From contig OZ251222.1 in NCBI GenBank assembly GCA_965240325.2, positions 2,294,001-2,358,000 of the forward strand: 64,000 nt of DNA, in the 5' to 3' direction. The translations under genes were made by a program, and so were the position numbers. Shown here one piece after another: positions 1-64,000 of the stretch (the first letter of the stretch is position 1; each line of letters starts with the position of its first letter). The notes beneath the pieces are model-generated. The model did not search any database. It saw nothing but the letters and a program-made list of their open reading frames with translations, and was not told the origin of the DNA. Origin of the DNA: Rebecca billardiae RCC1528 (lineage: Eukaryota > Protista > Haptophyta).

Positions 1-3000
1 TGAGCGTGAGGGCAGTGCGCGCGGCGTGAGCCACGCGACACGCACCACACGCTCCGGCACGCTTCCGTTTCTCGGCACTGCGCGGCATAGCAGCCCTGCT
101 TGCTTGTGCGCTTGCTCGAGCTGAGACGCGCGGACATTCCCCGTGGGCTCCCGCGAGATCTGCAAACCGAGAAGCCGTCAAGCCCTGTCTGTCAGCTGTC
201 CCCGCCGTGCCTGGCTCGCCTGGCGTTGCTCCGCGGCAGCACGTGCTCTACCGCTCCTACCTCCGTGCGAGCCGTCGTCCCCGCAGCTTTCCCATTGCCC
301 TCCATCACGACGATGCCATGTCGGCCTCACCAGCTATCTGCCGAGCGCCAGGCAGTGTGGGCCTGCCGTGCAGCTCACCGGGACAAGTGGCACGGCACCG
401 CTCCCCGCGAGACCCGAGTTGGTCATTACTGGCGACGCTGCCCGTTCTGGGGCCAGTCTCATCAAGGAAGTGTCTGTGCATGTCATGAGGCGATCGGAGC
501 CTGTGGTGCCATGCATTCCGGGCTGATGACAAAACGTACATCTTATCATCAACATCATCAGCATCACTTCGGGTGCCCCGAGCCCCGCCGTCGTTCCGGC
601 CGACTAGTGAGATTACTGAGAATCCGATCCGCGCCAGTCATTGACCAGTCGCGGCCGCGGAGTCCGAATCCGCGATGGGCACCGGCGGCGGCGTCGCCCG
701 CCGACACTGTCCGCCGCAGCGCCAGCGGGCTCGGCCGCAGGCTGTGGGCGTGGCACGGTGCGAGGCAGGAGTAGTCTTGAAAATTCTTTAAATAAGTATA
801 TAAACTCTGCCCTGGCGGGCGGGGGGGTCGGCGGGCCGTGCCAGTGCTGTCGCAATATTTCCCCAGCGGGTTCGCGCTGCTTTTATTTAGCGGTTTGACG
901 GGCAGGATGACGAATACTACAATGCGACACACAGATGATGGTGAGCTACCTGACTCACTGACGAATAATAACGCGACAGATGACTCTGGTGATCTCACCG
1001 ACAGTGTGATTGCGCGTGTATTCGTGCACCCACTCGGCGCTACTCGTCATCCCGGGTGCCGACAGCCGAGCCGTCGACTGTGCGCACGCACTGGCCAATA
1101 ACTGATTGGCGTGCGACGGCGGCTTGCTTGTGACGCCTGACGGTGACGGTTCAATGTCCTCGGAGCTAAACAGTGGTGGCGGAGTGTGATGTCATGTTTC
1201 ATTTGTTTAGGTCGTCTGGAAGTGCGGTGCGCGCGCGCGCAGTGCGAGAGCGTGTGCCACTCGCGATCGAGGGTGCCGGCACGCGCTGCTCGAGCAGGCA
1301 CAGGAAGCGCAGCGCATGTGCCACTGGCTTCACGACGTCGGCCTCGTCCCGCAGCGCTCGTGACATGGTGGAGGATGGGGCGACAATGTTGCACGCTCGG
1401 CGTTTCAGCTCGTCGCGGATGCGCCTCTGGGATCGGTCAATCGGTCATAGCGCTGTGCGACGAGGGCCGCCGACTCGCCAAGACGCGGTTCCTTCCACGG
1501 CTGCAAACCCGGGAGGTGCGTGCGGTGCGCGTCGTACGCCGCTTTGCGCTGCCCCTCCGTCGCATTGGTCACCGTCGGCGCCATGCAGGCCGGACGTGGG
1601 CCCTCGAGCGCCGAGCGATCTTTGGCCGCGAGCTCGCGAGCGCGAAACATGATCGCCCGCGCTGGAACACCACCGATCGTAGCAAACGGATTTGCATGCG
1701 CCCGACCTTGCTGACCACTGGACCGGGGCACGCGACAGTCCGGTGTGTGGATTCCGGTTATGGTGTTCAGAAGGCCGCGCCAAATCTTGCGTCGCGTGCG
1801 ATGGCGCTTCCCGCCCGCGAGACGCCTCGTGATGAGGGCCGTTCCGCACCGAGCCCGACGCGCGACGGTGAATCGAGCGAGGCGGCCATCGTGCGCAGCG
1901 CTTGATGCTATGGCCGGTGCGAGCTTTCGACGTGCACGTCAGGCGAGGATCGCCCCAGGTCGCACGATCGTGTCGACGCGCCGAGCGTACCGCTCCAAAC
2001 GCGTCGATTTAGCCCCCGTTCGACCTGCACGCGAGACGACGAGGGCAGCAATCGCGAATCGGGCGAAAACCCCCCTCGGGAGTCTTCTCACGATGTCCGC
2101 TCCGGCGTTGGATTCGGCGCGCGCGGCCCACGCGCTCCGCGCCATCCAGGACTCTCTTTCGGCCGAGCGTCCCCAGTGGGAGCTGCGAGGGCGCCCGGTA
2201 GTGAGCGAAGCGACCCGGCAGTGAGCGAGGCGATTTTCTTTTCTTTGCGAGGCGATTTTCTTTTTTCCTTTTCTTTTTCTTATCCTTTTCCCGGGCACTA
2301 CAAGGGGCGGACCTACGGCCCGCCATATTATAATAATATTATAAATATTATAAGCGCCGCGCCTGTAATAGCGCTATTAATTGGCGACTAGTAAATGAGT
2401 AAATCCAAGTCGGATTATCTATTTGACTACAGTCGCGCGACTTATGACCGTCGTACGACTCGACTACTCGTCTGCGGCCCGGTCGCAATTATCAGACGGC
2501 GGAAGTGCCCATGATATGAGGTCGGCGGCACTCGGCGCGTGGCCATATATATGACCGCGTTCCGCGGTCCTTCCGTAGAACCAACGTAGTTAGGGGCCCG
2601 CGGTGCAACCTCCGTCGGCTGCTGTCGATCAGTCTGACACTCTGACTGACATGGCGGGCCGAGGACTGTCGCCGCGGGCCGCGCGGCGGGAAGCGCGGCC
2701 GCCGGGGCGGCGCGCGCGCGCAGGGCGAGAGGCGCCGCGCGGCGCGGGCCGGCGCGTGCGGGCGTGCGGGCGCACCTGCTTGAGGTGCTCGCGCTGCGCC
2801 ATGCGCTCGACGACGGGCCGCTGGTCGCTCAGCCGGCGCGCTTCGTGCCGGCAGAGCGAGAGCGCGCGCCACTCGGCCAGCGGGCACTGCTGCCCCGCGG
2901 CCCCGGTGCGCTGCGCAGCTCCGCGCACCGATCGCCAGAGGCGAGACGCGCACCGATCGCCAGAGGCGAGACCGAGCGGAGCTCGGAGTGGAACGAGGCG

Positions 3001-4139
3001 AGCGGCGCGTCGCGCCTGCCGCCGCGCGTGCGCGCCTGCTCCACCGCGCCGCGCCGTGCTCGCCCGCCGCCTCCTCGTCCGCCACGTCGGCCTCGAAGCC
3101 ACGCAGCAGCGGCGGCCAGCGCGGCAGGCCGTGACAATCGGCAGCCCGTGGCCGTGCGTGCTCGCCGAGTTGCTGCTGCTGCACCTCCGGCGCGGTCGAC
3201 GACCGAGTTGAGGAGGAGCTCGCGCTCGGCGTCGAGGAGCGAGCTCGCGAGCTCGAGCTCGCCCTTCATTCAGCCGCACTACTAGCTCCGGGCGCATCCG
3301 GCTCATCTCCGCTGCGGCGTGCCGTCGCGGCACCCTCCCGTCCTCATTCCTCAAGCGACGAGCTCGCGTAGTGCACCGGACTCGGCTCGCCCTTCGCTGC
3401 TCCTCGAGCGACGAACGCGCCTGCGGGTAGGTTGTTGGGCGCGCGCCGACTCGGCGTGACTCGGCCAAGCGGCCCGGCGAGACGACTCAGACCGGTGGGC
3501 GCGCTCGGTGAGAGCGGAGTGCGAGGGCCGGGCGAGACGGAGTAGACGCGGGGCCTGCGAGGCGACAGGCGCGCTCGGGGAGAGCAGAGTGCGAGGGCGA
3601 GAGGCAGCGGCCGGCCGGCCCCCGCCACCACCTCGCGCACCGCGGCGTACTGCGGCGGCACGCGCACGCACGCGGTTCCCGGTCCGAGTGGCAAGGGGGA
3701 AGGGCTCCAGTTCCACGCGTCGCGGTCGCGCCGGCGCGTCACCGGCGCGAGTCGTCAAGGGCCTTGCCCCATAGTGCAATTTCGTCTGCGTGCTGTATAT
3801 TCGTATCTATGGGGGCCGTGGAGTGATCATCTTTTCATCTGCAGTGCGCCCTCTACTTACTGTTCTCGCCTGCCTGAGCTGTGTGCGTCTCTTATTCTGA
3901 GTAAACTGTAGCTAGTGGCTTCCGCGGGAACCATGTCCATTTACGACCATGCACGTTCAACCCGGAGTATCGTCGGAAGATTGAACGGGAACCCCCTTGG
4001 TAGAATACCCTGCTACTGTAGGACCCCCGTGCACATGCACTTTTAAAAAACACGTCCGGCCCTGGGTCCGGTTGGTCCCGGGCTGGCGACCAAGTTTTGT
4101 TCCGTATGAATATTTACAACAAATCGCAGCTAGATATTC

Positions 4140-4420
4140 GTTCACTACCCAGATATACTGACAAAGGCACGCCCAGGCTCACGTCCGTCCATCGACATAT
4201 GCGGAATGGCGTGGGCGCGCTTATTTCGTCAATCGCGTAGTTGCTAATGCAGAGCACTATGGGCCAACGTACCCCTCGAAAAAGCGAAAACTCACCCTCG
4301 TCCAACACCCCTCAAAATCGTCCCCCGTCCCCTTTTCTTTGATCAAAAGATCTTTTTGACAACGTAGTGATGGCCCCCGGCGGGGCTCCACGCTACGCGC
4401 TCCGCCCTACACCGCGGGCC
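4140..4420 (+). repeat. Diverged dispersed repeat, copy 1 (about 280 bp)
   Basis: Shares ggctcacgtccg, cgtgggcgcg, ttttctttgatcaaa..agatctttttga and gggctccacgct.cgcgctccgccct.caccgcgggcc with the reverse complement of 27660-27960. Confidence 0.7.
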
Positions 4421-5351
4421 ATTAGTATTTCAAACACTTAAGTATTAATCATCAACATCGTGACATCGTGATCGTCAATAAATAAATTGACGACGATGCT
4501 CGGTTGTGCATCTCTCTCTCTATAGCTTACATATCGACGGTTTCACAACATGCAGATCATCTCGGGCATCCGCGCACACTGAAACTGTCCGAGGGGTGAC
4601 ACTAGTGATCTAAGGCAGCCAGTCCCAGATGATCCGAGCAGCTCGCACATTCGGGATTGCGTGCGGGCGTCAATGATCTGCAAGCGCCCCGAGCCGGCGC
4701 TGCAAACAAAGTGCAAGCAGCAAGGCGCCCTGAGGCTCCGCACCGTGCGTCAGTCAGACTGATCTAATCAGTCGTCAATCAGCCAGTGACCGAAGCGCAC
4801 GCACGTCTGAGTGAGCAGTACGCCGGCTTACCGGAACGAGCAAATCCAATTGTCTACAGGATGATTCGCAGCAGAGGCTGCCACTGTGACTCACTCAGAC
4901 AACAGAAATTTCTAGCGGTAGAACTGCATGACTGCCCAAGCACGTGCTGTTCGCGACGAACGCTTTGCGACATGCGATATCGCGGCGGCTCTGGGTATCA
5001 CGGCAACACATCGCTGGGCGCACGCTCTAGGTACCGCTCGAAGGCATACGCGCTCCCGATCGAAGGCACGCGTGCGCGTTCAAGCTTGGGCATGATTTTG
5101 GCGGTGATTGTGACAAAGGCGGAGGCGGCTCAAATGGCGCACTGTCTTCACCACTGCTTTTCACACATTCATATGTAGCTCGGACAGCCGACGGGCTGCC
5201 TCGTGAGGAGCCTGCCCGTGCGGCAGTCCTCCAACACCAAGGCTTGACGCATGCGCCGCCATCGTGGGCTTGCGACTTGCTCACCAGTTTAGTTGACGGC
5301 TCCGCCGTCGTGCGTCCCCCATCGACGTGAACGCGTTGGGACGTGAGCGTC

Positions 5352-6169
5352 ATGTTCAGGAAGTACGCGCGGTGCTCGCTCGACTGAGGCGCGTGTGACC
5401 GCCTGGGCGCGAATTGTGCACCTGTCCGCTCGCTGACGCGTTGGCGCCGTCGTGCTCCCGCAGGTTCTCCAAAGAAGACAACATCACCGGGCAGAGCCAA
5501 GTGAAGTCGTCGGTGCAACGTGGCATCCGTCAGAGCATCCTCGACCAGTACCCCGATCTCGAGGACGAGATCGAGGAGCTTCTGCCCAAGAAGGCTCCGC
5601 TCATTGTCGTGAAATGGTGCGTTGCCTCGGACTGCGCTGTCCTCCCCGCCTGGATGTTCGCTCACTTGGACGCGCGTGTCTCTCGCCTGCGCAGCGTCAA
5701 CCACCTCTCGCTCGTGGCGTCGGGCTCCACATCCCTGCCGCTCTTCTTCCAGGTCCGGGACGGGCCCTTCGTACCCACACTTCGGTTGCTGCATCAGTTC
5801 CCGGACATGCTGCCAAAGTACCGTGTCGACAGGGGAGCCATTCGGTTTGTGCTCTCCGGGGCCAACATCATGGCACCCGGGCTGACGTCTGCGGGCGGTG
5901 CCATGGATGACGTCCCCGCGGACACGGTGGTGGTGAGCGCGCGTGCGCGCACGACGACCCGCGCCATCCACCCGAGTCTCGCTCACGCCCGTGGGCGCGC
6001 CTGCTCGGCACGTGCGCAGGGAATATTCGCTGAGGGCAAGGAGCACGCGCTGGCCATCGGCGTGACACTGCTCAGCACGAAGGAAATACGAGAGACGAAC
6101 AAGGGCGTGGCGGTCGAGAACACGCACTACCTGAACGACGGCCTGTGGCACCTGCTGTCCATCGACTGA
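5352..6169 (+). CDS. MCTS1: MCTS1/Tma20 PUA-domain translation re-initiation factor; exons 5352-5362, 5464-5616, 5695-5932, 6020-6169
   Basis: Spliced protein MFRKFSKEDNITGQSQVKSSVQRGIRQSILDQYP...VVKCVNH...PTLRLLHQFP...VDRGAIRFVLSGANIMAPGLTS...GIFAEGKEHALAIG...NKGVAVENTHYLNDGLW matches hallmark MCTS1 motifs; three GT-AG introns restore the frame. Confidence 0.93.
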
Positions 6170-7167
6170 GGGCCAGCGATGATGTGCTGGTGGCAGATCA
6201 GCCTCACACTCCAGGTTGCCACCGCGCTGCAGCATTGAGTGTGCTGCCCTGAGGCTGGGCCACCAACGCGCATGCCCGCCATCGGATCGTGCGGCACGGA
6301 GCGGCTGTGCGACTCCTGGTGGCAGCAGATCATGCCGCACGGTGCCGCTCATGCTGCATCCGGGCAGGGTCGTCGCATGGCCGCGGTGGCCCGCAGTGCG
6401 CCCGTGCCGCCACCAAATGGTATCATGACCATTGATCATGCCGTTCCAGGCCGGGCAGGCGGCGTTTGGCAGCGGTCTGCCTGCTGCCGCGGACCCTGGC
6501 CTGCCGGCGCTGCCGCCGGCGGCCCGGCGGGCCCGGCGGCTGCCGCCCGCCCGCCCGCCCGCGGCCCGGCCGCCGGCGCTGTCATTCGCTCCCCGGGACC
6601 AACACGATTGTCAAGTGGCCCGCACTGACGCCGCCGCGCGGCGGACCGTCACCGCCACTCTGCACTCAGTGATGAGCACTCACGGCTCACCGGCCGCCCG
6701 GCCCACACTGCCACTGGTGACTGGTGTCTGGTCTCACTCACTGGATCACTGACACTCCACAGTCACTCCGCACTGTGTAGTGTGTGTGTGATGAATACTG
6801 CTGCGGAAAATCAACTAAAATCACTGCTGCTACTAGTTCATCGTCATCGTCGGAGTGAATAGGCAATCGCTGAGCCTGAGACCCGCAGCGGCGACCAGCG
6901 CCCGCGGTCAGCCCGCGGCCGCGCCCGCGGCCGCCGCGTCCCTGCCTCAGGCTCAGTCCTCACGCGCCGGCGAAGTGACGGCGGTGAACCGCGGCGCATC
7001 TCTGCCATCGCGGGTGCAGCTGGCTGAGCTGCGCTGCAACGGTGTGCGACGGTGTGGCCCGCCTGTCAGAGACATTGGAGTCTGCTGTCACCGGGACTCG
7101 GGCGGGAGCCTGAGGCAGGCAGGCGGACACTCAGCCTTCCGACAGAGCCTGACCACGACAGACTCAC

Positions 7168-7716
7168 TCACGAGCGAGGAGTGTCGTCAGGCTTCTTCTC
7201 AGGCGCCGTCTCGCCGCCAAAGAGGTCCTCCGTCGGGAGCGCTTCGCTCTCTCCGGTCCGAATCTGCCTCATTGACTTCTCGATCGCGCGCTTCTCCTGC
7301 TCGATCTCGTCCAGGGCAATCTCAGACTCGATGGCATCGCGGAACTGATCGGCAGCGTCTGTGCCGAGTTTGCGCAGGTTGCCGATGAGGACACCCGCTT
7401 CGCGTGACAGGCGCAGAAGCTCCTTCGGCCCCAGCAAGAGCCAAGCAAGCCCACCGATGACGACCAGCTCGGGGGTACCCACGTTGAAGATGGAGAAGCC
7501 ACCGCCACCGACCGGGAAGCCGGGCAGGCCCATCTGCACATGACTGCGCGTGCGGAGCGGTGCGCGTGCAACTGCCGCGGAGCAGCGCGACGCACGCGGC
7601 GCAGTGGCAGAGGTAGGGCACGGAGCCACTCGCCGCACGCCAAGGCTCGCGCCGTCGCAAGTGCTGACGCAGAGCAGTGCTGCGAGGACGACGATGAGCG
7701 TGCGCGTAGCCATCAT
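7168..7716 (-). CDS. tatB: Plastid twin-arginine translocase subunit TatB/Hcf106-like, with bipartite targeting peptide
   Basis: Hydrophobic signal peptide, R/S/A-rich transit region, then IFNVGTPELVVIGGLAWLLLGPKELLRLSREAG (TatA/B TM-hinge-amphipathic helix) and an acidic tail. Confidence 0.85.
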   Translation of the reverse strand: MMATRTLIVVLAALLCVSTCDGASLGVRRVAPCPTSATAPRASRCSAAVARAPLRTRSHVQMGLPGFPVGGGGFSIFNVGTPELVVIGGLAWLLLGPKELLRLSREAGVLIGNLRKLGTDAADQFRDAIESEIALDEIEQEKRAIEKSMRQIRTGESEALPTEDLFGGETAPEKKPDDTPRS

Positions 7717-8504
7717 GATGGGACCGGCAAGCAGTGTGGACGGGCACGTGAATTATTTCCGCCGCGCCAAAATGAAAAGGGCCACTACGCAAAATGGAAT
7801 CATGGACTGGCGCGACCAATGATGAACATCAACGTGCTCGTCAGTCAGTGCTCACCACTGCCACTGCAGTGACTGCTGCAAGCTTCGACCAGTACCACGA
7901 CAGACGAATCAGGAGAGCTGCGCCCTCGTGCCTGTGTCTTTAAATCGTAGAATTGGTCGCATTGCTGATCTTGAACATTAGATCGAATCCATTAGCGCGT
8001 AGACTGAGAGTGAGACACAGACACTAGTGAGACAGACAGACAGCAGGCAGTCGAGCCTCACTGAGTGACAGTCACTCGGACCCGGCGGGACGGTGCCCCG
8101 GGCACGGTGCCCCCGGCCCCGGTCCGCCCGCCGGCCCGGTCCCGCGGACCGGCGACCGGCGAGGTCATGACCGTCTCGGTCTATAGTACTATACCCCAGT
8201 CTCACTCGACACCGGCTCAGTGATTGGCTCAGACGTCTCAGACTCTCTCAGTCCGGCGATGAACGCAGCAATTTACAGCACGGCGCGTCGTCGTACTGTT
8301 ATAACTGTAGTCAGTGCTCATAGCTCGTTCCGAGTTACCATAACCCGAGCGCTCACGGCTCAGACTGAGTCTCAGTCTCACTGGGACCGCCGAGCCGTCG
8401 AGCTCGAGCCTCGAGTGCCTCGACGCCACCATCGGGAGCACACCGTTGACACTCACACTGATTCACGTCGCGAGGGCGTGTCTCAGTGCAGTGGCTGACC
8501 AGGC

Positions 8505-10436
8505 CTACTTGCGCGAGAAGAAGCTGGTGAGCTTGGAGGACTGCGCACCCTTCGACGCGCCGCTCGCCTTGGCAGCGGCTGCCTTTTTGGCCGGCTTCTC
8601 CTCCGAGGGTGGCGCCGCCTGGCGACCGCGCGGTGCGGCGTGCAGCACAACGGCGGGCAGGGCCAATGAGGCGATGGCGCTCGGCTCGCGGCGCGTGCGC
8701 GACCCGGAGAGCCCCGCGAGCCCCCCGCCCTTCGCTCCCCGCTCCCCGCGCAGGCGCAGCGCACCTTCTTCGCCGGGCGCTCCGGCTTTGGCGGCTGCTC
8801 CGCGCTCGGGTGCGGCGCGTCCACCTCCACATCTGAGTAGTACTCCTCGGTCACCATGTACCCCTTGGCGTCCACGTACGTCTTCACGCGCTTCTGCTTC
8901 TCGATGCGCTTGCCCGGCGCGGGCGCGGCGCGGGGCGGTGCGGGAGAGGGCTCGGGCTCGGGCTCGTCCCGCGCATCGGCCGCGGGCTCCGGCGCGGGCT
9001 CCGCCTCGTCACGCGTGCGTTTGCGCGCCGCCTTCTCCGCCGAGGCCAGGCCTCCCGCGCCAGCCTTGGCTGTGGGCTTGGGCGATGCGGCCGGCTCTCG
9101 CGCCTTGCGCTCCGACTTGGCGGCAGCAGGCGGCTCCACGGCAGCCGTCGGGCCGGCCGACGGGACGCCGTCGTCCTGCTTCGCGCCGCTGCCCGCCCCT
9201 GCCTTCGCCACCGGCTCCTGCTGCTCGTCGTCGTCGTCGTCGTCGTCGCACACGATGCGGGAGCGCTTCTTGCCCGCGCGCTTGCCGTCGGTCGGCTGCG
9301 AGGTCGGCGGGGTCGTCTCCTTGGATGTGCAGCCGTCGGCACTGTCTCCCTCGCGCCCAGCCGGCTGCACAGCGGGCTCTGCGGTCTGCTCGCGCTGCGC
9401 GGGCGTGCTGCCGCCCGCGCGGCCAGCGCTCGCGCCGAAGAAGTTGGCGCCAGCGCGCGGCTTGGCCGAGCTGGCCGCTGCCGCGGGCTTGTCTGCGGCC
9501 AGCGTGCTCGCGTGCGCGCCGGTCTTGGCCGCGGCCGCGGGCGGCTTGGCGGCAGGCTGCTTCGAGCGCTGCTGCGCCAGCATGGCTGCCAAGCCACCGC
9601 TAGGTGCGCTCGACTTCTGCTTGCCACCGTCCCCGCCACCCGCCGGCTTGGCTGGCTGCTCCGCTCGCGCCGGAGCGGCCGAAGGGGCCGCCGGCTTGGC
9701 AGTGCTCGGCGGCGGCGCGGCGGAGCTGCGCTTCGGCGCGGAGGGCTGCCGCCGCTCCGCAGTCCCGGTGATCGCGCCCCATCGGTTGTCCTCCAGGCAA
9801 GTGCCGCCACCCCCCTTCGCCGCGACCGCCCGGCGGTACAGCTCCAGCTGCGAATCACTGTCAGCCATCCACAGCTCGTGCGCGGTGCGCGGCAGCGAGG
9901 CCTGCACGCTGTAGACGTGACACGCGAGCAGCGGCTCCATCTGACGCTTTGCGTCTGCGCGCGCGCGTTGACAAGGCACGCATCGCGCACGTAGGGGTGG
10001 ACGCGTCATGGGAAGCGTGTGGGCGGGAAGGGGGCGCGGGAGCGATCGCCCGCGCCGGCGCACACCCTCGAGTCCGTCCTGCGTCACGAGGCGGACCGTG
10101 TGCCAGGCGGCGGCATCACCACCCTCGCCTCCTCCCTTGCCCGAAAGCACATACGTCGCCTGTAGCCGCTCCGCGTTCTTGCCCGCGAACGTGTCCAGCA
10201 CCCTGCGACGTGCGTGCGAGCGCGCGCGCGCGCCGTCGGAGACGCGCTCAAACGCGCATGCGGCGCACGCGCCAGGCGCGGTTGACGCGCCGCACGCGGG
10301 TCGCGCACCGCTGGGCGTCGCTGGACGAAATGCCCGCCTTCTGACTGAGCAGCTTGTACGTCACGACCTTGCCCTCGTCGAACGCGAGCTCCGCCGCGAG
10401 CTCGAGGGCGGCCCGCTCATCGTCGCTCGACCCCAT
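8505..10436 (-). CDS. POLD3: DNA polymerase delta subunit 3 (POLD3/Cdc27/Pol32), multi-exon
   Basis: N-terminal DEGKVVTYKLLS...LQATYVLSG and HVYSVQ, long low-complexity linker, KRVKTYVDAKGYMVTEE, and C-terminal PIP box QSSKLTSFF before TAG at 8505-8507; exon pieces lie in different ORFs of the track. Confidence 0.88.
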
Positions 10437-10754
10437 CCTTGCGAACGAGTGCCGAAGGCCAACGGTGCTCGCTTGAGCTTTTCTCGACGACCGGTGGCCA
10501 CACGGCAACAAAAAGCCCCATCGGCGTCCGTGGTCAAACCGTCCGGTGATTCTTGAATTCGGTCCGGCTGCAAGCCTGACACGCGGGAGTCGCTGGCGTT
10601 GGGCCCGCGCCGCCTTGCACACGCGCTGAGGGCCCTGCGCTCGCGCATCGTGGCCGCAGTCATGGACGGGGAGGGGCGCCGGCGAAAGTCGATTCCTGGG
10701 CGGCTGGTCCTCGCATGCGCGCGCGCCGCGCGTGCCTGTAGACCAAGCCCGGCA

Positions 10755-11702
10755 ATGCTGCGCAAGCTCGAGCGCTGCATTTTCAGCACCGTCATGTTCC
10801 TCGACAAGTGCGTCGGGGGGTTCATGCGGATCGTCGGGCCAGTGTTCGTTCTCGTGCTGCTGGGGCTCATCAGCTTCAACGTGTACATGTACTTGACCGT
10901 GATGCTCCCCGAGTACGTGCTCCCGTACACTGGCACCACCGGCGCGCTCGCCAACCTGGCGGTCGGTTTGTGGATCCTGCTCAACCTCCTCTTCAACTAC
11001 CTGCGCTGCGCTTACATCTCGCCCGGGTGGCCGCCGAAGGACACGCCCATGCCCGAAGGCCGCCAGCCCCAGGACGCGCGCAGCGACCACATCTGGCGCT
11101 GGTGCTCGCGCTGCCGCGCGCCCAAGCCGCCGCGCTCGCACCACTGCAGCGTGTGCCGGCGTTGTGTGCTGAAGATGGACCACCACTGCCCGTGGGTGAA
11201 CAACTGCGTGGGGTATAACAACTACCGACACTTTCTGCTGTTCATATTTTACCTCCTCGTCGGCTGCGCGTTCGTGCTCTCCACCGCGATGATCCCGCGC
11301 CTCCTCGGCCCGGAGCTGCACACGCTGCACCGCCGCCGCCGCATCGGCCTCTTCTCGTTCACGGCGCTGCCTGCACGCCCCGGCACCCCTGCCTTCTTTC
11401 AGCTCATCCTCGCCTTCTCGGCGATGCTTGCGCTGAGCTTCTTCGCGCTGTGGCACCTCTTCCTCACGTGCACCGGGCAGACGACACTCGAGTTCTACAT
11501 CAACGCCGCAGACCGGCGCGACGCGCGCCGGCTCGGCCAGCCGTGGACCAACCCGTTCAACCGCGGCCTCAAGAACAACGTGGAGGAGGTGCTCCTAGCG
11601 CCGCCGTGCAGCCTCGCGTGGACACTCCCGCGGCTGAAGACGGCGAACGGCGACGGGATGAATTGGAATCTGCCCACCACGCACGGCCTCTCGCACGTCT
11701 GA
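10755..11702 (+). CDS. DHHC-type protein S-palmitoyltransferase
   Basis: CSRCRAPKPPRSHHCSVCRRCVLKMDHHCPWVNNCVG cysteine-rich domain, four TM segments, TTLE motif and NPFNRG (PaCCT-like) motif. Confidence 0.95.
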   Translation: MLRKLERCIFSTVMFLDKCVGGFMRIVGPVFVLVLLGLISFNVYMYLTVMLPEYVLPYTGTTGALANLAVGLWILLNLLFNYLRCAYISPGWPPKDTPMPEGRQPQDARSDHIWRWCSRCRAPKPPRSHHCSVCRRCVLKMDHHCPWVNNCVGYNNYRHFLLFIFYLLVGCAFVLSTAMIPRLLGPELHTLHRRRRIGLFSFTALPARPGTPAFFQLILAFSAMLALSFFALWHLFLTCTGQTTLEFYINAADRRDARRLGQPWTNPFNRGLKNNVEEVLLAPPCSLAWTLPRLKTANGDGMNWNLPTTHGLSHV

Positions 11703-12181
11703 GGGAGCATGGCATACTAGCCGGAATCTCGCGAGTTCCTCGCGAGTTGCCCGTGCCTCAGACGACGACTAGCTGTCTGAGACGGTCCGGCGGTGTGTCC
11801 AGCCGCGCTGCCTACCAGGGTACAGTTTATGACGACGAGATATTGTGATTGCTGACTACGGAACACACCGACGCTGGTCAGTCGGTGACGGCAGACGGGC
11901 CGCCGTTGGCGTCGGGCCGTGACCAGACTGACCGGTGACGCTGACAGGCGGTGACTCACCGGTCACCCGTCATGTCGGGTGAGGCGACACCCGTCACCGT
12001 CGAACTCGAAGGCGAAGACTGAAGAGCTGCGTTGTCCGGCGGTGACGGGCGCCGGCGACCCGGTCCGGGCCGGACGGCCTAGCTGTCCGGGCAATTCGCC
12101 TCATTGATGATCGCTGGCACCCCACCCGGTCCCTTGGGCAGGCTCGGGAGTCGCCGGAGTCGGGGCACACCGGTCCCGGAG

Positions 12182-13746
12182 TCAGGGACGGCGCCGGCCC
12201 TGATGCTGCCGATTCGCCTTCTTGCCGCCACGTGGCGACAAGGACTTGCGCCGTCCGCGCGGAGGAGGCGAAAATGCCCGCAGGGCGAAAGCGCGCTGGG
12301 CCATGCCGGGGCTGCTGCGCGAGCGGTCCTTCACGTAGGTGCGCACCTCGTCCTTCGGCGACCACGTCACTCTGGGCCGCCGCTCCTGGCGCGGCGTGCT
12401 CGTCGGCGTCGCGCGCTCCGCGCCCACGCGGTCCGCGTCGTCCCGATTGGTTGGCTCAAGCTCAGCGCGCTTGGCAGCCGCAGCGGCAGCCTTTCGGCTG
12501 GGAAGATGTGCCGGTGCGCTCGCGGGTGACTCGTTGCGCCGATGCTTGACGAGCCGCAGAGCTGCCTCCGGCGTCACGGCCTCGCCCGCGTCGCCGCCGC
12601 CGCGAGGGCGCTTCTTGGCCATCTCAGGCCGACGGCGCGCAGCTGGCTTGAGCAGGTCATCGAGTGTGCGTTGCAGCGAGGCCAGCCCCGGGGCGGACCC
12701 CTCGCGAGGTGCTGCGCGGCGGGCGCCCTCGTCGGCGCGCGCCGCCATCTGTCGCCCGGCGCGCGCACCGCCGGTGCCGAGCGCCTCGAAGCGGCCGTGC
12801 AGATCGTACGCCAGTTGGCGGTTCAGCTCAGCCGTTGTCGAGTCCGACGCGAGCGCGAGGAGTGCGCGCGCGAGCTCGGCCGCGTCGAAGGGCGGAGGGT
12901 GTCGCTCGGCGTCCTCGCCCTCGTCGTCGTCGTCGTCCTCGCCCTCGCCCTCGTCCTCGGCGCCGCCGTTCGCCGCGTGGCCGCCTCCCCCGTCCCACTC
13001 GAGCAAGCGCGAGAAGACCGCATCCGCCACGCGCTCAGCGACGACGCGCTGCTTGGAGCGCTGCAGCAGCGTGAGGCACGGCTGCAGCAGTGTGTGCAGG
13101 ACGGCGGTGCTCGGCCAGCCGACCGCGCAGAGCTCGTCCAGGTACACGTCGCAGACGTGCGTGCGGATCCCTACCTGCGACGCGTGCACGTGTGGGCTCA
13201 ATGGACCCTCCGCGATCATGAGCACGGTCGCCTCGACCACGTCGCCATCCCAGCCGCCTGTCCGCAGGTGCACAAAAGTCTCTCGGAGCACGCGGCGCAC
13301 GAGCGTGAGGAACTTGTTGAGGCGGTGGTGGTCGATGGAGTGCCATTCGCGCGACATGGTGTGCCAGAATGTCTGCAGGAAAAGCCGCGCGCTCTCCTCC
13401 GTCGGCATCGCGTGCACCAAGCGCGCGACCGTCTGTGCAAGCTCGTGCTGCACGAGGGGCTTGTCCGAGTGCCACATGCAAAAGAAGAGGGCCTTCCAGA
13501 TCTTGAGCAGATCGAGCTCGGAGGGGTCGGCGCGGAGCGAGAGGTAGCCACTGAGTACCTTGATCGCCTTGTCGCGCGTCTTCTTGTCTGGAGGGCGGAG
13601 CCGGTGAGTCAAGCGCGACGCGCGACTTCATCAGCTTCGTGCGTTGCGCGCCGCGCGCCGCACACGCACGCGCGTGCATCCCGCCGACGCGCGTACACAC
13701 CATTGGATGCAAGCTGCTGGGCGAAGCGCCAGTGCTCGTCGGCCAT
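12182..13746 (-). CDS. RRP1: Ribosomal RNA processing protein 1 (Nop52 family), intron near 13588-13700
   Basis: MADEHWRFAQQLASN / DKKTRDKAIK...LLKIWKALFFCMWHSDKPLVQ...WHTMSREWHSIDHHRLNKF; basic C-terminus with a PP1-docking-like RVTW motif. Confidence 0.9.
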
Positions 13747-13949
13747 CGCCGCGCAGCGCACCCTCGCGCTAGACGCTTCGGCGTGCGCTCTTCTCCGCGG
13801 TGCCGCGCTCGCGGGGACACGAGCGCTCACGGTCGGGACGTGTGGCGACGTGATGCCACCACTCGCCGGCCGAAGGGACATCGCCAGCGACGAATTCGAT
13901 GGCTGCTGCGCCGTTCGTGCCGTCCTCCTGATCGGTGCACTGCTGACGG

Positions 13950-14964
13950 ATGCTCCCCGTCGTCCTCGGCGCATGGGCGTGTGCGATGATCCCATCCGTC
14001 GGATACACGACTGCTTGCGGCGCGCGCGTCGCCTGCCGCCTTCTCGGCGGTCCCGCGACGAGGCATTGCATTCGAGCCAATGTCAGGTGACCGGATGCAC
14101 GCTGCGCCGTGCTCGGCCCCTGTTCCAGGCGAGCACAGTTGGCAGATTGGCCGCCCGCCAGTGTACGAATCCAGGTGCTGACCCGCATGCTCACTCCCTC
14201 CATCCCGCGCCGCGCACGACGCACTCAGGCTCACGCAGCTCCAAGTTTACTTTGATGGCGGGTCTCGCGGCAATCCTGGTCCTGCCGGCTGCGGTGTTGT
14301 GGTCATCGACCAGGCCACAGGGGCTTGGATCCGTCAGCTTGGCGTGTACCTCGGGTCTCAGACGAACAACGAGGCTGAGTACAACGGCGCATTGGCTGCT
14401 GTGATGACCGCCGCCAAGCTGCGCAGCACACTTAGCGTAGATCGTGTCGTCTTCAAGGGTGACAGCCAGCTCGTCGTGCGGCAGCTCAACGGCATGTACC
14501 AGGTGCGCGCCGAGAACCTGAAGGACGTGCATGCGAAGGTTCTTTCCATTGCGCGCAAGGCCTTCGCCGGCCGTTTCGAGTTCCAGCACGTCATGCGCGA
14601 AGATAATAGCGTGGCGGACAGGCTCGCCAACGAGGCCATGGACAGGCAGAAGAGCTTCGAGCGGAGGCGCACACTTCCAAACCCCACCGCTGACGCACGC
14701 GCCGCTGACTCCCCTGCAGATCCTACGCCCGAGGCCTCCCCCACGGGCGTGGCGTTGGCCTTGGATTCGCAAGACACGGAGCTCGACTCCTCTGCGCTGA
14801 CAGCCACCGAGATCAACCGGCTCCGAGTCGCACAACTGAAATGGGAGCTCGATCGCTGCGGCCTGCCCACCGATGGACGCGCACAGGAGCTCCGCGATCG
14901 TCTCAGGCTGCACCTGAACTTGCGTCCAGCGCGACGGGCTAGCGGGGCTGCCAAGCCGCCATGA
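13950..14964 (+). CDS. Ribonuclease HI (DGGSRGNPG subtype) fused to a C-terminal SAP domain; probable N-terminal targeting peptide; 5' exon structure uncertain
   Basis: VYFDGGSRGNPGPAG...TNNEAEY...FKGDSQLVVRQLNG...HVMREDNSVADRLAN gives the DEDD catalytic set; INRLRVAQLKWELDRCGLPTDGRAQELRDRL is SAP-like; upstream exon MLPVVLGAWACAM is hydrophobic. Confidence 0.85.
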
Positions 14965-15325
14965 TTTCAACAGGCGCGTCTCGCATCACTAGCTGTCTAG
15001 CAGTGTCGTCGTGTTTTTAAAAGTACAGTTTATTATATATATAATATATTGTCGATTAATCGAATAATATTGCAGCGGGCACTGATCTGAGAACGTCTGA
15101 ACGGTGCCCGAGCCGCGAGCGGCCCTGTCAATTGTGGCCCGCGCTGAGTGAGTGCGCAGAGCAGCTGAATATACGTACACGCACCCGGCCTCCGCACTCA
15201 TCAGGCTACGCACCATTGACAAGTCTGTACCGTGCCCTGTTAAAGGATGGCGTGTCTGCGCGGCGTGTAGCTTACAGAGTCAGAGACATCAAAGGATTTG
15301 TCCTGCAAGTGTTTGATGTCTCCGT

Positions 15326-15844
15326 TCACGCCATCCTCTGCGTTGCGATGAGCGTGAGGATACCCTGGGGTCCGAGTAGGATCTCACGGAAGAACGAGCA
15401 CGTCGCCAGCCAGATGATCGGGGTGATATCCACGCCGCCAATAGGCTCAACAACGCCGCGAAGGAGGCGAAGGAAGGGCTCGACCGGGAGCGCAAGCGCC
15501 TTGAAGGGCATCCTGTTCAACAGCTGGGGATACCAGCTCAGCACAATGCGAACGAGAAACAGACCGGTGAAGAGGGTCAGAGTTGGATCGAGGATTGCCT
15601 TGGCCAGGGCTGCCTGCTCCGCCGCCCCATCCGATGCAACAGCAGCAAGTGGCGTCATAAGCATGGCGCTCGCAACTGTGTTCAGCGGCAGTGCACCGAC
15701 AGCATCGTGTACGGCCGGTGGCCGGGTGCTCACTGGCGACGGTCGAATGCCGCCCAGATCTCCTCCGCGCACGCGCGACCGCGGCGATGGTGAGTGCAGG
15801 GCGAGAGCGCCCGCAACGAGCGCCTGCGCAATCATCGTCGACAT
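15326..15844 (-). CDS. CCB3: YGGT-family plastid protein, cytochrome b6f heme ci assembly factor CCB3-like
   Basis: LFLVRIVLSWYP...PVEPFLRLLRGVVEPIGGVDITPIIW...EILLGPQGIL, a CCB3-type YGGT core after a targeting presequence. Confidence 0.8.
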   Translation of the reverse strand: MSTMIAQALVAGALALHSPSPRSRVRGGDLGGIRPSPVSTRPPAVHDAVGALPLNTVASAMLMTPLAAVASDGAAEQAALAKAILDPTLTLFTGLFLVRIVLSWYPQLLNRMPFKALALPVEPFLRLLRGVVEPIGGVDITPIIWLATCSFFREILLGPQGILTLIATQRMA

Positions 15845-16027
15845 CGTGGCCCGGCGTGCAAAGTTCTCGAGTGTGTACTCGTGTTGCACACCTGCGAGGC
15901 TGCGACTCCCTTGTCCGGATGCCAGTCCGGCTGTGGACGTATTTTATTATTTCGCCGCCGAGGAGCTCTCGACTCTCGAGCGACCCACCAAGCGGCCAGC
16001 CGAACGACTGCGAAGCACATCGTCATC

Positions 16028-16504
16028 ATGCTCTGCGCGCTGCTCCTTGTCGCGCCCGCTGCGATGGTGCGCAGTGGCTCGGCGTTCATGCCGGCGGTGA
16101 CCGCGCCTGTGGCTCGCGCGCAGCCTCTTATGACGCTCGGCATGGATGGGCCGCGTAAGGTCCTTGCCAGCGCGATCGTTGCGGCCGGGCTCGCGGCGAG
16201 CGCGCCAGCCATTGCTGCGCCTGCTGACATCTCGCTGCCCTCGACGTCCGTCGCGGCCATCTCGAGCGAATTCAAAGTTGATGAGGAGGAACTTCGGCCC
16301 GAGCAGCGCAAATACCTGGAGGAGCGCTCAGCCAAGCCGCAGGTGACGGAGTACGAGAAGCAGGTCGAGGGCACGTACAAGAAGAAGGAGGTCACGGAGG
16401 GCGGCAAGTTCAAGTACTCCACGGTGGTGGTTGGGCTCCTCGTCATCTCTGTCGCCGCACCCATGGCGCAGTTCTTTTACTACGTCAAGGAGGAGGACGA
16501 GTAG
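16028..16504 (+). CDS. Uncharacterised plastid (probably thylakoid) membrane protein
   Basis: Signal peptide, SAF motif, transit region, second hydrophobic stretch ending AIA (lumen signal-like), charged domain and C-terminal TM helix; strong GC3 codon bias. Confidence 0.7.
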   Translation: MLCALLLVAPAAMVRSGSAFMPAVTAPVARAQPLMTLGMDGPRKVLASAIVAAGLAASAPAIAAPADISLPSTSVAAISSEFKVDEEELRPEQRKYLEERSAKPQVTEYEKQVEGTYKKKEVTEGGKFKYSTVVVGLLVISVAAPMAQFFYYVKEEDE

Positions 16505-18448
16505 GCATTCCTCGTCGCAAACCCTGGTATCCCAGCCGTTCATTTCTTGGGGTCAGGGTCTTCACCCGATGCGACAGTTTCGCACAAGGTGAGGTCGTGC
16601 GGAGAAATGCGTCCCGACATCTGGCCCGCCTGCTGCGCTCTGCCCGGGTATTGGCCAGCAGCGGCAGCTCTCCAAGCTTGGCCCGCTGTGAAGGGCTGAC
16701 GGCTGTGAGTGCCGTGACGGCTGACGCCACAGCCGCCTCACGGCCACGCCAATGCGGCCCGGGCAGTGAGGCACTAAGTGGCCGGTCACTAACGGTCTGC
16801 GGAATACATCTAATACGGTAAATGTATGATACTGGCGACCCGTTTCTTTGGCTTACTACTGTATTACGGCTGTACAATGTAACGGCCTGTCAGACTCACA
16901 GACTACAGTAAGTGTCGCTGTGTCGCCGCTAAGCCGGACGCAGGCGGCGTGAGAGTGAGACCGCGTACGGTCACGCGTCAGACCGGTACCGCGAATTAAT
17001 TATAACTGCGGTGCGCTCAGCAAATACAATATATATGCTAATAAGCTGAAGCCTATAACAGTTCGTCCTACCTGTGTCGTTAAATCAGCATATAGATAAT
17101 GAGTACGGTGTAAAAATCAATCGTAATATTCATTGAAATATATATGGCGGGCGCGGGTCAGTCAGTATATATATATAATAATAATATATATGGCTAATCA
17201 GACAGTCATCATTGAGTCGGCTAAGCCTGCTACGTCTTCAGAGTCAGACACTCCCGCCGAGACCGCGACGGAGCAGTAGCGCATATTACTTAATTATCGG
17301 ACGACGTGACCCGGACGTTTAGACGGCGCATGCGGCATGGCAGCGCACACGCGGGCTGAACGGCGACCCGCGTGATACTGATAACTGAGCCTGATATTAC
17401 TATGGCGGTAGAGCGAATCTGAATCATGGATTCATGGGCGGCCCGGGCCCGACGCCGGGCGGCGCTGGCTCCGATTAGACGAGTGGTCGTAACAGTGAGT
17501 CGGGATGCGTCATGGTTGGTGCAACTGCCCAAGTAAGTGCCCCGCCGCCGCGCCGACGCGGATGATGCTGAGCGGTCGGTGGCACCGGAGTCTCACTTTG
17601 CCTTTGTTTGTAACTTGCGCAGTCCGTCAGTCAGATTCGCGGCGCGGTCAGGCTGCAATGTAAATATTTTAATATATATATATGTCTGGCTTAAATTATT
17701 GACAGATGCAATCGACAATAATCCGAGCCGGGTAACCTGCCTTCTGTATGATAAATAATGATACATCTGAGCCTTCTCGGAGCAGCCCTCGGAGCTCCAA
17801 CTCATCCGCCGGGACTTCTGAATGAAGTGCGGACATGCATCTCGGACTGTTAGTGAGTGTTAGTGCTGCATGGCGTAGCTAGCTTACTTAGTACTACGCG
17901 GTAACGGTACTCCCGGTACCGCAGGCGGGTAGTGGGTACAGTAGCTTACGGCCTACGGGGCACGGGCCGCGGGCGCGGGCCCGGTGCGCCGACAGCCCGC
18001 TTTTAGACTTTCTGAATTCTTACGGTAATAATATCATATATAGCTTAGTGATGATGAACTGTAACTCGATCTAATAATACGGTGTAGAACAGAACTTTGA
18101 CGCGGGTCGCGGGGCCTGCAGCCTGGCCTACGAATGACTGAGCCACTGAGCGGCCCGAAGGGGTCGGACCGCGAATCAGCGGCCATGCGTCACGCCAACT
18201 CGCCACGGCCGCGATCAGAAGAACACGGCGTTCGTCGACGGGCAGTCTGTGGTCGCGAACGCGTTGGCGTCCCACACGCAGTCGTACCCACATGAGCTCA
18301 AAGCGGTCGGCCAACCCGCGTGCCGCGCCGCCAGGGTCACGGGCCGCGCTGCAAGTGTGCATCATCAGTCGACTTGCACGCAGGCATCGCGCGGCACGTA
18401 TGCGGATCGGCGGGCAAGGGCCCGACACCGCGGTGGGCCAGCGGCCGA

Positions 18449-19474
18449 TCACTCGTCCTTTTTCTTGTGAAGCCCCTCCAGGTATTCCGCGAGCGTCTCC
18501 GGGGACGAAGGACGCGAGATGAGCCACTCGTGCGTCATGAGCTTGCTCGCGGCCGGCCTGTCTCTCGGTTCCTTTGCGAGGCACGTCGCCACAAACTCCT
18601 CACACGCGCTCGAGACCAGGCCAGCCTCCACGGTGGGCACGGGCCCCTCACAGATGCGCATGACCATCTGCATGAAGTTGCGCGCCTGCGGGTACGGGTA
18701 CTCGCCCGAGACCATCTCGAGGATGATCAGGCCCATCGCCCAGATGTCGGCGTCGTACCCGTAGTTGGCACCCTTGATCCGCTCGGGTGACATGTACGCC
18801 GTCGTGCCGCACTGCGTGACGGCGAGGGCGAGGGTGTTGTCCAGCTGCTTGCTGATGCCGAAGTCGCCGAGCTTCACCTCCCCGCGCTTCGTCAGCATCA
18901 CGTTCGCCGGCTTGAGGTCGCGGTGCACCTGCTTCTGCTCCTGGTGCAAGTACGCGAGCCCCTCGAGCGACTGGCAAACGATCTCGGACATCTGATTCTC
19001 GGGTATGCGCGGCGAGGCGTCCTTGGGTGTGAGCTTGATGACGTCGTCGAGGGAGCCCGCGTCGCAGAACTCGAGCGCAAGGTAGATGCGGCCGTTGTCG
19101 AAGAACGCATCGATGAACCTCACGAGGTGGTCGGAGTGGGCCTTGTGCAGAATCTGGATCTCATTCATCGTCATGTGCATCGTGTCCGCGTCGCACATGA
19201 CGTTGAGCTCCTTGAGCGCCATGGTGGTTTCGGAGTTTTTATCCTTCACCAACCTCACCGTGCTGCTCGCACCCGCGCCGAGCGTGCGCTGCACCTCGAG
19301 GTCGTCGAGGTTGAATTCCGTGCGCCCCTCAAGCCCGCTACGGCCGTGCAACGTGAGCGACTCCTTCGTGAAGGTGCCGGTCTCTGTGAGGTCGAAAGAG
19401 TCTTCCTTCTCCAGCGTCGGAGGCATCTGCACCGACGGCGGGTCTATCGTAAAGTGGGGGCGATTGAGTGGCAT
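18449..19474 (-). CDS. MAP kinase kinase (STE7 family)
   Basis: LGAGASSTV, MALK, HRDLKPAN, DFG, activation loop T-LALAV-T (T-X5-T), GTTAYMSPERI, DIWAMG. Confidence 0.95.
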   Translation of the reverse strand: MPLNRPHFTIDPPSVQMPPTLEKEDSFDLTETGTFTKESLTLHGRSGLEGRTEFNLDDLEVQRTLGAGASSTVRLVKDKNSETTMALKELNVMCDADTMHMTMNEIQILHKAHSDHLVRFIDAFFDNGRIYLALEFCDAGSLDDVIKLTPKDASPRIPENQMSEIVCQSLEGLAYLHQEQKQVHRDLKPANVMLTKRGEVKLGDFGISKQLDNTLALAVTQCGTTAYMSPERIKGANYGYDADIWAMGLIILEMVSGEYPYPQARNFMQMVMRICEGPVPTVEAGLVSSACEEFVATCLAKEPRDRPAASKLMTHEWLISRPSSPETLAEYLEGLHKKKDE

Positions 19475-19801
19475 CTTCGCCCCCTACTGTGCCGCTGGTG
19501 TGGCGTCGCCCCCCTTGCTGGAGGCCCTGACTCTGGAGCGCCTCCGCTGACGAAAGAGCGTGCTGCTGGCAGGAGCGAGAGTCCGGTCCGGGGGGCTAAC
19601 TCGGCCACTCTACAACTCGGCACGTTCGCGGTCGCCGGTCGCTCGGCACGGGTGCGCACGCCCACCAGCCCGCCAGCCTGCGCCCGCGGAAGATTTTACA
19701 GCTCGTCGTCGATTTTTGGCCGGCGGAGAAAGGACGCGAGGCAAAATCGCGCGCGCGCGACTGTTTCGTCGTCGACAAGCTAGTCGTTTTTCTCGAGCAG
19801 C

Positions 19802-20431
19802 ATGGAGCCAGACCAGACGTTCGTCGACCATCGCGGCAAGGAGCACCCATTGCTCCCGCCGACCGATGACATGCTGTATGACGGCGAGCGCATCCCTCTT
19901 CATCGCGATCTGCAGCAGGTGCTGAAGGACTACACGAAGGCGGTGATGGCAGAGCGACCGACAAATGTTGCCGAGTGGTCTGCTGAGTACTTTGCCGTCC
20001 GCGCCAGGGAGTCTGCGCGCCAGGGCTCGCCAAGCGCTGCACTCTTGCGCAGCGCTCCACCCCAGTTCCGACGACTACCTGTCGAAGTTCAGGATCGTGT
20101 CTGTGACGTGTTCCTCGCCTACGACAGGGATAAGAGCGGCTTCATCAACAAGCAAGAATTTTGGACCATGCTCAAGGAGGTGCGCGGCGCGGCCTGCCGC
20201 CACCGGCCCGTGCACCGGGCACCCGGCCGACGAGCGCGCGTCTGACACGCGCGCCACTTCCCTGTCTCGCCGGTCGCGTCTGTATAGGTTGGTGCTTTCT
20301 TCGGTGTCACGCCATTGGAGGACGAGGCGGCAGACGAGCTGAAGGACATTGACACCAACAGCGACATGGTGCTATCGTGGTTTGAGTTTGCCACGGCACA
20401 GACGCGCTGGCTGACAGCCAAGGGCATATGA
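19802..20431 (+). CDS. RIIa/ropporin-type dimerisation-docking domain plus EF-hand protein (radial-spoke-like); intron 20180-20287
   Basis: LQQVLKDYTKAVMAERPTNVAEWSAEYF (RIIa D/D motif); EF loops DRDKSGFINKQE and DTNSDMVLSWFE; GT-AG intron keeps the frame. Confidence 0.8.
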
Positions 20432-20969
20432 GCTGCGATGAACAGGACCGCTGCCCAGGTGTTGCAGGTGGTACGTGTACACCATTGCGGCCTACGCGTG
20501 GACGTACTCTTGGCACGACACGGACACGAGCAGTTGCTCCTGTCACCTGCGAGGCGCGACATGCGGGCCGCACGACATGACATCACTCACATGACGCCGC
20601 AGTTCGGCGGCCCCGGTGTCGCCGTAGCCGTAGGGCTCCGAAGTACGACGACAGTCATTAAGCGCGCTGAGGCTGACGTGACCCGCGTGAATAATATTGC
20701 TCTCTCTCTCTCGATCTCTCGTCTCTCTCTCTCCCTGCTGCTCTCCGTTTCCTTCTCGTCCGTGACCGTGTCACTCGATCCGTCTAGTCATCTCTCTCTC
20801 AGCTCTCTCTCTCTCTCTCACTCTATCCGGCCGCGCCGACTTTCCGCCCCAGGGGCCCCGGGCCCGGCGGCTCGGACGCGGACGAGCGCGGGCCAGCGGC
20901 AGCGGGGCGGTCCATGAGCCCGAGTCACCCGGCCGGCGGCCCGCCATGCTGCGCGCGACTCCGAGATGA

Positions 20970-22775
20970 TCAGGATGTCGGACTCAGTGCCGCTCCATCC
21001 GCCGGTGACGATTCTGCTGCTGGCTGCAGCTCGACCTGTGCATGTGCTGGCTGTGCTTCTCGGCTTGCTGTGGCGTTCCGCCACACGTCAAGTGCGGGGC
21101 GAGCCTCTGCATCGCGTGCGACGGCCACCTTGCCCCCGGATGAGCCAGGCTCGGCAGAGACAGGATGCCGTGCGGGACTGCCAGCCGTTGACAAGTCTGC
21201 TGGCTGCATTTCGCTCGTGCCATGCTCGGGCTGCGCTCTCGTGCCATTCCACACGCCAGGCGCCCCTCGCCCCCTGGAGTCTCCGGCCGAGGTGGCTGCC
21301 GAGGGCTCGGGCACAGCGAGCGCCAGCCATCGCGAGGGCTTCTTGCTGCTGCTGTGCCGGCCGAGCTCCTCGAGCAGCTCGTCGACCGTGTCGAGCATCG
21401 GTCGCCCTGTTGTCTCGATCTGCAGAGTGAACGCCAGGGCTGCGCACACCAGTGCCACGAAAGAGTACACGGCGAGTGCGAAGCGCGTCGAGGTGCGGCT
21501 CAGCACCTGCGCCACGAACGGCGTGCTCATGCCGCCCAGCCGAGAGAACGAGCAGCACCAGCCGATGCCCAGCGCGCGCACGCTCGATGGGTACACCTCG
21601 CCCGTGTACACGTACATGGCCTGAAAGAGGGACGCAACTGTTGCGCGCATGATGAACAGCATGGCATCCTGGAATGTGCCCGCCGTGCACGGGATGATGA
21701 GGGCCAGCGCGAGCGCGAGGAGCAAGCTGGGCCAACCGATCGTTCGCCTTCGACCTATCACGTCGATCACCATGAACGTCAGCAGGAGGCCAGGGAGCTC
21801 TCCGGCAGTCGCGACAAAGTTGGCGTTGTAATCTTCGTCGGTGAGCGGCCTGCAGACGTCTTGCTCGGCATTGTCCACGGGCGACGCGTGGCGGTATGAG
21901 CAGGGGTCTGCGGAGAGCAGCTCGGTGGTGAGGAGCACGGAGCCGTAGTAGCTGAACGCGCCGCAGAACCAGAGGGCCCATTGGGAGATCGTCAGTCGGC
22001 GCAGGCCTGGCGCAAAGAGGTCCGCCACAGATGCGCTCGTGTCCGCCTGCGTGCGCGCTGGTCGCTGCAGCTCGCGGGCGGGCATCGTGACGCCGTTCGC
22101 CTCCATCGCTGCCTTTACGACGCGCTCCGCTTCCTCCATCCGCCCCTGCGACGCGTAGAAGCGTGCGGACTCGGGGATGCACGGCGCGAGCAGCAGCAGG
22201 AACACCACAGGGAACGTTGAGAGCGCAAGGAGCCAGCGCCAGCCGAGCGTCGGCATCACGAGCCGCGCCAAGCCCGCCTCGGCCATGGCGCCGGCCGACC
22301 ACCAGAAGCACAGCGCGATCCCGAGCCGCCCACGCGCCTTCACCGGCAGGAACTCCATGAGCAGGCTGAAGGCGACCGGCACGCCCGAGACGCCGATGCC
22401 GACCACCATGCGCGCAGTGAGCAAAGCGCCAAACGAGGGCGCGAAGGCGCACGCAAGCCCCGCCACGAAGATGACGGCGGTGGAGATCAGCAGCGACGTG
22501 CGCCGCCCGTAGGCATCGGCGACGGCCCCCCAGAAGACACTCCCCACCGACATGCCCGCAAACACAATTGTGGCCATCATCGCCGCCTGAAAGTCGGTCA
22601 CGCCCCACTCGCAGCGTACGGCCGGCCCCACGAACGCGAGAAGCAGCACTTCCATCGCGTCAACCATCCACGCGAATCCACAGACAACGAAGAGCTTCAC
22701 ATGGAAGCGCCCCAAGGGGATCATGTCTAGCGCATCGTCAACTGTGAAGGCGGCCTCGCCGAGCGCGGCCTCCAT
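20970..22775 (-). CDS. MFS transporter, SV2/SVOP-related
   Basis: 601 aa; GRFHVKLFVVCGFAWMVDAMEV, motif A ADAYGRR, IPESARF, DVIGRR, YVYTGEVYPSSVRALG. Confidence 0.93.
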   Translation of the reverse strand: MEAALGEAAFTVDDALDMIPLGRFHVKLFVVCGFAWMVDAMEVLLLAFVGPAVRCEWGVTDFQAAMMATIVFAGMSVGSVFWGAVADAYGRRTSLLISTAVIFVAGLACAFAPSFGALLTARMVVGIGVSGVPVAFSLLMEFLPVKARGRLGIALCFWWSAGAMAEAGLARLVMPTLGWRWLLALSTFPVVFLLLLAPCIPESARFYASQGRMEEAERVVKAAMEANGVTMPARELQRPARTQADTSASVADLFAPGLRRLTISQWALWFCGAFSYYGSVLLTTELLSADPCSYRHASPVDNAEQDVCRPLTDEDYNANFVATAGELPGLLLTFMVIDVIGRRRTIGWPSLLLALALALIIPCTAGTFQDAMLFIMRATVASLFQAMYVYTGEVYPSSVRALGIGWCCSFSRLGGMSTPFVAQVLSRTSTRFALAVYSFVALVCAALAFTLQIETTGRPMLDTVDELLEELGRHSSSKKPSRWLALAVPEPSAATSAGDSRGRGAPGVWNGTRAQPEHGTSEMQPADLSTAGSPARHPVSAEPGSSGGKVAVARDAEARPALDVWRNATASREAQPAHAQVELQPAAESSPADGAALSPTS

Positions 22776-22782
22776 CGTGCGT

Positions 22783-23730
22783 AATCACGCCTTAACCAAG
22801 TGTGCACGTTAAAACATAGTAAACTGTAGTAGTACAAGAACAAGTGTCAAGAGCACGGCGGTTTCCCAAGTTTACCCGCGGCCGGATCACAGGATTCCTC
22901 TCGACTCCCGCGTGCGGACGAGGGCGAACGCGCCTGCGGAGTCAACCCGCCTCACCGCACATGTTGCTCCGCGTGGCGAGAGTCGCCCTGCTCGTCCTGC
23001 CTTGCTGCACGGCGACCATCGCCTCGTTGCAGCCCACAACCGCAGCCCGCCGTTCAGTCGCGCCACGGTCTCGTGTTCGCGCAGCTGGCGAGTACACGGT
23101 GCGACTGAACAAGCCGCTGGGCATCGTCTTTGAGGAGAACGTGGCCGGCGAAGAGAAAGGTGTGCGTGTCGCCGAGTTGCTTCAAGGTGGCAATGCGGAC
23201 TCAAACGGGCGCGTGTGCGTGGGTGACGAGCTTGTGGCGACCTCTGCTGTCATATTCAAAGACAAGCGCGGCGCGGGATTCACCAACTGGGAAAGGCAGA
23301 TGATTACGTGCACGTCGATGTCGTTCGACGGTGTCATGGGAGCCATTGGCTCGAACGACGGCCGATACGGCTGCGTTGACGTCGTGCTCAAGCTGCGGCC
23401 CACCGAGGCAACTGTTCCGCGCCCCATCAGTCGGTTCGGCCAGGACGATGTTGTGGAGCCAACGTGGACTCCGCTCGAGGGCGTCATGAGTGCGGACGGG
23501 AAGAGTTTGCCCATCAAGGCCCCAAGGGACAACTTCTGAGTTCTGAGCAGCCTGCCAGTACTCAGAGTACTTCCACAGTGATGCTTTCGCCCGCCATCCC
23601 GTCACGTCGCAATCACACGCTGTTGACGGCCGCGTGTGCCGCGTCGGCTGAGGTGATGTGCAGTAGTGACGAGTGCAGCGCTACTACAGTTTACTATGTT
23701 TTAACGTGCACACTTGGTTAAGGCGTGATT
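22783..23730. repeat. Perfect 50-bp inverted repeat pair (22783-22832 and 23681-23730) bracketing the PDZ gene
   Basis: aatcacgccttaaccaagtgtgcacgttaaaacatagtaaactgtagtag and its exact reverse complement; partial third copy at 32696-32731. Confidence 0.92.
22961..23539 (+). CDS. PDZ-domain protein with probable plastid bipartite targeting peptide, intronless
   Basis: YTVRLNKPLGIVFEE...GVRVAELLQGGNADSNGRVCVGDELVA is a PDZ signature; hydrophobic N-terminus followed by an R/S/A-rich stretch. Confidence 0.8.
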   Translation: MLLRVARVALLVLPCCTATIASLQPTTAARRSVAPRSRVRAAGEYTVRLNKPLGIVFEENVAGEEKGVRVAELLQGGNADSNGRVCVGDELVATSAVIFKDKRGAGFTNWERQMITCTSMSFDGVMGAIGSNDGRYGCVDVVLKLRPTEATVPRPISRFGQDDVVEPTWTPLEGVMSADGKSLPIKAPRDNF

Positions 23731-24312
23731 GACGCCATCCAACACTGCACAAAGACACCGCCACAAAACAGACCGGCACAGGCAGGTGAGGGGCGCGTTG
23801 CCGCACCTCATCGAGGCGGCCATTGCAGCAAGGGAGGCACGCGCTCCGGAGAGTCAGAGTGCGCTCTGACACCACACGGGGAGGGTGCTGCACCTGGATG
23901 TCGTATCCCAGCCACCTCGAGAGTGCAGCCGCGCCAAACACCTGCCTGCGCTGTGAGCGACGCCGCGTCGACTGATCGAGCCCCAGCCGAAGGGAAGAAC
24001 TGGAACTCAGTGGAAGATGAAGGGTGGGCAGGTCCACATGCCCGGCGTAAACTGCGCGCTGCTCGCCTGCGTTGATTGAACCCCCTGGCCCTTGGCCTGC
24101 GGAGGCAAGCGCAGCGCACCCCCGCCGCCTTCGCAGCAGCGGGGCGGGGGAAAGCGGCCCCCCGTCTCGGCTGCCGCCAGCCCCTGCTGCCCACCTACCC
24201 CGGTTGTGGCACAGAGCCTTGCCCTTTGCCTGCCTCGAACACATACACCTTGTGAGCAGGGCCAGGCGCGGCCCCAGTATACCTGCACAGTACACTCGAT
24301 CTGTACTTTGTA

Positions 24313-25898
24313 TAGGGACCCACAAATTTAGTTGCCGGCTGCAGCAGGCACGACTTTGTCTCAGCCCGCACGCCCGCTACGCGCCGACCCGGGCAGAGCC
24401 CATCCGCCCGCGCATGCACCAGGCCCAGCCGCGTCAGTACATACCCACCCGGCCGCGGCACCCGCGCTCTGTGCGCCACGGTGTCGATGCGCCCGGCAGT
24501 CGGTGCGCATGCACGAGCCAGCCGGCGGGCAGCTACGGGCTGGTTTTCGGCGTGGAGCGCGGTCGTGTGAGCTGCATTAATTCAGCTGACCCCCGGCTTT
24601 TGTGCATTCGGGAGTCGTGCTGCTACGGTGGGCGTGCCACGCGCCAACTCGACGCTGGCAAAATTAGGCGACGAAAGTGCACGCGCAGCCACACGCAGCC
24701 CATATTGATGCTCTCGGAGCAGGCTCGGGCATGCACTCGATCGGCTCTGGCTGACGGCAGCGCCAAGCTGGCGGCGCGGCGCGAGGGTGCATGCGTGGCG
24801 TGGGCGGAGCTACGTCGCACACGCACCGCGCGGCGCGCGGCTCAGCGCACGGAGGCTGCCGACAGCCGGCGGCACGCAGGCAGGTCTGCTCGCCGCCAGT
24901 CGAGCTCGCCGGCCGCCGGGTACCAAACGTCAACCCAGGATGCACAGCCACGCCTATTTGCGAGGACTCGAGCAATCGGGTCCGGGCGCACCTCATGTGC
25001 ACGGCAGTGGAGTGGGCCAAGTACGCCCCTGGTATGGTGGCGCGCCGCTGCTTTGCTGCGCTGATATGGCGAACAATGTCGGGAGGCTTAAACTTGTGAG
25101 GGACTAGGGACCCACAAATTTAGTTGCCGGCTGCAGCAGGCACGACTTTGTCTCAGCCCGCACGCCCGCTACGCGCCGACCCGGGCAGAGCCCATCCGCC
25201 CGCGCATGCACCAGGCCCAGCCGCGTCAGTACATACCCACCCGGCCGCGGCACCCGCGCTCTGTGCGCCACGGTGTCGATGCGCCCGGCAGTCGGTGCGC
25301 ATGCACGAGCCAGCCGGCGGGCAGCTACGGGCTGGTTTTCGGCGTGGAGCGCGGTCGTGTGAGCTGCATTAATTCAGCTGACCCCCGGCTTTTGTGCATT
25401 CGGGAGTCGTGCTGCTACGGTGGGCGTGCCACGCGCCAACTCGACGCTGGCAAAATTAGGCGACGAAAGTGCACGCGCAGCCACACGCAGCCCATATTGA
25501 TGCTCTCGGAGCAGGCTCGGGCATGCACTCGATCGGCTCTGGCTGACGGCAGCGCCAAGCTGGCGGCGCGGCGCGAGGGTGCATGCGTGGCGTGGGCGGA
25601 GCTACGTCGCACACGCACCGCGCGGCGCGCGGCTCAGCGCACGGAGGCTGCCGACAGCCGGCGGCACGCAGGCAGGTCTGCTCGCCGCCAGTCGAGCTCG
25701 CCGGCCGCCGGGTACCAAACGTCAACCCAGGATGCACAGCCACGCCTATTTGCGAGGACTCGAGCAATCGGGTCCGGGCGCACCTCATGTGCACGGCAGT
25801 GGAGTGGGCCAAGTACGCCCCTGGTATGGTGGCGCGCCGCTGCTTTGCTGCGCTGATATGGCGAACAATGTCGGGAGGCTTAAACTTGTGAGGGACTA
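24313..25898 (+). mobile_element. Head-to-tail dimer of the 790-bp module: TA-unit(24315-25104)-TA-unit(25107-25896)-TA
   Basis: Two apparently identical copies with period 792; imperfect terminal inverted repeats gggacccacaaattta / taaacttgtgagggac; TA at every junction; reconstructed host site ctttgTATATAactg. Confidence 0.9.
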
Positions 25899-26140
25899 TA
25901 ACTGTACTTTACTGCCTGTCGTCGCCTGCCTGAGCTGTTTTTTAAATTCCCCTTTATAACGGGCTCCGGGTGATCAGACTGGCGGCCGAAGCCTCCAGCC
26001 CTACCCTGGCCAGCCCCCAACCAACCACCACCCTCACCCAACCTCAAACCACTGACCGAGTGCGTCTCTTATTCTTATAATAATAATGGTAAACCGTAGA
26101 ATGAGTACAGTGTGAGCATCAGCATGGAGTCGCCCGCCTC

Positions 26141-27310
26141 ATGAGGAATGGCGGCCTCATTGGGGGCCTCCTCATCGCCGTGTTCTCCACGTCAGAGCCA
26201 TATAACAGCGCGACTTCTGGGTCTGTGCGCGGACCATCATACATGGCTGTCGATCCACGCATCAGCCCAGCCTGCCGCTTCTTCTTTGGACAGCACGCAC
26301 CACCACATGCAGCGCATGCGCGCGACATGGTTGTCGTCGAGGATGAAGTCACGCATCATCTCGTCCGCCGGACGGGCTTGTTTCTGAGCCCGTACGGTCG
26401 CAAGCTCAACGCCACGCGCGCAGGCGCCAGCGTCTACGTCGAGGTGCCAAAGTGTGCATCCACAACCTTCAAGCACGCCCTGGCGGTGTCTCGTACAATG
26501 TCCCCCTCGCGCAAGCGGGGCTTCCTGGCCGAGCTTGAGCGTCGATCCGCTCATGGGCAGACCGTCCCCGCGTTGGCTCTTGTGCGCGATCCGCTCGACC
26601 GCGCGCTCTCGGCCTACGACACCGTACGCAAGCGCATGTCAAGCGCGTGCCAGGATGCGCAGCGACGCAAAGGTGGCAGCCTGGACCAGCAGCTCTGGAA
26701 CGCATCATGCCCGGGCTGGCTGTACGCGCGCGATCCGCATGCCGCACTCCATGGGTACGTGCAGTGGCTGTGCAATGGCGGGCTAGCCACGACCGCTGCC
26801 GCGCACAAGCGCTCGTCTCCTCTCATCCGCCGACACCTCATGCACGCCTTCTCCCAGGCCTTCTTTGTCTCCATCTACCCGTATGCACTCACCGCCGCAA
26901 TCCGTGTCGAGCAGCTGGAGGCCGGAGTCAGCGAATTCGAGCGGCGATACGGCCAGCTGCTGGCGCGCGGCCAGCCGCGCGGGAGTCTCGCGGCTCGACT
27001 GAATCGAGGTAAGACGACCTCGACCAAGCTGCGACACGTGCTGACTAGCATGAGCGAACACACTGGGATCGCCACAGCAGCACGGCGTGGCTTGTCGGAC
27101 TCTGCGGCGGGCCGCACCCAAACACGTGCAGCGGCGTCAAAGAGCGACAAGAATGCTGGGCATCTCCCGAGTGACCCGGCTACGATGGAGCGTTCCGGGT
27201 CATCTCGTCATCACGACGAACTCCTCTTGCAGCTTGCAAGCTACTACAGGCAGGACTATGAGTGCTTTGGCTATGAGTACCCCCCCCAACTCACTGCTGT
27301 CGAAGTCTGA
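26141..27310 (+). CDS. Sulfotransferase family 2 (carbohydrate sulfotransferase-like) protein
   Basis: Hydrophobic N-terminus, 5'-PSB motif VEVPKCASTT, 3'-PB motif VRDPLDRALSAY, C-terminal YYRQDYECFGY. Confidence 0.8.
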   Translation: MRNGGLIGGLLIAVFSTSEPYNSATSGSVRGPSYMAVDPRISPACRFFFGQHAPPHAAHARDMVVVEDEVTHHLVRRTGLFLSPYGRKLNATRAGASVYVEVPKCASTTFKHALAVSRTMSPSRKRGFLAELERRSAHGQTVPALALVRDPLDRALSAYDTVRKRMSSACQDAQRRKGGSLDQQLWNASCPGWLYARDPHAALHGYVQWLCNGGLATTAAAHKRSSPLIRRHLMHAFSQAFFVSIYPYALTAAIRVEQLEAGVSEFERRYGQLLARGQPRGSLAARLNRGKTTSTKLRHVLTSMSEHTGIATAARRGLSDSAAGRTQTRAAASKSDKNAGHLPSDPATMERSGSSRHHDELLLQLASYYRQDYECFGYEYPPQLTAVEV

Positions 27311-27659
27311 ACTGCTTCAGGCTCAGGCCTCAGCGTGCAGCATGATTATTGTACATGGGGGTAGTCATAATTCGTAGGCGGAGCAGTCGTATTTTTAGCA
27401 CTAATAACTACGACGCGACTCTCTCTCTCTCTCTCTCTCTCGCTTTCTCTCTAGATAGTAGATTGAACGACGTGACAGTAATCAGCAGTATATGCAACGG
27501 GCAAGCGTCAGCAGGCTCAGAGTGAGTGAGAGTGCAGCGCACGCCTGCACGGACACATAGAATAATGCGTCCGCGCCTTCCAACCAGGTCAGCAGTGCGC
27601 TGCCACCCGCAGCCCTGTCCCCCTAGCTATATATAACTCGATCAGCAGTCCGCCGTCTT

Positions 27660-27960
27660 GGCCCGCGGTGCAGGGCGGAGCGCGCAGCGTGGAGCCCGCA
27701 GTGCGGGCCCTAACTACGTCGTATCAAAAAGATCTACTTTGATCAAAGAAAAAAGGGACGGGGCCGGGGCGATTTTCAGGCAGGTGGAGACCGAGCCGTT
27801 TCGATTTTTCGAGACCGCATAGAGACGTTCATACTTCATTCGGCGATCGAGAAAACACCGCGCCCACGATAGTCGATATTCCCTAAGTAAAGTGCGATCC
27901 GGACGTGAGCCGGACGTGACTTTAACGTAACGGTTCGTTACGAGCGAATCGTATTCGTCG
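27660..27960 (-). repeat. Diverged dispersed repeat, copy 2
   Basis: Reverse-complement homology to 4140-4420; small related fragment near 2584-2606. Confidence 0.7.
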
Positions 27961-28565
27961 TCCCGGATCGCGTGACGTCCGGACTGGGCCACTCATCCGG
28001 ATCGGAGGTGACGTGCCCCGCACGATGGCGGATGGGTGGGACCAACCCCTGGCTGCGAGCGCGCCTGCACGTGCCTCCGGACCCGCCTCCCGCTTGCTGC
28101 TCACGCAGTCAGCTGCGACCGTGGCGCATGATCGCAGAAGCAGTGCCGGCAGTACGGCCTGCATCAGCTAGCTAGTGCCGCGCCGTCGTGGCGCGCGCGG
28201 TAGCGTTGCGTTTGCAGCGCTGCTCGCGCTCGGCGACGGCACGCGCGTGCGGCTCAGGTGTGTCAAATGCGGTCTCGTCGGCGCGTTTTCGCCTGCCACC
28301 TCGTGCACCCGTGCCGCCAGCTTCATCGTCTTCATGAGGACTGCTGCTGCTGTCGCCATCCGCTCTCCATCACCCCGGGCCCGAGTCGCGCGGCGCGCGC
28401 GGTAGCAGCCAAGCAGGGCGAGTACGGTCACTCTCACCCGTGCAACGGGTCAAGCTAGTGGCCAGAGTACGTCTGGTCGTTGACTGGCACGGGCCGCAGC
28501 GCTAAAGCACCCTGCTGTCACACCCGACTCCTTCAGTACTCCGAGCTCCGCGGCACGACTCACTC

Positions 28566-28745
28566 GGCACGATCGCAGACGGGTCGGATCCGAGCTGATC
28601 AGCCAGAGTTGGACAGTTTCAGGCAGCTAACAGTAATAGTTGTCAGACGGACGTCCGATGCCGATGGCACGATCGCGGACGGGTCGGATCCGAGCTGATC
28701 AGCCAGTTGGACATTTGGCAGCTAGTTGTCAGACGGACGTCCGAT
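28566..28745. repeat. Two-copy tandem duplication, period about 100 bp
   Basis: ggcacgatcgc.gacgggtcggatccgagctgatcagccag and tagttgtcagacggacgtccgat each occur twice. Confidence 0.85.
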
Positions 28746-29113
28746 TTGACCGGTGCCGCCTGCCGGGTGCGGTCTCCGGTCCGCTCCTGTGATTGTGTGA
28801 AGTGTGTGAATGAGTCTCGCGGTCGCAGGCAGGGCGACGGTCGGACTAATAGCTTCATCAGTCATCTCAGAACCGACTTCAACTGGCGAACTGCCACGAC
28901 TACGGCGGAGAGCCGCGATTGCACGGCCACCGCGGGCCCCCAACTGCGTTGATTCTGTGGCAACGCAGAAAAGGACCGCGGAACGCGGTCATATAACATA
29001 TTAGCCTGCTGCTATTATCAGGGCTATACGGCGGCTGTCATAGGTGATGCTTACTTTATACTTACGGCGAGCGCATCACTCCGTCACACGGACTCAGTAT
29101 TAGTATTTAGTAA

Positions 29114-31154
29114 CACAGTGAACAAAAACGGGATTATCGTTACCGTAACCCGTCCGACACGAGCCGATTTTCGGGGAATTTCTCGCGCGGGCCGCACGAG
29201 CGCACAGACGACGCTACGGTGGTCGCGCAGGCGCCTGGCGAGTGCCCCGGGCATGGGACTGCAACATCCCACCCAGCCTCCCCATCCCTCCGCCCCTCTC
29301 TGCCTCGCCGGGTTGCACGCGGCTGGCCGGTCACGTAGTCGTGGTGAGCCATTCGTGAGCGTGGAGCCCTGCTGCTCAGTGCGGCGATGCAGCGAGGCGA
29401 AGCGGCGCGTAAGATGGCGCATCTTACTCCGAATGCAGTCTGCTACCAGCACAGCCGCCCTCGCCGGAGTGCCTGGTCGTCACCTTCGTCGTGTGCACGT
29501 GTCGCGCGCTGCCCATCAACGAGCGATCGTAAGCCTTCTCCGGAGCCATTCAAACACGCTCGTCCTCGACGAGGCGTGCGCGAGGCACCGCGCGAGCGCG
29601 GGAGCGGCCCTTCCTAGCGTAGACCTGCACGGCCATCCACCTCGCCACAGCCTGCCATGTCAAACTCCTCCCCGCACACAGTGCTCGCGTGCCGCGTGCA
29701 GGTCGGTCGACTCACCTGGCAGAAGGGTGCACAGATCTTTTCGACTGCGAGGAGACGGCCGCGAGCACAGGCGTGCGGCGCTGTCCCACGCTTCATTGGG
29801 CTGTTCTAGACCAGTCACGCGCCCGCGGCACCCCACCCGCCCTCTCCGCGTCGCGTGCCACTCAACGCCGCGCGCGCCCTCTCGGGCGATGCCAGTCTCG
29901 CCATCGACGGCGATCTTGCGGCTGATTCGTACCCGCATGTATTCAACAAATACGACAAATCGCCGAGCTGAACGCACCTCGTCGCGCGATGGCATGGTCG
30001 CGCTGTGTGACGTCGCTCGCCGCAGGAAATTCGGTACGCGACGAGAGCACGGCGCACGCGCACGGCGCGGCGTGGGAGGCGGGGCGGTGGTGTCCTCGAG
30101 CCATCCCGCCCGCGCCGCGGTGCGCCAGCCGCCACCTCGCCGCGCCGTGGCCCATGCCGCGCGGCAGGTGTCGACCACACCGACCTTGCCGCCCAAAAGC
30201 GGGCCGCACCGGAAATTCTGTATTTGTTGAATACAGACTTACCCGCGTGCCCGCGGTGCGGCGGCGGCGTGGCGGCGGCGTGGCGCCGGCGGCGGCGGCG
30301 CGGGCAGCCTGACGGGCCAGATAGGGCGCGCCAGGTCGGGGCGATCGTGATGGGATGGTTCCATACGCACCAGCGCGTGCTCCTGTGCATCTCAAGAGCG
30401 CGCTGGGCGCCCTCTCTCGCGCCTATGCCCATCCCACGCGGTCTGAGAAGCCTCTGGTTGGACAACGTTGGCTGCGCGCTCGGTCGTGGCTGCCCGGCGG
30501 GTCGGAGAGGTCGAGGCGAGCCGGGTCGTTCGCGACGGACGATGTCTATGGGTCATGGCGAGTGCCAGCACGCAGCTCGGGCGCGCGCCCGGCGCCTCCT
30601 CGCCGCGCTACATCCACACCAAGATCTGGCCCAAAAACAGGCTTCAAGAGCGAAACTCAGTCTGGGAGCTGCTCAGGCCGCTGTGTGCGGTTTGGCGGCG
30701 TACAAACTTGTGGAGCGGGTGCCCACATGGGTTGGGCACAATGCTACAGAACGTTTTTCCGCGAAACACCACTTCCTCGCCTCTCCGCGCGCGTGCCGCG
30801 CGGCCCCCGTGAAGTCATCTCAACAGCTCACGTGTGGCCGCCCGTGGAGCGAGGGTGGGCGAGGAGGGGCGGGCGAGGGTGACGCCGCCCCGGGGAACCG
30901 CCTTGGCAAGCCGGCCGACGCCTCGCAGCCCCCCTCGCGGCACACATGCGCGCACGCCCGCCGCTCGGAGCGCGCCATCGATTCGAATGGGCGTGCGCAC
31001 GAACGACCATGCTCAACTGGCTTCGGCCCGATCTTTCTCCACTGTGGCGGCGCGACGTGCCGCGAACGCGGCATGAAAAAAATTCCCCCGCATCCCCACT
31101 GGGCGGAAGTGCGGACGGGTTACGGTAACGCCGAAAATCGATTTCTTTACTGTG
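29114..31154. mobile_element. Non-autonomous about 2.04-kb TIR element with CACAGT...ACTGTG termini (CMC/Transib-like ends)
   Basis: Left cacagtgaacaaaaac..cgttaccgtaacccgtccg; right (reverse complement) cacagtaaagaaatc..cgttaccgtaacccgtccg, a 19-bp perfect inverted core; flanks AA/AA (or agtaa/aataa). No recognisable transposase inside. Confidence 0.7.
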
Positions 31155-31188
31155 AATAAGTACGCGACGACTCTGCTGCTTAGAAGTA

Positions 31189-31190
<2 letters not shown>

Positions 31191-31235
<45 letters not shown>

Positions 31236-31252
31236 TAGATAGATAGATAGAT
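31191..31252. repeat. Compound microsatellite (AT)n(AGAT)n
   Basis: Directly visible. Confidence 0.95.
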
Positions 31253-31518
31253 ATAATGATCGGCTACGCCGATCTTCGGGTAGTGAACAACGAAGTTGAG
31301 GGCGCACGGCCCTATGTACAGAATATCACAGTTGCATAAACTCACAATCACAGCATGCCTACCAGAATACGTGTAACCGTACTCGCGGTTGTACTTGTAG
31401 TCGGCGTCGCGAGTTCACCAATGACCGAGCAGGCAGCCAATACACGCGGCACGATTAGGCCCGCGACCAGCCTCGTGAGCGCGACCGAGCCAGAGGTGGT
31501 CGGCGGCATCGAACCCCA

Positions 31519-31963
31519 CCGCGCTCGCTCGTCGAGCTGCGCACGGGTATCGGTGCGCGCGCGCCAACGCGGCGCGCCGTGCTCGCGCCCGGCGGCTGCA
31601 CTGAGTGCACACCTGCCGTCGCGCGCGCACGGGCGCGTGATGGACCGAGGAGGTCGCGCGAGCATGCGCGATGTGTCTGGATGGAGCGTGTAGTAGGTGT
31701 AGGCTGCGCTCCGCACGCGCTCCACCCCGATGCACCGCGTCTCTCCATACGCGTCGAAACACACCGCGCTCGCTCGTCGAGCTGCGCACGGGTATCGGTG
31801 CGCGCGCGCCAACGCGGCGCGCCGTGCTCGCTCACGCCCGGCAGCTGCCGAAACCTGCTCGCGCGCGCACGCGCGCGTGATGGACCGAGGAGGTCGCGCG
31901 AGCATGCGCGATGTGTCTGGATGGAGCGTGTAGTAGGTGTAGGCTGCGCTCCGCACGCGCTCC
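31519..31963. repeat. Two-copy tandem duplication, period about 240 bp
   Basis: Blocks accgcgctcgctcgtcgagctgcgcacgggtatcgg and gtgatggaccgaggagg...gctccgcacgcgctcc are each repeated. Confidence 0.88.
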
Positions 31964-33498
31964 GCCACCGTGCACCGCGCTGCCCCTCGTCCACGCGGTC
32001 ACCGCCGAGCCCGAATTCTGAACGCGTGCGTGAGCCCCCCGGAGCGCGCCTCCGAGCAGCAGTCGCAGCCATCGTTTCGAAGGCGTGGCGAGAGGAAGAT
32101 GGCAAGTAGCGCGATGATGCACCATCTCGTCGCGCCCACGGGCAGCGCGCGGTGCGCGCCTTCGCGCCTCGAGCAGGCTGCCGAGCCGAGCCGTGCCGGC
32201 CTGCCGCGCTCGATGCGCGCGTCGAGTCGCGCGTCCACCACCGTGATGAGCACGGATGAGCGCGCGCAGCCGTGTCGTAGTTCAGGTGGGGTCCCCCGAT
32301 CGCACGCACCACCGCGCCGCCACGTCTGCACCCGCCTTGTGGCACCACGCGGGGGCACGCGCCGGGCCGCGCAGGCAGCACAGCAAGCACGGCTCGACCG
32401 GCAAACGGTCAGCGCGCGGCGAGGGTGGAGTCCGGTGATGGGCGACCGGGGTGTCCGGCGCGACGGAGGTGGTCCACGCCGTGGTCGCCGACGCGTTCCT
32501 CACCACCTCCGAGGCCGTGGTAGCCGCCCGGGAGAAGGAATGCTCCCCGTCGCACCGCGCCTGTGCAGTGCAGCACCCCGCATTGCCAACCGCAAGCAAC
32601 GAGCGTGCCTCTTCGGCCTTGGGCCGTGCGTGCCTCTTCGACGTCCAAATCACGTTTCAGTTGAAGATCTCTTGATTCTAGTCACCGATAAAATGTTAAC
32701 CAAGTGTGCACGTTAATAATAGTAAACTGTACGCTTTACTTCGCGGGCCACCCGGCACCCAGTGCGCACCCACTTGGGTATTTTGAGCGCCTTCCGGCTT
32801 TAAAAGATATTACCCGTGTATGAATCAAGGGTAATCAAGGGGCTTTTAACAAGGGGCTTAACGAGTTAACGGCCTTAACCTGATGATATCCGCCACTGAG
32901 AAGCGACGGTTCATGAATCATGACTTCAGATGCCGGCATAATAATTCTTTACTTCAAGCGACATAAAATCTGACTCGACCTCTCTTTTCTATGGTTGGCG
33001 AGCTGTTTCAGGCTCTTACAATTCAAGCATCTTACTATGACGGAATGTTCGAACACACGGCTGGTGTTAGTGTGCTATTCCACCCGGCATTCCCCTAAGT
33101 GTTACTATCGTTAAAATTAGCATCTACTACAAACGCAATCATTGGCAGCGATATCCACTCATACGTACGGTAAGGCCACCCACAAAAATCCCCAAAATCC
33201 TGCGCGCATCCTCTTTTTGATTTTGCGGAGCACGTGCGCCGCCCCCCCCCCCCCCCCCGGCTTTCGCTCACGCTCAGACCTTTCGGGGGGGGGCCGTGCG
33301 CCATTATATGTGACAATACTATATATATATACTAGCTATACGATACATATATATAGAATAAGCAGTAGTCTCAGCAGTATTGTAGCTTACGACTGCTAGC
33401 TATACATTACTAAGCTAACTACTAGCTTATTGTCTACTGTCGATAATGCCAGCAGATCCGGTTGAGCCCCGCGCTCGGCCAGCAGGTGCTACTGTAGC

Positions 33499-34842
33499 TC
33501 ATTCTGACGAGTGGAGGACCCTCACCGTCGGGTCGGCGGGCGGGATAGCGACGTCAGTTGTGCGCTCCATGTTGTCCAAGACGCAGAACTCCGAGTGGAA
33601 CGCCGTGGGGCACGGGCGCGGCTCGTTCAGTCGCATCTTGGCGTAGCGTTTGCACTTGTCGCGCGCTTTGTCTTTGTTGCCGCGACACAGCCATGCCCGT
33701 GCTGTCTGTGCATGCACGCATTGCGGCCAGCAGCTCGGGCACATGTTGGCGTAGATGCGCGCCATGTATGCGACCGGGGGAAGCCATCGGCGGAAGATCA
33801 TGTACCCCAGCTTCCGATCCCCGATGAACCGCCAGTCAGGCGTGAGTGCGTGCACAGCGTTGGTGGCGCCGCCGCCGCGCCCGCCCGGCCCACCAACCCG
33901 ACCGCCCCAGCGCGCGTCGCACATCCACTTAGTGAGGGGCGTCTCGCCCGTGCACAGCATCGAGAGCAAGGGCTTGAGCCCATCGCACGCGTTCGAGCCC
34001 GCGCCCGCGTAGCACACATTGGAGCAGTTGAACGGCCTCCACACACGCCACGCCTCGAAGTAGCGTGCGGCCACGTCCGCAGACATGGCTGCATAGGCGT
34101 CCGACAGCCAGCGCGTGCCCGTGACCGAGTCCTGCTCGTACAGCGTCGCGACGAGCGTGGCGCGCGCCGCGCGCAGCGCGGGTTGCGGCAGAGGCGGCGC
34201 ACAGAGCGCTGCATCGAGCCGCGCGCGCACGTACACCGACGTGTGCGGCAGGTGCTGCCGCGCCCACGCGTACGCTCGTCCAATAGCGAGCGTCTGCAGA
34301 ATCACCCGCACGCGTGGGTCTGCCGAGCCCTGCGCCGCCGTCGCGGCGTGCTGACTGCACGGGCCAACCTCGAGACCGCTCGGGTGTGTGCTCGCGAACC
34401 ACTGTCGGGCGAGGATCAGTCGGCATGCCGTGCCACGCACCGCGTCCACAATGTTTTGGGCGCAGTCCGAAAAGGAGAAGGCAGTGTGGTTTGCCTGGTC
34501 CTCCGTGTACTGCTTGCCACCCCACCAGGCCTGCGCAGGCGCGCGCCCCTCGTCGTACATCTGCAGCAAAGCCAGCACACTCGCGTTACCGTCGGCGCAC
34601 GGCTGCATGGCGTTCCGCACGATCTTCGGGTCCTCGCACTTGCGCGTGAGGCCTGCGATCACGACCGTCGTGGGAGGGAGCGGGCTGACAGGGCCGTGCA
34701 CGAGCACGAGCTCCTCGCGCAGCCGCAACCGCGCCTCGGCAAGTACCATCGCCATGTCGGCGTCGATCGGAGGCGGCTCGATCGCGCAGTTCGCGGACGC
34801 AAACGCCAACACCACGAGAGCTCGTCGGCAAGAAGCACCCAT
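33499..34842 (-). CDS. Uncharacterised secreted protein, possibly glycosyltransferase-like
   Basis: 447-aa ORF with signal peptide MGASCRRALVVLAFASANCA, coding-like composition and motifs YVRARLD, WLSDAYAAM, GETPL; family not securely recognised. Confidence 0.6.
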   Translation of the reverse strand: MGASCRRALVVLAFASANCAIEPPPIDADMAMVLAEARLRLREELVLVHGPVSPLPPTTVVIAGLTRKCEDPKIVRNAMQPCADGNASVLALLQMYDEGRAPAQAWWGGKQYTEDQANHTAFSFSDCAQNIVDAVRGTACRLILARQWFASTHPSGLEVGPCSQHAATAAQGSADPRVRVILQTLAIGRAYAWARQHLPHTSVYVRARLDAALCAPPLPQPALRAARATLVATLYEQDSVTGTRWLSDAYAAMSADVAARYFEAWRVWRPFNCSNVCYAGAGSNACDGLKPLLSMLCTGETPLTKWMCDARWGGRVGGPGGRGGGATNAVHALTPDWRFIGDRKLGYMIFRRWLPPVAYMARIYANMCPSCWPQCVHAQTARAWLCRGNKDKARDKCKRYAKMRLNEPRPCPTAFHSEFCVLDNMERTTDVAIPPADPTVRVLHSSE

Positions 34843-35004
34843 CGTTGATGCCGCGTTCGAATTCCAAATCACCACGACGAGCGATGACGAAAAACAATAC
34901 TTATAAAAAGACGAGCCCAGGCGCACGGCTGGCTGTCGACGACACTGAAAAGCTATGTGCGCCAGTTCGGGACTCAGACTGAGTCAGAGAAAACAACTTG
35001 TATA

Positions 35005-35794
35005 GTCCCTCACAAGTTTAAGCCTCCCGACATTGTTCGCCATATCAGCGCAGCAAAGCAGCGGCGCGCCACCATACCAGGGGCGTACTTGGCCCACTCC
35101 ACTGCCGTGCACATGAGGTGCGCCCGGACCCGATTGCTCGAGTCCTCGCAAATAGGCGTGGCTGTGCATCCTGGGTTGACGTTTGGTACCCGGCGGCCGG
35201 CGAGCTCGACTGGCGGCGAGCAGACCTGCCTGCGTGCCGCCGGCTGTCGGCAGCCTCCGTGCGCTGAGCCGCGCGCCGCGCGGTGCGTGTGCGACGTAGC
35301 TCCGCCCACGCCACGCATGCACCCTCGCGCCGCGCCGCCAGCTTGGCGCTGCCGTCAGCCAGAGCCGATCGAGTGCATGCCCGAGCCTGCTCCGAGAGCA
35401 TCAATATGGGCTGCGTGTGGCTGCGCGTGCACTTTCGTCGCCTAATTTTGCCAGCGTCGAGTTGGCGCGTGGCACGCCCACCGTAGCAGCACGACTCCCG
35501 AATGCACAAAAGCCGGGGGTCAGCTGAATTAATGCAGCTCACACGACCGCGCTCCACGCCGAAAACCAGCCCGTAGCTGCCCGCCGGCTGGCTCGTGCAT
35601 GCGCACCGACTGCCGGGCGCATCGACACCGTGGCGCACAGAGCGCGGGTGCCGCGGCCGGGTGGGTATGTACTGACGCGGCTGGGCCTGGTGCATGCGCG
35701 GGCGGATGGGCTCTGCCCGGGTCGGCGCGTAGCGGGCGTGCGGGCTGAGACAAAGTCGTGCCTGCTGCAGCCGGCAACTAAATTTGTGGGTCCC
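35005..35794 (-). mobile_element. 790-bp module, array-terminal copy joined to unique host DNA through TA (35003-35004)
   Basis: Reverse complement of 24315-25104; flanked by acttgtaTA on the left and TA-agtgagcag on the right. Confidence 0.92.
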
Positions 35795-36274
35795 TAAGTG
35801 AGCAGGTAGTAGAAAAGTCGGAACGAGGGCGAGGGCGACGGCGAGCGAGGCCGGCGTCGGTCCACATGGGTCGGGGATATTCCCGCCGTGCAGCGATCCC
35901 AGCGCGTCGTCCGCCTCCGGCGAGTTGGTGGGGCACAGGAGCCCACATCTTGCGCAGAGCAGCTGAGGTTAATCGGACGCTCCCGCGCGGCGGCGGGGCC
36001 GGCAGTTGGGGCCTCCACTGGGTTGGACTTGCGCCACGCCGCTTGTCATAGCTCGACGAGCTCAACCCGTGGCGCCGAGCTCGTGCCCAGCGCACATCCG
36101 CGAGGGCGTGCGGCCCCAGCGCACGCGGCGGCTGCGTCGATGGGGCGCTCGCCATGGACGGAACGAGTTCGAATAGAGGCCACACCGCTTCGTCAGCTGT
36201 AAGATCAACTTTGGGCGGCTCGGGACGTAACGTGCACTCATCTTCGGTCGTGGCCAAGCAGCCGGCGGCGGCTG

Positions 36275-37576
36275 ATGGGCCGCGCGCCGACCGCGCCCAA
36301 AGATCGGCGCGGGCGCAAAGGCGCCCACCGCGTCGGCTACGCTCCGAACAGGCGGGTATCGCGGGAGTGTATTGCTCTGGATTACAACCCGAAGGCCCTG
36401 GGCCCTGCGGAGAGGTTTCACCATGCGATCGGCGCGTGCGTGCTGTGCCTCAATGAAGGCTCTCCGTTGGCCTCAGCTTTCCAGAGGGCGGCGCGGTCGG
36501 CCGAGGTCACCGAGAAGACGATGAAGAAGTGGTTCATGGACTGGCACACGGAGGGCTGGCACATCGATGCTGACGGGAAGCCGAAGCGCGGTCCACGCCC
36601 ACGCCTCAGTGCCAAGGCGCAGGCGGCGCTTACGTCCGAGCTCAGCGCCGGGCCGGCTGGTCAGAGTGTGCGGAAGGCTGCGTGCCGCGCCGTCGGTGCT
36701 GGATCGCTCGATGCGTCCGCGCTCGACGTCTCCGACGAGACGCTACGCCGCGCGGCGCGGAAGAAGATGGATTGGGAGCCGCTCAAGGTGAGGAAGCAGA
36801 TCACGGCTCAGCAGGCGAAGAAGCGGGTGGCGTTCGCACGGTGGCTGCAGAGAGTCAAGGCGATGGTTGACAGGCTGTTCTTCACCGACTCGAAGTACTT
36901 CAAGTTCGACGTCACGAACCGGAGCACGGTGATGTCGTGGACGCTGCGTGACGAGCCCAAGCGCAAGCTGAACCAGGTCCAGGCAGGTGACTGCGTGATC
37001 CATGGCTACGCCGGCGCCTGCTCTCGCGGCATCACGCCGCTCTATTTTGCCACGGGCACTCACGGCCGCACGCATGAGAATGGTCGCGGCAAGCAGTGCC
37101 GTGGCGTGTGCTGGAAGGAGTACCTGAACGACGTGCTGCCTTTCCTGGACAAGGAGGCCCAGGCGCTCTTCGGCAACTTCATCAGACAGATGATCTTCCA
37201 GCAGGACAGTGCCTCACCCCACACGGCGCTGGCTGTGCGCCAATGGCTCGACGAGCGGTTTGGCCCCGAGGGACACCTTGGCCCCAAGTCGACCGAGGGT
37301 CAGCCGGGCCGTAGCTGGCCGCCGAACAGCGCCGACTTGTCGCTCATTGAGCATGTCTGGGCGCGCGTGGAGCAGCTTCTCAACGCATGGAAGCACAAGT
37401 GGTGCACCGACAACCCGAGCAAGCAGCGGCCAACCTTCAAGGAGTTCGAGGAGGTGGTGAAGGCTAAGTTCGAGGAGGTACGGAACGACAAGAAGTTCAT
37501 CCAGGCGCTGTTCAAATCCTATCGGCGTCGGCTGCAGGACTGCGTCGAGACCAAGGGTGAGCAGCGCGTGCGCTGA
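36275..37576 (+). CDS. Tc1/mariner-IS630 superfamily transposase, DD47E, 433 aa
   Basis: HTH-like N-terminus with a GPRPR linker, FFTDSK (D1), FQQDSASPH (D2), WPPNSADLSLIEHVW (E), and C-terminal SYRRRLQDCVETKG as in Tc1-type enzymes. Confidence 0.93.
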   Translation: MGRAPTAPKDRRGRKGAHRVGYAPNRRVSRECIALDYNPKALGPAERFHHAIGACVLCLNEGSPLASAFQRAARSAEVTEKTMKKWFMDWHTEGWHIDADGKPKRGPRPRLSAKAQAALTSELSAGPAGQSVRKAACRAVGAGSLDASALDVSDETLRRAARKKMDWEPLKVRKQITAQQAKKRVAFARWLQRVKAMVDRLFFTDSKYFKFDVTNRSTVMSWTLRDEPKRKLNQVQAGDCVIHGYAGACSRGITPLYFATGTHGRTHENGRGKQCRGVCWKEYLNDVLPFLDKEAQALFGNFIRQMIFQQDSASPHTALAVRQWLDERFGPEGHLGPKSTEGQPGRSWPPNSADLSLIEHVWARVEQLLNAWKHKWCTDNPSKQRPTFKEFEEVVKAKFEEVRNDKKFIQALFKSYRRRLQDCVETKGEQRVR

Positions 37577-37692
37577 AGAGCAGTGTCGGACAATGATGGT
37601 ATAGTTTATTAGCTGCTCAGTATAGTAGATCTCGAGTCATATCATATCAGCCTATAGGCTATAGCTTACTCTACGTCTAACGTCACGTCTCA

Positions 37693-40600
37693 CGACAGCT
37701 GCGACCAGCGGCGGCTAGCTCAGCAGAGCGGCGCGACTGAGCGATGATGTGCGCGCCGGGCGGGCACGCCGACGCGTGAGCAGTGCGCCCCGGGGCCGCT
37801 CGACGCGCGCGCGCGCGCCCGGCCGCACGGCGCCTCCTCCACGCGGCCCCATGTCCCGGCTCAGAGCGAGCAGCTGACAGCAACTGGTCTTCACGATCTG
37901 CGGCGGCGGCGAGCAGCTACGACTGCTACGGGGGCCTCAGAGCGCGGCGAGGACGAGCTAGCTGGGCGAGATCGGGGTGCGGGGCACTCGGCGCGGCCCA
38001 GGCACACCGAGCCCACGTGCCAGCGGGGCGGCGCCGCGCCGCGCGAGCGCGCGCTCGCGCGCCGACTTTTGTCGGGTCAGATCAGCCTACGGCAGCTCAC
38101 GGCCTCAGCCGACGGCTGCGACCAGCGGCGGCTAGCTCAGCAGAGCGGCGCGACTGAGCGATGATGCGCGCGCCGGGCGGGCACGCCGACGCGTGAGCAG
38201 TGCGCCCCGGGGCCGCTCGACGCGCACGCGCGCGCCCGGCCGCACGGCGCCTCCTCCTCGCGGCCCCATGTCCCGGCTCAGAGCGAGCAGCTGACAGCAG
38301 CTGGTCTTCACGATCTGCGGCGGCGGCGAGCAGCTACGACTGCTACGGGGGCCTCAGAGCGCGGCGAGGACGAGCTAGCTGGGCGAGATCCGGGTGCGGG
38401 GTGCTCTGCGTGGCCCAGGCACACCGAGCCCACGTGCCAGCGGGGCGGCGCGGCGCCGCGCGCGCGCGCGCGCTCGCGCCGACTTTTGTCGGGTCAGATC
38501 AGCTGACGGCAGCTCACGGCCTCAGCCGACGGCTGCGACCAGCGGCGGCTAGCTCAGCAGAGCGGCGCGACTGAGCGATGATGCGCGCGCCGGGCGGGCA
38601 CGCCGACGCGTGAGCAGTGCGCCCCGGGGCCGCTCGACGCGCACGCGCGCGCCCGGCCGCACGGCGCCTCCTCCTCGCGGCCCCATGTCCCGGCTCAGAG
38701 CGAGCAGCTGACAGCAACTGGTCTTCACGATCTGCGGCGGCGGCGAGCAGCTACGACTGCTACGGGGACCTCAGAGCGCGGCGAGGACGCGCGGGCTGGG
38801 CGCGATCGGGGTGCGGGACGCTCGGCGCGGCCCAGGCGCACCGAGCCCACGTGCCAGCGAGGTGGCGCGGCGCGCCGCGCGCGCGCGCTCGCGCGCCGAC
38901 TTTTGTCGGGTCAGATCAGCTTACGGCAGCTCACGGCCTCAGCCGACGGCTGCGACCAGCGGCGGCTAGCTCAGCAGAGCGGCGCGACTGAGCGATGATG
39001 CGCGCGCCGGGCGGGCGCGCCGACACGTGAGCAGTGCGCCCGGGTGCCGCTCGACGCGCACGCGCGCGCCCGGCCGCACGGCGTCTCCTCCACGCGGCCC
39101 CATGTCCCGGCTCAGAGCGAGCAGCTGACAGCAGCTGGTCTTCACGATCTGCGGCGGCGGCGAGCAGCTACGACTGCTACGGGGGCCTCAGAGCGCGGCG
39201 AGGACGAGCTAGCTGGGCGAGATCCGGGTGCGGGGTGCTCGGCGCGGCCCAGGCGCACCGAGCCCACGTGCCAGCGAGGTGGCGCGGCGCGCCGCGCGCG
39301 CGCGCTCGCGCGCCGACTTTTGTCGGGTCAGATCAGCTTACGGCAGCTCACGGCCTCAGCCGACGGCTGCGACCAGCGGCGGCTAGCTCAGCAGAGCGGC
39401 GCGACTGAGCGATGATGCGCGCGCCGGGCGGGCACGCCGACGCGTGAGCAGTGCGCCCCGGGGCCGCTCGACGCGCACGCGCGCGCCCGGCCGCACGGCG
39501 CCTCCTCCTCGCGGCCCCATGTCCCGGCTCAGAGCGAGCAGCTGACAGCAGCTGGTCTTCACGATCTGCGGCGGCGGCGAGCAGCTACGACTGCTACGGG
39601 GGCCTCAGAGCGCGGCGAGGACGAGCTAGCTGGGCGAGATCCGGGTGCGGGGTGCTCTGCGTGGCCCAGGCACACCGAGCCCACGTGCCAGCGGGGCGGC
39701 GCGGCGCCGCGCGCGCGCGCGCGCTCGCGCCGACTTTTGTCGGGTCAGATCAGCTGACGGCAGCTCACGGCCTCAGCCGACGGCTGCGACCAGCGGCGGC
39801 TAGCTCAGCAGAGCGGCGCGACTGAGCGATGATGCGCGCGCCGGGCGGGCACGCCGACGCGTGAGCAGTGCGCCCCGGGGCCGCTCGACGCGCACGCGCG
39901 CGCCCGGCCGCACGGCGCCTCCTCCTCGCGGCCCCATGTCCCGGCTCAGAGCGAGCAGCTGACAGCAACTGGTCTTCACGATCTGCGGCGGCGGCGAGCA
40001 GCTACGACTGCTACGGGGACCTCAGAGCGCGGCGAGGACGCGCGGGCTGGGCGCGATCGGGGTGCGGGACGCTCGGCGCGGCCCAGGCGCACCGAGCCCA
40101 CGTGCCAGCGAGGTGGCGCGGCGCGCCGCGCGCGCGCGCTCGCGCGCCGACTTTTGTCGGGTCAGATCAGCTTACGGCAGCTCACGGCCTCAGCCGACGG
40201 CTGCGACCAGCGGCGGCTAGCTCAGCAGAGCGGCGCGACTGAGCGATGATGCGCGCGCCGGGCGGGCGCGCCGACACGTGAGCAGTGCGCCCGGGTGCCG
40301 CTCGACGCGCACGCGCGCGCCCGGCCGCACGGCGTCTCCTCCACGCGGCCCCATGTCCCGGCTCAGAGCGAGCAGCTGACAGCAGCTGGTCTTCACGATC
40401 TGCGGCGGCGGCGAGCAGCTACGACTGCTACGGGGGCCTCAGAGCGCGGCGAGGACGAGCTAGCTGGGCGAGATCCGGGTGCGGGGTGCTCGGCGCGGCC
40501 CAGGCGCACCGAGCCCACGTGCCAGCGAGGTGGCGCGGCGCGCCGCGCGCGCGCGCTCGCGCGCCGACTTTTGTCGGGTCAGATCAGCTTACGGCAGCTC

Positions 40601-42405
40601 ACGGCCTCAGCCGACGGCTGCGACCAGCGGCGGCTAGCTCAGCAGAGCGGCGCGACTGAGCGATGATGCGCGCGCCGGGCGGGCACGCCGACGCGTGAGC
40701 AGTGCGCCCCGGGGCCGCTCGACGCGCACGCGCGCGCCCGGCCGCACGGCGCCTCCTCCTCGCGGCCCCATGTCCCGGCTCAGAGCGAGCAGCTGACAGC
40801 AGCTGGTCTTCACGATCTGCGGCGGCGGCGAGCAGCTACGACTGCTACGGGGGCCTCAGAGCGCGGCGAGGACGAGCTAGCTGGGCGAGATCCGGGTGCG
40901 GGGTGCTCTGCGTGGCCCAGGCACACCGAGCCCACGTGCCAGCGGGGCGGCGCGGCGCCGCGCGCGCGCGCGCGCTCGCGCCGACTTTTGTCGGGTCAGA
41001 TCAGCTGACGGCAGCTCACGGCCTCAGCCGACGGCTGCGACCAGCGGCGGCTAGCTCAGCAGAGCGGCGCGACTGAGCGATGATGCGCGCGCCGGGCGGG
41101 CACGCCGACGCGTGAGCAGTGCGCCCCGGGGCCGCTCGACGCGCACGCGCGCGCCCGGCCGCACGGCGCCTCCTCCTCGCGGCCCCATGTCCCGGCTCAG
41201 AGCGAGCAGCTGACAGCAGCTGGTCTTCACGATCTGCGGCGGCGGCGAGCAGCTACGACTGCTACGGGGGCCTCAGAGCGCGGCGAGGACGAGCTAGCTG
41301 GGCGAGATCCGGGTGCGGGGTGCTCTGCGTGGCCCAGGCACACCGAGCCCACGTGCCAGCGGGGCGGCGCGGCGCCGCGCGCGCGCGCGCGCGCTCGCGC
41401 CGACTTTTGTCGGGTCAGATCAGCTGACGGCAGCTCACGGCCTCAGCCGACGGCTGCGACCAGCGGCGGCTAGCTCAGCAGAGCGGCGCGACTGAGCGAT
41501 GATGCGCGCGCCGGGCGGGCACGCCGACGCGTGAGCAGTGCGCCCCGGGGCCGCTCGACGCGCACGCGCGCGCCCGGCCGCACGGCGCCTCCTCCTCGCG
41601 GCCCCATGTCCCGGCTCAGAGCGAGCAGCTGACAGCAACTGGTCTTCACGATCTGCGGCGGCGGCGAGCAGCTACGACTGCTACGGGGACCTCAGAGCGC
41701 GGCGAGGACGCGCGGGCTGGGCGCGATCGGGGTGCGGGACGCTCGGCGCGGCCCAGGCGCACCGAGCCCACGTGCCAGCGAGGTGGCGCGGCGCGCCGCG
41801 CGCGCGCGCTCGCGCGCCGACTTTTGTCGGGTCAGATCAGCTTACGGCAGCTCACGGCCTCAGCCGACGGCTGCGACCAGCGGCGGCTAGCTCAGCAGAG
41901 CGGCGCGACTGAGCGATGATGCGCGCGCCGGGCGGGCGCGCCGACACGTGAGCAGTGCGCCCGGGTGCCGCTCGACGCGCACGCGCGCGCCCGGCCGCAC
42001 GGCGTCTCCTCCACGCGGCCCCATGTCCCGGCTCAGAGCGAGCAGCTGACAGCAGCTGGTCTTCACGATCTGCGGCGGCGGCGAGCAGCTACGACTGCTA
42101 CGGGGGCCTCAGAGCGCGGCGAGGACGAGCTAGCTGGGCGAGATCCGGGTGCGGGGTGCTCGGCGCGGCCCAGGCGCACCGAGCCCACGTGCCAGCGAGG
42201 TGGCGCGGCGCGCCGCGCGCGCGCGCTCGCGCGCCGACTTTTGTCGGGTCAGATCAGCTTACGGCAGCTCACGGCCTCAGCCGACGGCTGCGACCAGCGG
42301 CGGCTAGCTCAGCAGAGCGGCGCGACTGAGCGATGATGCGCGCGCCGGGCGGGCACGCCGACGCGTGAGCAGTGCGCCCCGGGGCCGCTCGACGCGCACG
42401 CGCGC
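37693..42405 (+). repeat. 417-bp tandem satellite, about 11.3 monomers up to the gap
   Basis: Shadow ORFs recur every 417 bp (37783, 38200, 38617, ...); one monomer has a 2-bp insertion. Confidence 0.97.
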
Positions 42406-42605
42406 NNNNNNNNNNNNNNNNNNNNNNNNNNNNNNNNNNNNNNNNNNNNNNNNNNNNNNNNNNNNNNNNNNNNNNNNNNNNNNNNNNNNNNNNNNNNNNN
42501 NNNNNNNNNNNNNNNNNNNNNNNNNNNNNNNNNNNNNNNNNNNNNNNNNNNNNNNNNNNNNNNNNNNNNNNNNNNNNNNNNNNNNNNNNNNNNNNNNNNN
42601 NNNNN
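42406..42605. other. Assembly gap, 200 N
   Basis: Run of 200 n; satellite orientation flips across it. Confidence 0.99.
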
Positions 42606-43972
42606 GCGCGTCGAGCGGCACCCGGGCGCACTGCTCACGTGTCGGCGCGCCCGCCCGGCGCGCGCATCATCGCTCAGTCGCGCCGCTCTGCTGAGCTAGC
42701 CGCCGCTGGTCGCAGCCGTCGGCTGAGGCCGTGAGCTGCCGTAAGCTGATCTGACCCGACAAAAGTCGGCGCGCGAGCGCGCGCGCGCGGCGCGCCGCGC
42801 CACCTCGCTGGCACGTGGGCTCGGTGCGCCTGGGCCGCGCCGAGCGTCCCGCACCCCGATCGCGCCCAGCCCGCGCGTCCTCGCCGCGCTCTGAGGTCCC
42901 CGTAGCAGTCGTAGCTGCTCGCCGCCGCCGCAGATCGTGAAGACCAGTTGCTGTCAGCTGCTCGCTCTGAGCCGGGACATGGGGCCGCGAGGAGGAGGCG
43001 CCGTGCGGCCGGGCGCGCGCGTGCGCGTCGAGCGGCCCCGGGGCGCACTGCTCACGCGTCGGCGTGCCCGCCCGGCGCGCGCATCATCGCTCAGTCGCGC
43101 CGCTCTGCTGAGCTAGCCGCCGCTGGTCGCAGCCGTCGGCTGAGGCCGTGAGCTGCCGTCAGCTGATCTGACCCGACAAAAGTCGGCGCGAGCGCGCGCG
43201 CGCGCGCGGCGCCGCGCCGCCCCGCTGGCACGTGGGCTCGGTGTGCCTGGGCCACGCAGAGCACCCCGCACCCGGATCTCGCCCAGCTAGCTCGTCCTCG
43301 CCGCGCTCTGAGGCCCCCGTAGCAGTCGTAGCTGCTCGCCGCCGCCGCAGATCGTGAAGACCAGCTGCTGTCAGCTGCTCGCTCTGAGCCGGGACATGGG
43401 GCCGCGAGGAGGAGGCGCCGTGCGGCCGGGCGCGCGCGTGCGCGTCGAGCGGCCCCGGGGCGCACTGCTCACGCGTCGGCGTGCCCGCCCGGCGCGCGCA
43501 TCATCGCTCAGTCGCGCCGCTCTGCTGAGCTAGCCGCCGCTGGTCGCAGCCGTCGGCTGAGGCCGTGAGCTGCCGTAGGCTGATCTGACCCGACAAAAGT
43601 CGGCGCGCGAGCGCGCGCTCGCGCGGCGCGGCGCCGCCCCGCTGGCACGTGGGCTCGGTGTGCCTGGGCCGCGCCGAGTGCCCCGCACCCCGATCTCGCC
43701 CAGCTAGCTCGTCCTCGCCGCGCTCTGAGGCCCCCGTAGCAGTCGTAGCTGCTCGCCGCCGCCGCAGATCGTGAAGACCAGTTGCTGTCAGCTGCTCGCT
43801 CTGAGCCGGGACATGGGGCCGCGTGGAGGAGGCGCCGTGCGGCCGGGCGCGCGCGCGCGCGTCGAGCGGCCCCGGGGCGCACTGCTCACGCGTCGGCGTG
43901 CCCGCCCGGCGCGCACATCATCGCTCAGTCGCGCCGCTCTGCTGAGCTAGCCGCCGCTGGTCGCAGCTGTCG
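42606..43972 (-). repeat. 417-bp tandem satellite, about 3.3 monomers from the gap
   Basis: Reverse complement of the first monomers of 37693 onward. Confidence 0.95.
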
Positions 43973-44088
43973 TGAGACGTGACGTTAGACGTAGAGTAAG
44001 CTATAGCCTATAGGCTGATATGATATGACTCGAGATCTACTATACTGAGCAGCTAATAAACTATACCATCATTGTCCGACACTGCTCT

Positions 44089-45390
44089 TCAGCGCACGCG
44101 CTGCTCACCCTTGGTCTCGACGCAGTCCTGCAGCCGACGCCGATAGGATTTGAACAGCGCCTGGATGAACTTCTTGTCGTTCCGTACCTCCTCGAACTTA
44201 GCCTTCACCACCTCCTCGAACTCCTTGAAGGTTGGCCGCTGCTTGCTCGGGTTGTCGGTGCACCACTTGTGCTTCCATGCGTTGAGAAGCTGCTCCACGC
44301 GCGCCCAGACATGCTCAATGAGCGACAAGTCGGCGCTGTTCGGCGGCCAGCTACGGCCCGGCTGACCCTCGGTCGACTTGGGGCCAAGGTGTCCCTCGGG
44401 GCCAAACCGCTCGTCGAGCCATTGGCGCACAGCCAGCGCCGTGTGGGGTGAGGCACTGTCCTGCTGGAAGATCATCTGTCTGATGAAGTTGCCGAAGAGC
44501 GCCTGGGCCTCCTTGTCCAGGAAAGGCAGCACGTCGTTCAGGTACTCCTTCCAGCACACGCCACGGCACTGCTTGCCGCGACCATTCTCATGCGTGCGGC
44601 CGTGAGTGCCCGTGGCAAAATAGAGCGGCGTGATGCCGCGAGAGCAGGCGCCGGCGTAGCCATGGATCACGCAGTCACCTGCCTGGACCTGGTTCAGCTT
44701 GCGCTTGGGCTCGTCACGCAGCGTCCACGACATCACCGTGCTCCGGTTCGTGACGTCGAACTTGAAGTACTTCGAGTCGGTGAAGAACAGCCTGTCAACC
44801 ATCGCCTTGACTCTCTGCAGCCACCGTGCGAACGCCACCCGCTTCTTCGCCTGCTGAGCCGTGATCTGCTTCCTCACCTTGAGCGGCTCCCAATCCATCT
44901 TCTTCCGCGCCGCGCGGCGTAGCGTCTCGTCGGAGACGTCGAGCGCGGACGCATCGAGCGATCCAGCACCGACGGCGCGGCACGCAGCCTTCCGCACACT
45001 CTGACCAGCCGGCCCGGCGCTGAGCTCGGACGTAAGCGCCGCCTGCGCCTTGGCACTGAGGCGTGGGCGTGGACCGCGCTTCGGCTTCCCGTCAGCATCG
45101 ATGTGCCAGCCCTCCGTGTGCCAGTCCATGAACCACTTCTTCATCGTCTTCTCGGTGACCTCGGCCGACCGCGCCGCCCTCTGGAAAGCTGAGGCCAACG
45201 GAGAGCCTTCATTGAGGCACAGCACGCACGCGCCGATCGCATGGTGAAACCTCTCCGCAGGGCCCAGGGCCTTCGGGTTGTAATCCAGAGCAATACACTC
45301 CCGCGATACCCGCCTGTTCGGAGCGTAGCCGACGCGGTGGGCGCCTTTGCGCCCGCGCCGATCTTTGGGCGCGGTCGGCGCGCGGCCCAT
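44089..45390 (-). CDS. DD47E transposase, copy 2
   Basis: Translation identical to 36275-37576. Confidence 0.93.
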   Translation of the reverse strand: MGRAPTAPKDRRGRKGAHRVGYAPNRRVSRECIALDYNPKALGPAERFHHAIGACVLCLNEGSPLASAFQRAARSAEVTEKTMKKWFMDWHTEGWHIDADGKPKRGPRPRLSAKAQAALTSELSAGPAGQSVRKAACRAVGAGSLDASALDVSDETLRRAARKKMDWEPLKVRKQITAQQAKKRVAFARWLQRVKAMVDRLFFTDSKYFKFDVTNRSTVMSWTLRDEPKRKLNQVQAGDCVIHGYAGACSRGITPLYFATGTHGRTHENGRGKQCRGVCWKEYLNDVLPFLDKEAQALFGNFIRQMIFQQDSASPHTALAVRQWLDERFGPEGHLGPKSTEGQPGRSWPPNSADLSLIEHVWARVEQLLNAWKHKWCTDNPSKQRPTFKEFEEVVKAKFEEVRNDKKFIQALFKSYRRRLQDCVETKGEQRVR

Positions 45391-45870
45391 CAGCCGCCGC
45401 CGGCTGCTTGGCCACGACCGAAGATGAGTGCACGTTACGTCCCGAGCCGCCCAAAGTTGATCTTACAGCTGACGAAGCGGTGTGGCCTCTATTCGAACTC
45501 GTTCCGTCCATGGCGAGCGCCCCATCGACGCAGCCGCCGCGTGCGCTGGGGCCGCACGCCCTCGCGGATGTGCGCTGGGCACGAGCTCGGCGCCACGGGT
45601 TGAGCTCGTCGAGCTATGACAAGCGGCGTGGCGCAAGTCCAACCCAGTGGAGGCCCCAACTGCCGGCCCCGCCGCCGCGCGGGAGCGTCCGATTAACCTC
45701 AGCTGCTCTGCGCAAGATGTGGGCTCCTGTGCCCCACCAACTCGCCGGAGGCGGACGACGCGCTGGGATCGCTGCACGGCGGGAATATCCCCGACCCATG
45801 TGGACCGACGCCGGCCTCGCTCGCCGTCGCCCTCGCCCTCGTTCCGACTTTTCTACTACCTGCTCACTTA

Positions 45871-46660
45871 GGGACCCACAAATTTAGTTGCCGGCTGCAG
45901 CAGGCACGACTTTGTCTCAGCCCGCACGCCCGCTACGCGCCGACCCGGGCAGAGCCCATCCGCCCGCGCATGCACCAGGCCCAGCCGCGTCAGTACATAC
46001 CCACCCGGCCGCGGCACCCGCGCTCTGTGCGCCACGGTGTCGATGCGCCCGGCAGTCGGTGCGCATGCACGAGCCAGCCGGCGGGCAGCTACGGGCTGGT
46101 TTTCGGCGTGGAGCGCGGTCGTGTGAGCTGCATTAATTCAGCTGACCCCCGGCTTTTGTGCATTCGGGAGTCGTGCTGCTACGGTGGGCGTGCCACGCGC
46201 CAACTCGACGCTGGCAAAATTAGGCGACGAAAGTGCACGCGCAGCCACACGCAGCCCATATTGATGCTCTCGGAGCAGGCTCGGGCATGCACTCGATCGG
46301 CTCTGGCTGACGGCAGCGCCAAGCTGGCGGCGCGGCGCGAGGGTGCATGCGTGGCGTGGGCGGAGCTACGTCGCACACGCACCGCGCGGCGCGCGGCTCA
46401 GCGCACGGAGGCTGCCGACAGCCGGCGGCACGCAGGCAGGTCTGCTCGCCGCCAGTCGAGCTCGCCGGCCGCCGGGTACCAAACGTCAACCCAGGATGCA
46501 CAGCCACGCCTATTTGCGAGGACTCGAGCAATCGGGTCCGGGCGCACCTCATGTGCACGGCAGTGGAGTGGGCCAAGTACGCCCCTGGTATGGTGGCGCG
46601 CCGCTGCTTTGCTGCGCTGATATGGCGAACAATGTCGGGAGGCTTAAACTTGTGAGGGAC
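45871..46660 (+). mobile_element. 790-bp module, shared between adjacent transposase modules
   Basis: ctgctcact-TA-gggacc...gggac-TA-agtgagcag. Confidence 0.92.
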
Positions 46661-46662
46661 TA

Positions 46663-49600
46663 AGTGAGCAGCCTCGGCTGAGGCCGTGAGCTGCCGTAGG
46701 CTGATCTGACCCGACAAAAGTCGGCGCGCGCGCGCGCGCGCGCGGCGCGGCCGCGCGCCGCCGCCCGCGGCAGGCTGGGCTCTGTGTGCCTGGGCCGCGC
46801 CGAGTGCCCCGCACCCGGATCTCGCCCAGCTAGCTCGTCCTCGCCGCGCTCTGAGGCCCCGTAGCAGTCGTAGCTGCTCGCCGCCGCCGCAGATCGTGAA
46901 GACCAGCTGCTGTCAGCTGCTCGCTCTGAGCCGGGACATGGGGCCGCGTGGAGGAGGCGCCGTGCGGCGGCGCGCGCGTGCGCGTCGAGCGGCCCCGGGG
47001 CGCACTGCTCACGTGTCGGCGTGCCCGCCCGGCGCGCGCATCATCGCTCAGTCGCGCCGCTCTGCTGAGCTAGCCGCCGCTGGTCGCAGCCGTCGGCTGA
47101 GGCCGTGAGCTGCCGTCAGCTGATCTGACCCGACAAAAGTCGGCGCGAGCGCGCGCGCGCGCGCGCGGCGGCGCCGCCCCGCTGGCACGTGGGCTCGGTG
47201 TGCCTGGGCCACGCAGAGCACCCCGCACCCGGATCTCGCCCAGCTAGCTCGTCCTCGCCGCGCTCTGAGGCCCCCGTAGCAGTCGTAGCTGCTCGCCGCC
47301 GCCGCAGATCGTGAAGACCAGCTGCTGTCAGCTGCTCGCTCTGAGCCGGGACATGGGGCCGCGAGGAGGAGGCGCCGTGCGGCCGGGCGCGCGCGTGCGC
47401 GTCGAGCGGCCCCGGGGCGCACTGCTCACGCGTCGGCGTGCCCGCCCGGCGCGCGCATCATCGCTCAGTCGCGCCGCTCTGCTGAGCTAGCCGCCGCTGG
47501 TCGCAGCCGTCGGCTGAGGCCGTGAGCTGCCGTAAGCTGATCTGACCCGACAAAAGTCGGCGCGCGAGCGCGCGCGCGCGGCGCGCCGCGCCACCTCGCT
47601 GGCACGTGGGCTCGGTGCGCCTGGGCCGCGCCGAGCACCCCGCACCCGGATCTCGCCCAGCTAGCTCGTCCTCGCCGCGCTCTGAGGCCCCCGTAGCAGT
47701 CGTAGCTGCTCGCCGCCGCCGCAGATCGTGAAGACCAGCTGCTGTCAGCTGCTCGCTCTGAGCCGGGACATGGGGCCGCGTGGAGGAGACGCCGTGCGGC
47801 CGGGCGCGCGCGTGCGCGTCGAGCGGCACCCGGGCGCACTGCTCACGTGTCGGCGCGCCCGCCCGGCGCGCGCATCATCGCTCAGTCGCGCCGCTCTGCT
47901 GAGCTAGCCGCCGCTGGTCGCAGCCGTCGGCTGAGGCCGTGAGCTGCCGTAAGCTGATCTGACCCGACAAAAGTCGGCGCGCGAGCGCGCGCGCGCGGCG
48001 CGCCGCGCCACCTCGCTGGCACGTGGGCTCGGTGCGCCTGGGCCGCGCCGAGCGTCCCGCACCCCGATCGCGCCCAGCCCGCGCGTCCTCGCCGCGCTCT
48101 GAGGTCCCCGTAGCAGTCGTAGCTGCTCGCCGCCGCCGCAGATCGTGAAGACCAGTTGCTGTCAGCTGCTCGCTCTGAGCCGGGACATGGGGCCGCGAGG
48201 AGGAGGCGCCGTGCGGCCGGGCGCGCGCGTGCGCGTCGAGCGGCCCCGGGGCGCACTGCTCACGCGTCGGCGTGCCCGCCCGGCGCGCGCATCATCGCTC
48301 AGTCGCGCCGCTCTGCTGAGCTAGCCGCCGCTGGTCGCAGCCGTCGGCTGAGGCCGTGAGCTGCCGTCAGCTGATCTGACCCGACAAAAGTCGGCGCGAG
48401 CGCGCGCGCGCGCGCGGCGCCGCGCCGCCCCGCTGGCACGTGGGCTCGGTGTGCCTGGGCCACGCAGAGCACCCCGCACCCGGATCTCGCCCAGCTAGCT
48501 CGTCCTCGCCGCGCTCTGAGGCCCCCGTAGCAGTCGTAGCTGCTCGCCGCCGCCGCAGATCGTGAAGACCAGCTGCTGTCAGCTGCTCGCTCTGAGCCGG
48601 GACATGGGGCCGCGAGGAGGAGGCGCCGTGCGGCCGGGCGCGCGCGTGCGCGTCGAGCGGCCCCGGGGCGCACTGCTCACGCGTCGGCGTGCCCGCCCGG
48701 CGCGCGCATCATCGCTCAGTCGCGCCGCTCTGCTGAGCTAGCCGCCGCTGGTCGCAGCCGTCGGCTGAGGCCGTGAGCTGCCGTCAGCTGATCTGACCCG
48801 ACAAAAGTCGGCGCGAGCGCGCGCGCGCGCGCGGCGCCGCGCCGCCCCGCTGGCACGTGGGCTCGGTGTGCCTGGGCCACGCAGAGCACCCCGCACCCGG
48901 ATCTCGCCCAGCTAGCTCGTCCTCGCCGCGCTCTGAGGCCCCCGTAGCAGTCGTAGCTGCTCGCCGCCGCCGCAGATCGTGAAGACCAGCTGCTGTCAGC
49001 TGCTCGCTCTGAGCCGGGACATGGGGCCGCGAGGAGGAGGCGCCGTGCGGCCGGGCGCGCGCGTGCGCGTCGAGCGGCCCCGGGGCGCACTGCTCACGCG
49101 TCGGCGTGCCCGCCCGGCGCGCGCATCATCGCTCAGTCGCGCCGCTCTGCTGAGCTAGCCGCCGCTGGTCGCAGCCGTCGGCTGAGGCCGTGAGCTGCCG
49201 TAAGCTGATCTGACCCGACAAAAGTCGGCGCGCGAGCGCGCGCGCGCGGCGCGCCGCGCCACCTCGCTGGCACGTGGGCTCGGTGCGCCTGGGCCGCGCC
49301 GAGCACCCCGCACCCGGATCTCGCCCAGCTAGCTCGTCCTCGCCGCGCTCTGAGGCCCCCGTAGCAGTCGTAGCTGCTCGCCGCCGCCGCAGATCGTGAA
49401 GACCAGCTGCTGTCAGCTGCTCGCTCTGAGCCGGGACATGGGGCCGCGTGGAGGAGACGCCGTGCGGCCGGGCGCGCGCGTGCGCGTCGAGCGGCACCCG
49501 GGCGCACTGCTCACGTGTCGGCGCGCCCGCCCGGCGCGCGCATCATCGCTCAGTCGCGCCGCTCTGCTGAGCTAGCCGCCGCTGGTCGCAGCCGTCGGCT

Positions 49601-52516
49601 GAGGCCGTGAGCTGCCGTAAGCTGATCTGACCCGACAAAAGTCGGCGCGCGAGCGCGCGCGCGCGGCGCGCCGCGCCACCTCGCTGGCACGTGGGCTCGG
49701 TGCGCCTGGGCCGCGCCGAGCGTCCCGCACCCCGATCGCGCCCAGCCCGCGCGTCCTCGCCGCGCTCTGAGGTCCCCGTAGCAGTCGTAGCTGCTCGCCG
49801 CCGCCGCAGATCGTGAAGACCAGTTGCTGTCAGCTGCTCGCTCTGAGCCGGGACATGGGGCCGCGAGGAGGAGGCGCCGTGCGGCCGGGCGCGCGCGTGC
49901 GCGTCGAGCGGCCCCGGGGCGCACTGCTCACGCGTCGGCGTGCCCGCCCGGCGCGCGCATCATCGCTCAGTCGCGCCGCTCTGCTGAGCTAGCCGCCGCT
50001 GGTCGCAGCCGTCGGCTGAGGCCGTGAGCTGCCGTCAGCTGATCTGACCCGACAAAAGTCGGCGCGAGCGCGCGCGCGCGCGCGGCGCCGCGCCGCCCCG
50101 CTGGCACGTGGGCTCGGTGTGCCTGGGCCACGCAGAGCACCCCGCACCCGGATCTCGCCCAGCTAGCTCGTCCTCGCCGCGCTCTGAGGCCCCCGTAGCA
50201 GTCGTAGCTGCTCGCCGCCGCCGCAGATCGTGAAGACCAGCTGCTGTCAGCTGCTCGCTCTGAGCCGGGACATGGGGCCGCGAGGAGGAGGCGCCGTGCG
50301 GCCGGGCGCGCGCGTGCGCGTCGAGCGGCCCCGGGGCGCACTGCTCACGCGTCGGCGTGCCCGCCCGGCGCGCGCATCATCGCTCAGTCGCGCCGCTCTG
50401 CTGAGCTAGCCGCCGCTGGTCGCAGCCGTCGGCTGAGGCCGTGAGCTGCCGTCAGCTGATCTGACCCGACAAAAGTCGGCGCGAGCGCGCGCGCGCGCGC
50501 GGCGCCGCGCCGCCCCGCTGGCACGTGGGCTCGGTGTGCCTGGGCCACGCAGAGCACCCCGCACCCGGATCTCGCCCAGCTAGCTCGTCCTCGCCGCGCT
50601 CTGAGGCCCCCGTAGCAGTCGTAGCTGCTCGCCGCCGCCGCAGATCGTGAAGACCAGCTGCTGTCAGCTGCTCGCTCTGAGCCGGGACATGGGGCCGCGA
50701 GGAGGAGGCGCCGTGCGGCCGGGCGCGCGCGTGCGCGTCGAGCGGCCCCGGGGCGCACTGCTCACGCGTCGGCGTGCCCGCCCGGCGCGCGCATCATCGC
50801 TCAGTCGCGCCGCTCTGCTGAGCTAGCCGCCGCTGGTCGCAGCCGTCGGCTGAGGCCGTGAGCTGCCGTAAGCTGATCTGACCCGACAAAAGTCGGCGCG
50901 CGAGCGCGCGCGCGCGGCGCGCCGCGCCACCTCGCTGGCACGTGGGCTCGGTGCGCCTGGGCCGCGCCGAGCACCCCGCACCCGGATCTCGCCCAGCTAG
51001 CTCGTCCTCGCCGCGCTCTGAGGCCCCCGTAGCAGTCGTAGCTGCTCGCCGCCGCCGCAGATCGTGAAGACCAGCTGCTGTCAGCTGCTCGCTCTGAGCC
51101 GGGACATGGGGCCGCGTGGAGGAGACGCCGTGCGGCCGGGCGCGCGCGTGCGCGTCGAGCGGCACCCGGGCGCACTGCTCACGTGTCGGCGCGCCCGCCC
51201 GGCGCGCGCATCATCGCTCAGTCGCGCCGCTCTGCTGAGCTAGCCGCCGCTGGTCGCAGCCGTCGGCTGAGGCCGTGAGCTGCCGTAAGCTGATCTGACC
51301 CGACAAAAGTCGGCGCGCGAGCGCGCGCGCGCGGCGCGCCGCGCCACCTCGCTGGCACGTGGGCTCGGTGCGCCTGGGCCGCGCCGAGCGTCCCGCACCC
51401 CGATCGCGCCCAGCCCGCGCGTCCTCGCCGCGCTCTGAGGTCCCCGTAGCAGTCGTAGCTGCTCGCCGCCGCCGCAGATCGTGAAGACCAGTTGCTGTCA
51501 GCTGCTCGCTCTGAGCCGGGACATGGGGCCGCGAGGAGGAGGCGCCGTGCGGCCGGGCGCGCGCGTGCGCGTCGAGCGGCCCCGGGGCGCACTGCTCACG
51601 CGTCGGCGTGCCCGCCCGGCGCGCGCATCATCGCTCAGTCGCGCCGCTCTGCTGAGCTAGCCGCCGCTGGTCGCAGCCGTCGGCTGAGGCCGTGAGCTGC
51701 CGTCAGCTGATCTGACCCGACAAAAGTCGGCGCGAGCGCGCGCGCGCGCGCGGCGCCGCGCCGCCCCGCTGGCACGTGGGCTCGGTGTGCCTGGGCCACG
51801 CAGAGCACCCCGCACCCGGATCTCGCCCAGCTAGCTCGTCCTCGCCGCGCTCTGAGGCCCCCGTAGCAGTCGTAGCTGCTCGCCGCCGCCGCAGATCGTG
51901 AAGACCAGCTGCTGTCAGCTGCTCGCTCTGAGCCGGGACATGGGGCCGCGAGGAGGAGGCGCCGTGCGGCCGGGCGCGCGCGTGCGCGTCGAGCGGCCCC
52001 GGGGCGCACTGCTCACGCGTCGGCGTGCCCGCCCGGCGCGCGCATCATCGCTCAGTCGCGCCGCTCTGCTGAGCTAGCCGCCGCTGGTCGCAGCCGTCGG
52101 CTGAGGCCGTGAGCTGCCGTAGGCTGATCTGACCCGACAAAAGTCGGCGCGCGAGCGCGCGCTCGCGCGGCGCGGCGCCGCCCCGCTGGCACGTGGGCTC
52201 GGTGTGCCTGGGCCGCGCCGAGTGCCCCGCACCCCGATCTCGCCCAGCTAGCTCGTCCTCGCCGCGCTCTGAGGCCCCCGTAGCAGTCGTAGCTGCTCGC
52301 CGCCGCCGCAGATCGTGAAGACCAGTTGCTGTCAGCTGCTCGCTCTGAGCCGGGACATGGGGCCGCGTGGAGGAGGCGCCGTGCGGCCGGGCGCGCGCGC
52401 GCGCGTCGAGCGGCCCCGGGGCGCACTGCTCACGCGTCGGCGTGCCCGCCCGGCGCGCACATCATCGCTCAGTCGCGCCGCTCTGCTGAGCTAGCCGCCG
52501 CTGGTCGCAGCTGTCG
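46663..52516 (-). repeat. 417-bp tandem satellite, 14 monomers
   Basis: About 5854 bp / 417 = 14.0. Confidence 0.95.
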
Positions 52517-52632
52517 TGAGACGTGACGTTAGACGTAGAGTAAGCTATAGCCTATAGGCTGATATGATATGACTCGAGATCTACTATACTGAGCAGCTAA
52601 TAAACTATACCATCATTGTCCGACACTGCTCT

Positions 52633-53934
52633 TCAGCGCACGCGCTGCTCACCCTTGGTCTCGACGCAGTCCTGCAGCCGACGCCGATAGGATTTGAACA
52701 GCGCCTGGATGAACTTCTTGTCGTTCCGTACCTCCTCGAACTTAGCCTTCACCACCTCCTCGAACTCCTTGAAGGTTGGCCGCTGCTTGCTCGGGTTGTC
52801 GGTGCACCACTTGTGCTTCCATGCGTTGAGAAGCTGCTCCACGCGCGCCCAGACATGCTCAATGAGCGACAAGTCGGCGCTGTTCGGCGGCCAGCTACGG
52901 CCCGGCTGACCCTCGGTCGACTTGGGGCCAAGGTGTCCCTCGGGGCCAAACCGCTCGTCGAGCCATTGGCGCACAGCCAGCGCCGTGTGGGGTGAGGCAC
53001 TGTCCTGCTGGAAGATCATCTGTCTGATGAAGTTGCCGAAGAGCGCCTGGGCCTCCTTGTCCAGGAAAGGCAGCACGTCGTTCAGGTACTCCTTCCAGCA
53101 CACGCCACGGCACTGCTTGCCGCGACCATTCTCATGCGTGCGGCCGTGAGTGCCCGTGGCAAAATAGAGCGGCGTGATGCCGCGAGAGCAGGCGCCGGCG
53201 TAGCCATGGATCACGCAGTCACCTGCCTGGACCTGGTTCAGCTTGCGCTTGGGCTCGTCACGCAGCGTCCACGACATCACCGTGCTCCGGTTCGTGACGT
53301 CGAACTTGAAGTACTTCGAGTCGGTGAAGAACAGCCTGTCAACCATCGCCTTGACTCTCTGCAGCCACCGTGCGAACGCCACCCGCTTCTTCGCCTGCTG
53401 AGCCGTGATCTGCTTCCTCACCTTGAGCGGCTCCCAATCCATCTTCTTCCGCGCCGCGCGGCGTAGCGTCTCGTCGGAGACGTCGAGCGCGGACGCATCG
53501 AGCGATCCAGCACCGACGGCGCGGCACGCAGCCTTCCGCACACTCTGACCAGCCGGCCCGGCGCTGAGCTCGGACGTAAGCGCCGCCTGCGCCTTGGCAC
53601 TGAGGCGTGGGCGTGGACCGCGCTTCGGCTTCCCGTCAGCATCGATGTGCCAGCCCTCCGTGTGCCAGTCCATGAACCACTTCTTCATCGTCTTCTCGGT
53701 GACCTCGGCCGACCGCGCCGCCCTCTGGAAAGCTGAGGCCAACGGAGAGCCTTCATTGAGGCACAGCACGCACGCGCCGATCGCATGGTGAAACCTCTCC
53801 GCAGGGCCCAGGGCCTTCGGGTTGTAATCCAGAGCAATACACTCCCGCGATACCCGCCTGTTCGGAGCGTAGCCGACGCGGTGGGCGCCTTTGCGCCCGC
53901 GCCGATCTTTGGGCGCGGTCGGCGCGCGGCCCAT
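52633..53934 (-). CDS. DD47E transposase, copy 3
   Basis: Translation identical to the other copies. Confidence 0.93.
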   Translation of the reverse strand: MGRAPTAPKDRRGRKGAHRVGYAPNRRVSRECIALDYNPKALGPAERFHHAIGACVLCLNEGSPLASAFQRAARSAEVTEKTMKKWFMDWHTEGWHIDADGKPKRGPRPRLSAKAQAALTSELSAGPAGQSVRKAACRAVGAGSLDASALDVSDETLRRAARKKMDWEPLKVRKQITAQQAKKRVAFARWLQRVKAMVDRLFFTDSKYFKFDVTNRSTVMSWTLRDEPKRKLNQVQAGDCVIHGYAGACSRGITPLYFATGTHGRTHENGRGKQCRGVCWKEYLNDVLPFLDKEAQALFGNFIRQMIFQQDSASPHTALAVRQWLDERFGPEGHLGPKSTEGQPGRSWPPNSADLSLIEHVWARVEQLLNAWKHKWCTDNPSKQRPTFKEFEEVVKAKFEEVRNDKKFIQALFKSYRRRLQDCVETKGEQRVR

Positions 53935-54414
53935 CAGCCGCCGCCGGCTGCTTGGCCACGACCGAAGATGAGTGCACGTTACGTCCCGAGCCGCCCAAAG
54001 TTGATCTTACAGCTGACGAAGCGGTGTGGCCTCTATTCGAACTCGTTCCGTCCGTGGCGAGCGCCCCATCGACGCAGCCGCCGCGTGCGCTGGGGCCGCA
54101 CGCCCTCGCGGATGTGCGCTGGGCACGAGCTCGGCGCCACGGGTTGAGCTCGTCGAGCTATGACAAGCGGCGTGGCGCAAGTCCAACCCAGTGGAGGCCC
54201 CAACTGCCGGCCCCGCCGCCGCGCGGGAGCGTCCGATTAACCTCAGCTGCTCTGCGCAAGATGTGGGCTCCTGTGCCCCACCAACTCGCCGGAGGCGGAC
54301 GACGCGCTGGGATCGCTGCACGGCGGGAATATCCCCGACCCATGTGGACCGACGCCGGCCTCGCTCGCCGTCGCCCTCGCCCTCGTTCCGACTTTTCTAC
54401 TACCTGCTCACTTA

Positions 54415-55204
54415 GGGACCCACAAATTTAGTTGCCGGCTGCAGCAGGCACGACTTTGTCTCAGCCCGCACGCCCGCTACGCGCCGACCCGGGCAGAGCC
54501 CATCCGCCCGCGCATGCACCAGGCCCAGCCGCGTCAGTACATACCCACCCGGCCGCGGCACCCGCGCTCTGTGCGCCACGGTGTCGATGCGCCCGGCAGT
54601 CGGTGCGCATGCACGAGCCAGCCGGCGGGCAGCTACGGGCTGGTTTTCGGCGTGGAGCGCGGTCGTGTGAGCTGCATTAATTCAGCTGACCCCCGGCTTT
54701 TGTGCATTCGGGAGTCGTGCTGCTACGGTGGGCGTGCCACGCGCCAACTCGACGCTGGCAAAATTAGGCGACGAAAGTGCACGCGCAGCCACACGCAGCC
54801 CATATTGATGCTCTCGGAGCAGGCTCGGGCATGCACTCGATCGGCTCTGGCTGACGGCAGCGCCAAGCTGGCGGCGCGGCGCGAGGGTGCATGCGTGGCG
54901 TGGGCGGAGCTACGTCGCACACGCACCGCGCGGCGCGCGGCTCAGCGCACGGAGGCTGCCGACAGCCGGCGGCACGCAGGCAGGTCTGCTCGCCGCCAGT
55001 CGAGCTCGCCGGCCGCCGGGTACCAAACGTCAACCCAGGATGCACAGCCACGCCTATTTGCGAGGACTCGAGCAATCGGGTCCGGGCGCACCTCATGTGC
55101 ACGGCAGTGGAGTGGGCCAAGTACGCCCCTGGTATGGTGGCGCGCCGCTGCTTTGCTGCGCTGATATGGCGAACAATGTCGGGAGGCTTAAACTTGTGAG
55201 GGAC
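54415..55204 (+). mobile_element. 790-bp module
   Basis: Same sequence and TA junctions as 45871-46660. Confidence 0.92.
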
Positions 55205-55206
55205 TA

Positions 55207-58200
55207 AGTGAGCAGCCTCGGCTGAGGCCGTGAGCTGCCGTAGGCTGATCTGACCCGACAAAAGTCGGCGCGCGAGCGCGCGCGCGCGCGGCGCGGCGCC
55301 GCCCCGCTGGCACGTGGGCTCGGTGTGCCTGGGCCGCGCCGAGTGCCCCGCACCCGGATCTCGCCCAGCTAGCTCGTCCTCGCCGCGCTCTGAGGCCCCC
55401 GTAGCAGTCGTAGCTGCTCGCCGCCGCCGCAGATCGTGAAGACCAGCTGCTGTCAGCTGCTCGCTCTGAGCCGGGACATGGGGCCGCGTGGAGGAGGCGC
55501 CGTGCGGCCGGGCGCGCGCGTGCGCGTCGAGCGGCCCCTGGGCGCACTGCTCACGCGTCGGCGCGCCCGCCCGGCGCGCGCATCATCGCTCAGTCGCGCC
55601 GCTCTGCTGAGCTAGCCGCCGCTGGTCGCAGCCGTCGGCTGAGGCCGTGAGCTGCCGTAGGCTGATCTGACCCGACAAAAGTCGGCGCGCGAGCGCGCGC
55701 GCGCGCGGCGCGGCGCCGCCCCGCTGGCACGTGGGCTCGGTGTGCCTGGGCCGCGCCGAGTGCCCCGCACCCCGATCTCGCCCAGCTAGCTCGTCCTCGC
55801 CGCGCTCTGAGGCCCCCGTAGCAGTCGTAGCTGCTCGCCGCCGCCGCAGATCGTGAAGACCAGCTGCTGTCAGCTGCTCGCTCTGAGCCGGGACATGGGG
55901 CCGCGAGGAGGAGGCGCCGTGCGGCCGGGCGCGCGCGTGCGCGTCGAGCGGCCCCGGGGCGCACTGCTCACGTGTCGGCGTGCCCGCCCGGCGCGCGCAT
56001 CATCGCTCAGTCGCGCCGCTCTGCTGAGCTAGCCGCCGCTGGTCGCAGCCGTCGGCTGAGGCCGTGAGCTGCCGTCAGCTGATCTGACCCGACAAAAGTC
56101 GGCGCGAGCGCGCGCGCGCGCGCGGCGCCGCGCCGCCCCGCTGGCACGTGGGCTCGGTGTGCCTGGGCCACGCAGAGCACCCCGCACCCGGATCTCGCCC
56201 AGCTAGCTCGTCCTCGCCGCGCTCTGAGGCCCCCGTAGCAGTCGTAGCTGCTCGCCGCCGCCGCAGATCGTGAAGACCAGCTGCTGTCAGCTGCTCGCTC
56301 TGAGCCGGGACATGGGGCCGCGAGGAGGAGGCGCCGTGCGGCCGGGCGCGCGCGTGCGCGTCGAGCGGCCCCGGGGCGCACTGCTCACGCGTCGGCGTGC
56401 CCGCCCGGCGCGCGCATCATCGCTCAGTCGCGCCGCTCTGCTGAGCTAGCCGCCGCTGGTCGCAGCCGTCGGCTGAGGCCGTGAGCTGCCGTAAGCTGAT
56501 CTGACCCGACAAAAGTCGGCGCGCGAGCGCGCGCGCGCGGCGCGCCGCGCCACCTCGCTGGCACGTGGGCTCGGTGCGCCTGGGCCGCGCCGAGCACCCC
56601 GCACCCGGATCTCGCCCAGCTAGCTCGTCCTCGCCGCGCTCTGAGGCCCCCGTAGCAGTCGTAGCTGCTCGCCGCCGCCGCAGATCGTGAAGACCAGCTG
56701 CTGTCAGCTGCTCGCTCTGAGCCGGGACATGGGGCCGCGTGGAGGAGACGCCGTGCGGCCGGGCGCGCGCGTGCGCGTCGAGCGGCACCCGGGCGCACTG
56801 CTCACGTGTCGGCGCGCCCGCCCGGCGCGCGCATCATCGCTCAGTCGCGCCGCTCTGCTGAGCTAGCCGCCGCTGGTCGCAGCCGTCGGCTGAGGCCGTG
56901 AGCTGCCGTAAGCTGATCTGACCCGACAAAAGTCGGCGCGCGAGCGCGCGCGCGCGGCGCGCCGCGCCACCTCGCTGGCACGTGGGCTCGGTGCGCCTGG
57001 GCCGCGCCGAGCGTCCCGCACCCCGATCGCGCCCAGCCCGCGCGTCCTCGCCGCGCTCTGAGGTCCCCGTAGCAGTCGTAGCTGCTCGCCGCCGCCGCAG
57101 ATCGTGAAGACCAGTTGCTGTCAGCTGCTCGCTCTGAGCCGGGACATGGGGCCGCGAGGAGGAGGCGCCGTGCGGCCGGGCGCGCGCGTGCGCGTCGAGC
57201 GGCCCCGGGGCGCACTGCTCACGCGTCGGCGTGCCCGCCCGGCGCGCGCATCATCGCTCAGTCGCGCCGCTCTGCTGAGCTAGCCGCCGCTGGTCGCAGC
57301 CGTCGGCTGAGGCCGTGAGCTGCCGTCAGCTGATCTGACCCGACAAAAGTCGGCGCGAGCGCGCGCGCGCGCGCGGCGCCGCGCCGCCCCGCTGGCACGT
57401 GGGCTCGGTGTGCCTGGGCCACGCAGAGCACCCCGCACCCGGATCTCGCCCAGCTAGCTCGTCCTCGCCGCGCTCTGAGGCCCCCGTAGCAGTCGTAGCT
57501 GCTCGCCGCCGCCGCAGATCGTGAAGACCAGCTGCTGTCAGCTGCTCGCTCTGAGCCGGGACATGGGGCCGCGAGGAGGAGGCGCCGTGCGGCCGGGCGC
57601 GCGCGTGCGCGTCGAGCGGCCCCGGGGCGCACTGCTCACGCGTCGGCGTGCCCGCCCGGCGCGCGCATCATCGCTCAGTCGCGCCGCTCTGCTGAGCTAG
57701 CCGCCGCTGGTCGCAGCCGTCGGCTGAGGCCGTGAGCTGCCGTCAGCTGATCTGACCCGACAAAAGTCGGCGCGAGCGCGCGCGCGCGCGCGGCGCCGCG
57801 CCGCCCCGCTGGCACGTGGGCTCGGTGTGCCTGGGCCACGCAGAGCACCCCGCACCCGGATCTCGCCCAGCTAGCTCGTCCTCGCCGCGCTCTGAGGCCC
57901 CCGTAGCAGTCGTAGCTGCTCGCCGCCGCCGCAGATCGTGAAGACCAGCTGCTGTCAGCTGCTCGCTCTGAGCCGGGACATGGGGCCGCGAGGAGGAGGC
58001 GCCGTGCGGCCGGGCGCGCGCGTGCGCGTCGAGCGGCCCCGGGGCGCACTGCTCACGCGTCGGCGTGCCCGCCCGGCGCGCGCATCATCGCTCAGTCGCG
58101 CCGCTCTGCTGAGCTAGCCGCCGCTGGTCGCAGCCGTCGGCTGAGGCCGTGAGCTGCCGTCAGCTGATCTGACCCGACAAAAGTCGGCGCGAGCGCGCGC

Positions 58201-61200
58201 GCGCGCGCGGCGCCGCGCCGCCCCGCTGGCACGTGGGCTCGGTGTGCCTGGGCCACGCAGAGCACCCCGCACCCGGATCTCGCCCAGCTAGCTCGTCCTC
58301 GCCGCGCTCTGAGGCCCCCGTAGCAGTCGTAGCTGCTCGCCGCCGCCGCAGATCGTGAAGACCAGCTGCTGTCAGCTGCTCGCTCTGAGCCGGGACATGG
58401 GGCCGCGAGGAGGAGGCGCCGTGCGGCCGGGCGCGCGCGTGCGCGTCGAGCGGCCCCGGGGCGCACTGCTCACGCGTCGGCGTGCCCGCCCGGCGCGCGC
58501 ATCATCGCTCAGTCGCGCCGCTCTGCTGAGCTAGCCGCCGCTGGTCGCAGCCGTCGGCTGAGGCCGTGAGCTGCCGTCAGCTGATCTGACCCGACAAAAG
58601 TCGGCGCGAGCGCGCGCGCGCGCGCGGCGCCGCGCCGCCCCGCTGGCACGTGGGCTCGGTGTGCCTGGGCCACGCAGAGCACCCCGCACCCGGATCTCGC
58701 CCAGCTAGCTCGTCCTCGCCGCGCTCTGAGGCCCCCGTAGCAGTCGTAGCTGCTCGCCGCCGCCGCAGATCGTGAAGACCAGCTGCTGTCAGCTGCTCGC
58801 TCTGAGCCGGGACATGGGGCCGCGAGGAGGAGGCGCCGTGCGGCCGGGCGCGCGCGTGCGCGTCGAGCGGCCCCGGGGCGCACTGCTCACGCGTCGGCGT
58901 GCCCGCCCGGCGCGCGCATCATCGCTCAGTCGCGCCGCTCTGCTGAGCTAGCCGCCGCTGGTCGCAGCCGTCGGCTGAGGCCGTGAGCTGCCGTCAGCTG
59001 ATCTGACCCGACAAAAGTCGGCGCGAGCGCGCGCGCGCGCGCGGCGCCGCGCCGCCCCGCTGGCACGTGGGCTCGGTGTGCCTGGGCCACGCAGAGCACC
59101 CCGCACCCGGATCTCGCCCAGCTAGCTCGTCCTCGCCGCGCTCTGAGGCCCCCGTAGCAGTCGTAGCTGCTCGCCGCCGCCGCAGATCGTGAAGACCAGC
59201 TGCTGTCAGCTGCTCGCTCTGAGCCGGGACATGGGGCCGCGAGGAGGAGGCGCCGTGCGGCCGGGCGCGCGCGTGCGCGTCGAGCGGCCCCGGGGCGCAC
59301 TGCTCACGCGTCGGCGTGCCCGCCCGGCGCGCGCATCATCGCTCAGTCGCGCCGCTCTGCTGAGCTAGCCGCCGCTGGTCGCAGCCGTCGGCTGAGGCCG
59401 TGAGCTGCCGTCAGCTGATCTGACCCGACAAAAGTCGGCGCGAGCGCGCGCGCGCGCGCGGCGCCGCGCCGCCCCGCTGGCACGTGGGCTCGGTGTGCCT
59501 GGGCCACGCAGAGCACCCCGCACCCGGATCTCGCCCAGCTAGCTCGTCCTCGCCGCGCTCTGAGGCCCCCGTAGCAGTCGTAGCTGCTCGCCGCCGCCGC
59601 AGATCGTGAAGACCAGCTGCTGTCAGCTGCTCGCTCTGAGCCGGGACATGGGGCCGCGAGGAGGAGGCGCCGTGCGGCCGGGCGCGCGCGTGCGCGTCGA
59701 GCGGCCCCGGGGCGCACTGCTCACGCGTCGGCGTGCCCGCCCGGCGCGCGCATCATCGCTCAGTCGCGCCGCTCTGCTGAGCTAGCCGCCGCTGGTCGCA
59801 GCCGTCGGCTGAGGCCGTGAGCTGCCGTAAGCTGATCTGACCCGACAAAAGTCGGCGCGCGAGCGCGCGCGCGCGGCGCGCCGCGCCACCTCGCTGGCAC
59901 GTGGGCTCGGTGCGCCTGGGCCGCGCCGAGCACCCCGCACCCGGATCTCGCCCAGCTAGCTCGTCCTCGCCGCGCTCTGAGGCCCCCGTAGCAGTCGTAG
60001 CTGCTCGCCGCCGCCGCAGATCGTGAAGACCAGCTGCTGTCAGCTGCTCGCTCTGAGCCGGGACATGGGGCCGCGTGGAGGAGACGCCGTGCGGCCGGGC
60101 GCGCGCGTGCGCGTCGAGCGGCACCCGGGCGCACTGCTCACGTGTCGGCGCGCCCGCCCGGCGCGCGCATCATCGCTCAGTCGCGCCGCTCTGCTGAGCT
60201 AGCCGCCGCTGGTCGCAGCCGTCGGCTGAGGCCGTGAGCTGCCGTAAGCTGATCTGACCCGACAAAAGTCGGCGCGCGAGCGCGCGCGCGCGGCGCGCCG
60301 CGCCACCTCGCTGGCACGTGGGCTCGGTGCGCCTGGGCCGCGCCGAGCGTCCCGCACCCCGATCGCGCCCAGCCCGCGCGTCCTCGCCGCGCTCTGAGGT
60401 CCCCGTAGCAGTCGTAGCTGCTCGCCGCCGCCGCAGATCGTGAAGACCAGTTGCTGTCAGCTGCTCGCTCTGAGCCGGGACATGGGGCCGCGAGGAGGAG
60501 GCGCCGTGCGGCCGGGCGCGCGCGTGCGCGTCGAGCGGCCCCGGGGCGCACTGCTCACGCGTCGGCGTGCCCGCCCGGCGCGCGCATCATCGCTCAGTCG
60601 CGCCGCTCTGCTGAGCTAGCCGCCGCTGGTCGCAGCCGTCGGCTGAGGCCGTGAGCTGCCGTCAGCTGATCTGACCCGACAAAAGTCGGCGCGAGCGCGC
60701 GCGCGCGCGCGGCGCCGCGCCGCCCCGCTGGCACGTGGGCTCGGTGTGCCTGGGCCACGCAGAGCACCCCGCACCCGGATCTCGCCCAGCTAGCTCGTCC
60801 TCGCCGCGCTCTGAGGCCCCCGTAGCAGTCGTAGCTGCTCGCCGCCGCCGCAGATCGTGAAGACCAGCTGCTGTCAGCTGCTCGCTCTGAGCCGGGACAT
60901 GGGGCCGCGAGGAGGAGGCGCCGTGCGGCCGGGCGCGCGCGTGCGCGTCGAGCGGCCCCGGGGCGCACTGCTCACGCGTCGGCGTGCCCGCCCGGCGCGC
61001 GCATCATCGCTCAGTCGCGCCGCTCTGCTGAGCTAGCCGCCGCTGATCGCAGCCGTCGGCTGAGGCCGTGAGCTGCCGTAGGCTGATCTGACCCGACAAA
61101 AGTCGGCGCGCGAGCGCGCGCTCGCGCGGCGCGGCGCCGCCCCGCTGGCACGTGGGCTCGGTGTGCCTGGGCCGCGCCGAGTGCCCCGCACCCCGATCTC

Positions 61201-61475
61201 GCCCAGCTAGCTCGTCCTCGCCGCGCTCTGAGGCCCCCGTAGCAGTCGTAGCTGCTCGCCGCCGCCGCAGATCGTGAAGACCAGTTGCTGTCAGCTGCTC
61301 GCTCTGAGCCGGGACATGGGGCCGCGTGGAGGAGGCGCCGTGCGGCCGGGCGCGCGCGCGCGCGTCGAGCGGCCCCGGGGCGCACTGCTCACGCGTCGGC
61401 GTGCCCGCCCGGCGCGCACATCATCGCTCAGTCGCGCCGCTCTGCTGAGCTAGCCGCCGCTGGTCGCAGCTGTCG
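55207..61475 (-). repeat. 417-bp tandem satellite, 15 monomers
   Basis: About 6269 bp / 417 = 15.0. Confidence 0.95.
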
Positions 61476-61591
61476 TGAGACGTGACGTTAGACGTAGAGT
61501 AAGCTATAGCCTATAGGCTGATATGATATGACTCGAGATCTACTATACTGAGCAGCTAATAAACTATACCATCATTGTCCGACACTGCTCT

Positions 61592-62893
61592 TCAGCGCAC
61601 GCGCTGCTCACCCTTGGTCTCGACGCAGTCCTGCAGCCGACGCCGATAGGATTTGAACAGCGCCTGGATGAACTTCTTGTCGTTCCGTACCTCCTCGAAC
61701 TTAGCCTTCACCACCTCCTCGAACTCCTTGAAGGTTGGCCGCTGCTTGCTCGGGTTGTCGGTGCACCACTTGTGCTTCCATGCGTTGAGAAGCTGCTCCA
61801 CGCGCGCCCAGACATGCTCAATGAGCGACAAGTCGGCGCTGTTCGGCGGCCAGCTACGGCCCGGCTGACCCTCGGTCGACTTGGGGCCAAGGTGTCCCTC
61901 GGGGCCAAACCGCTCGTCGAGCCATTGGCGCACAGCCAGCGCCGTGTGGGGTGAGGCACTGTCCTGCTGGAAGATCATCTGTCTGATGAAGTTGCCGAAG
62001 AGCGCCTGGGCCTCCTTGTCCAGGAAAGGCAGCACGTCGTTCAGGTACTCCTTCCAGCACACGCCACGGCACTGCTTGCCGCGACCATTCTCATGCGTGC
62101 GGCCGTGAGTGCCCGTGGCAAAATAGAGCGGCGTGATGCCGCGAGAGCAGGCGCCGGCGTAGCCATGGATCACGCAGTCACCTGCCTGGACCTGGTTCAG
62201 CTTGCGCTTGGGCTCGTCACGCAGCGTCCACGACATCACCGTGCTCCGGTTCGTGACGTCGAACTTGAAGTACTTCGAGTCGGTGAAGAACAGCCTGTCA
62301 ACCATCGCCTTGACTCTCTGCAGCCACCGTGCGAACGCCACCCGCTTCTTCGCCTGCTGAGCCGTGATCTGCTTCCTCACCTTGAGCGGCTCCCAATCCA
62401 TCTTCTTCCGCGCCGCGCGGCGTAGCGTCTCGTCGGAGACGTCGAGCGCGGACGCATCGAGCGATCCAGCACCGACGGCGCGGCACGCAGCCTTCCGCAC
62501 ACTCTGACCAGCCGGCCCGGCGCTGAGCTCGGACGTAAGCGCCGCCTGCGCCTTGGCACTGAGGCGTGGGCGTGGACCGCGCTTCGGCTTCCCGTCAGCA
62601 TCGATGTGCCAGCCCTCCGTGTGCCAGTCCATGAACCACTTCTTCATCGTCTTCTCGGTGACCTCGGCCGACCGCGCCGCCCTCTGGAAAGCTGAGGCCA
62701 ACGGAGAGCCTTCATTGAGGCACAGCACGCACGCGCCGATCGCATGGTGAAACCTCTCCGCAGGGCCCAGGGCCTTCGGGTTGTAATCCAGAGCAATACA
62801 CTCCCGCGATACCCGCCTGTTCGGAGCGTAGCCGACGCGGTGGGCGCCTTTGCGCCCGCGCCGATCTTTGGGCGCGGTCGGCGCGCGGCCCAT
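61592..62893 (-). CDS. DD47E transposase, copy 4
   Basis: Translation identical to the other copies. Confidence 0.93.
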   Translation of the reverse strand: MGRAPTAPKDRRGRKGAHRVGYAPNRRVSRECIALDYNPKALGPAERFHHAIGACVLCLNEGSPLASAFQRAARSAEVTEKTMKKWFMDWHTEGWHIDADGKPKRGPRPRLSAKAQAALTSELSAGPAGQSVRKAACRAVGAGSLDASALDVSDETLRRAARKKMDWEPLKVRKQITAQQAKKRVAFARWLQRVKAMVDRLFFTDSKYFKFDVTNRSTVMSWTLRDEPKRKLNQVQAGDCVIHGYAGACSRGITPLYFATGTHGRTHENGRGKQCRGVCWKEYLNDVLPFLDKEAQALFGNFIRQMIFQQDSASPHTALAVRQWLDERFGPEGHLGPKSTEGQPGRSWPPNSADLSLIEHVWARVEQLLNAWKHKWCTDNPSKQRPTFKEFEEVVKAKFEEVRNDKKFIQALFKSYRRRLQDCVETKGEQRVR

Positions 62894-63373
62894 CAGCCGC
62901 CGCCGGCTGCTTGGCCACGACCGAAGATGAGTGCACGTTACGTCCCGAGCCGCCCAAAGTTGATCTTACAGCTGACGAAGCGGTGTGGCCTCTATTCGAA
63001 CTCGTTCCGTCCATGGCGAGCGCCCCATCGACGCAGCCGCCGCGTGCGCTGGGGCCGCACGCCCTCGCGGATGTGCGCTGGGCACGAGCTCGGCGCCACG
63101 GGTTGAGCTCGTCGAGCTATGACAAGCGGCGTGGCGCAAGTCCAACCCAGTGGAGGCCCCAACTGCCGGCCCCGCCGCCGCGCGGGAGCGTCCGATTAAC
63201 CTCAGCTGCTCTGCGCAAGATGTGGGCTCCTGTGCCCCACCAACTCGCCGGAGGCGGACGACGCGCTGGGATCGCTGCACGGCGGGAATATCCCCGACCC
63301 ATGTGGACCGACGCCGGCCTCGCTCGCCGTCGCCCTCGCCCTCGTTCCGACTTTTCTACTACCTGCTCACTTA

Positions 63374-64000
63374 GGGACCCACAAATTTAGTTGCCGGCTG
63401 CAGCAGGCACGACTTTGTCTCAGCCCGCACGCCCGCTACGCGCCGACCCGGGCAGAGCCCATCCGCCCGCGCATGCACCAGGCCCAGCCGCGTCAGTACA
63501 TACCCACCCGGCCGCGGCACCCGCGCTCTGTGCGCCACGGTGTCGATGCGCCCGGCAGTCGGTGCGCATGCACGAGCCAGCCGGCGGGCAGCTACGGGCT
63601 GGTTTTCGGCGTGGAGCGCGGTCGTGTGAGCTGCATTAATTCAGCTGACCCCCGGCTTTTGTGCATTCGGGAGTCGTGCTGCTACGGTGGGCGTGCCACG
63701 CGCCAACTCGACGCTGGCAAAATTAGGCGACGAAAGTGCACGCGCAGCCACACGCAGCCCATATTGATGCTCTCGGAGCAGGCTCGGGCATGCACTCGAT
63801 CGGCTCTGGCTGACGGCAGCGCCAAGCTGGCGGCGCGGCGCGAGGGTGCATGCGTGGCGTGGGCGGAGCTACGTCGCACACGCACCGCGCGGCGCGCGGC
63901 TCAGCGCACGGAGGCTGCCGACAGCCGGCGGCACGCAGGCAGGTCTGCTCGCCGCCAGTCGAGCTCGCCGGCCGCCGGGTACCAAACGTCAACCCAGGAT
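63374..64000 (+). mobile_element. 790-bp module, truncated by the window end
   Basis: Begins ctgctcact-TA-gggacccacaaatttag. Confidence 0.9.

Follow-up and report, generated by a model that had tools for sequence, protein, structure and literature searches.

The closest known architecture to the one described here is that of KolobokP, an animal DNA transposon that Kojima & Bao (2022, Mob DNA 13:24, PMC9587614) presented as 'unlike any other DNA transposons' on account of its long terminal direct repeats (LTDRs). It occurs as LTDR-INT-LTDR, as solo LTDRs and as the multimers (LTDR-INT)n-LTDR and LTDR-(INT)n-LTDR. Features that recur in the element family of the present locus are an internal, DDE transposase-bearing region between long direct repeats that have short inverted ends of their own, solo repeats flanked by target duplications, multimers of the (LTDR-INT)n-LTDR type, and the LTDR-(INT)n-LTDR type, in which a single copy of a short flanking motif stands at the INT-INT joint. 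The pseudo-compound transposons and translocatable units of the bacterial IS26/IS6 family (PMC7986276 and others) provide another parallel: two short elements with inverted ends, in direct orientation, enclose a segment, alternating arrays occur, and a circle made up of one repeat and the segment could plausibly be an intermediate. There, the flanking element encodes the transposase, whereas here the repeat is non-coding, the gene lies inside and a cointegrate is only hypothesized. Canonical Tc1/mariner elements (Tc1, Tc3, Sleeping Beauty and Mos1) share with the locus the superfamily, the TA duplication and one intronless transposase open reading frame (ORF) of 340-440 aa, but they have one pair of inverted repeats, no long direct repeats and a DD34E or DD34D signature, in contrast to the direct 790-bp repeats and DD47E signature found here. 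The P, hobo and Bari1 arrays of Drosophila also consist of head-to-tail copies one target duplication apart, expanded by unequal exchange (McGurk & Barbash 2018, PMC5932611), but these arose locally, as isolated cases, from a single element, and are not a dispersed, inherited two-module order present in two families.

The locus lies in a window of 64,000 nt (the whole stretch of DNA analysed) from the haptophyte alga Rebecca billardiae RCC1528 (GCA_965240325.2, OZ251222.1, positions 2,294,001-2,358,000, forward strand), whose genome is GC-rich. With good confidence, it can be read as part of a young, composite-like family of IS630/Tc1/mariner DNA transposons, in which an internal module, I, lies between two identical direct copies of a 790-bp module, U, and the block is moved by the transposase that I encodes. 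The parts list of the window comes from its self-comparison and from the reading of junctions, and it bears out an earlier note on this DNA: U alternates with I, and a single TA is present at every U/I, I/U and U/U joint. All U copies of the window are 100% identical. On the plus strand, to the right of an assembly gap of N (42406-42605), the array comprises a partial I (42606-45868; satellite 42606-43972, unique part 43973-45868), a U with flanking TA (45869-46662; core 45871-46660), a complete I of 7,750 bp (46663-54412; unique part 52517-54412), a second U with flanking TA (54413-55206; core 54415-55204), a complete I of 8,165 bp (55207-63371) and a U cut by the window end (63372-64000; core from 63374) that continues to C1:2358165. 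On the minus strand, to the left of the gap, an inverted U with both terminal TA (35003-35796; core 35005-35794) is followed by an inverted I that is cut by the gap (35797-42405; unique part 35797-37692, satellite 37693-42405), and the left host junction, with its target TA at 35001-35002, occurs again, inverted, at C1:2390505. With the modules to the left of the gap inverted, the order given in the earlier note is valid only after a flip.

The gap sits at the orientation switch between two satellite arrays of opposite orientation, inside an inverted duplication: 35003-39059 is the exact reverse complement of 42606-46662, and from C1:2390506 onward the array is bordered at its far end by the same host flank once more, this time inverted (1497/1500 bases identical). 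Given these reverse-complementary sides and the inverted host flank, continuity across the gap cannot be assumed. The sides may represent a true palindrome, or else two haplotype copies that scaffolding has brought together, and the shape of the array in the window may be due in part to scaffolding at the gap.

Both modules have the features ascribed to them in the earlier note. U has imperfect inverted ends of its own (TAG..CACAA.TTTA, about 13/19 bases), the chance ORFs of the copy at 54413-55206 have no match in Pfam, and the module is a non-coding, MITE-like unit. The ends of I form a perfect 9-bp inverted repeat (AGTGAGCAG). Inverted symmetry is confined to within each U and to these 9 bp of I, while the whole unit is bounded by direct 790-bp repeats. 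The 417-bp satellite of I is in phase with the left end of the module, from which it has grown, with 14 monomers in the 7,750-bp copy (46663-52516) and 15 in the 8,165-bp copy. The only gene of I encodes a DDE transposase of 433 aa with an intact ORF (52633-53934, minus strand); the ORF is found again at about 61592-62893 (minus) in the 8,165-bp copy, and at 44089-45390 (minus) and 36275-37576 (plus) in the unique parts of the two partial copies. The 1.9-kb unique part holds no second gene, and no reverse transcriptase is found in I. A subterminal CGACTTT motif was noticed by eye in 3/4 of the U and I ends and is not relied on; a sigma-70 promoter scan, a bacterial model not applicable to a eukaryote, found nothing.

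The 433-aa protein has 401 relatives at E<=1e-3 in an exhaustive phmmer search, which was needed as a word-based protein search retrieved only the protein itself. These relatives bear the domains HTH_Tnp_Tc3_2, HTH_32 and DDE_3, the last in 36/40 aligned relatives, and their profile matches the catalytic domain of Sleeping Beauty (SB100X, E=7e-38), Mos1 (7.5e-17) and Tc3, in the last case the DNA-binding domain. Taken alone against Pfam, the protein reaches E=0.013, below the cut-off, with no significant HTH match. Residues D205, D311 and E359 are conserved among the relatives, with the spacing DD47E. On this homology, the protein is assigned to the IS630/Tc1/mariner superfamily, in agreement with the Tc1-type transposase proposed earlier. 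A metagenome scan yielded distant relatives only, on short contigs and mostly with ordinary inverted ends.

The unit is dispersed throughout the genome. Ten further U-(I)n-U insertions occur on nine contigs, as U pairs of the same orientation 4.8-17 kb apart (C39, C35, C30, C10, C7, C3, C33, C17 and two more on C1), each with I between its two U copies. Their host flanks are unique and all different, while module order and orientation are alike. The mobile unit, found dispersed at new places as a whole block, is U-(I)n-U, and the earlier proposal that this unit behaves as a composite transposon is upheld by these insertions, whose host junctions are made by U ends only. Among the left ends of I, 15 of 21 are preceded by U-TA and six by I-TA; 17 of the 23 right ends are followed by TA-U and six by TA-I. 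No I-host junction exists among these ends and no solo I anywhere in the genome, so that the pattern named in the earlier note as speaking against its reading (solo I in unique DNA, U-I joints at one locus only) is absent. A few solo U copies, among them those on C13 and C8, and one U-TA-U dimer are also present. Public contigs independently contain the I-TA-U joint and another U-TATA-host joint; these contigs are of low depth, none spans the dimer and none has a joint with an empty allele. The ORFs of the approximately 23 I copies are all open (23 of 23) and 99-100% identical, and the U copies of the genome are 100% identical except for 3 SNPs and one 2-bp insertion; the family appears to be young and is probably active.

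The nature of the target site is revealed by the U-TA-U dimer (24313-25898, plus strand), which consists of TA, a U core (24315-25104), a TA common to both copies, a second core (25107-25896) and TA, both cores being 100% identical to all other U copies of the window. An empty paralogous site at C1:2399210-2399237 reads GTACTTTG-TA-ACTGTAC, with an exact single TA between the flanks, whose matches overlap by 2 bp. The filled site reads TA-TA-U-TA-U-TA-TA, with target TA copies at 24311-24312 and 25899-25900. This comparison concerns one empty site, situated in an inverted flank copy that has diverged (95%), and a search of the flanks in local data found no second one. Direct reading of 12 insertions (the ten composites, the solo U on C13 and the dimer) shows TATA on either side. 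It also stands on the left of the solo U on C8 and, by eye, on its right after its 2-bp insertion, and it is found at 10/11 listed U right ends. The target is a plain TA, and the TATA of host joints is the TA duplication plus the element's own TA. The inserted DNA starts and finishes with TA (TAG...CTA), and adjacent modules overlap in one TA. The earlier view that host junctions are made by U ends at TATA sites therefore stands as regards the U ends, while the site itself is TA and the extra TA is the element's.

A second family in the same genome, P0002, has kept the same layout. Its transposase (C11:82699-84012) is 37% identical to the 433-aa enzyme, and its 809-bp repeat, U', stands in the arrangement host-TATA-U'-TA-AGTG..., with a 415-bp satellite downstream. 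Copies of U' are paired or form arrays with as many as seven members, and the family includes one autonomous member and many that are protein-less; public contigs for it are 1.5 kb long. Since the layout is the same at 37% transposase identity, it is a trait of the lineage rather than an accident; as judged from the sequences, this shows an architecture that is inherited and kept, not chance nesting.

According to the favoured explanation, the composite-like transposon, U would play the part of the LTDRs of KolobokP. The transposase encoded by I would act on the outermost U ends and relocate the block through the reaction typical of Tc1/mariner elements. Solo U copies could result from U-U recombination or from U moving alone, arrays of the (U-I)n-U type, as in the window, from unequal crossing-over between U copies, and I-TA-I and U-TA-U joints from exact loss of the intervening module or from joining via the self-complementary TA. 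Some observations count against this explanation. The TA-AGTG start of the I ends, which by eye looks conserved between both families, is not needed if U ends alone are used, and a private SNP is carried by both U copies of the same element in two of three cases (C647T on C33 and G2T on C17), which simple cut-and-paste does not predict.

The same SNPs favour an IS26-like cycle, which we nonetheless consider rather improbable. In such a cycle, recombination between U copies would free a U+I circle, the 3' ends of U alone would be nicked by the transposase and joined to a target TA with the second strand left uncut, and host replication would copy U and give a host-U-I-U-host cointegrate, so that the direct repeats would be remade, and made identical, at each move and a solo U would be left at the donor site. 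It is consistent with the identity of U across two I subtypes that differ by 9 substitutions and 2 indels in 1,896 bp, with I ends that never meet host DNA, with the existence of solo U copies with the same flanks, and with an architecture that has outlasted transposase divergence. IS26 itself makes cointegrates with directly oriented copies, and the same idea was raised for KolobokP by Kojima & Bao (PMC9587614). If true, a eukaryotic Tc1/mariner enzyme would make an IS26-like cointegrate, U would stand in the same relation to the donor circle as the target duplication does to the target, and the cycle would explain the shared private SNPs, the absence of I from host DNA, the inner single TA versus the outer TATA, and the survival of the layout over a long divergence. 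On the other side, the SNP concordance amounts to two cases and could also arise if the inner unit of a multimer formed by unequal crossing-over moves on, and the lack of U differences is possibly due to chance, as about 4 are expected. Moreover, the Tc1/mariner enzymes characterized to date cleave both strands and transpose by cut-and-paste.

Far less probable is a double insertion, in which U and I would be separate TA-inserting elements that land repeatedly beside each other and rebuild the composite locally each time; the earlier note had likewise considered two elements targeting the TA at each other's ends. One copy of the target duplication between head-to-tail elements does mark such events in Drosophila P elements (PMC5932611), and all joints here have one TA. 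However, the inserted DNA has its own terminal TA, so a second, adjoining insertion would leave TA-TA at the joint instead of TA. Order and orientation are the same at ten dispersed loci, solo I is lacking, and the layout common to two such divergent families would go unexplained. Least credible of all is a non-autonomous LTR retroelement (LARD/TRIM), or else an arrangement confined to the window and produced by local tandem duplication or by misassembly: direct repeats, solo repeats and repeat-sharing arrays do resemble LTR elements, and the array has a gap and an inverted arrangement, but U ends in TAG...CTA and not TG...CA, the duplication is 2 bp and not 4-6 bp, no primer-binding or polypurine tract adjoins U (by eye, at the junctions of the window), a DDE transposase and not a reverse transcriptase is the sole gene, and ten other loci, as well as independent contigs, also contain the unit.

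The composite-like layout has so far been described only for the unrelated KolobokP, which belongs to another superfamily; the remark in the earlier note that the architecture was not recognised from described families has to be amended in view of the LTDR-INT-LTDR forms, solo LTDRs and multimers of that element (PMC9587614). The two systems differ in their transposase (Kolobok there, IS630/Tc1/mariner here), in the duplication (TTAA or 3-5 bp versus TA), in their ends (5'-RR..YY-3' versus TAG...CTA), in a His-Me finger nuclease gene that is absent here, in the length of the repeats (about 450 or 660 bp versus 790-809 bp) and in their hosts (animals versus an alga); here, furthermore, the internal module of both families carries a 415-417-bp satellite and all joints are an exact single TA. 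The full set of KolobokP forms (monomer, solo repeat, repeat-sharing multimers and repeat-less INT-INT joints) is now found in another transposase superfamily and another eukaryotic kingdom, which implies that the layout arose at least twice or that a general route to it is open to DDE transposons. The system is an unusually clean study case: its transposase genes, about 23 in number, are intact and near-identical, its repeats are identical, its TA joints are exact, and both an empty site and a sister family are available. The question raised by the KolobokP paper, how a composite layout is kept up, thereby becomes directly testable with a small and well-understood type of enzyme. The element also carries and spreads its satellite, and thus offers a ready case of transposon-borne satellite seeding.

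Modular organization is confirmed in the window by self-comparison and by direct reading of the junctions, and the alternation of U and I with single-TA joints described in the earlier note is real: one TA is present at every U/I, I/U and U/U joint. The 790-bp core of U occurs as a tandem pair at 24315-25896, in inverted orientation at 35005-35794 (minus strand), and on the plus strand at 45871-46660, 54415-55204 and from 63374 past the window end. Two plus-strand I modules occupy 46663-54412 (7,750 bp, 14 satellite monomers) and 55207-63371 (8,165 bp, 15 satellite monomers). The termini of I form a perfect 9-bp inverted repeat, its 417-bp satellite starts in phase with its left end, and a single open frame of 433 codons runs on its minus strand; no recognisable coding capacity is found in U by an ORF check against Pfam. 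Other repeats are also seen in the window: a probable MITE of about 122-140 bp at 25922-26060 (>40 genome copies, 97-100% identity), two families of about 2 kb at 29113-33300 (dozens of copies each, 94-99% identity), and an element of about 950 bp at 22782-23730 with roughly 40-bp inverted ends (AATCACGCCTTAACC...), a family whose end is also adjoined by the composite insertion of contig C3.

Module orientation reverses at the N gap: I, including its satellite, is inverted to the left of the gap and forward to its right, and self-comparison reveals that 35003-39059 is the exact reverse complement of 42606-46662. The array extends past the window on the same contig (C1) to C1:2390505, where the last U adjoins a second, inverted copy of the host DNA that flanks 35003 on its left. 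Next to U this copy matches the original at 1497 of 1500 bases (~99.8%); farther from U, identity is 95-96%, with different insertions. Given the opposite module orientations and the inverted flank copy, the gap marks the point where an inverted duplication switches direction. Inverted copies of host DNA enclose the array at window 1-35002 and C1:2390506-2400241, and the second copy is devoid of the U-TA-U dimer. Either the locus is a genuine large palindrome, or scaffolding has joined two of its haplotypes at the N gap; the genome-wide, TA and enzyme results are independent of continuity across it.

In the R. billardiae assembly (72 Mb, 41 contigs, roughly 65% G+C), where the window corresponds to C1:2294001-2358000, same-orientation U pairs, 4.8 to 17 kb apart, occur at nine places on other contigs and at one more on C1. 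The unique part of I is present in 23 copies, every one between paired U. Ten dispersed insertions share the structure host-TATA-U-TA-(I)n-TA-U-TATA-host with unique flanks, all different, for example U-(I)4-U on C7 (3,999-bp spacing), U-(I)3-U on C30 and (U-I)2-U on C3. A pattern census of I left ends (n=21) finds U-TA before 15 and I-TA before 6, while right ends (n=23) are followed by TA-U in 17 cases and TA-I in 6; the I-TA-I joints are exact, and genome-wide no I end is joined to host DNA (0/21 left, 0/23 right). Solo U are found on C13, C8 and C10, together with several U fragments. The U-(I)n-U block is a dispersed unit whose U ends alone contact host DNA, a pattern clearly distinct from numerous solitary I inserted into unique sequence and U-I joints confined to this locus, and one that supports the composite-transposon reading of the earlier note. 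Of the 11 U right ends listed, one alone (C22:731932-731954, minus) lacks a following TATA; it reads TA-TCAC-TATAG, possibly a footprint or the product of a rearrangement. At C35:669270-671769, an insertion of about 1.7 kb splits a U copy; the 7 bases common to both halves point to a different element that duplicates 7 bp of its target.

Outer joints with host DNA are all TATA and inner joints TA. An exact pattern search identifies an empty site, GTACTTTG-TA-ACTGTACTTTACTGCCTG, at C1:2399210-2399237, and at the dimer-free second flank copy the hits of the two flanks have exactly two bases in common. The target is therefore plain TA and the duplication TA, and not the TATA sites previously proposed. 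The mobile DNA starts and ends with its own TA, in which adjacent modules overlap, so that the element ends are TAG...CTA. In Tc3, cleavage of the non-transferred strand falls two bases within the element end. A similar cut here would give excised molecules with self-complementary 3′ TA overhangs, which could join as circles or concatemers through single-TA joints; cleavage to either side of the joint TA would then re-create the two termini. One overhang rule would thus account for TA inside and TATA outside. Under this rule, a second insertion beside a resident copy would not yield a single TA, which argues against the alternative that U and I target the TA at each other's ends.

The 433-aa protein matches only DDE_3 in Pfam, below threshold, and a word-based search finds no relatives. 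An exhaustive protein search recovers 401, most of which contain HTH_Tnp_Tc3_2, HTH_32 and DDE_3. Used as a profile, these relatives detect Mos1, SETMAR, the DNA-binding domain of Tc3 and, at E=7e-38, the catalytic domain of Sleeping Beauty, and the conserved acidic residues D205, D311 and E359 give DD47E spacing. Most of the distant relatives from metagenomes bear conventional inverted ends. In the contig of the closest one (L057, 33% identity), a tandem repeat (2253-2832; about 382 bp) lies 3′ of the transposase gene; another metagenomic contig (L058) shows an exact 111-bp overlap between its ends, which hints at either a circular molecule or head-to-tail copies. The R. billardiae genome itself carries a single gene for the best relative, P0002 (37% identity), at C11:82699-84012, in the order host-TATA-U'-TA-AGTG..., gene, then a 415-bp satellite. 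The direct repeat U' (809 bp, good 20-bp inverted ends) is alignable with U at the two ends only; genome-wide it forms same-orientation pairs and arrays of up to 7 copies with 3,923-bp spacing, and most units are too short for a transposase gene. The shared layout, down to the satellite that follows the gene, is therefore a trait of a lineage, not one chance nesting.

The U-(I)n-U family is very young. Only three SNPs and one 2-bp insertion distinguish the U copies, and all transposase ORFs (23/23) are open, with 99-100% identity. Across 1,896 bp, two I subtypes are separated by 9 substitutions and 2 indels (three amino-acid changes), and the 790-bp U is identical across both subtypes and their intermediates. 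Such intermediates are seen on C3 and C17 (comparison of window 52517-54412 and its 22 copies). C647T is present in both U repeats of the C33 element and G2T in both repeats of the C17 element, as well as in the C13 solo U; the remaining SNP is confined to one repeat. This concordance points beyond simple cut-and-paste. Most probably, the I-encoded enzyme acts on the host-facing U ends, exchange between U copies generates solo U and (U-I)n-U arrays, and exact module loss leaves I-TA-I and U-TA-U joints. The LTR-like concordance of U, with two SNPs of three in both repeats of one element and U identical across I subtypes, fits either transposition of inner units out of multimers or an IS26-like cointegrate route, with the U repeat regenerated from a U+I circle; the cointegrate route seems unlikely. 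An LTR retroelement is contradicted by the ends, the duplication length and the absence of reverse transcriptase, and local duplication or assembly artefact fails since the unit is dispersed in the genome and present in independent contigs.

The architecture, which the earlier note did not recognise from described families, has a counterpart in KolobokP (Kojima & Bao 2022, PMC9587614), with the same set of forms, including LTDR-(INT)n-LTDR (long terminal direct repeat, internal region). Its INT-INT joint keeps a single copy of a short flanking motif, an IS26-like cointegrate route was considered for it too, and such repeats are described there as present in no other DNA transposon (PMC9587614). 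No report of long direct end-repeats in Tc1/mariner elements was found in the open-access literature. The U/I family differs from KolobokP by its transposase superfamily, TA duplication, lack of a nuclease gene, algal host and carried satellite. Its value lies in this convergence with KolobokP and in the testability of a very young family.
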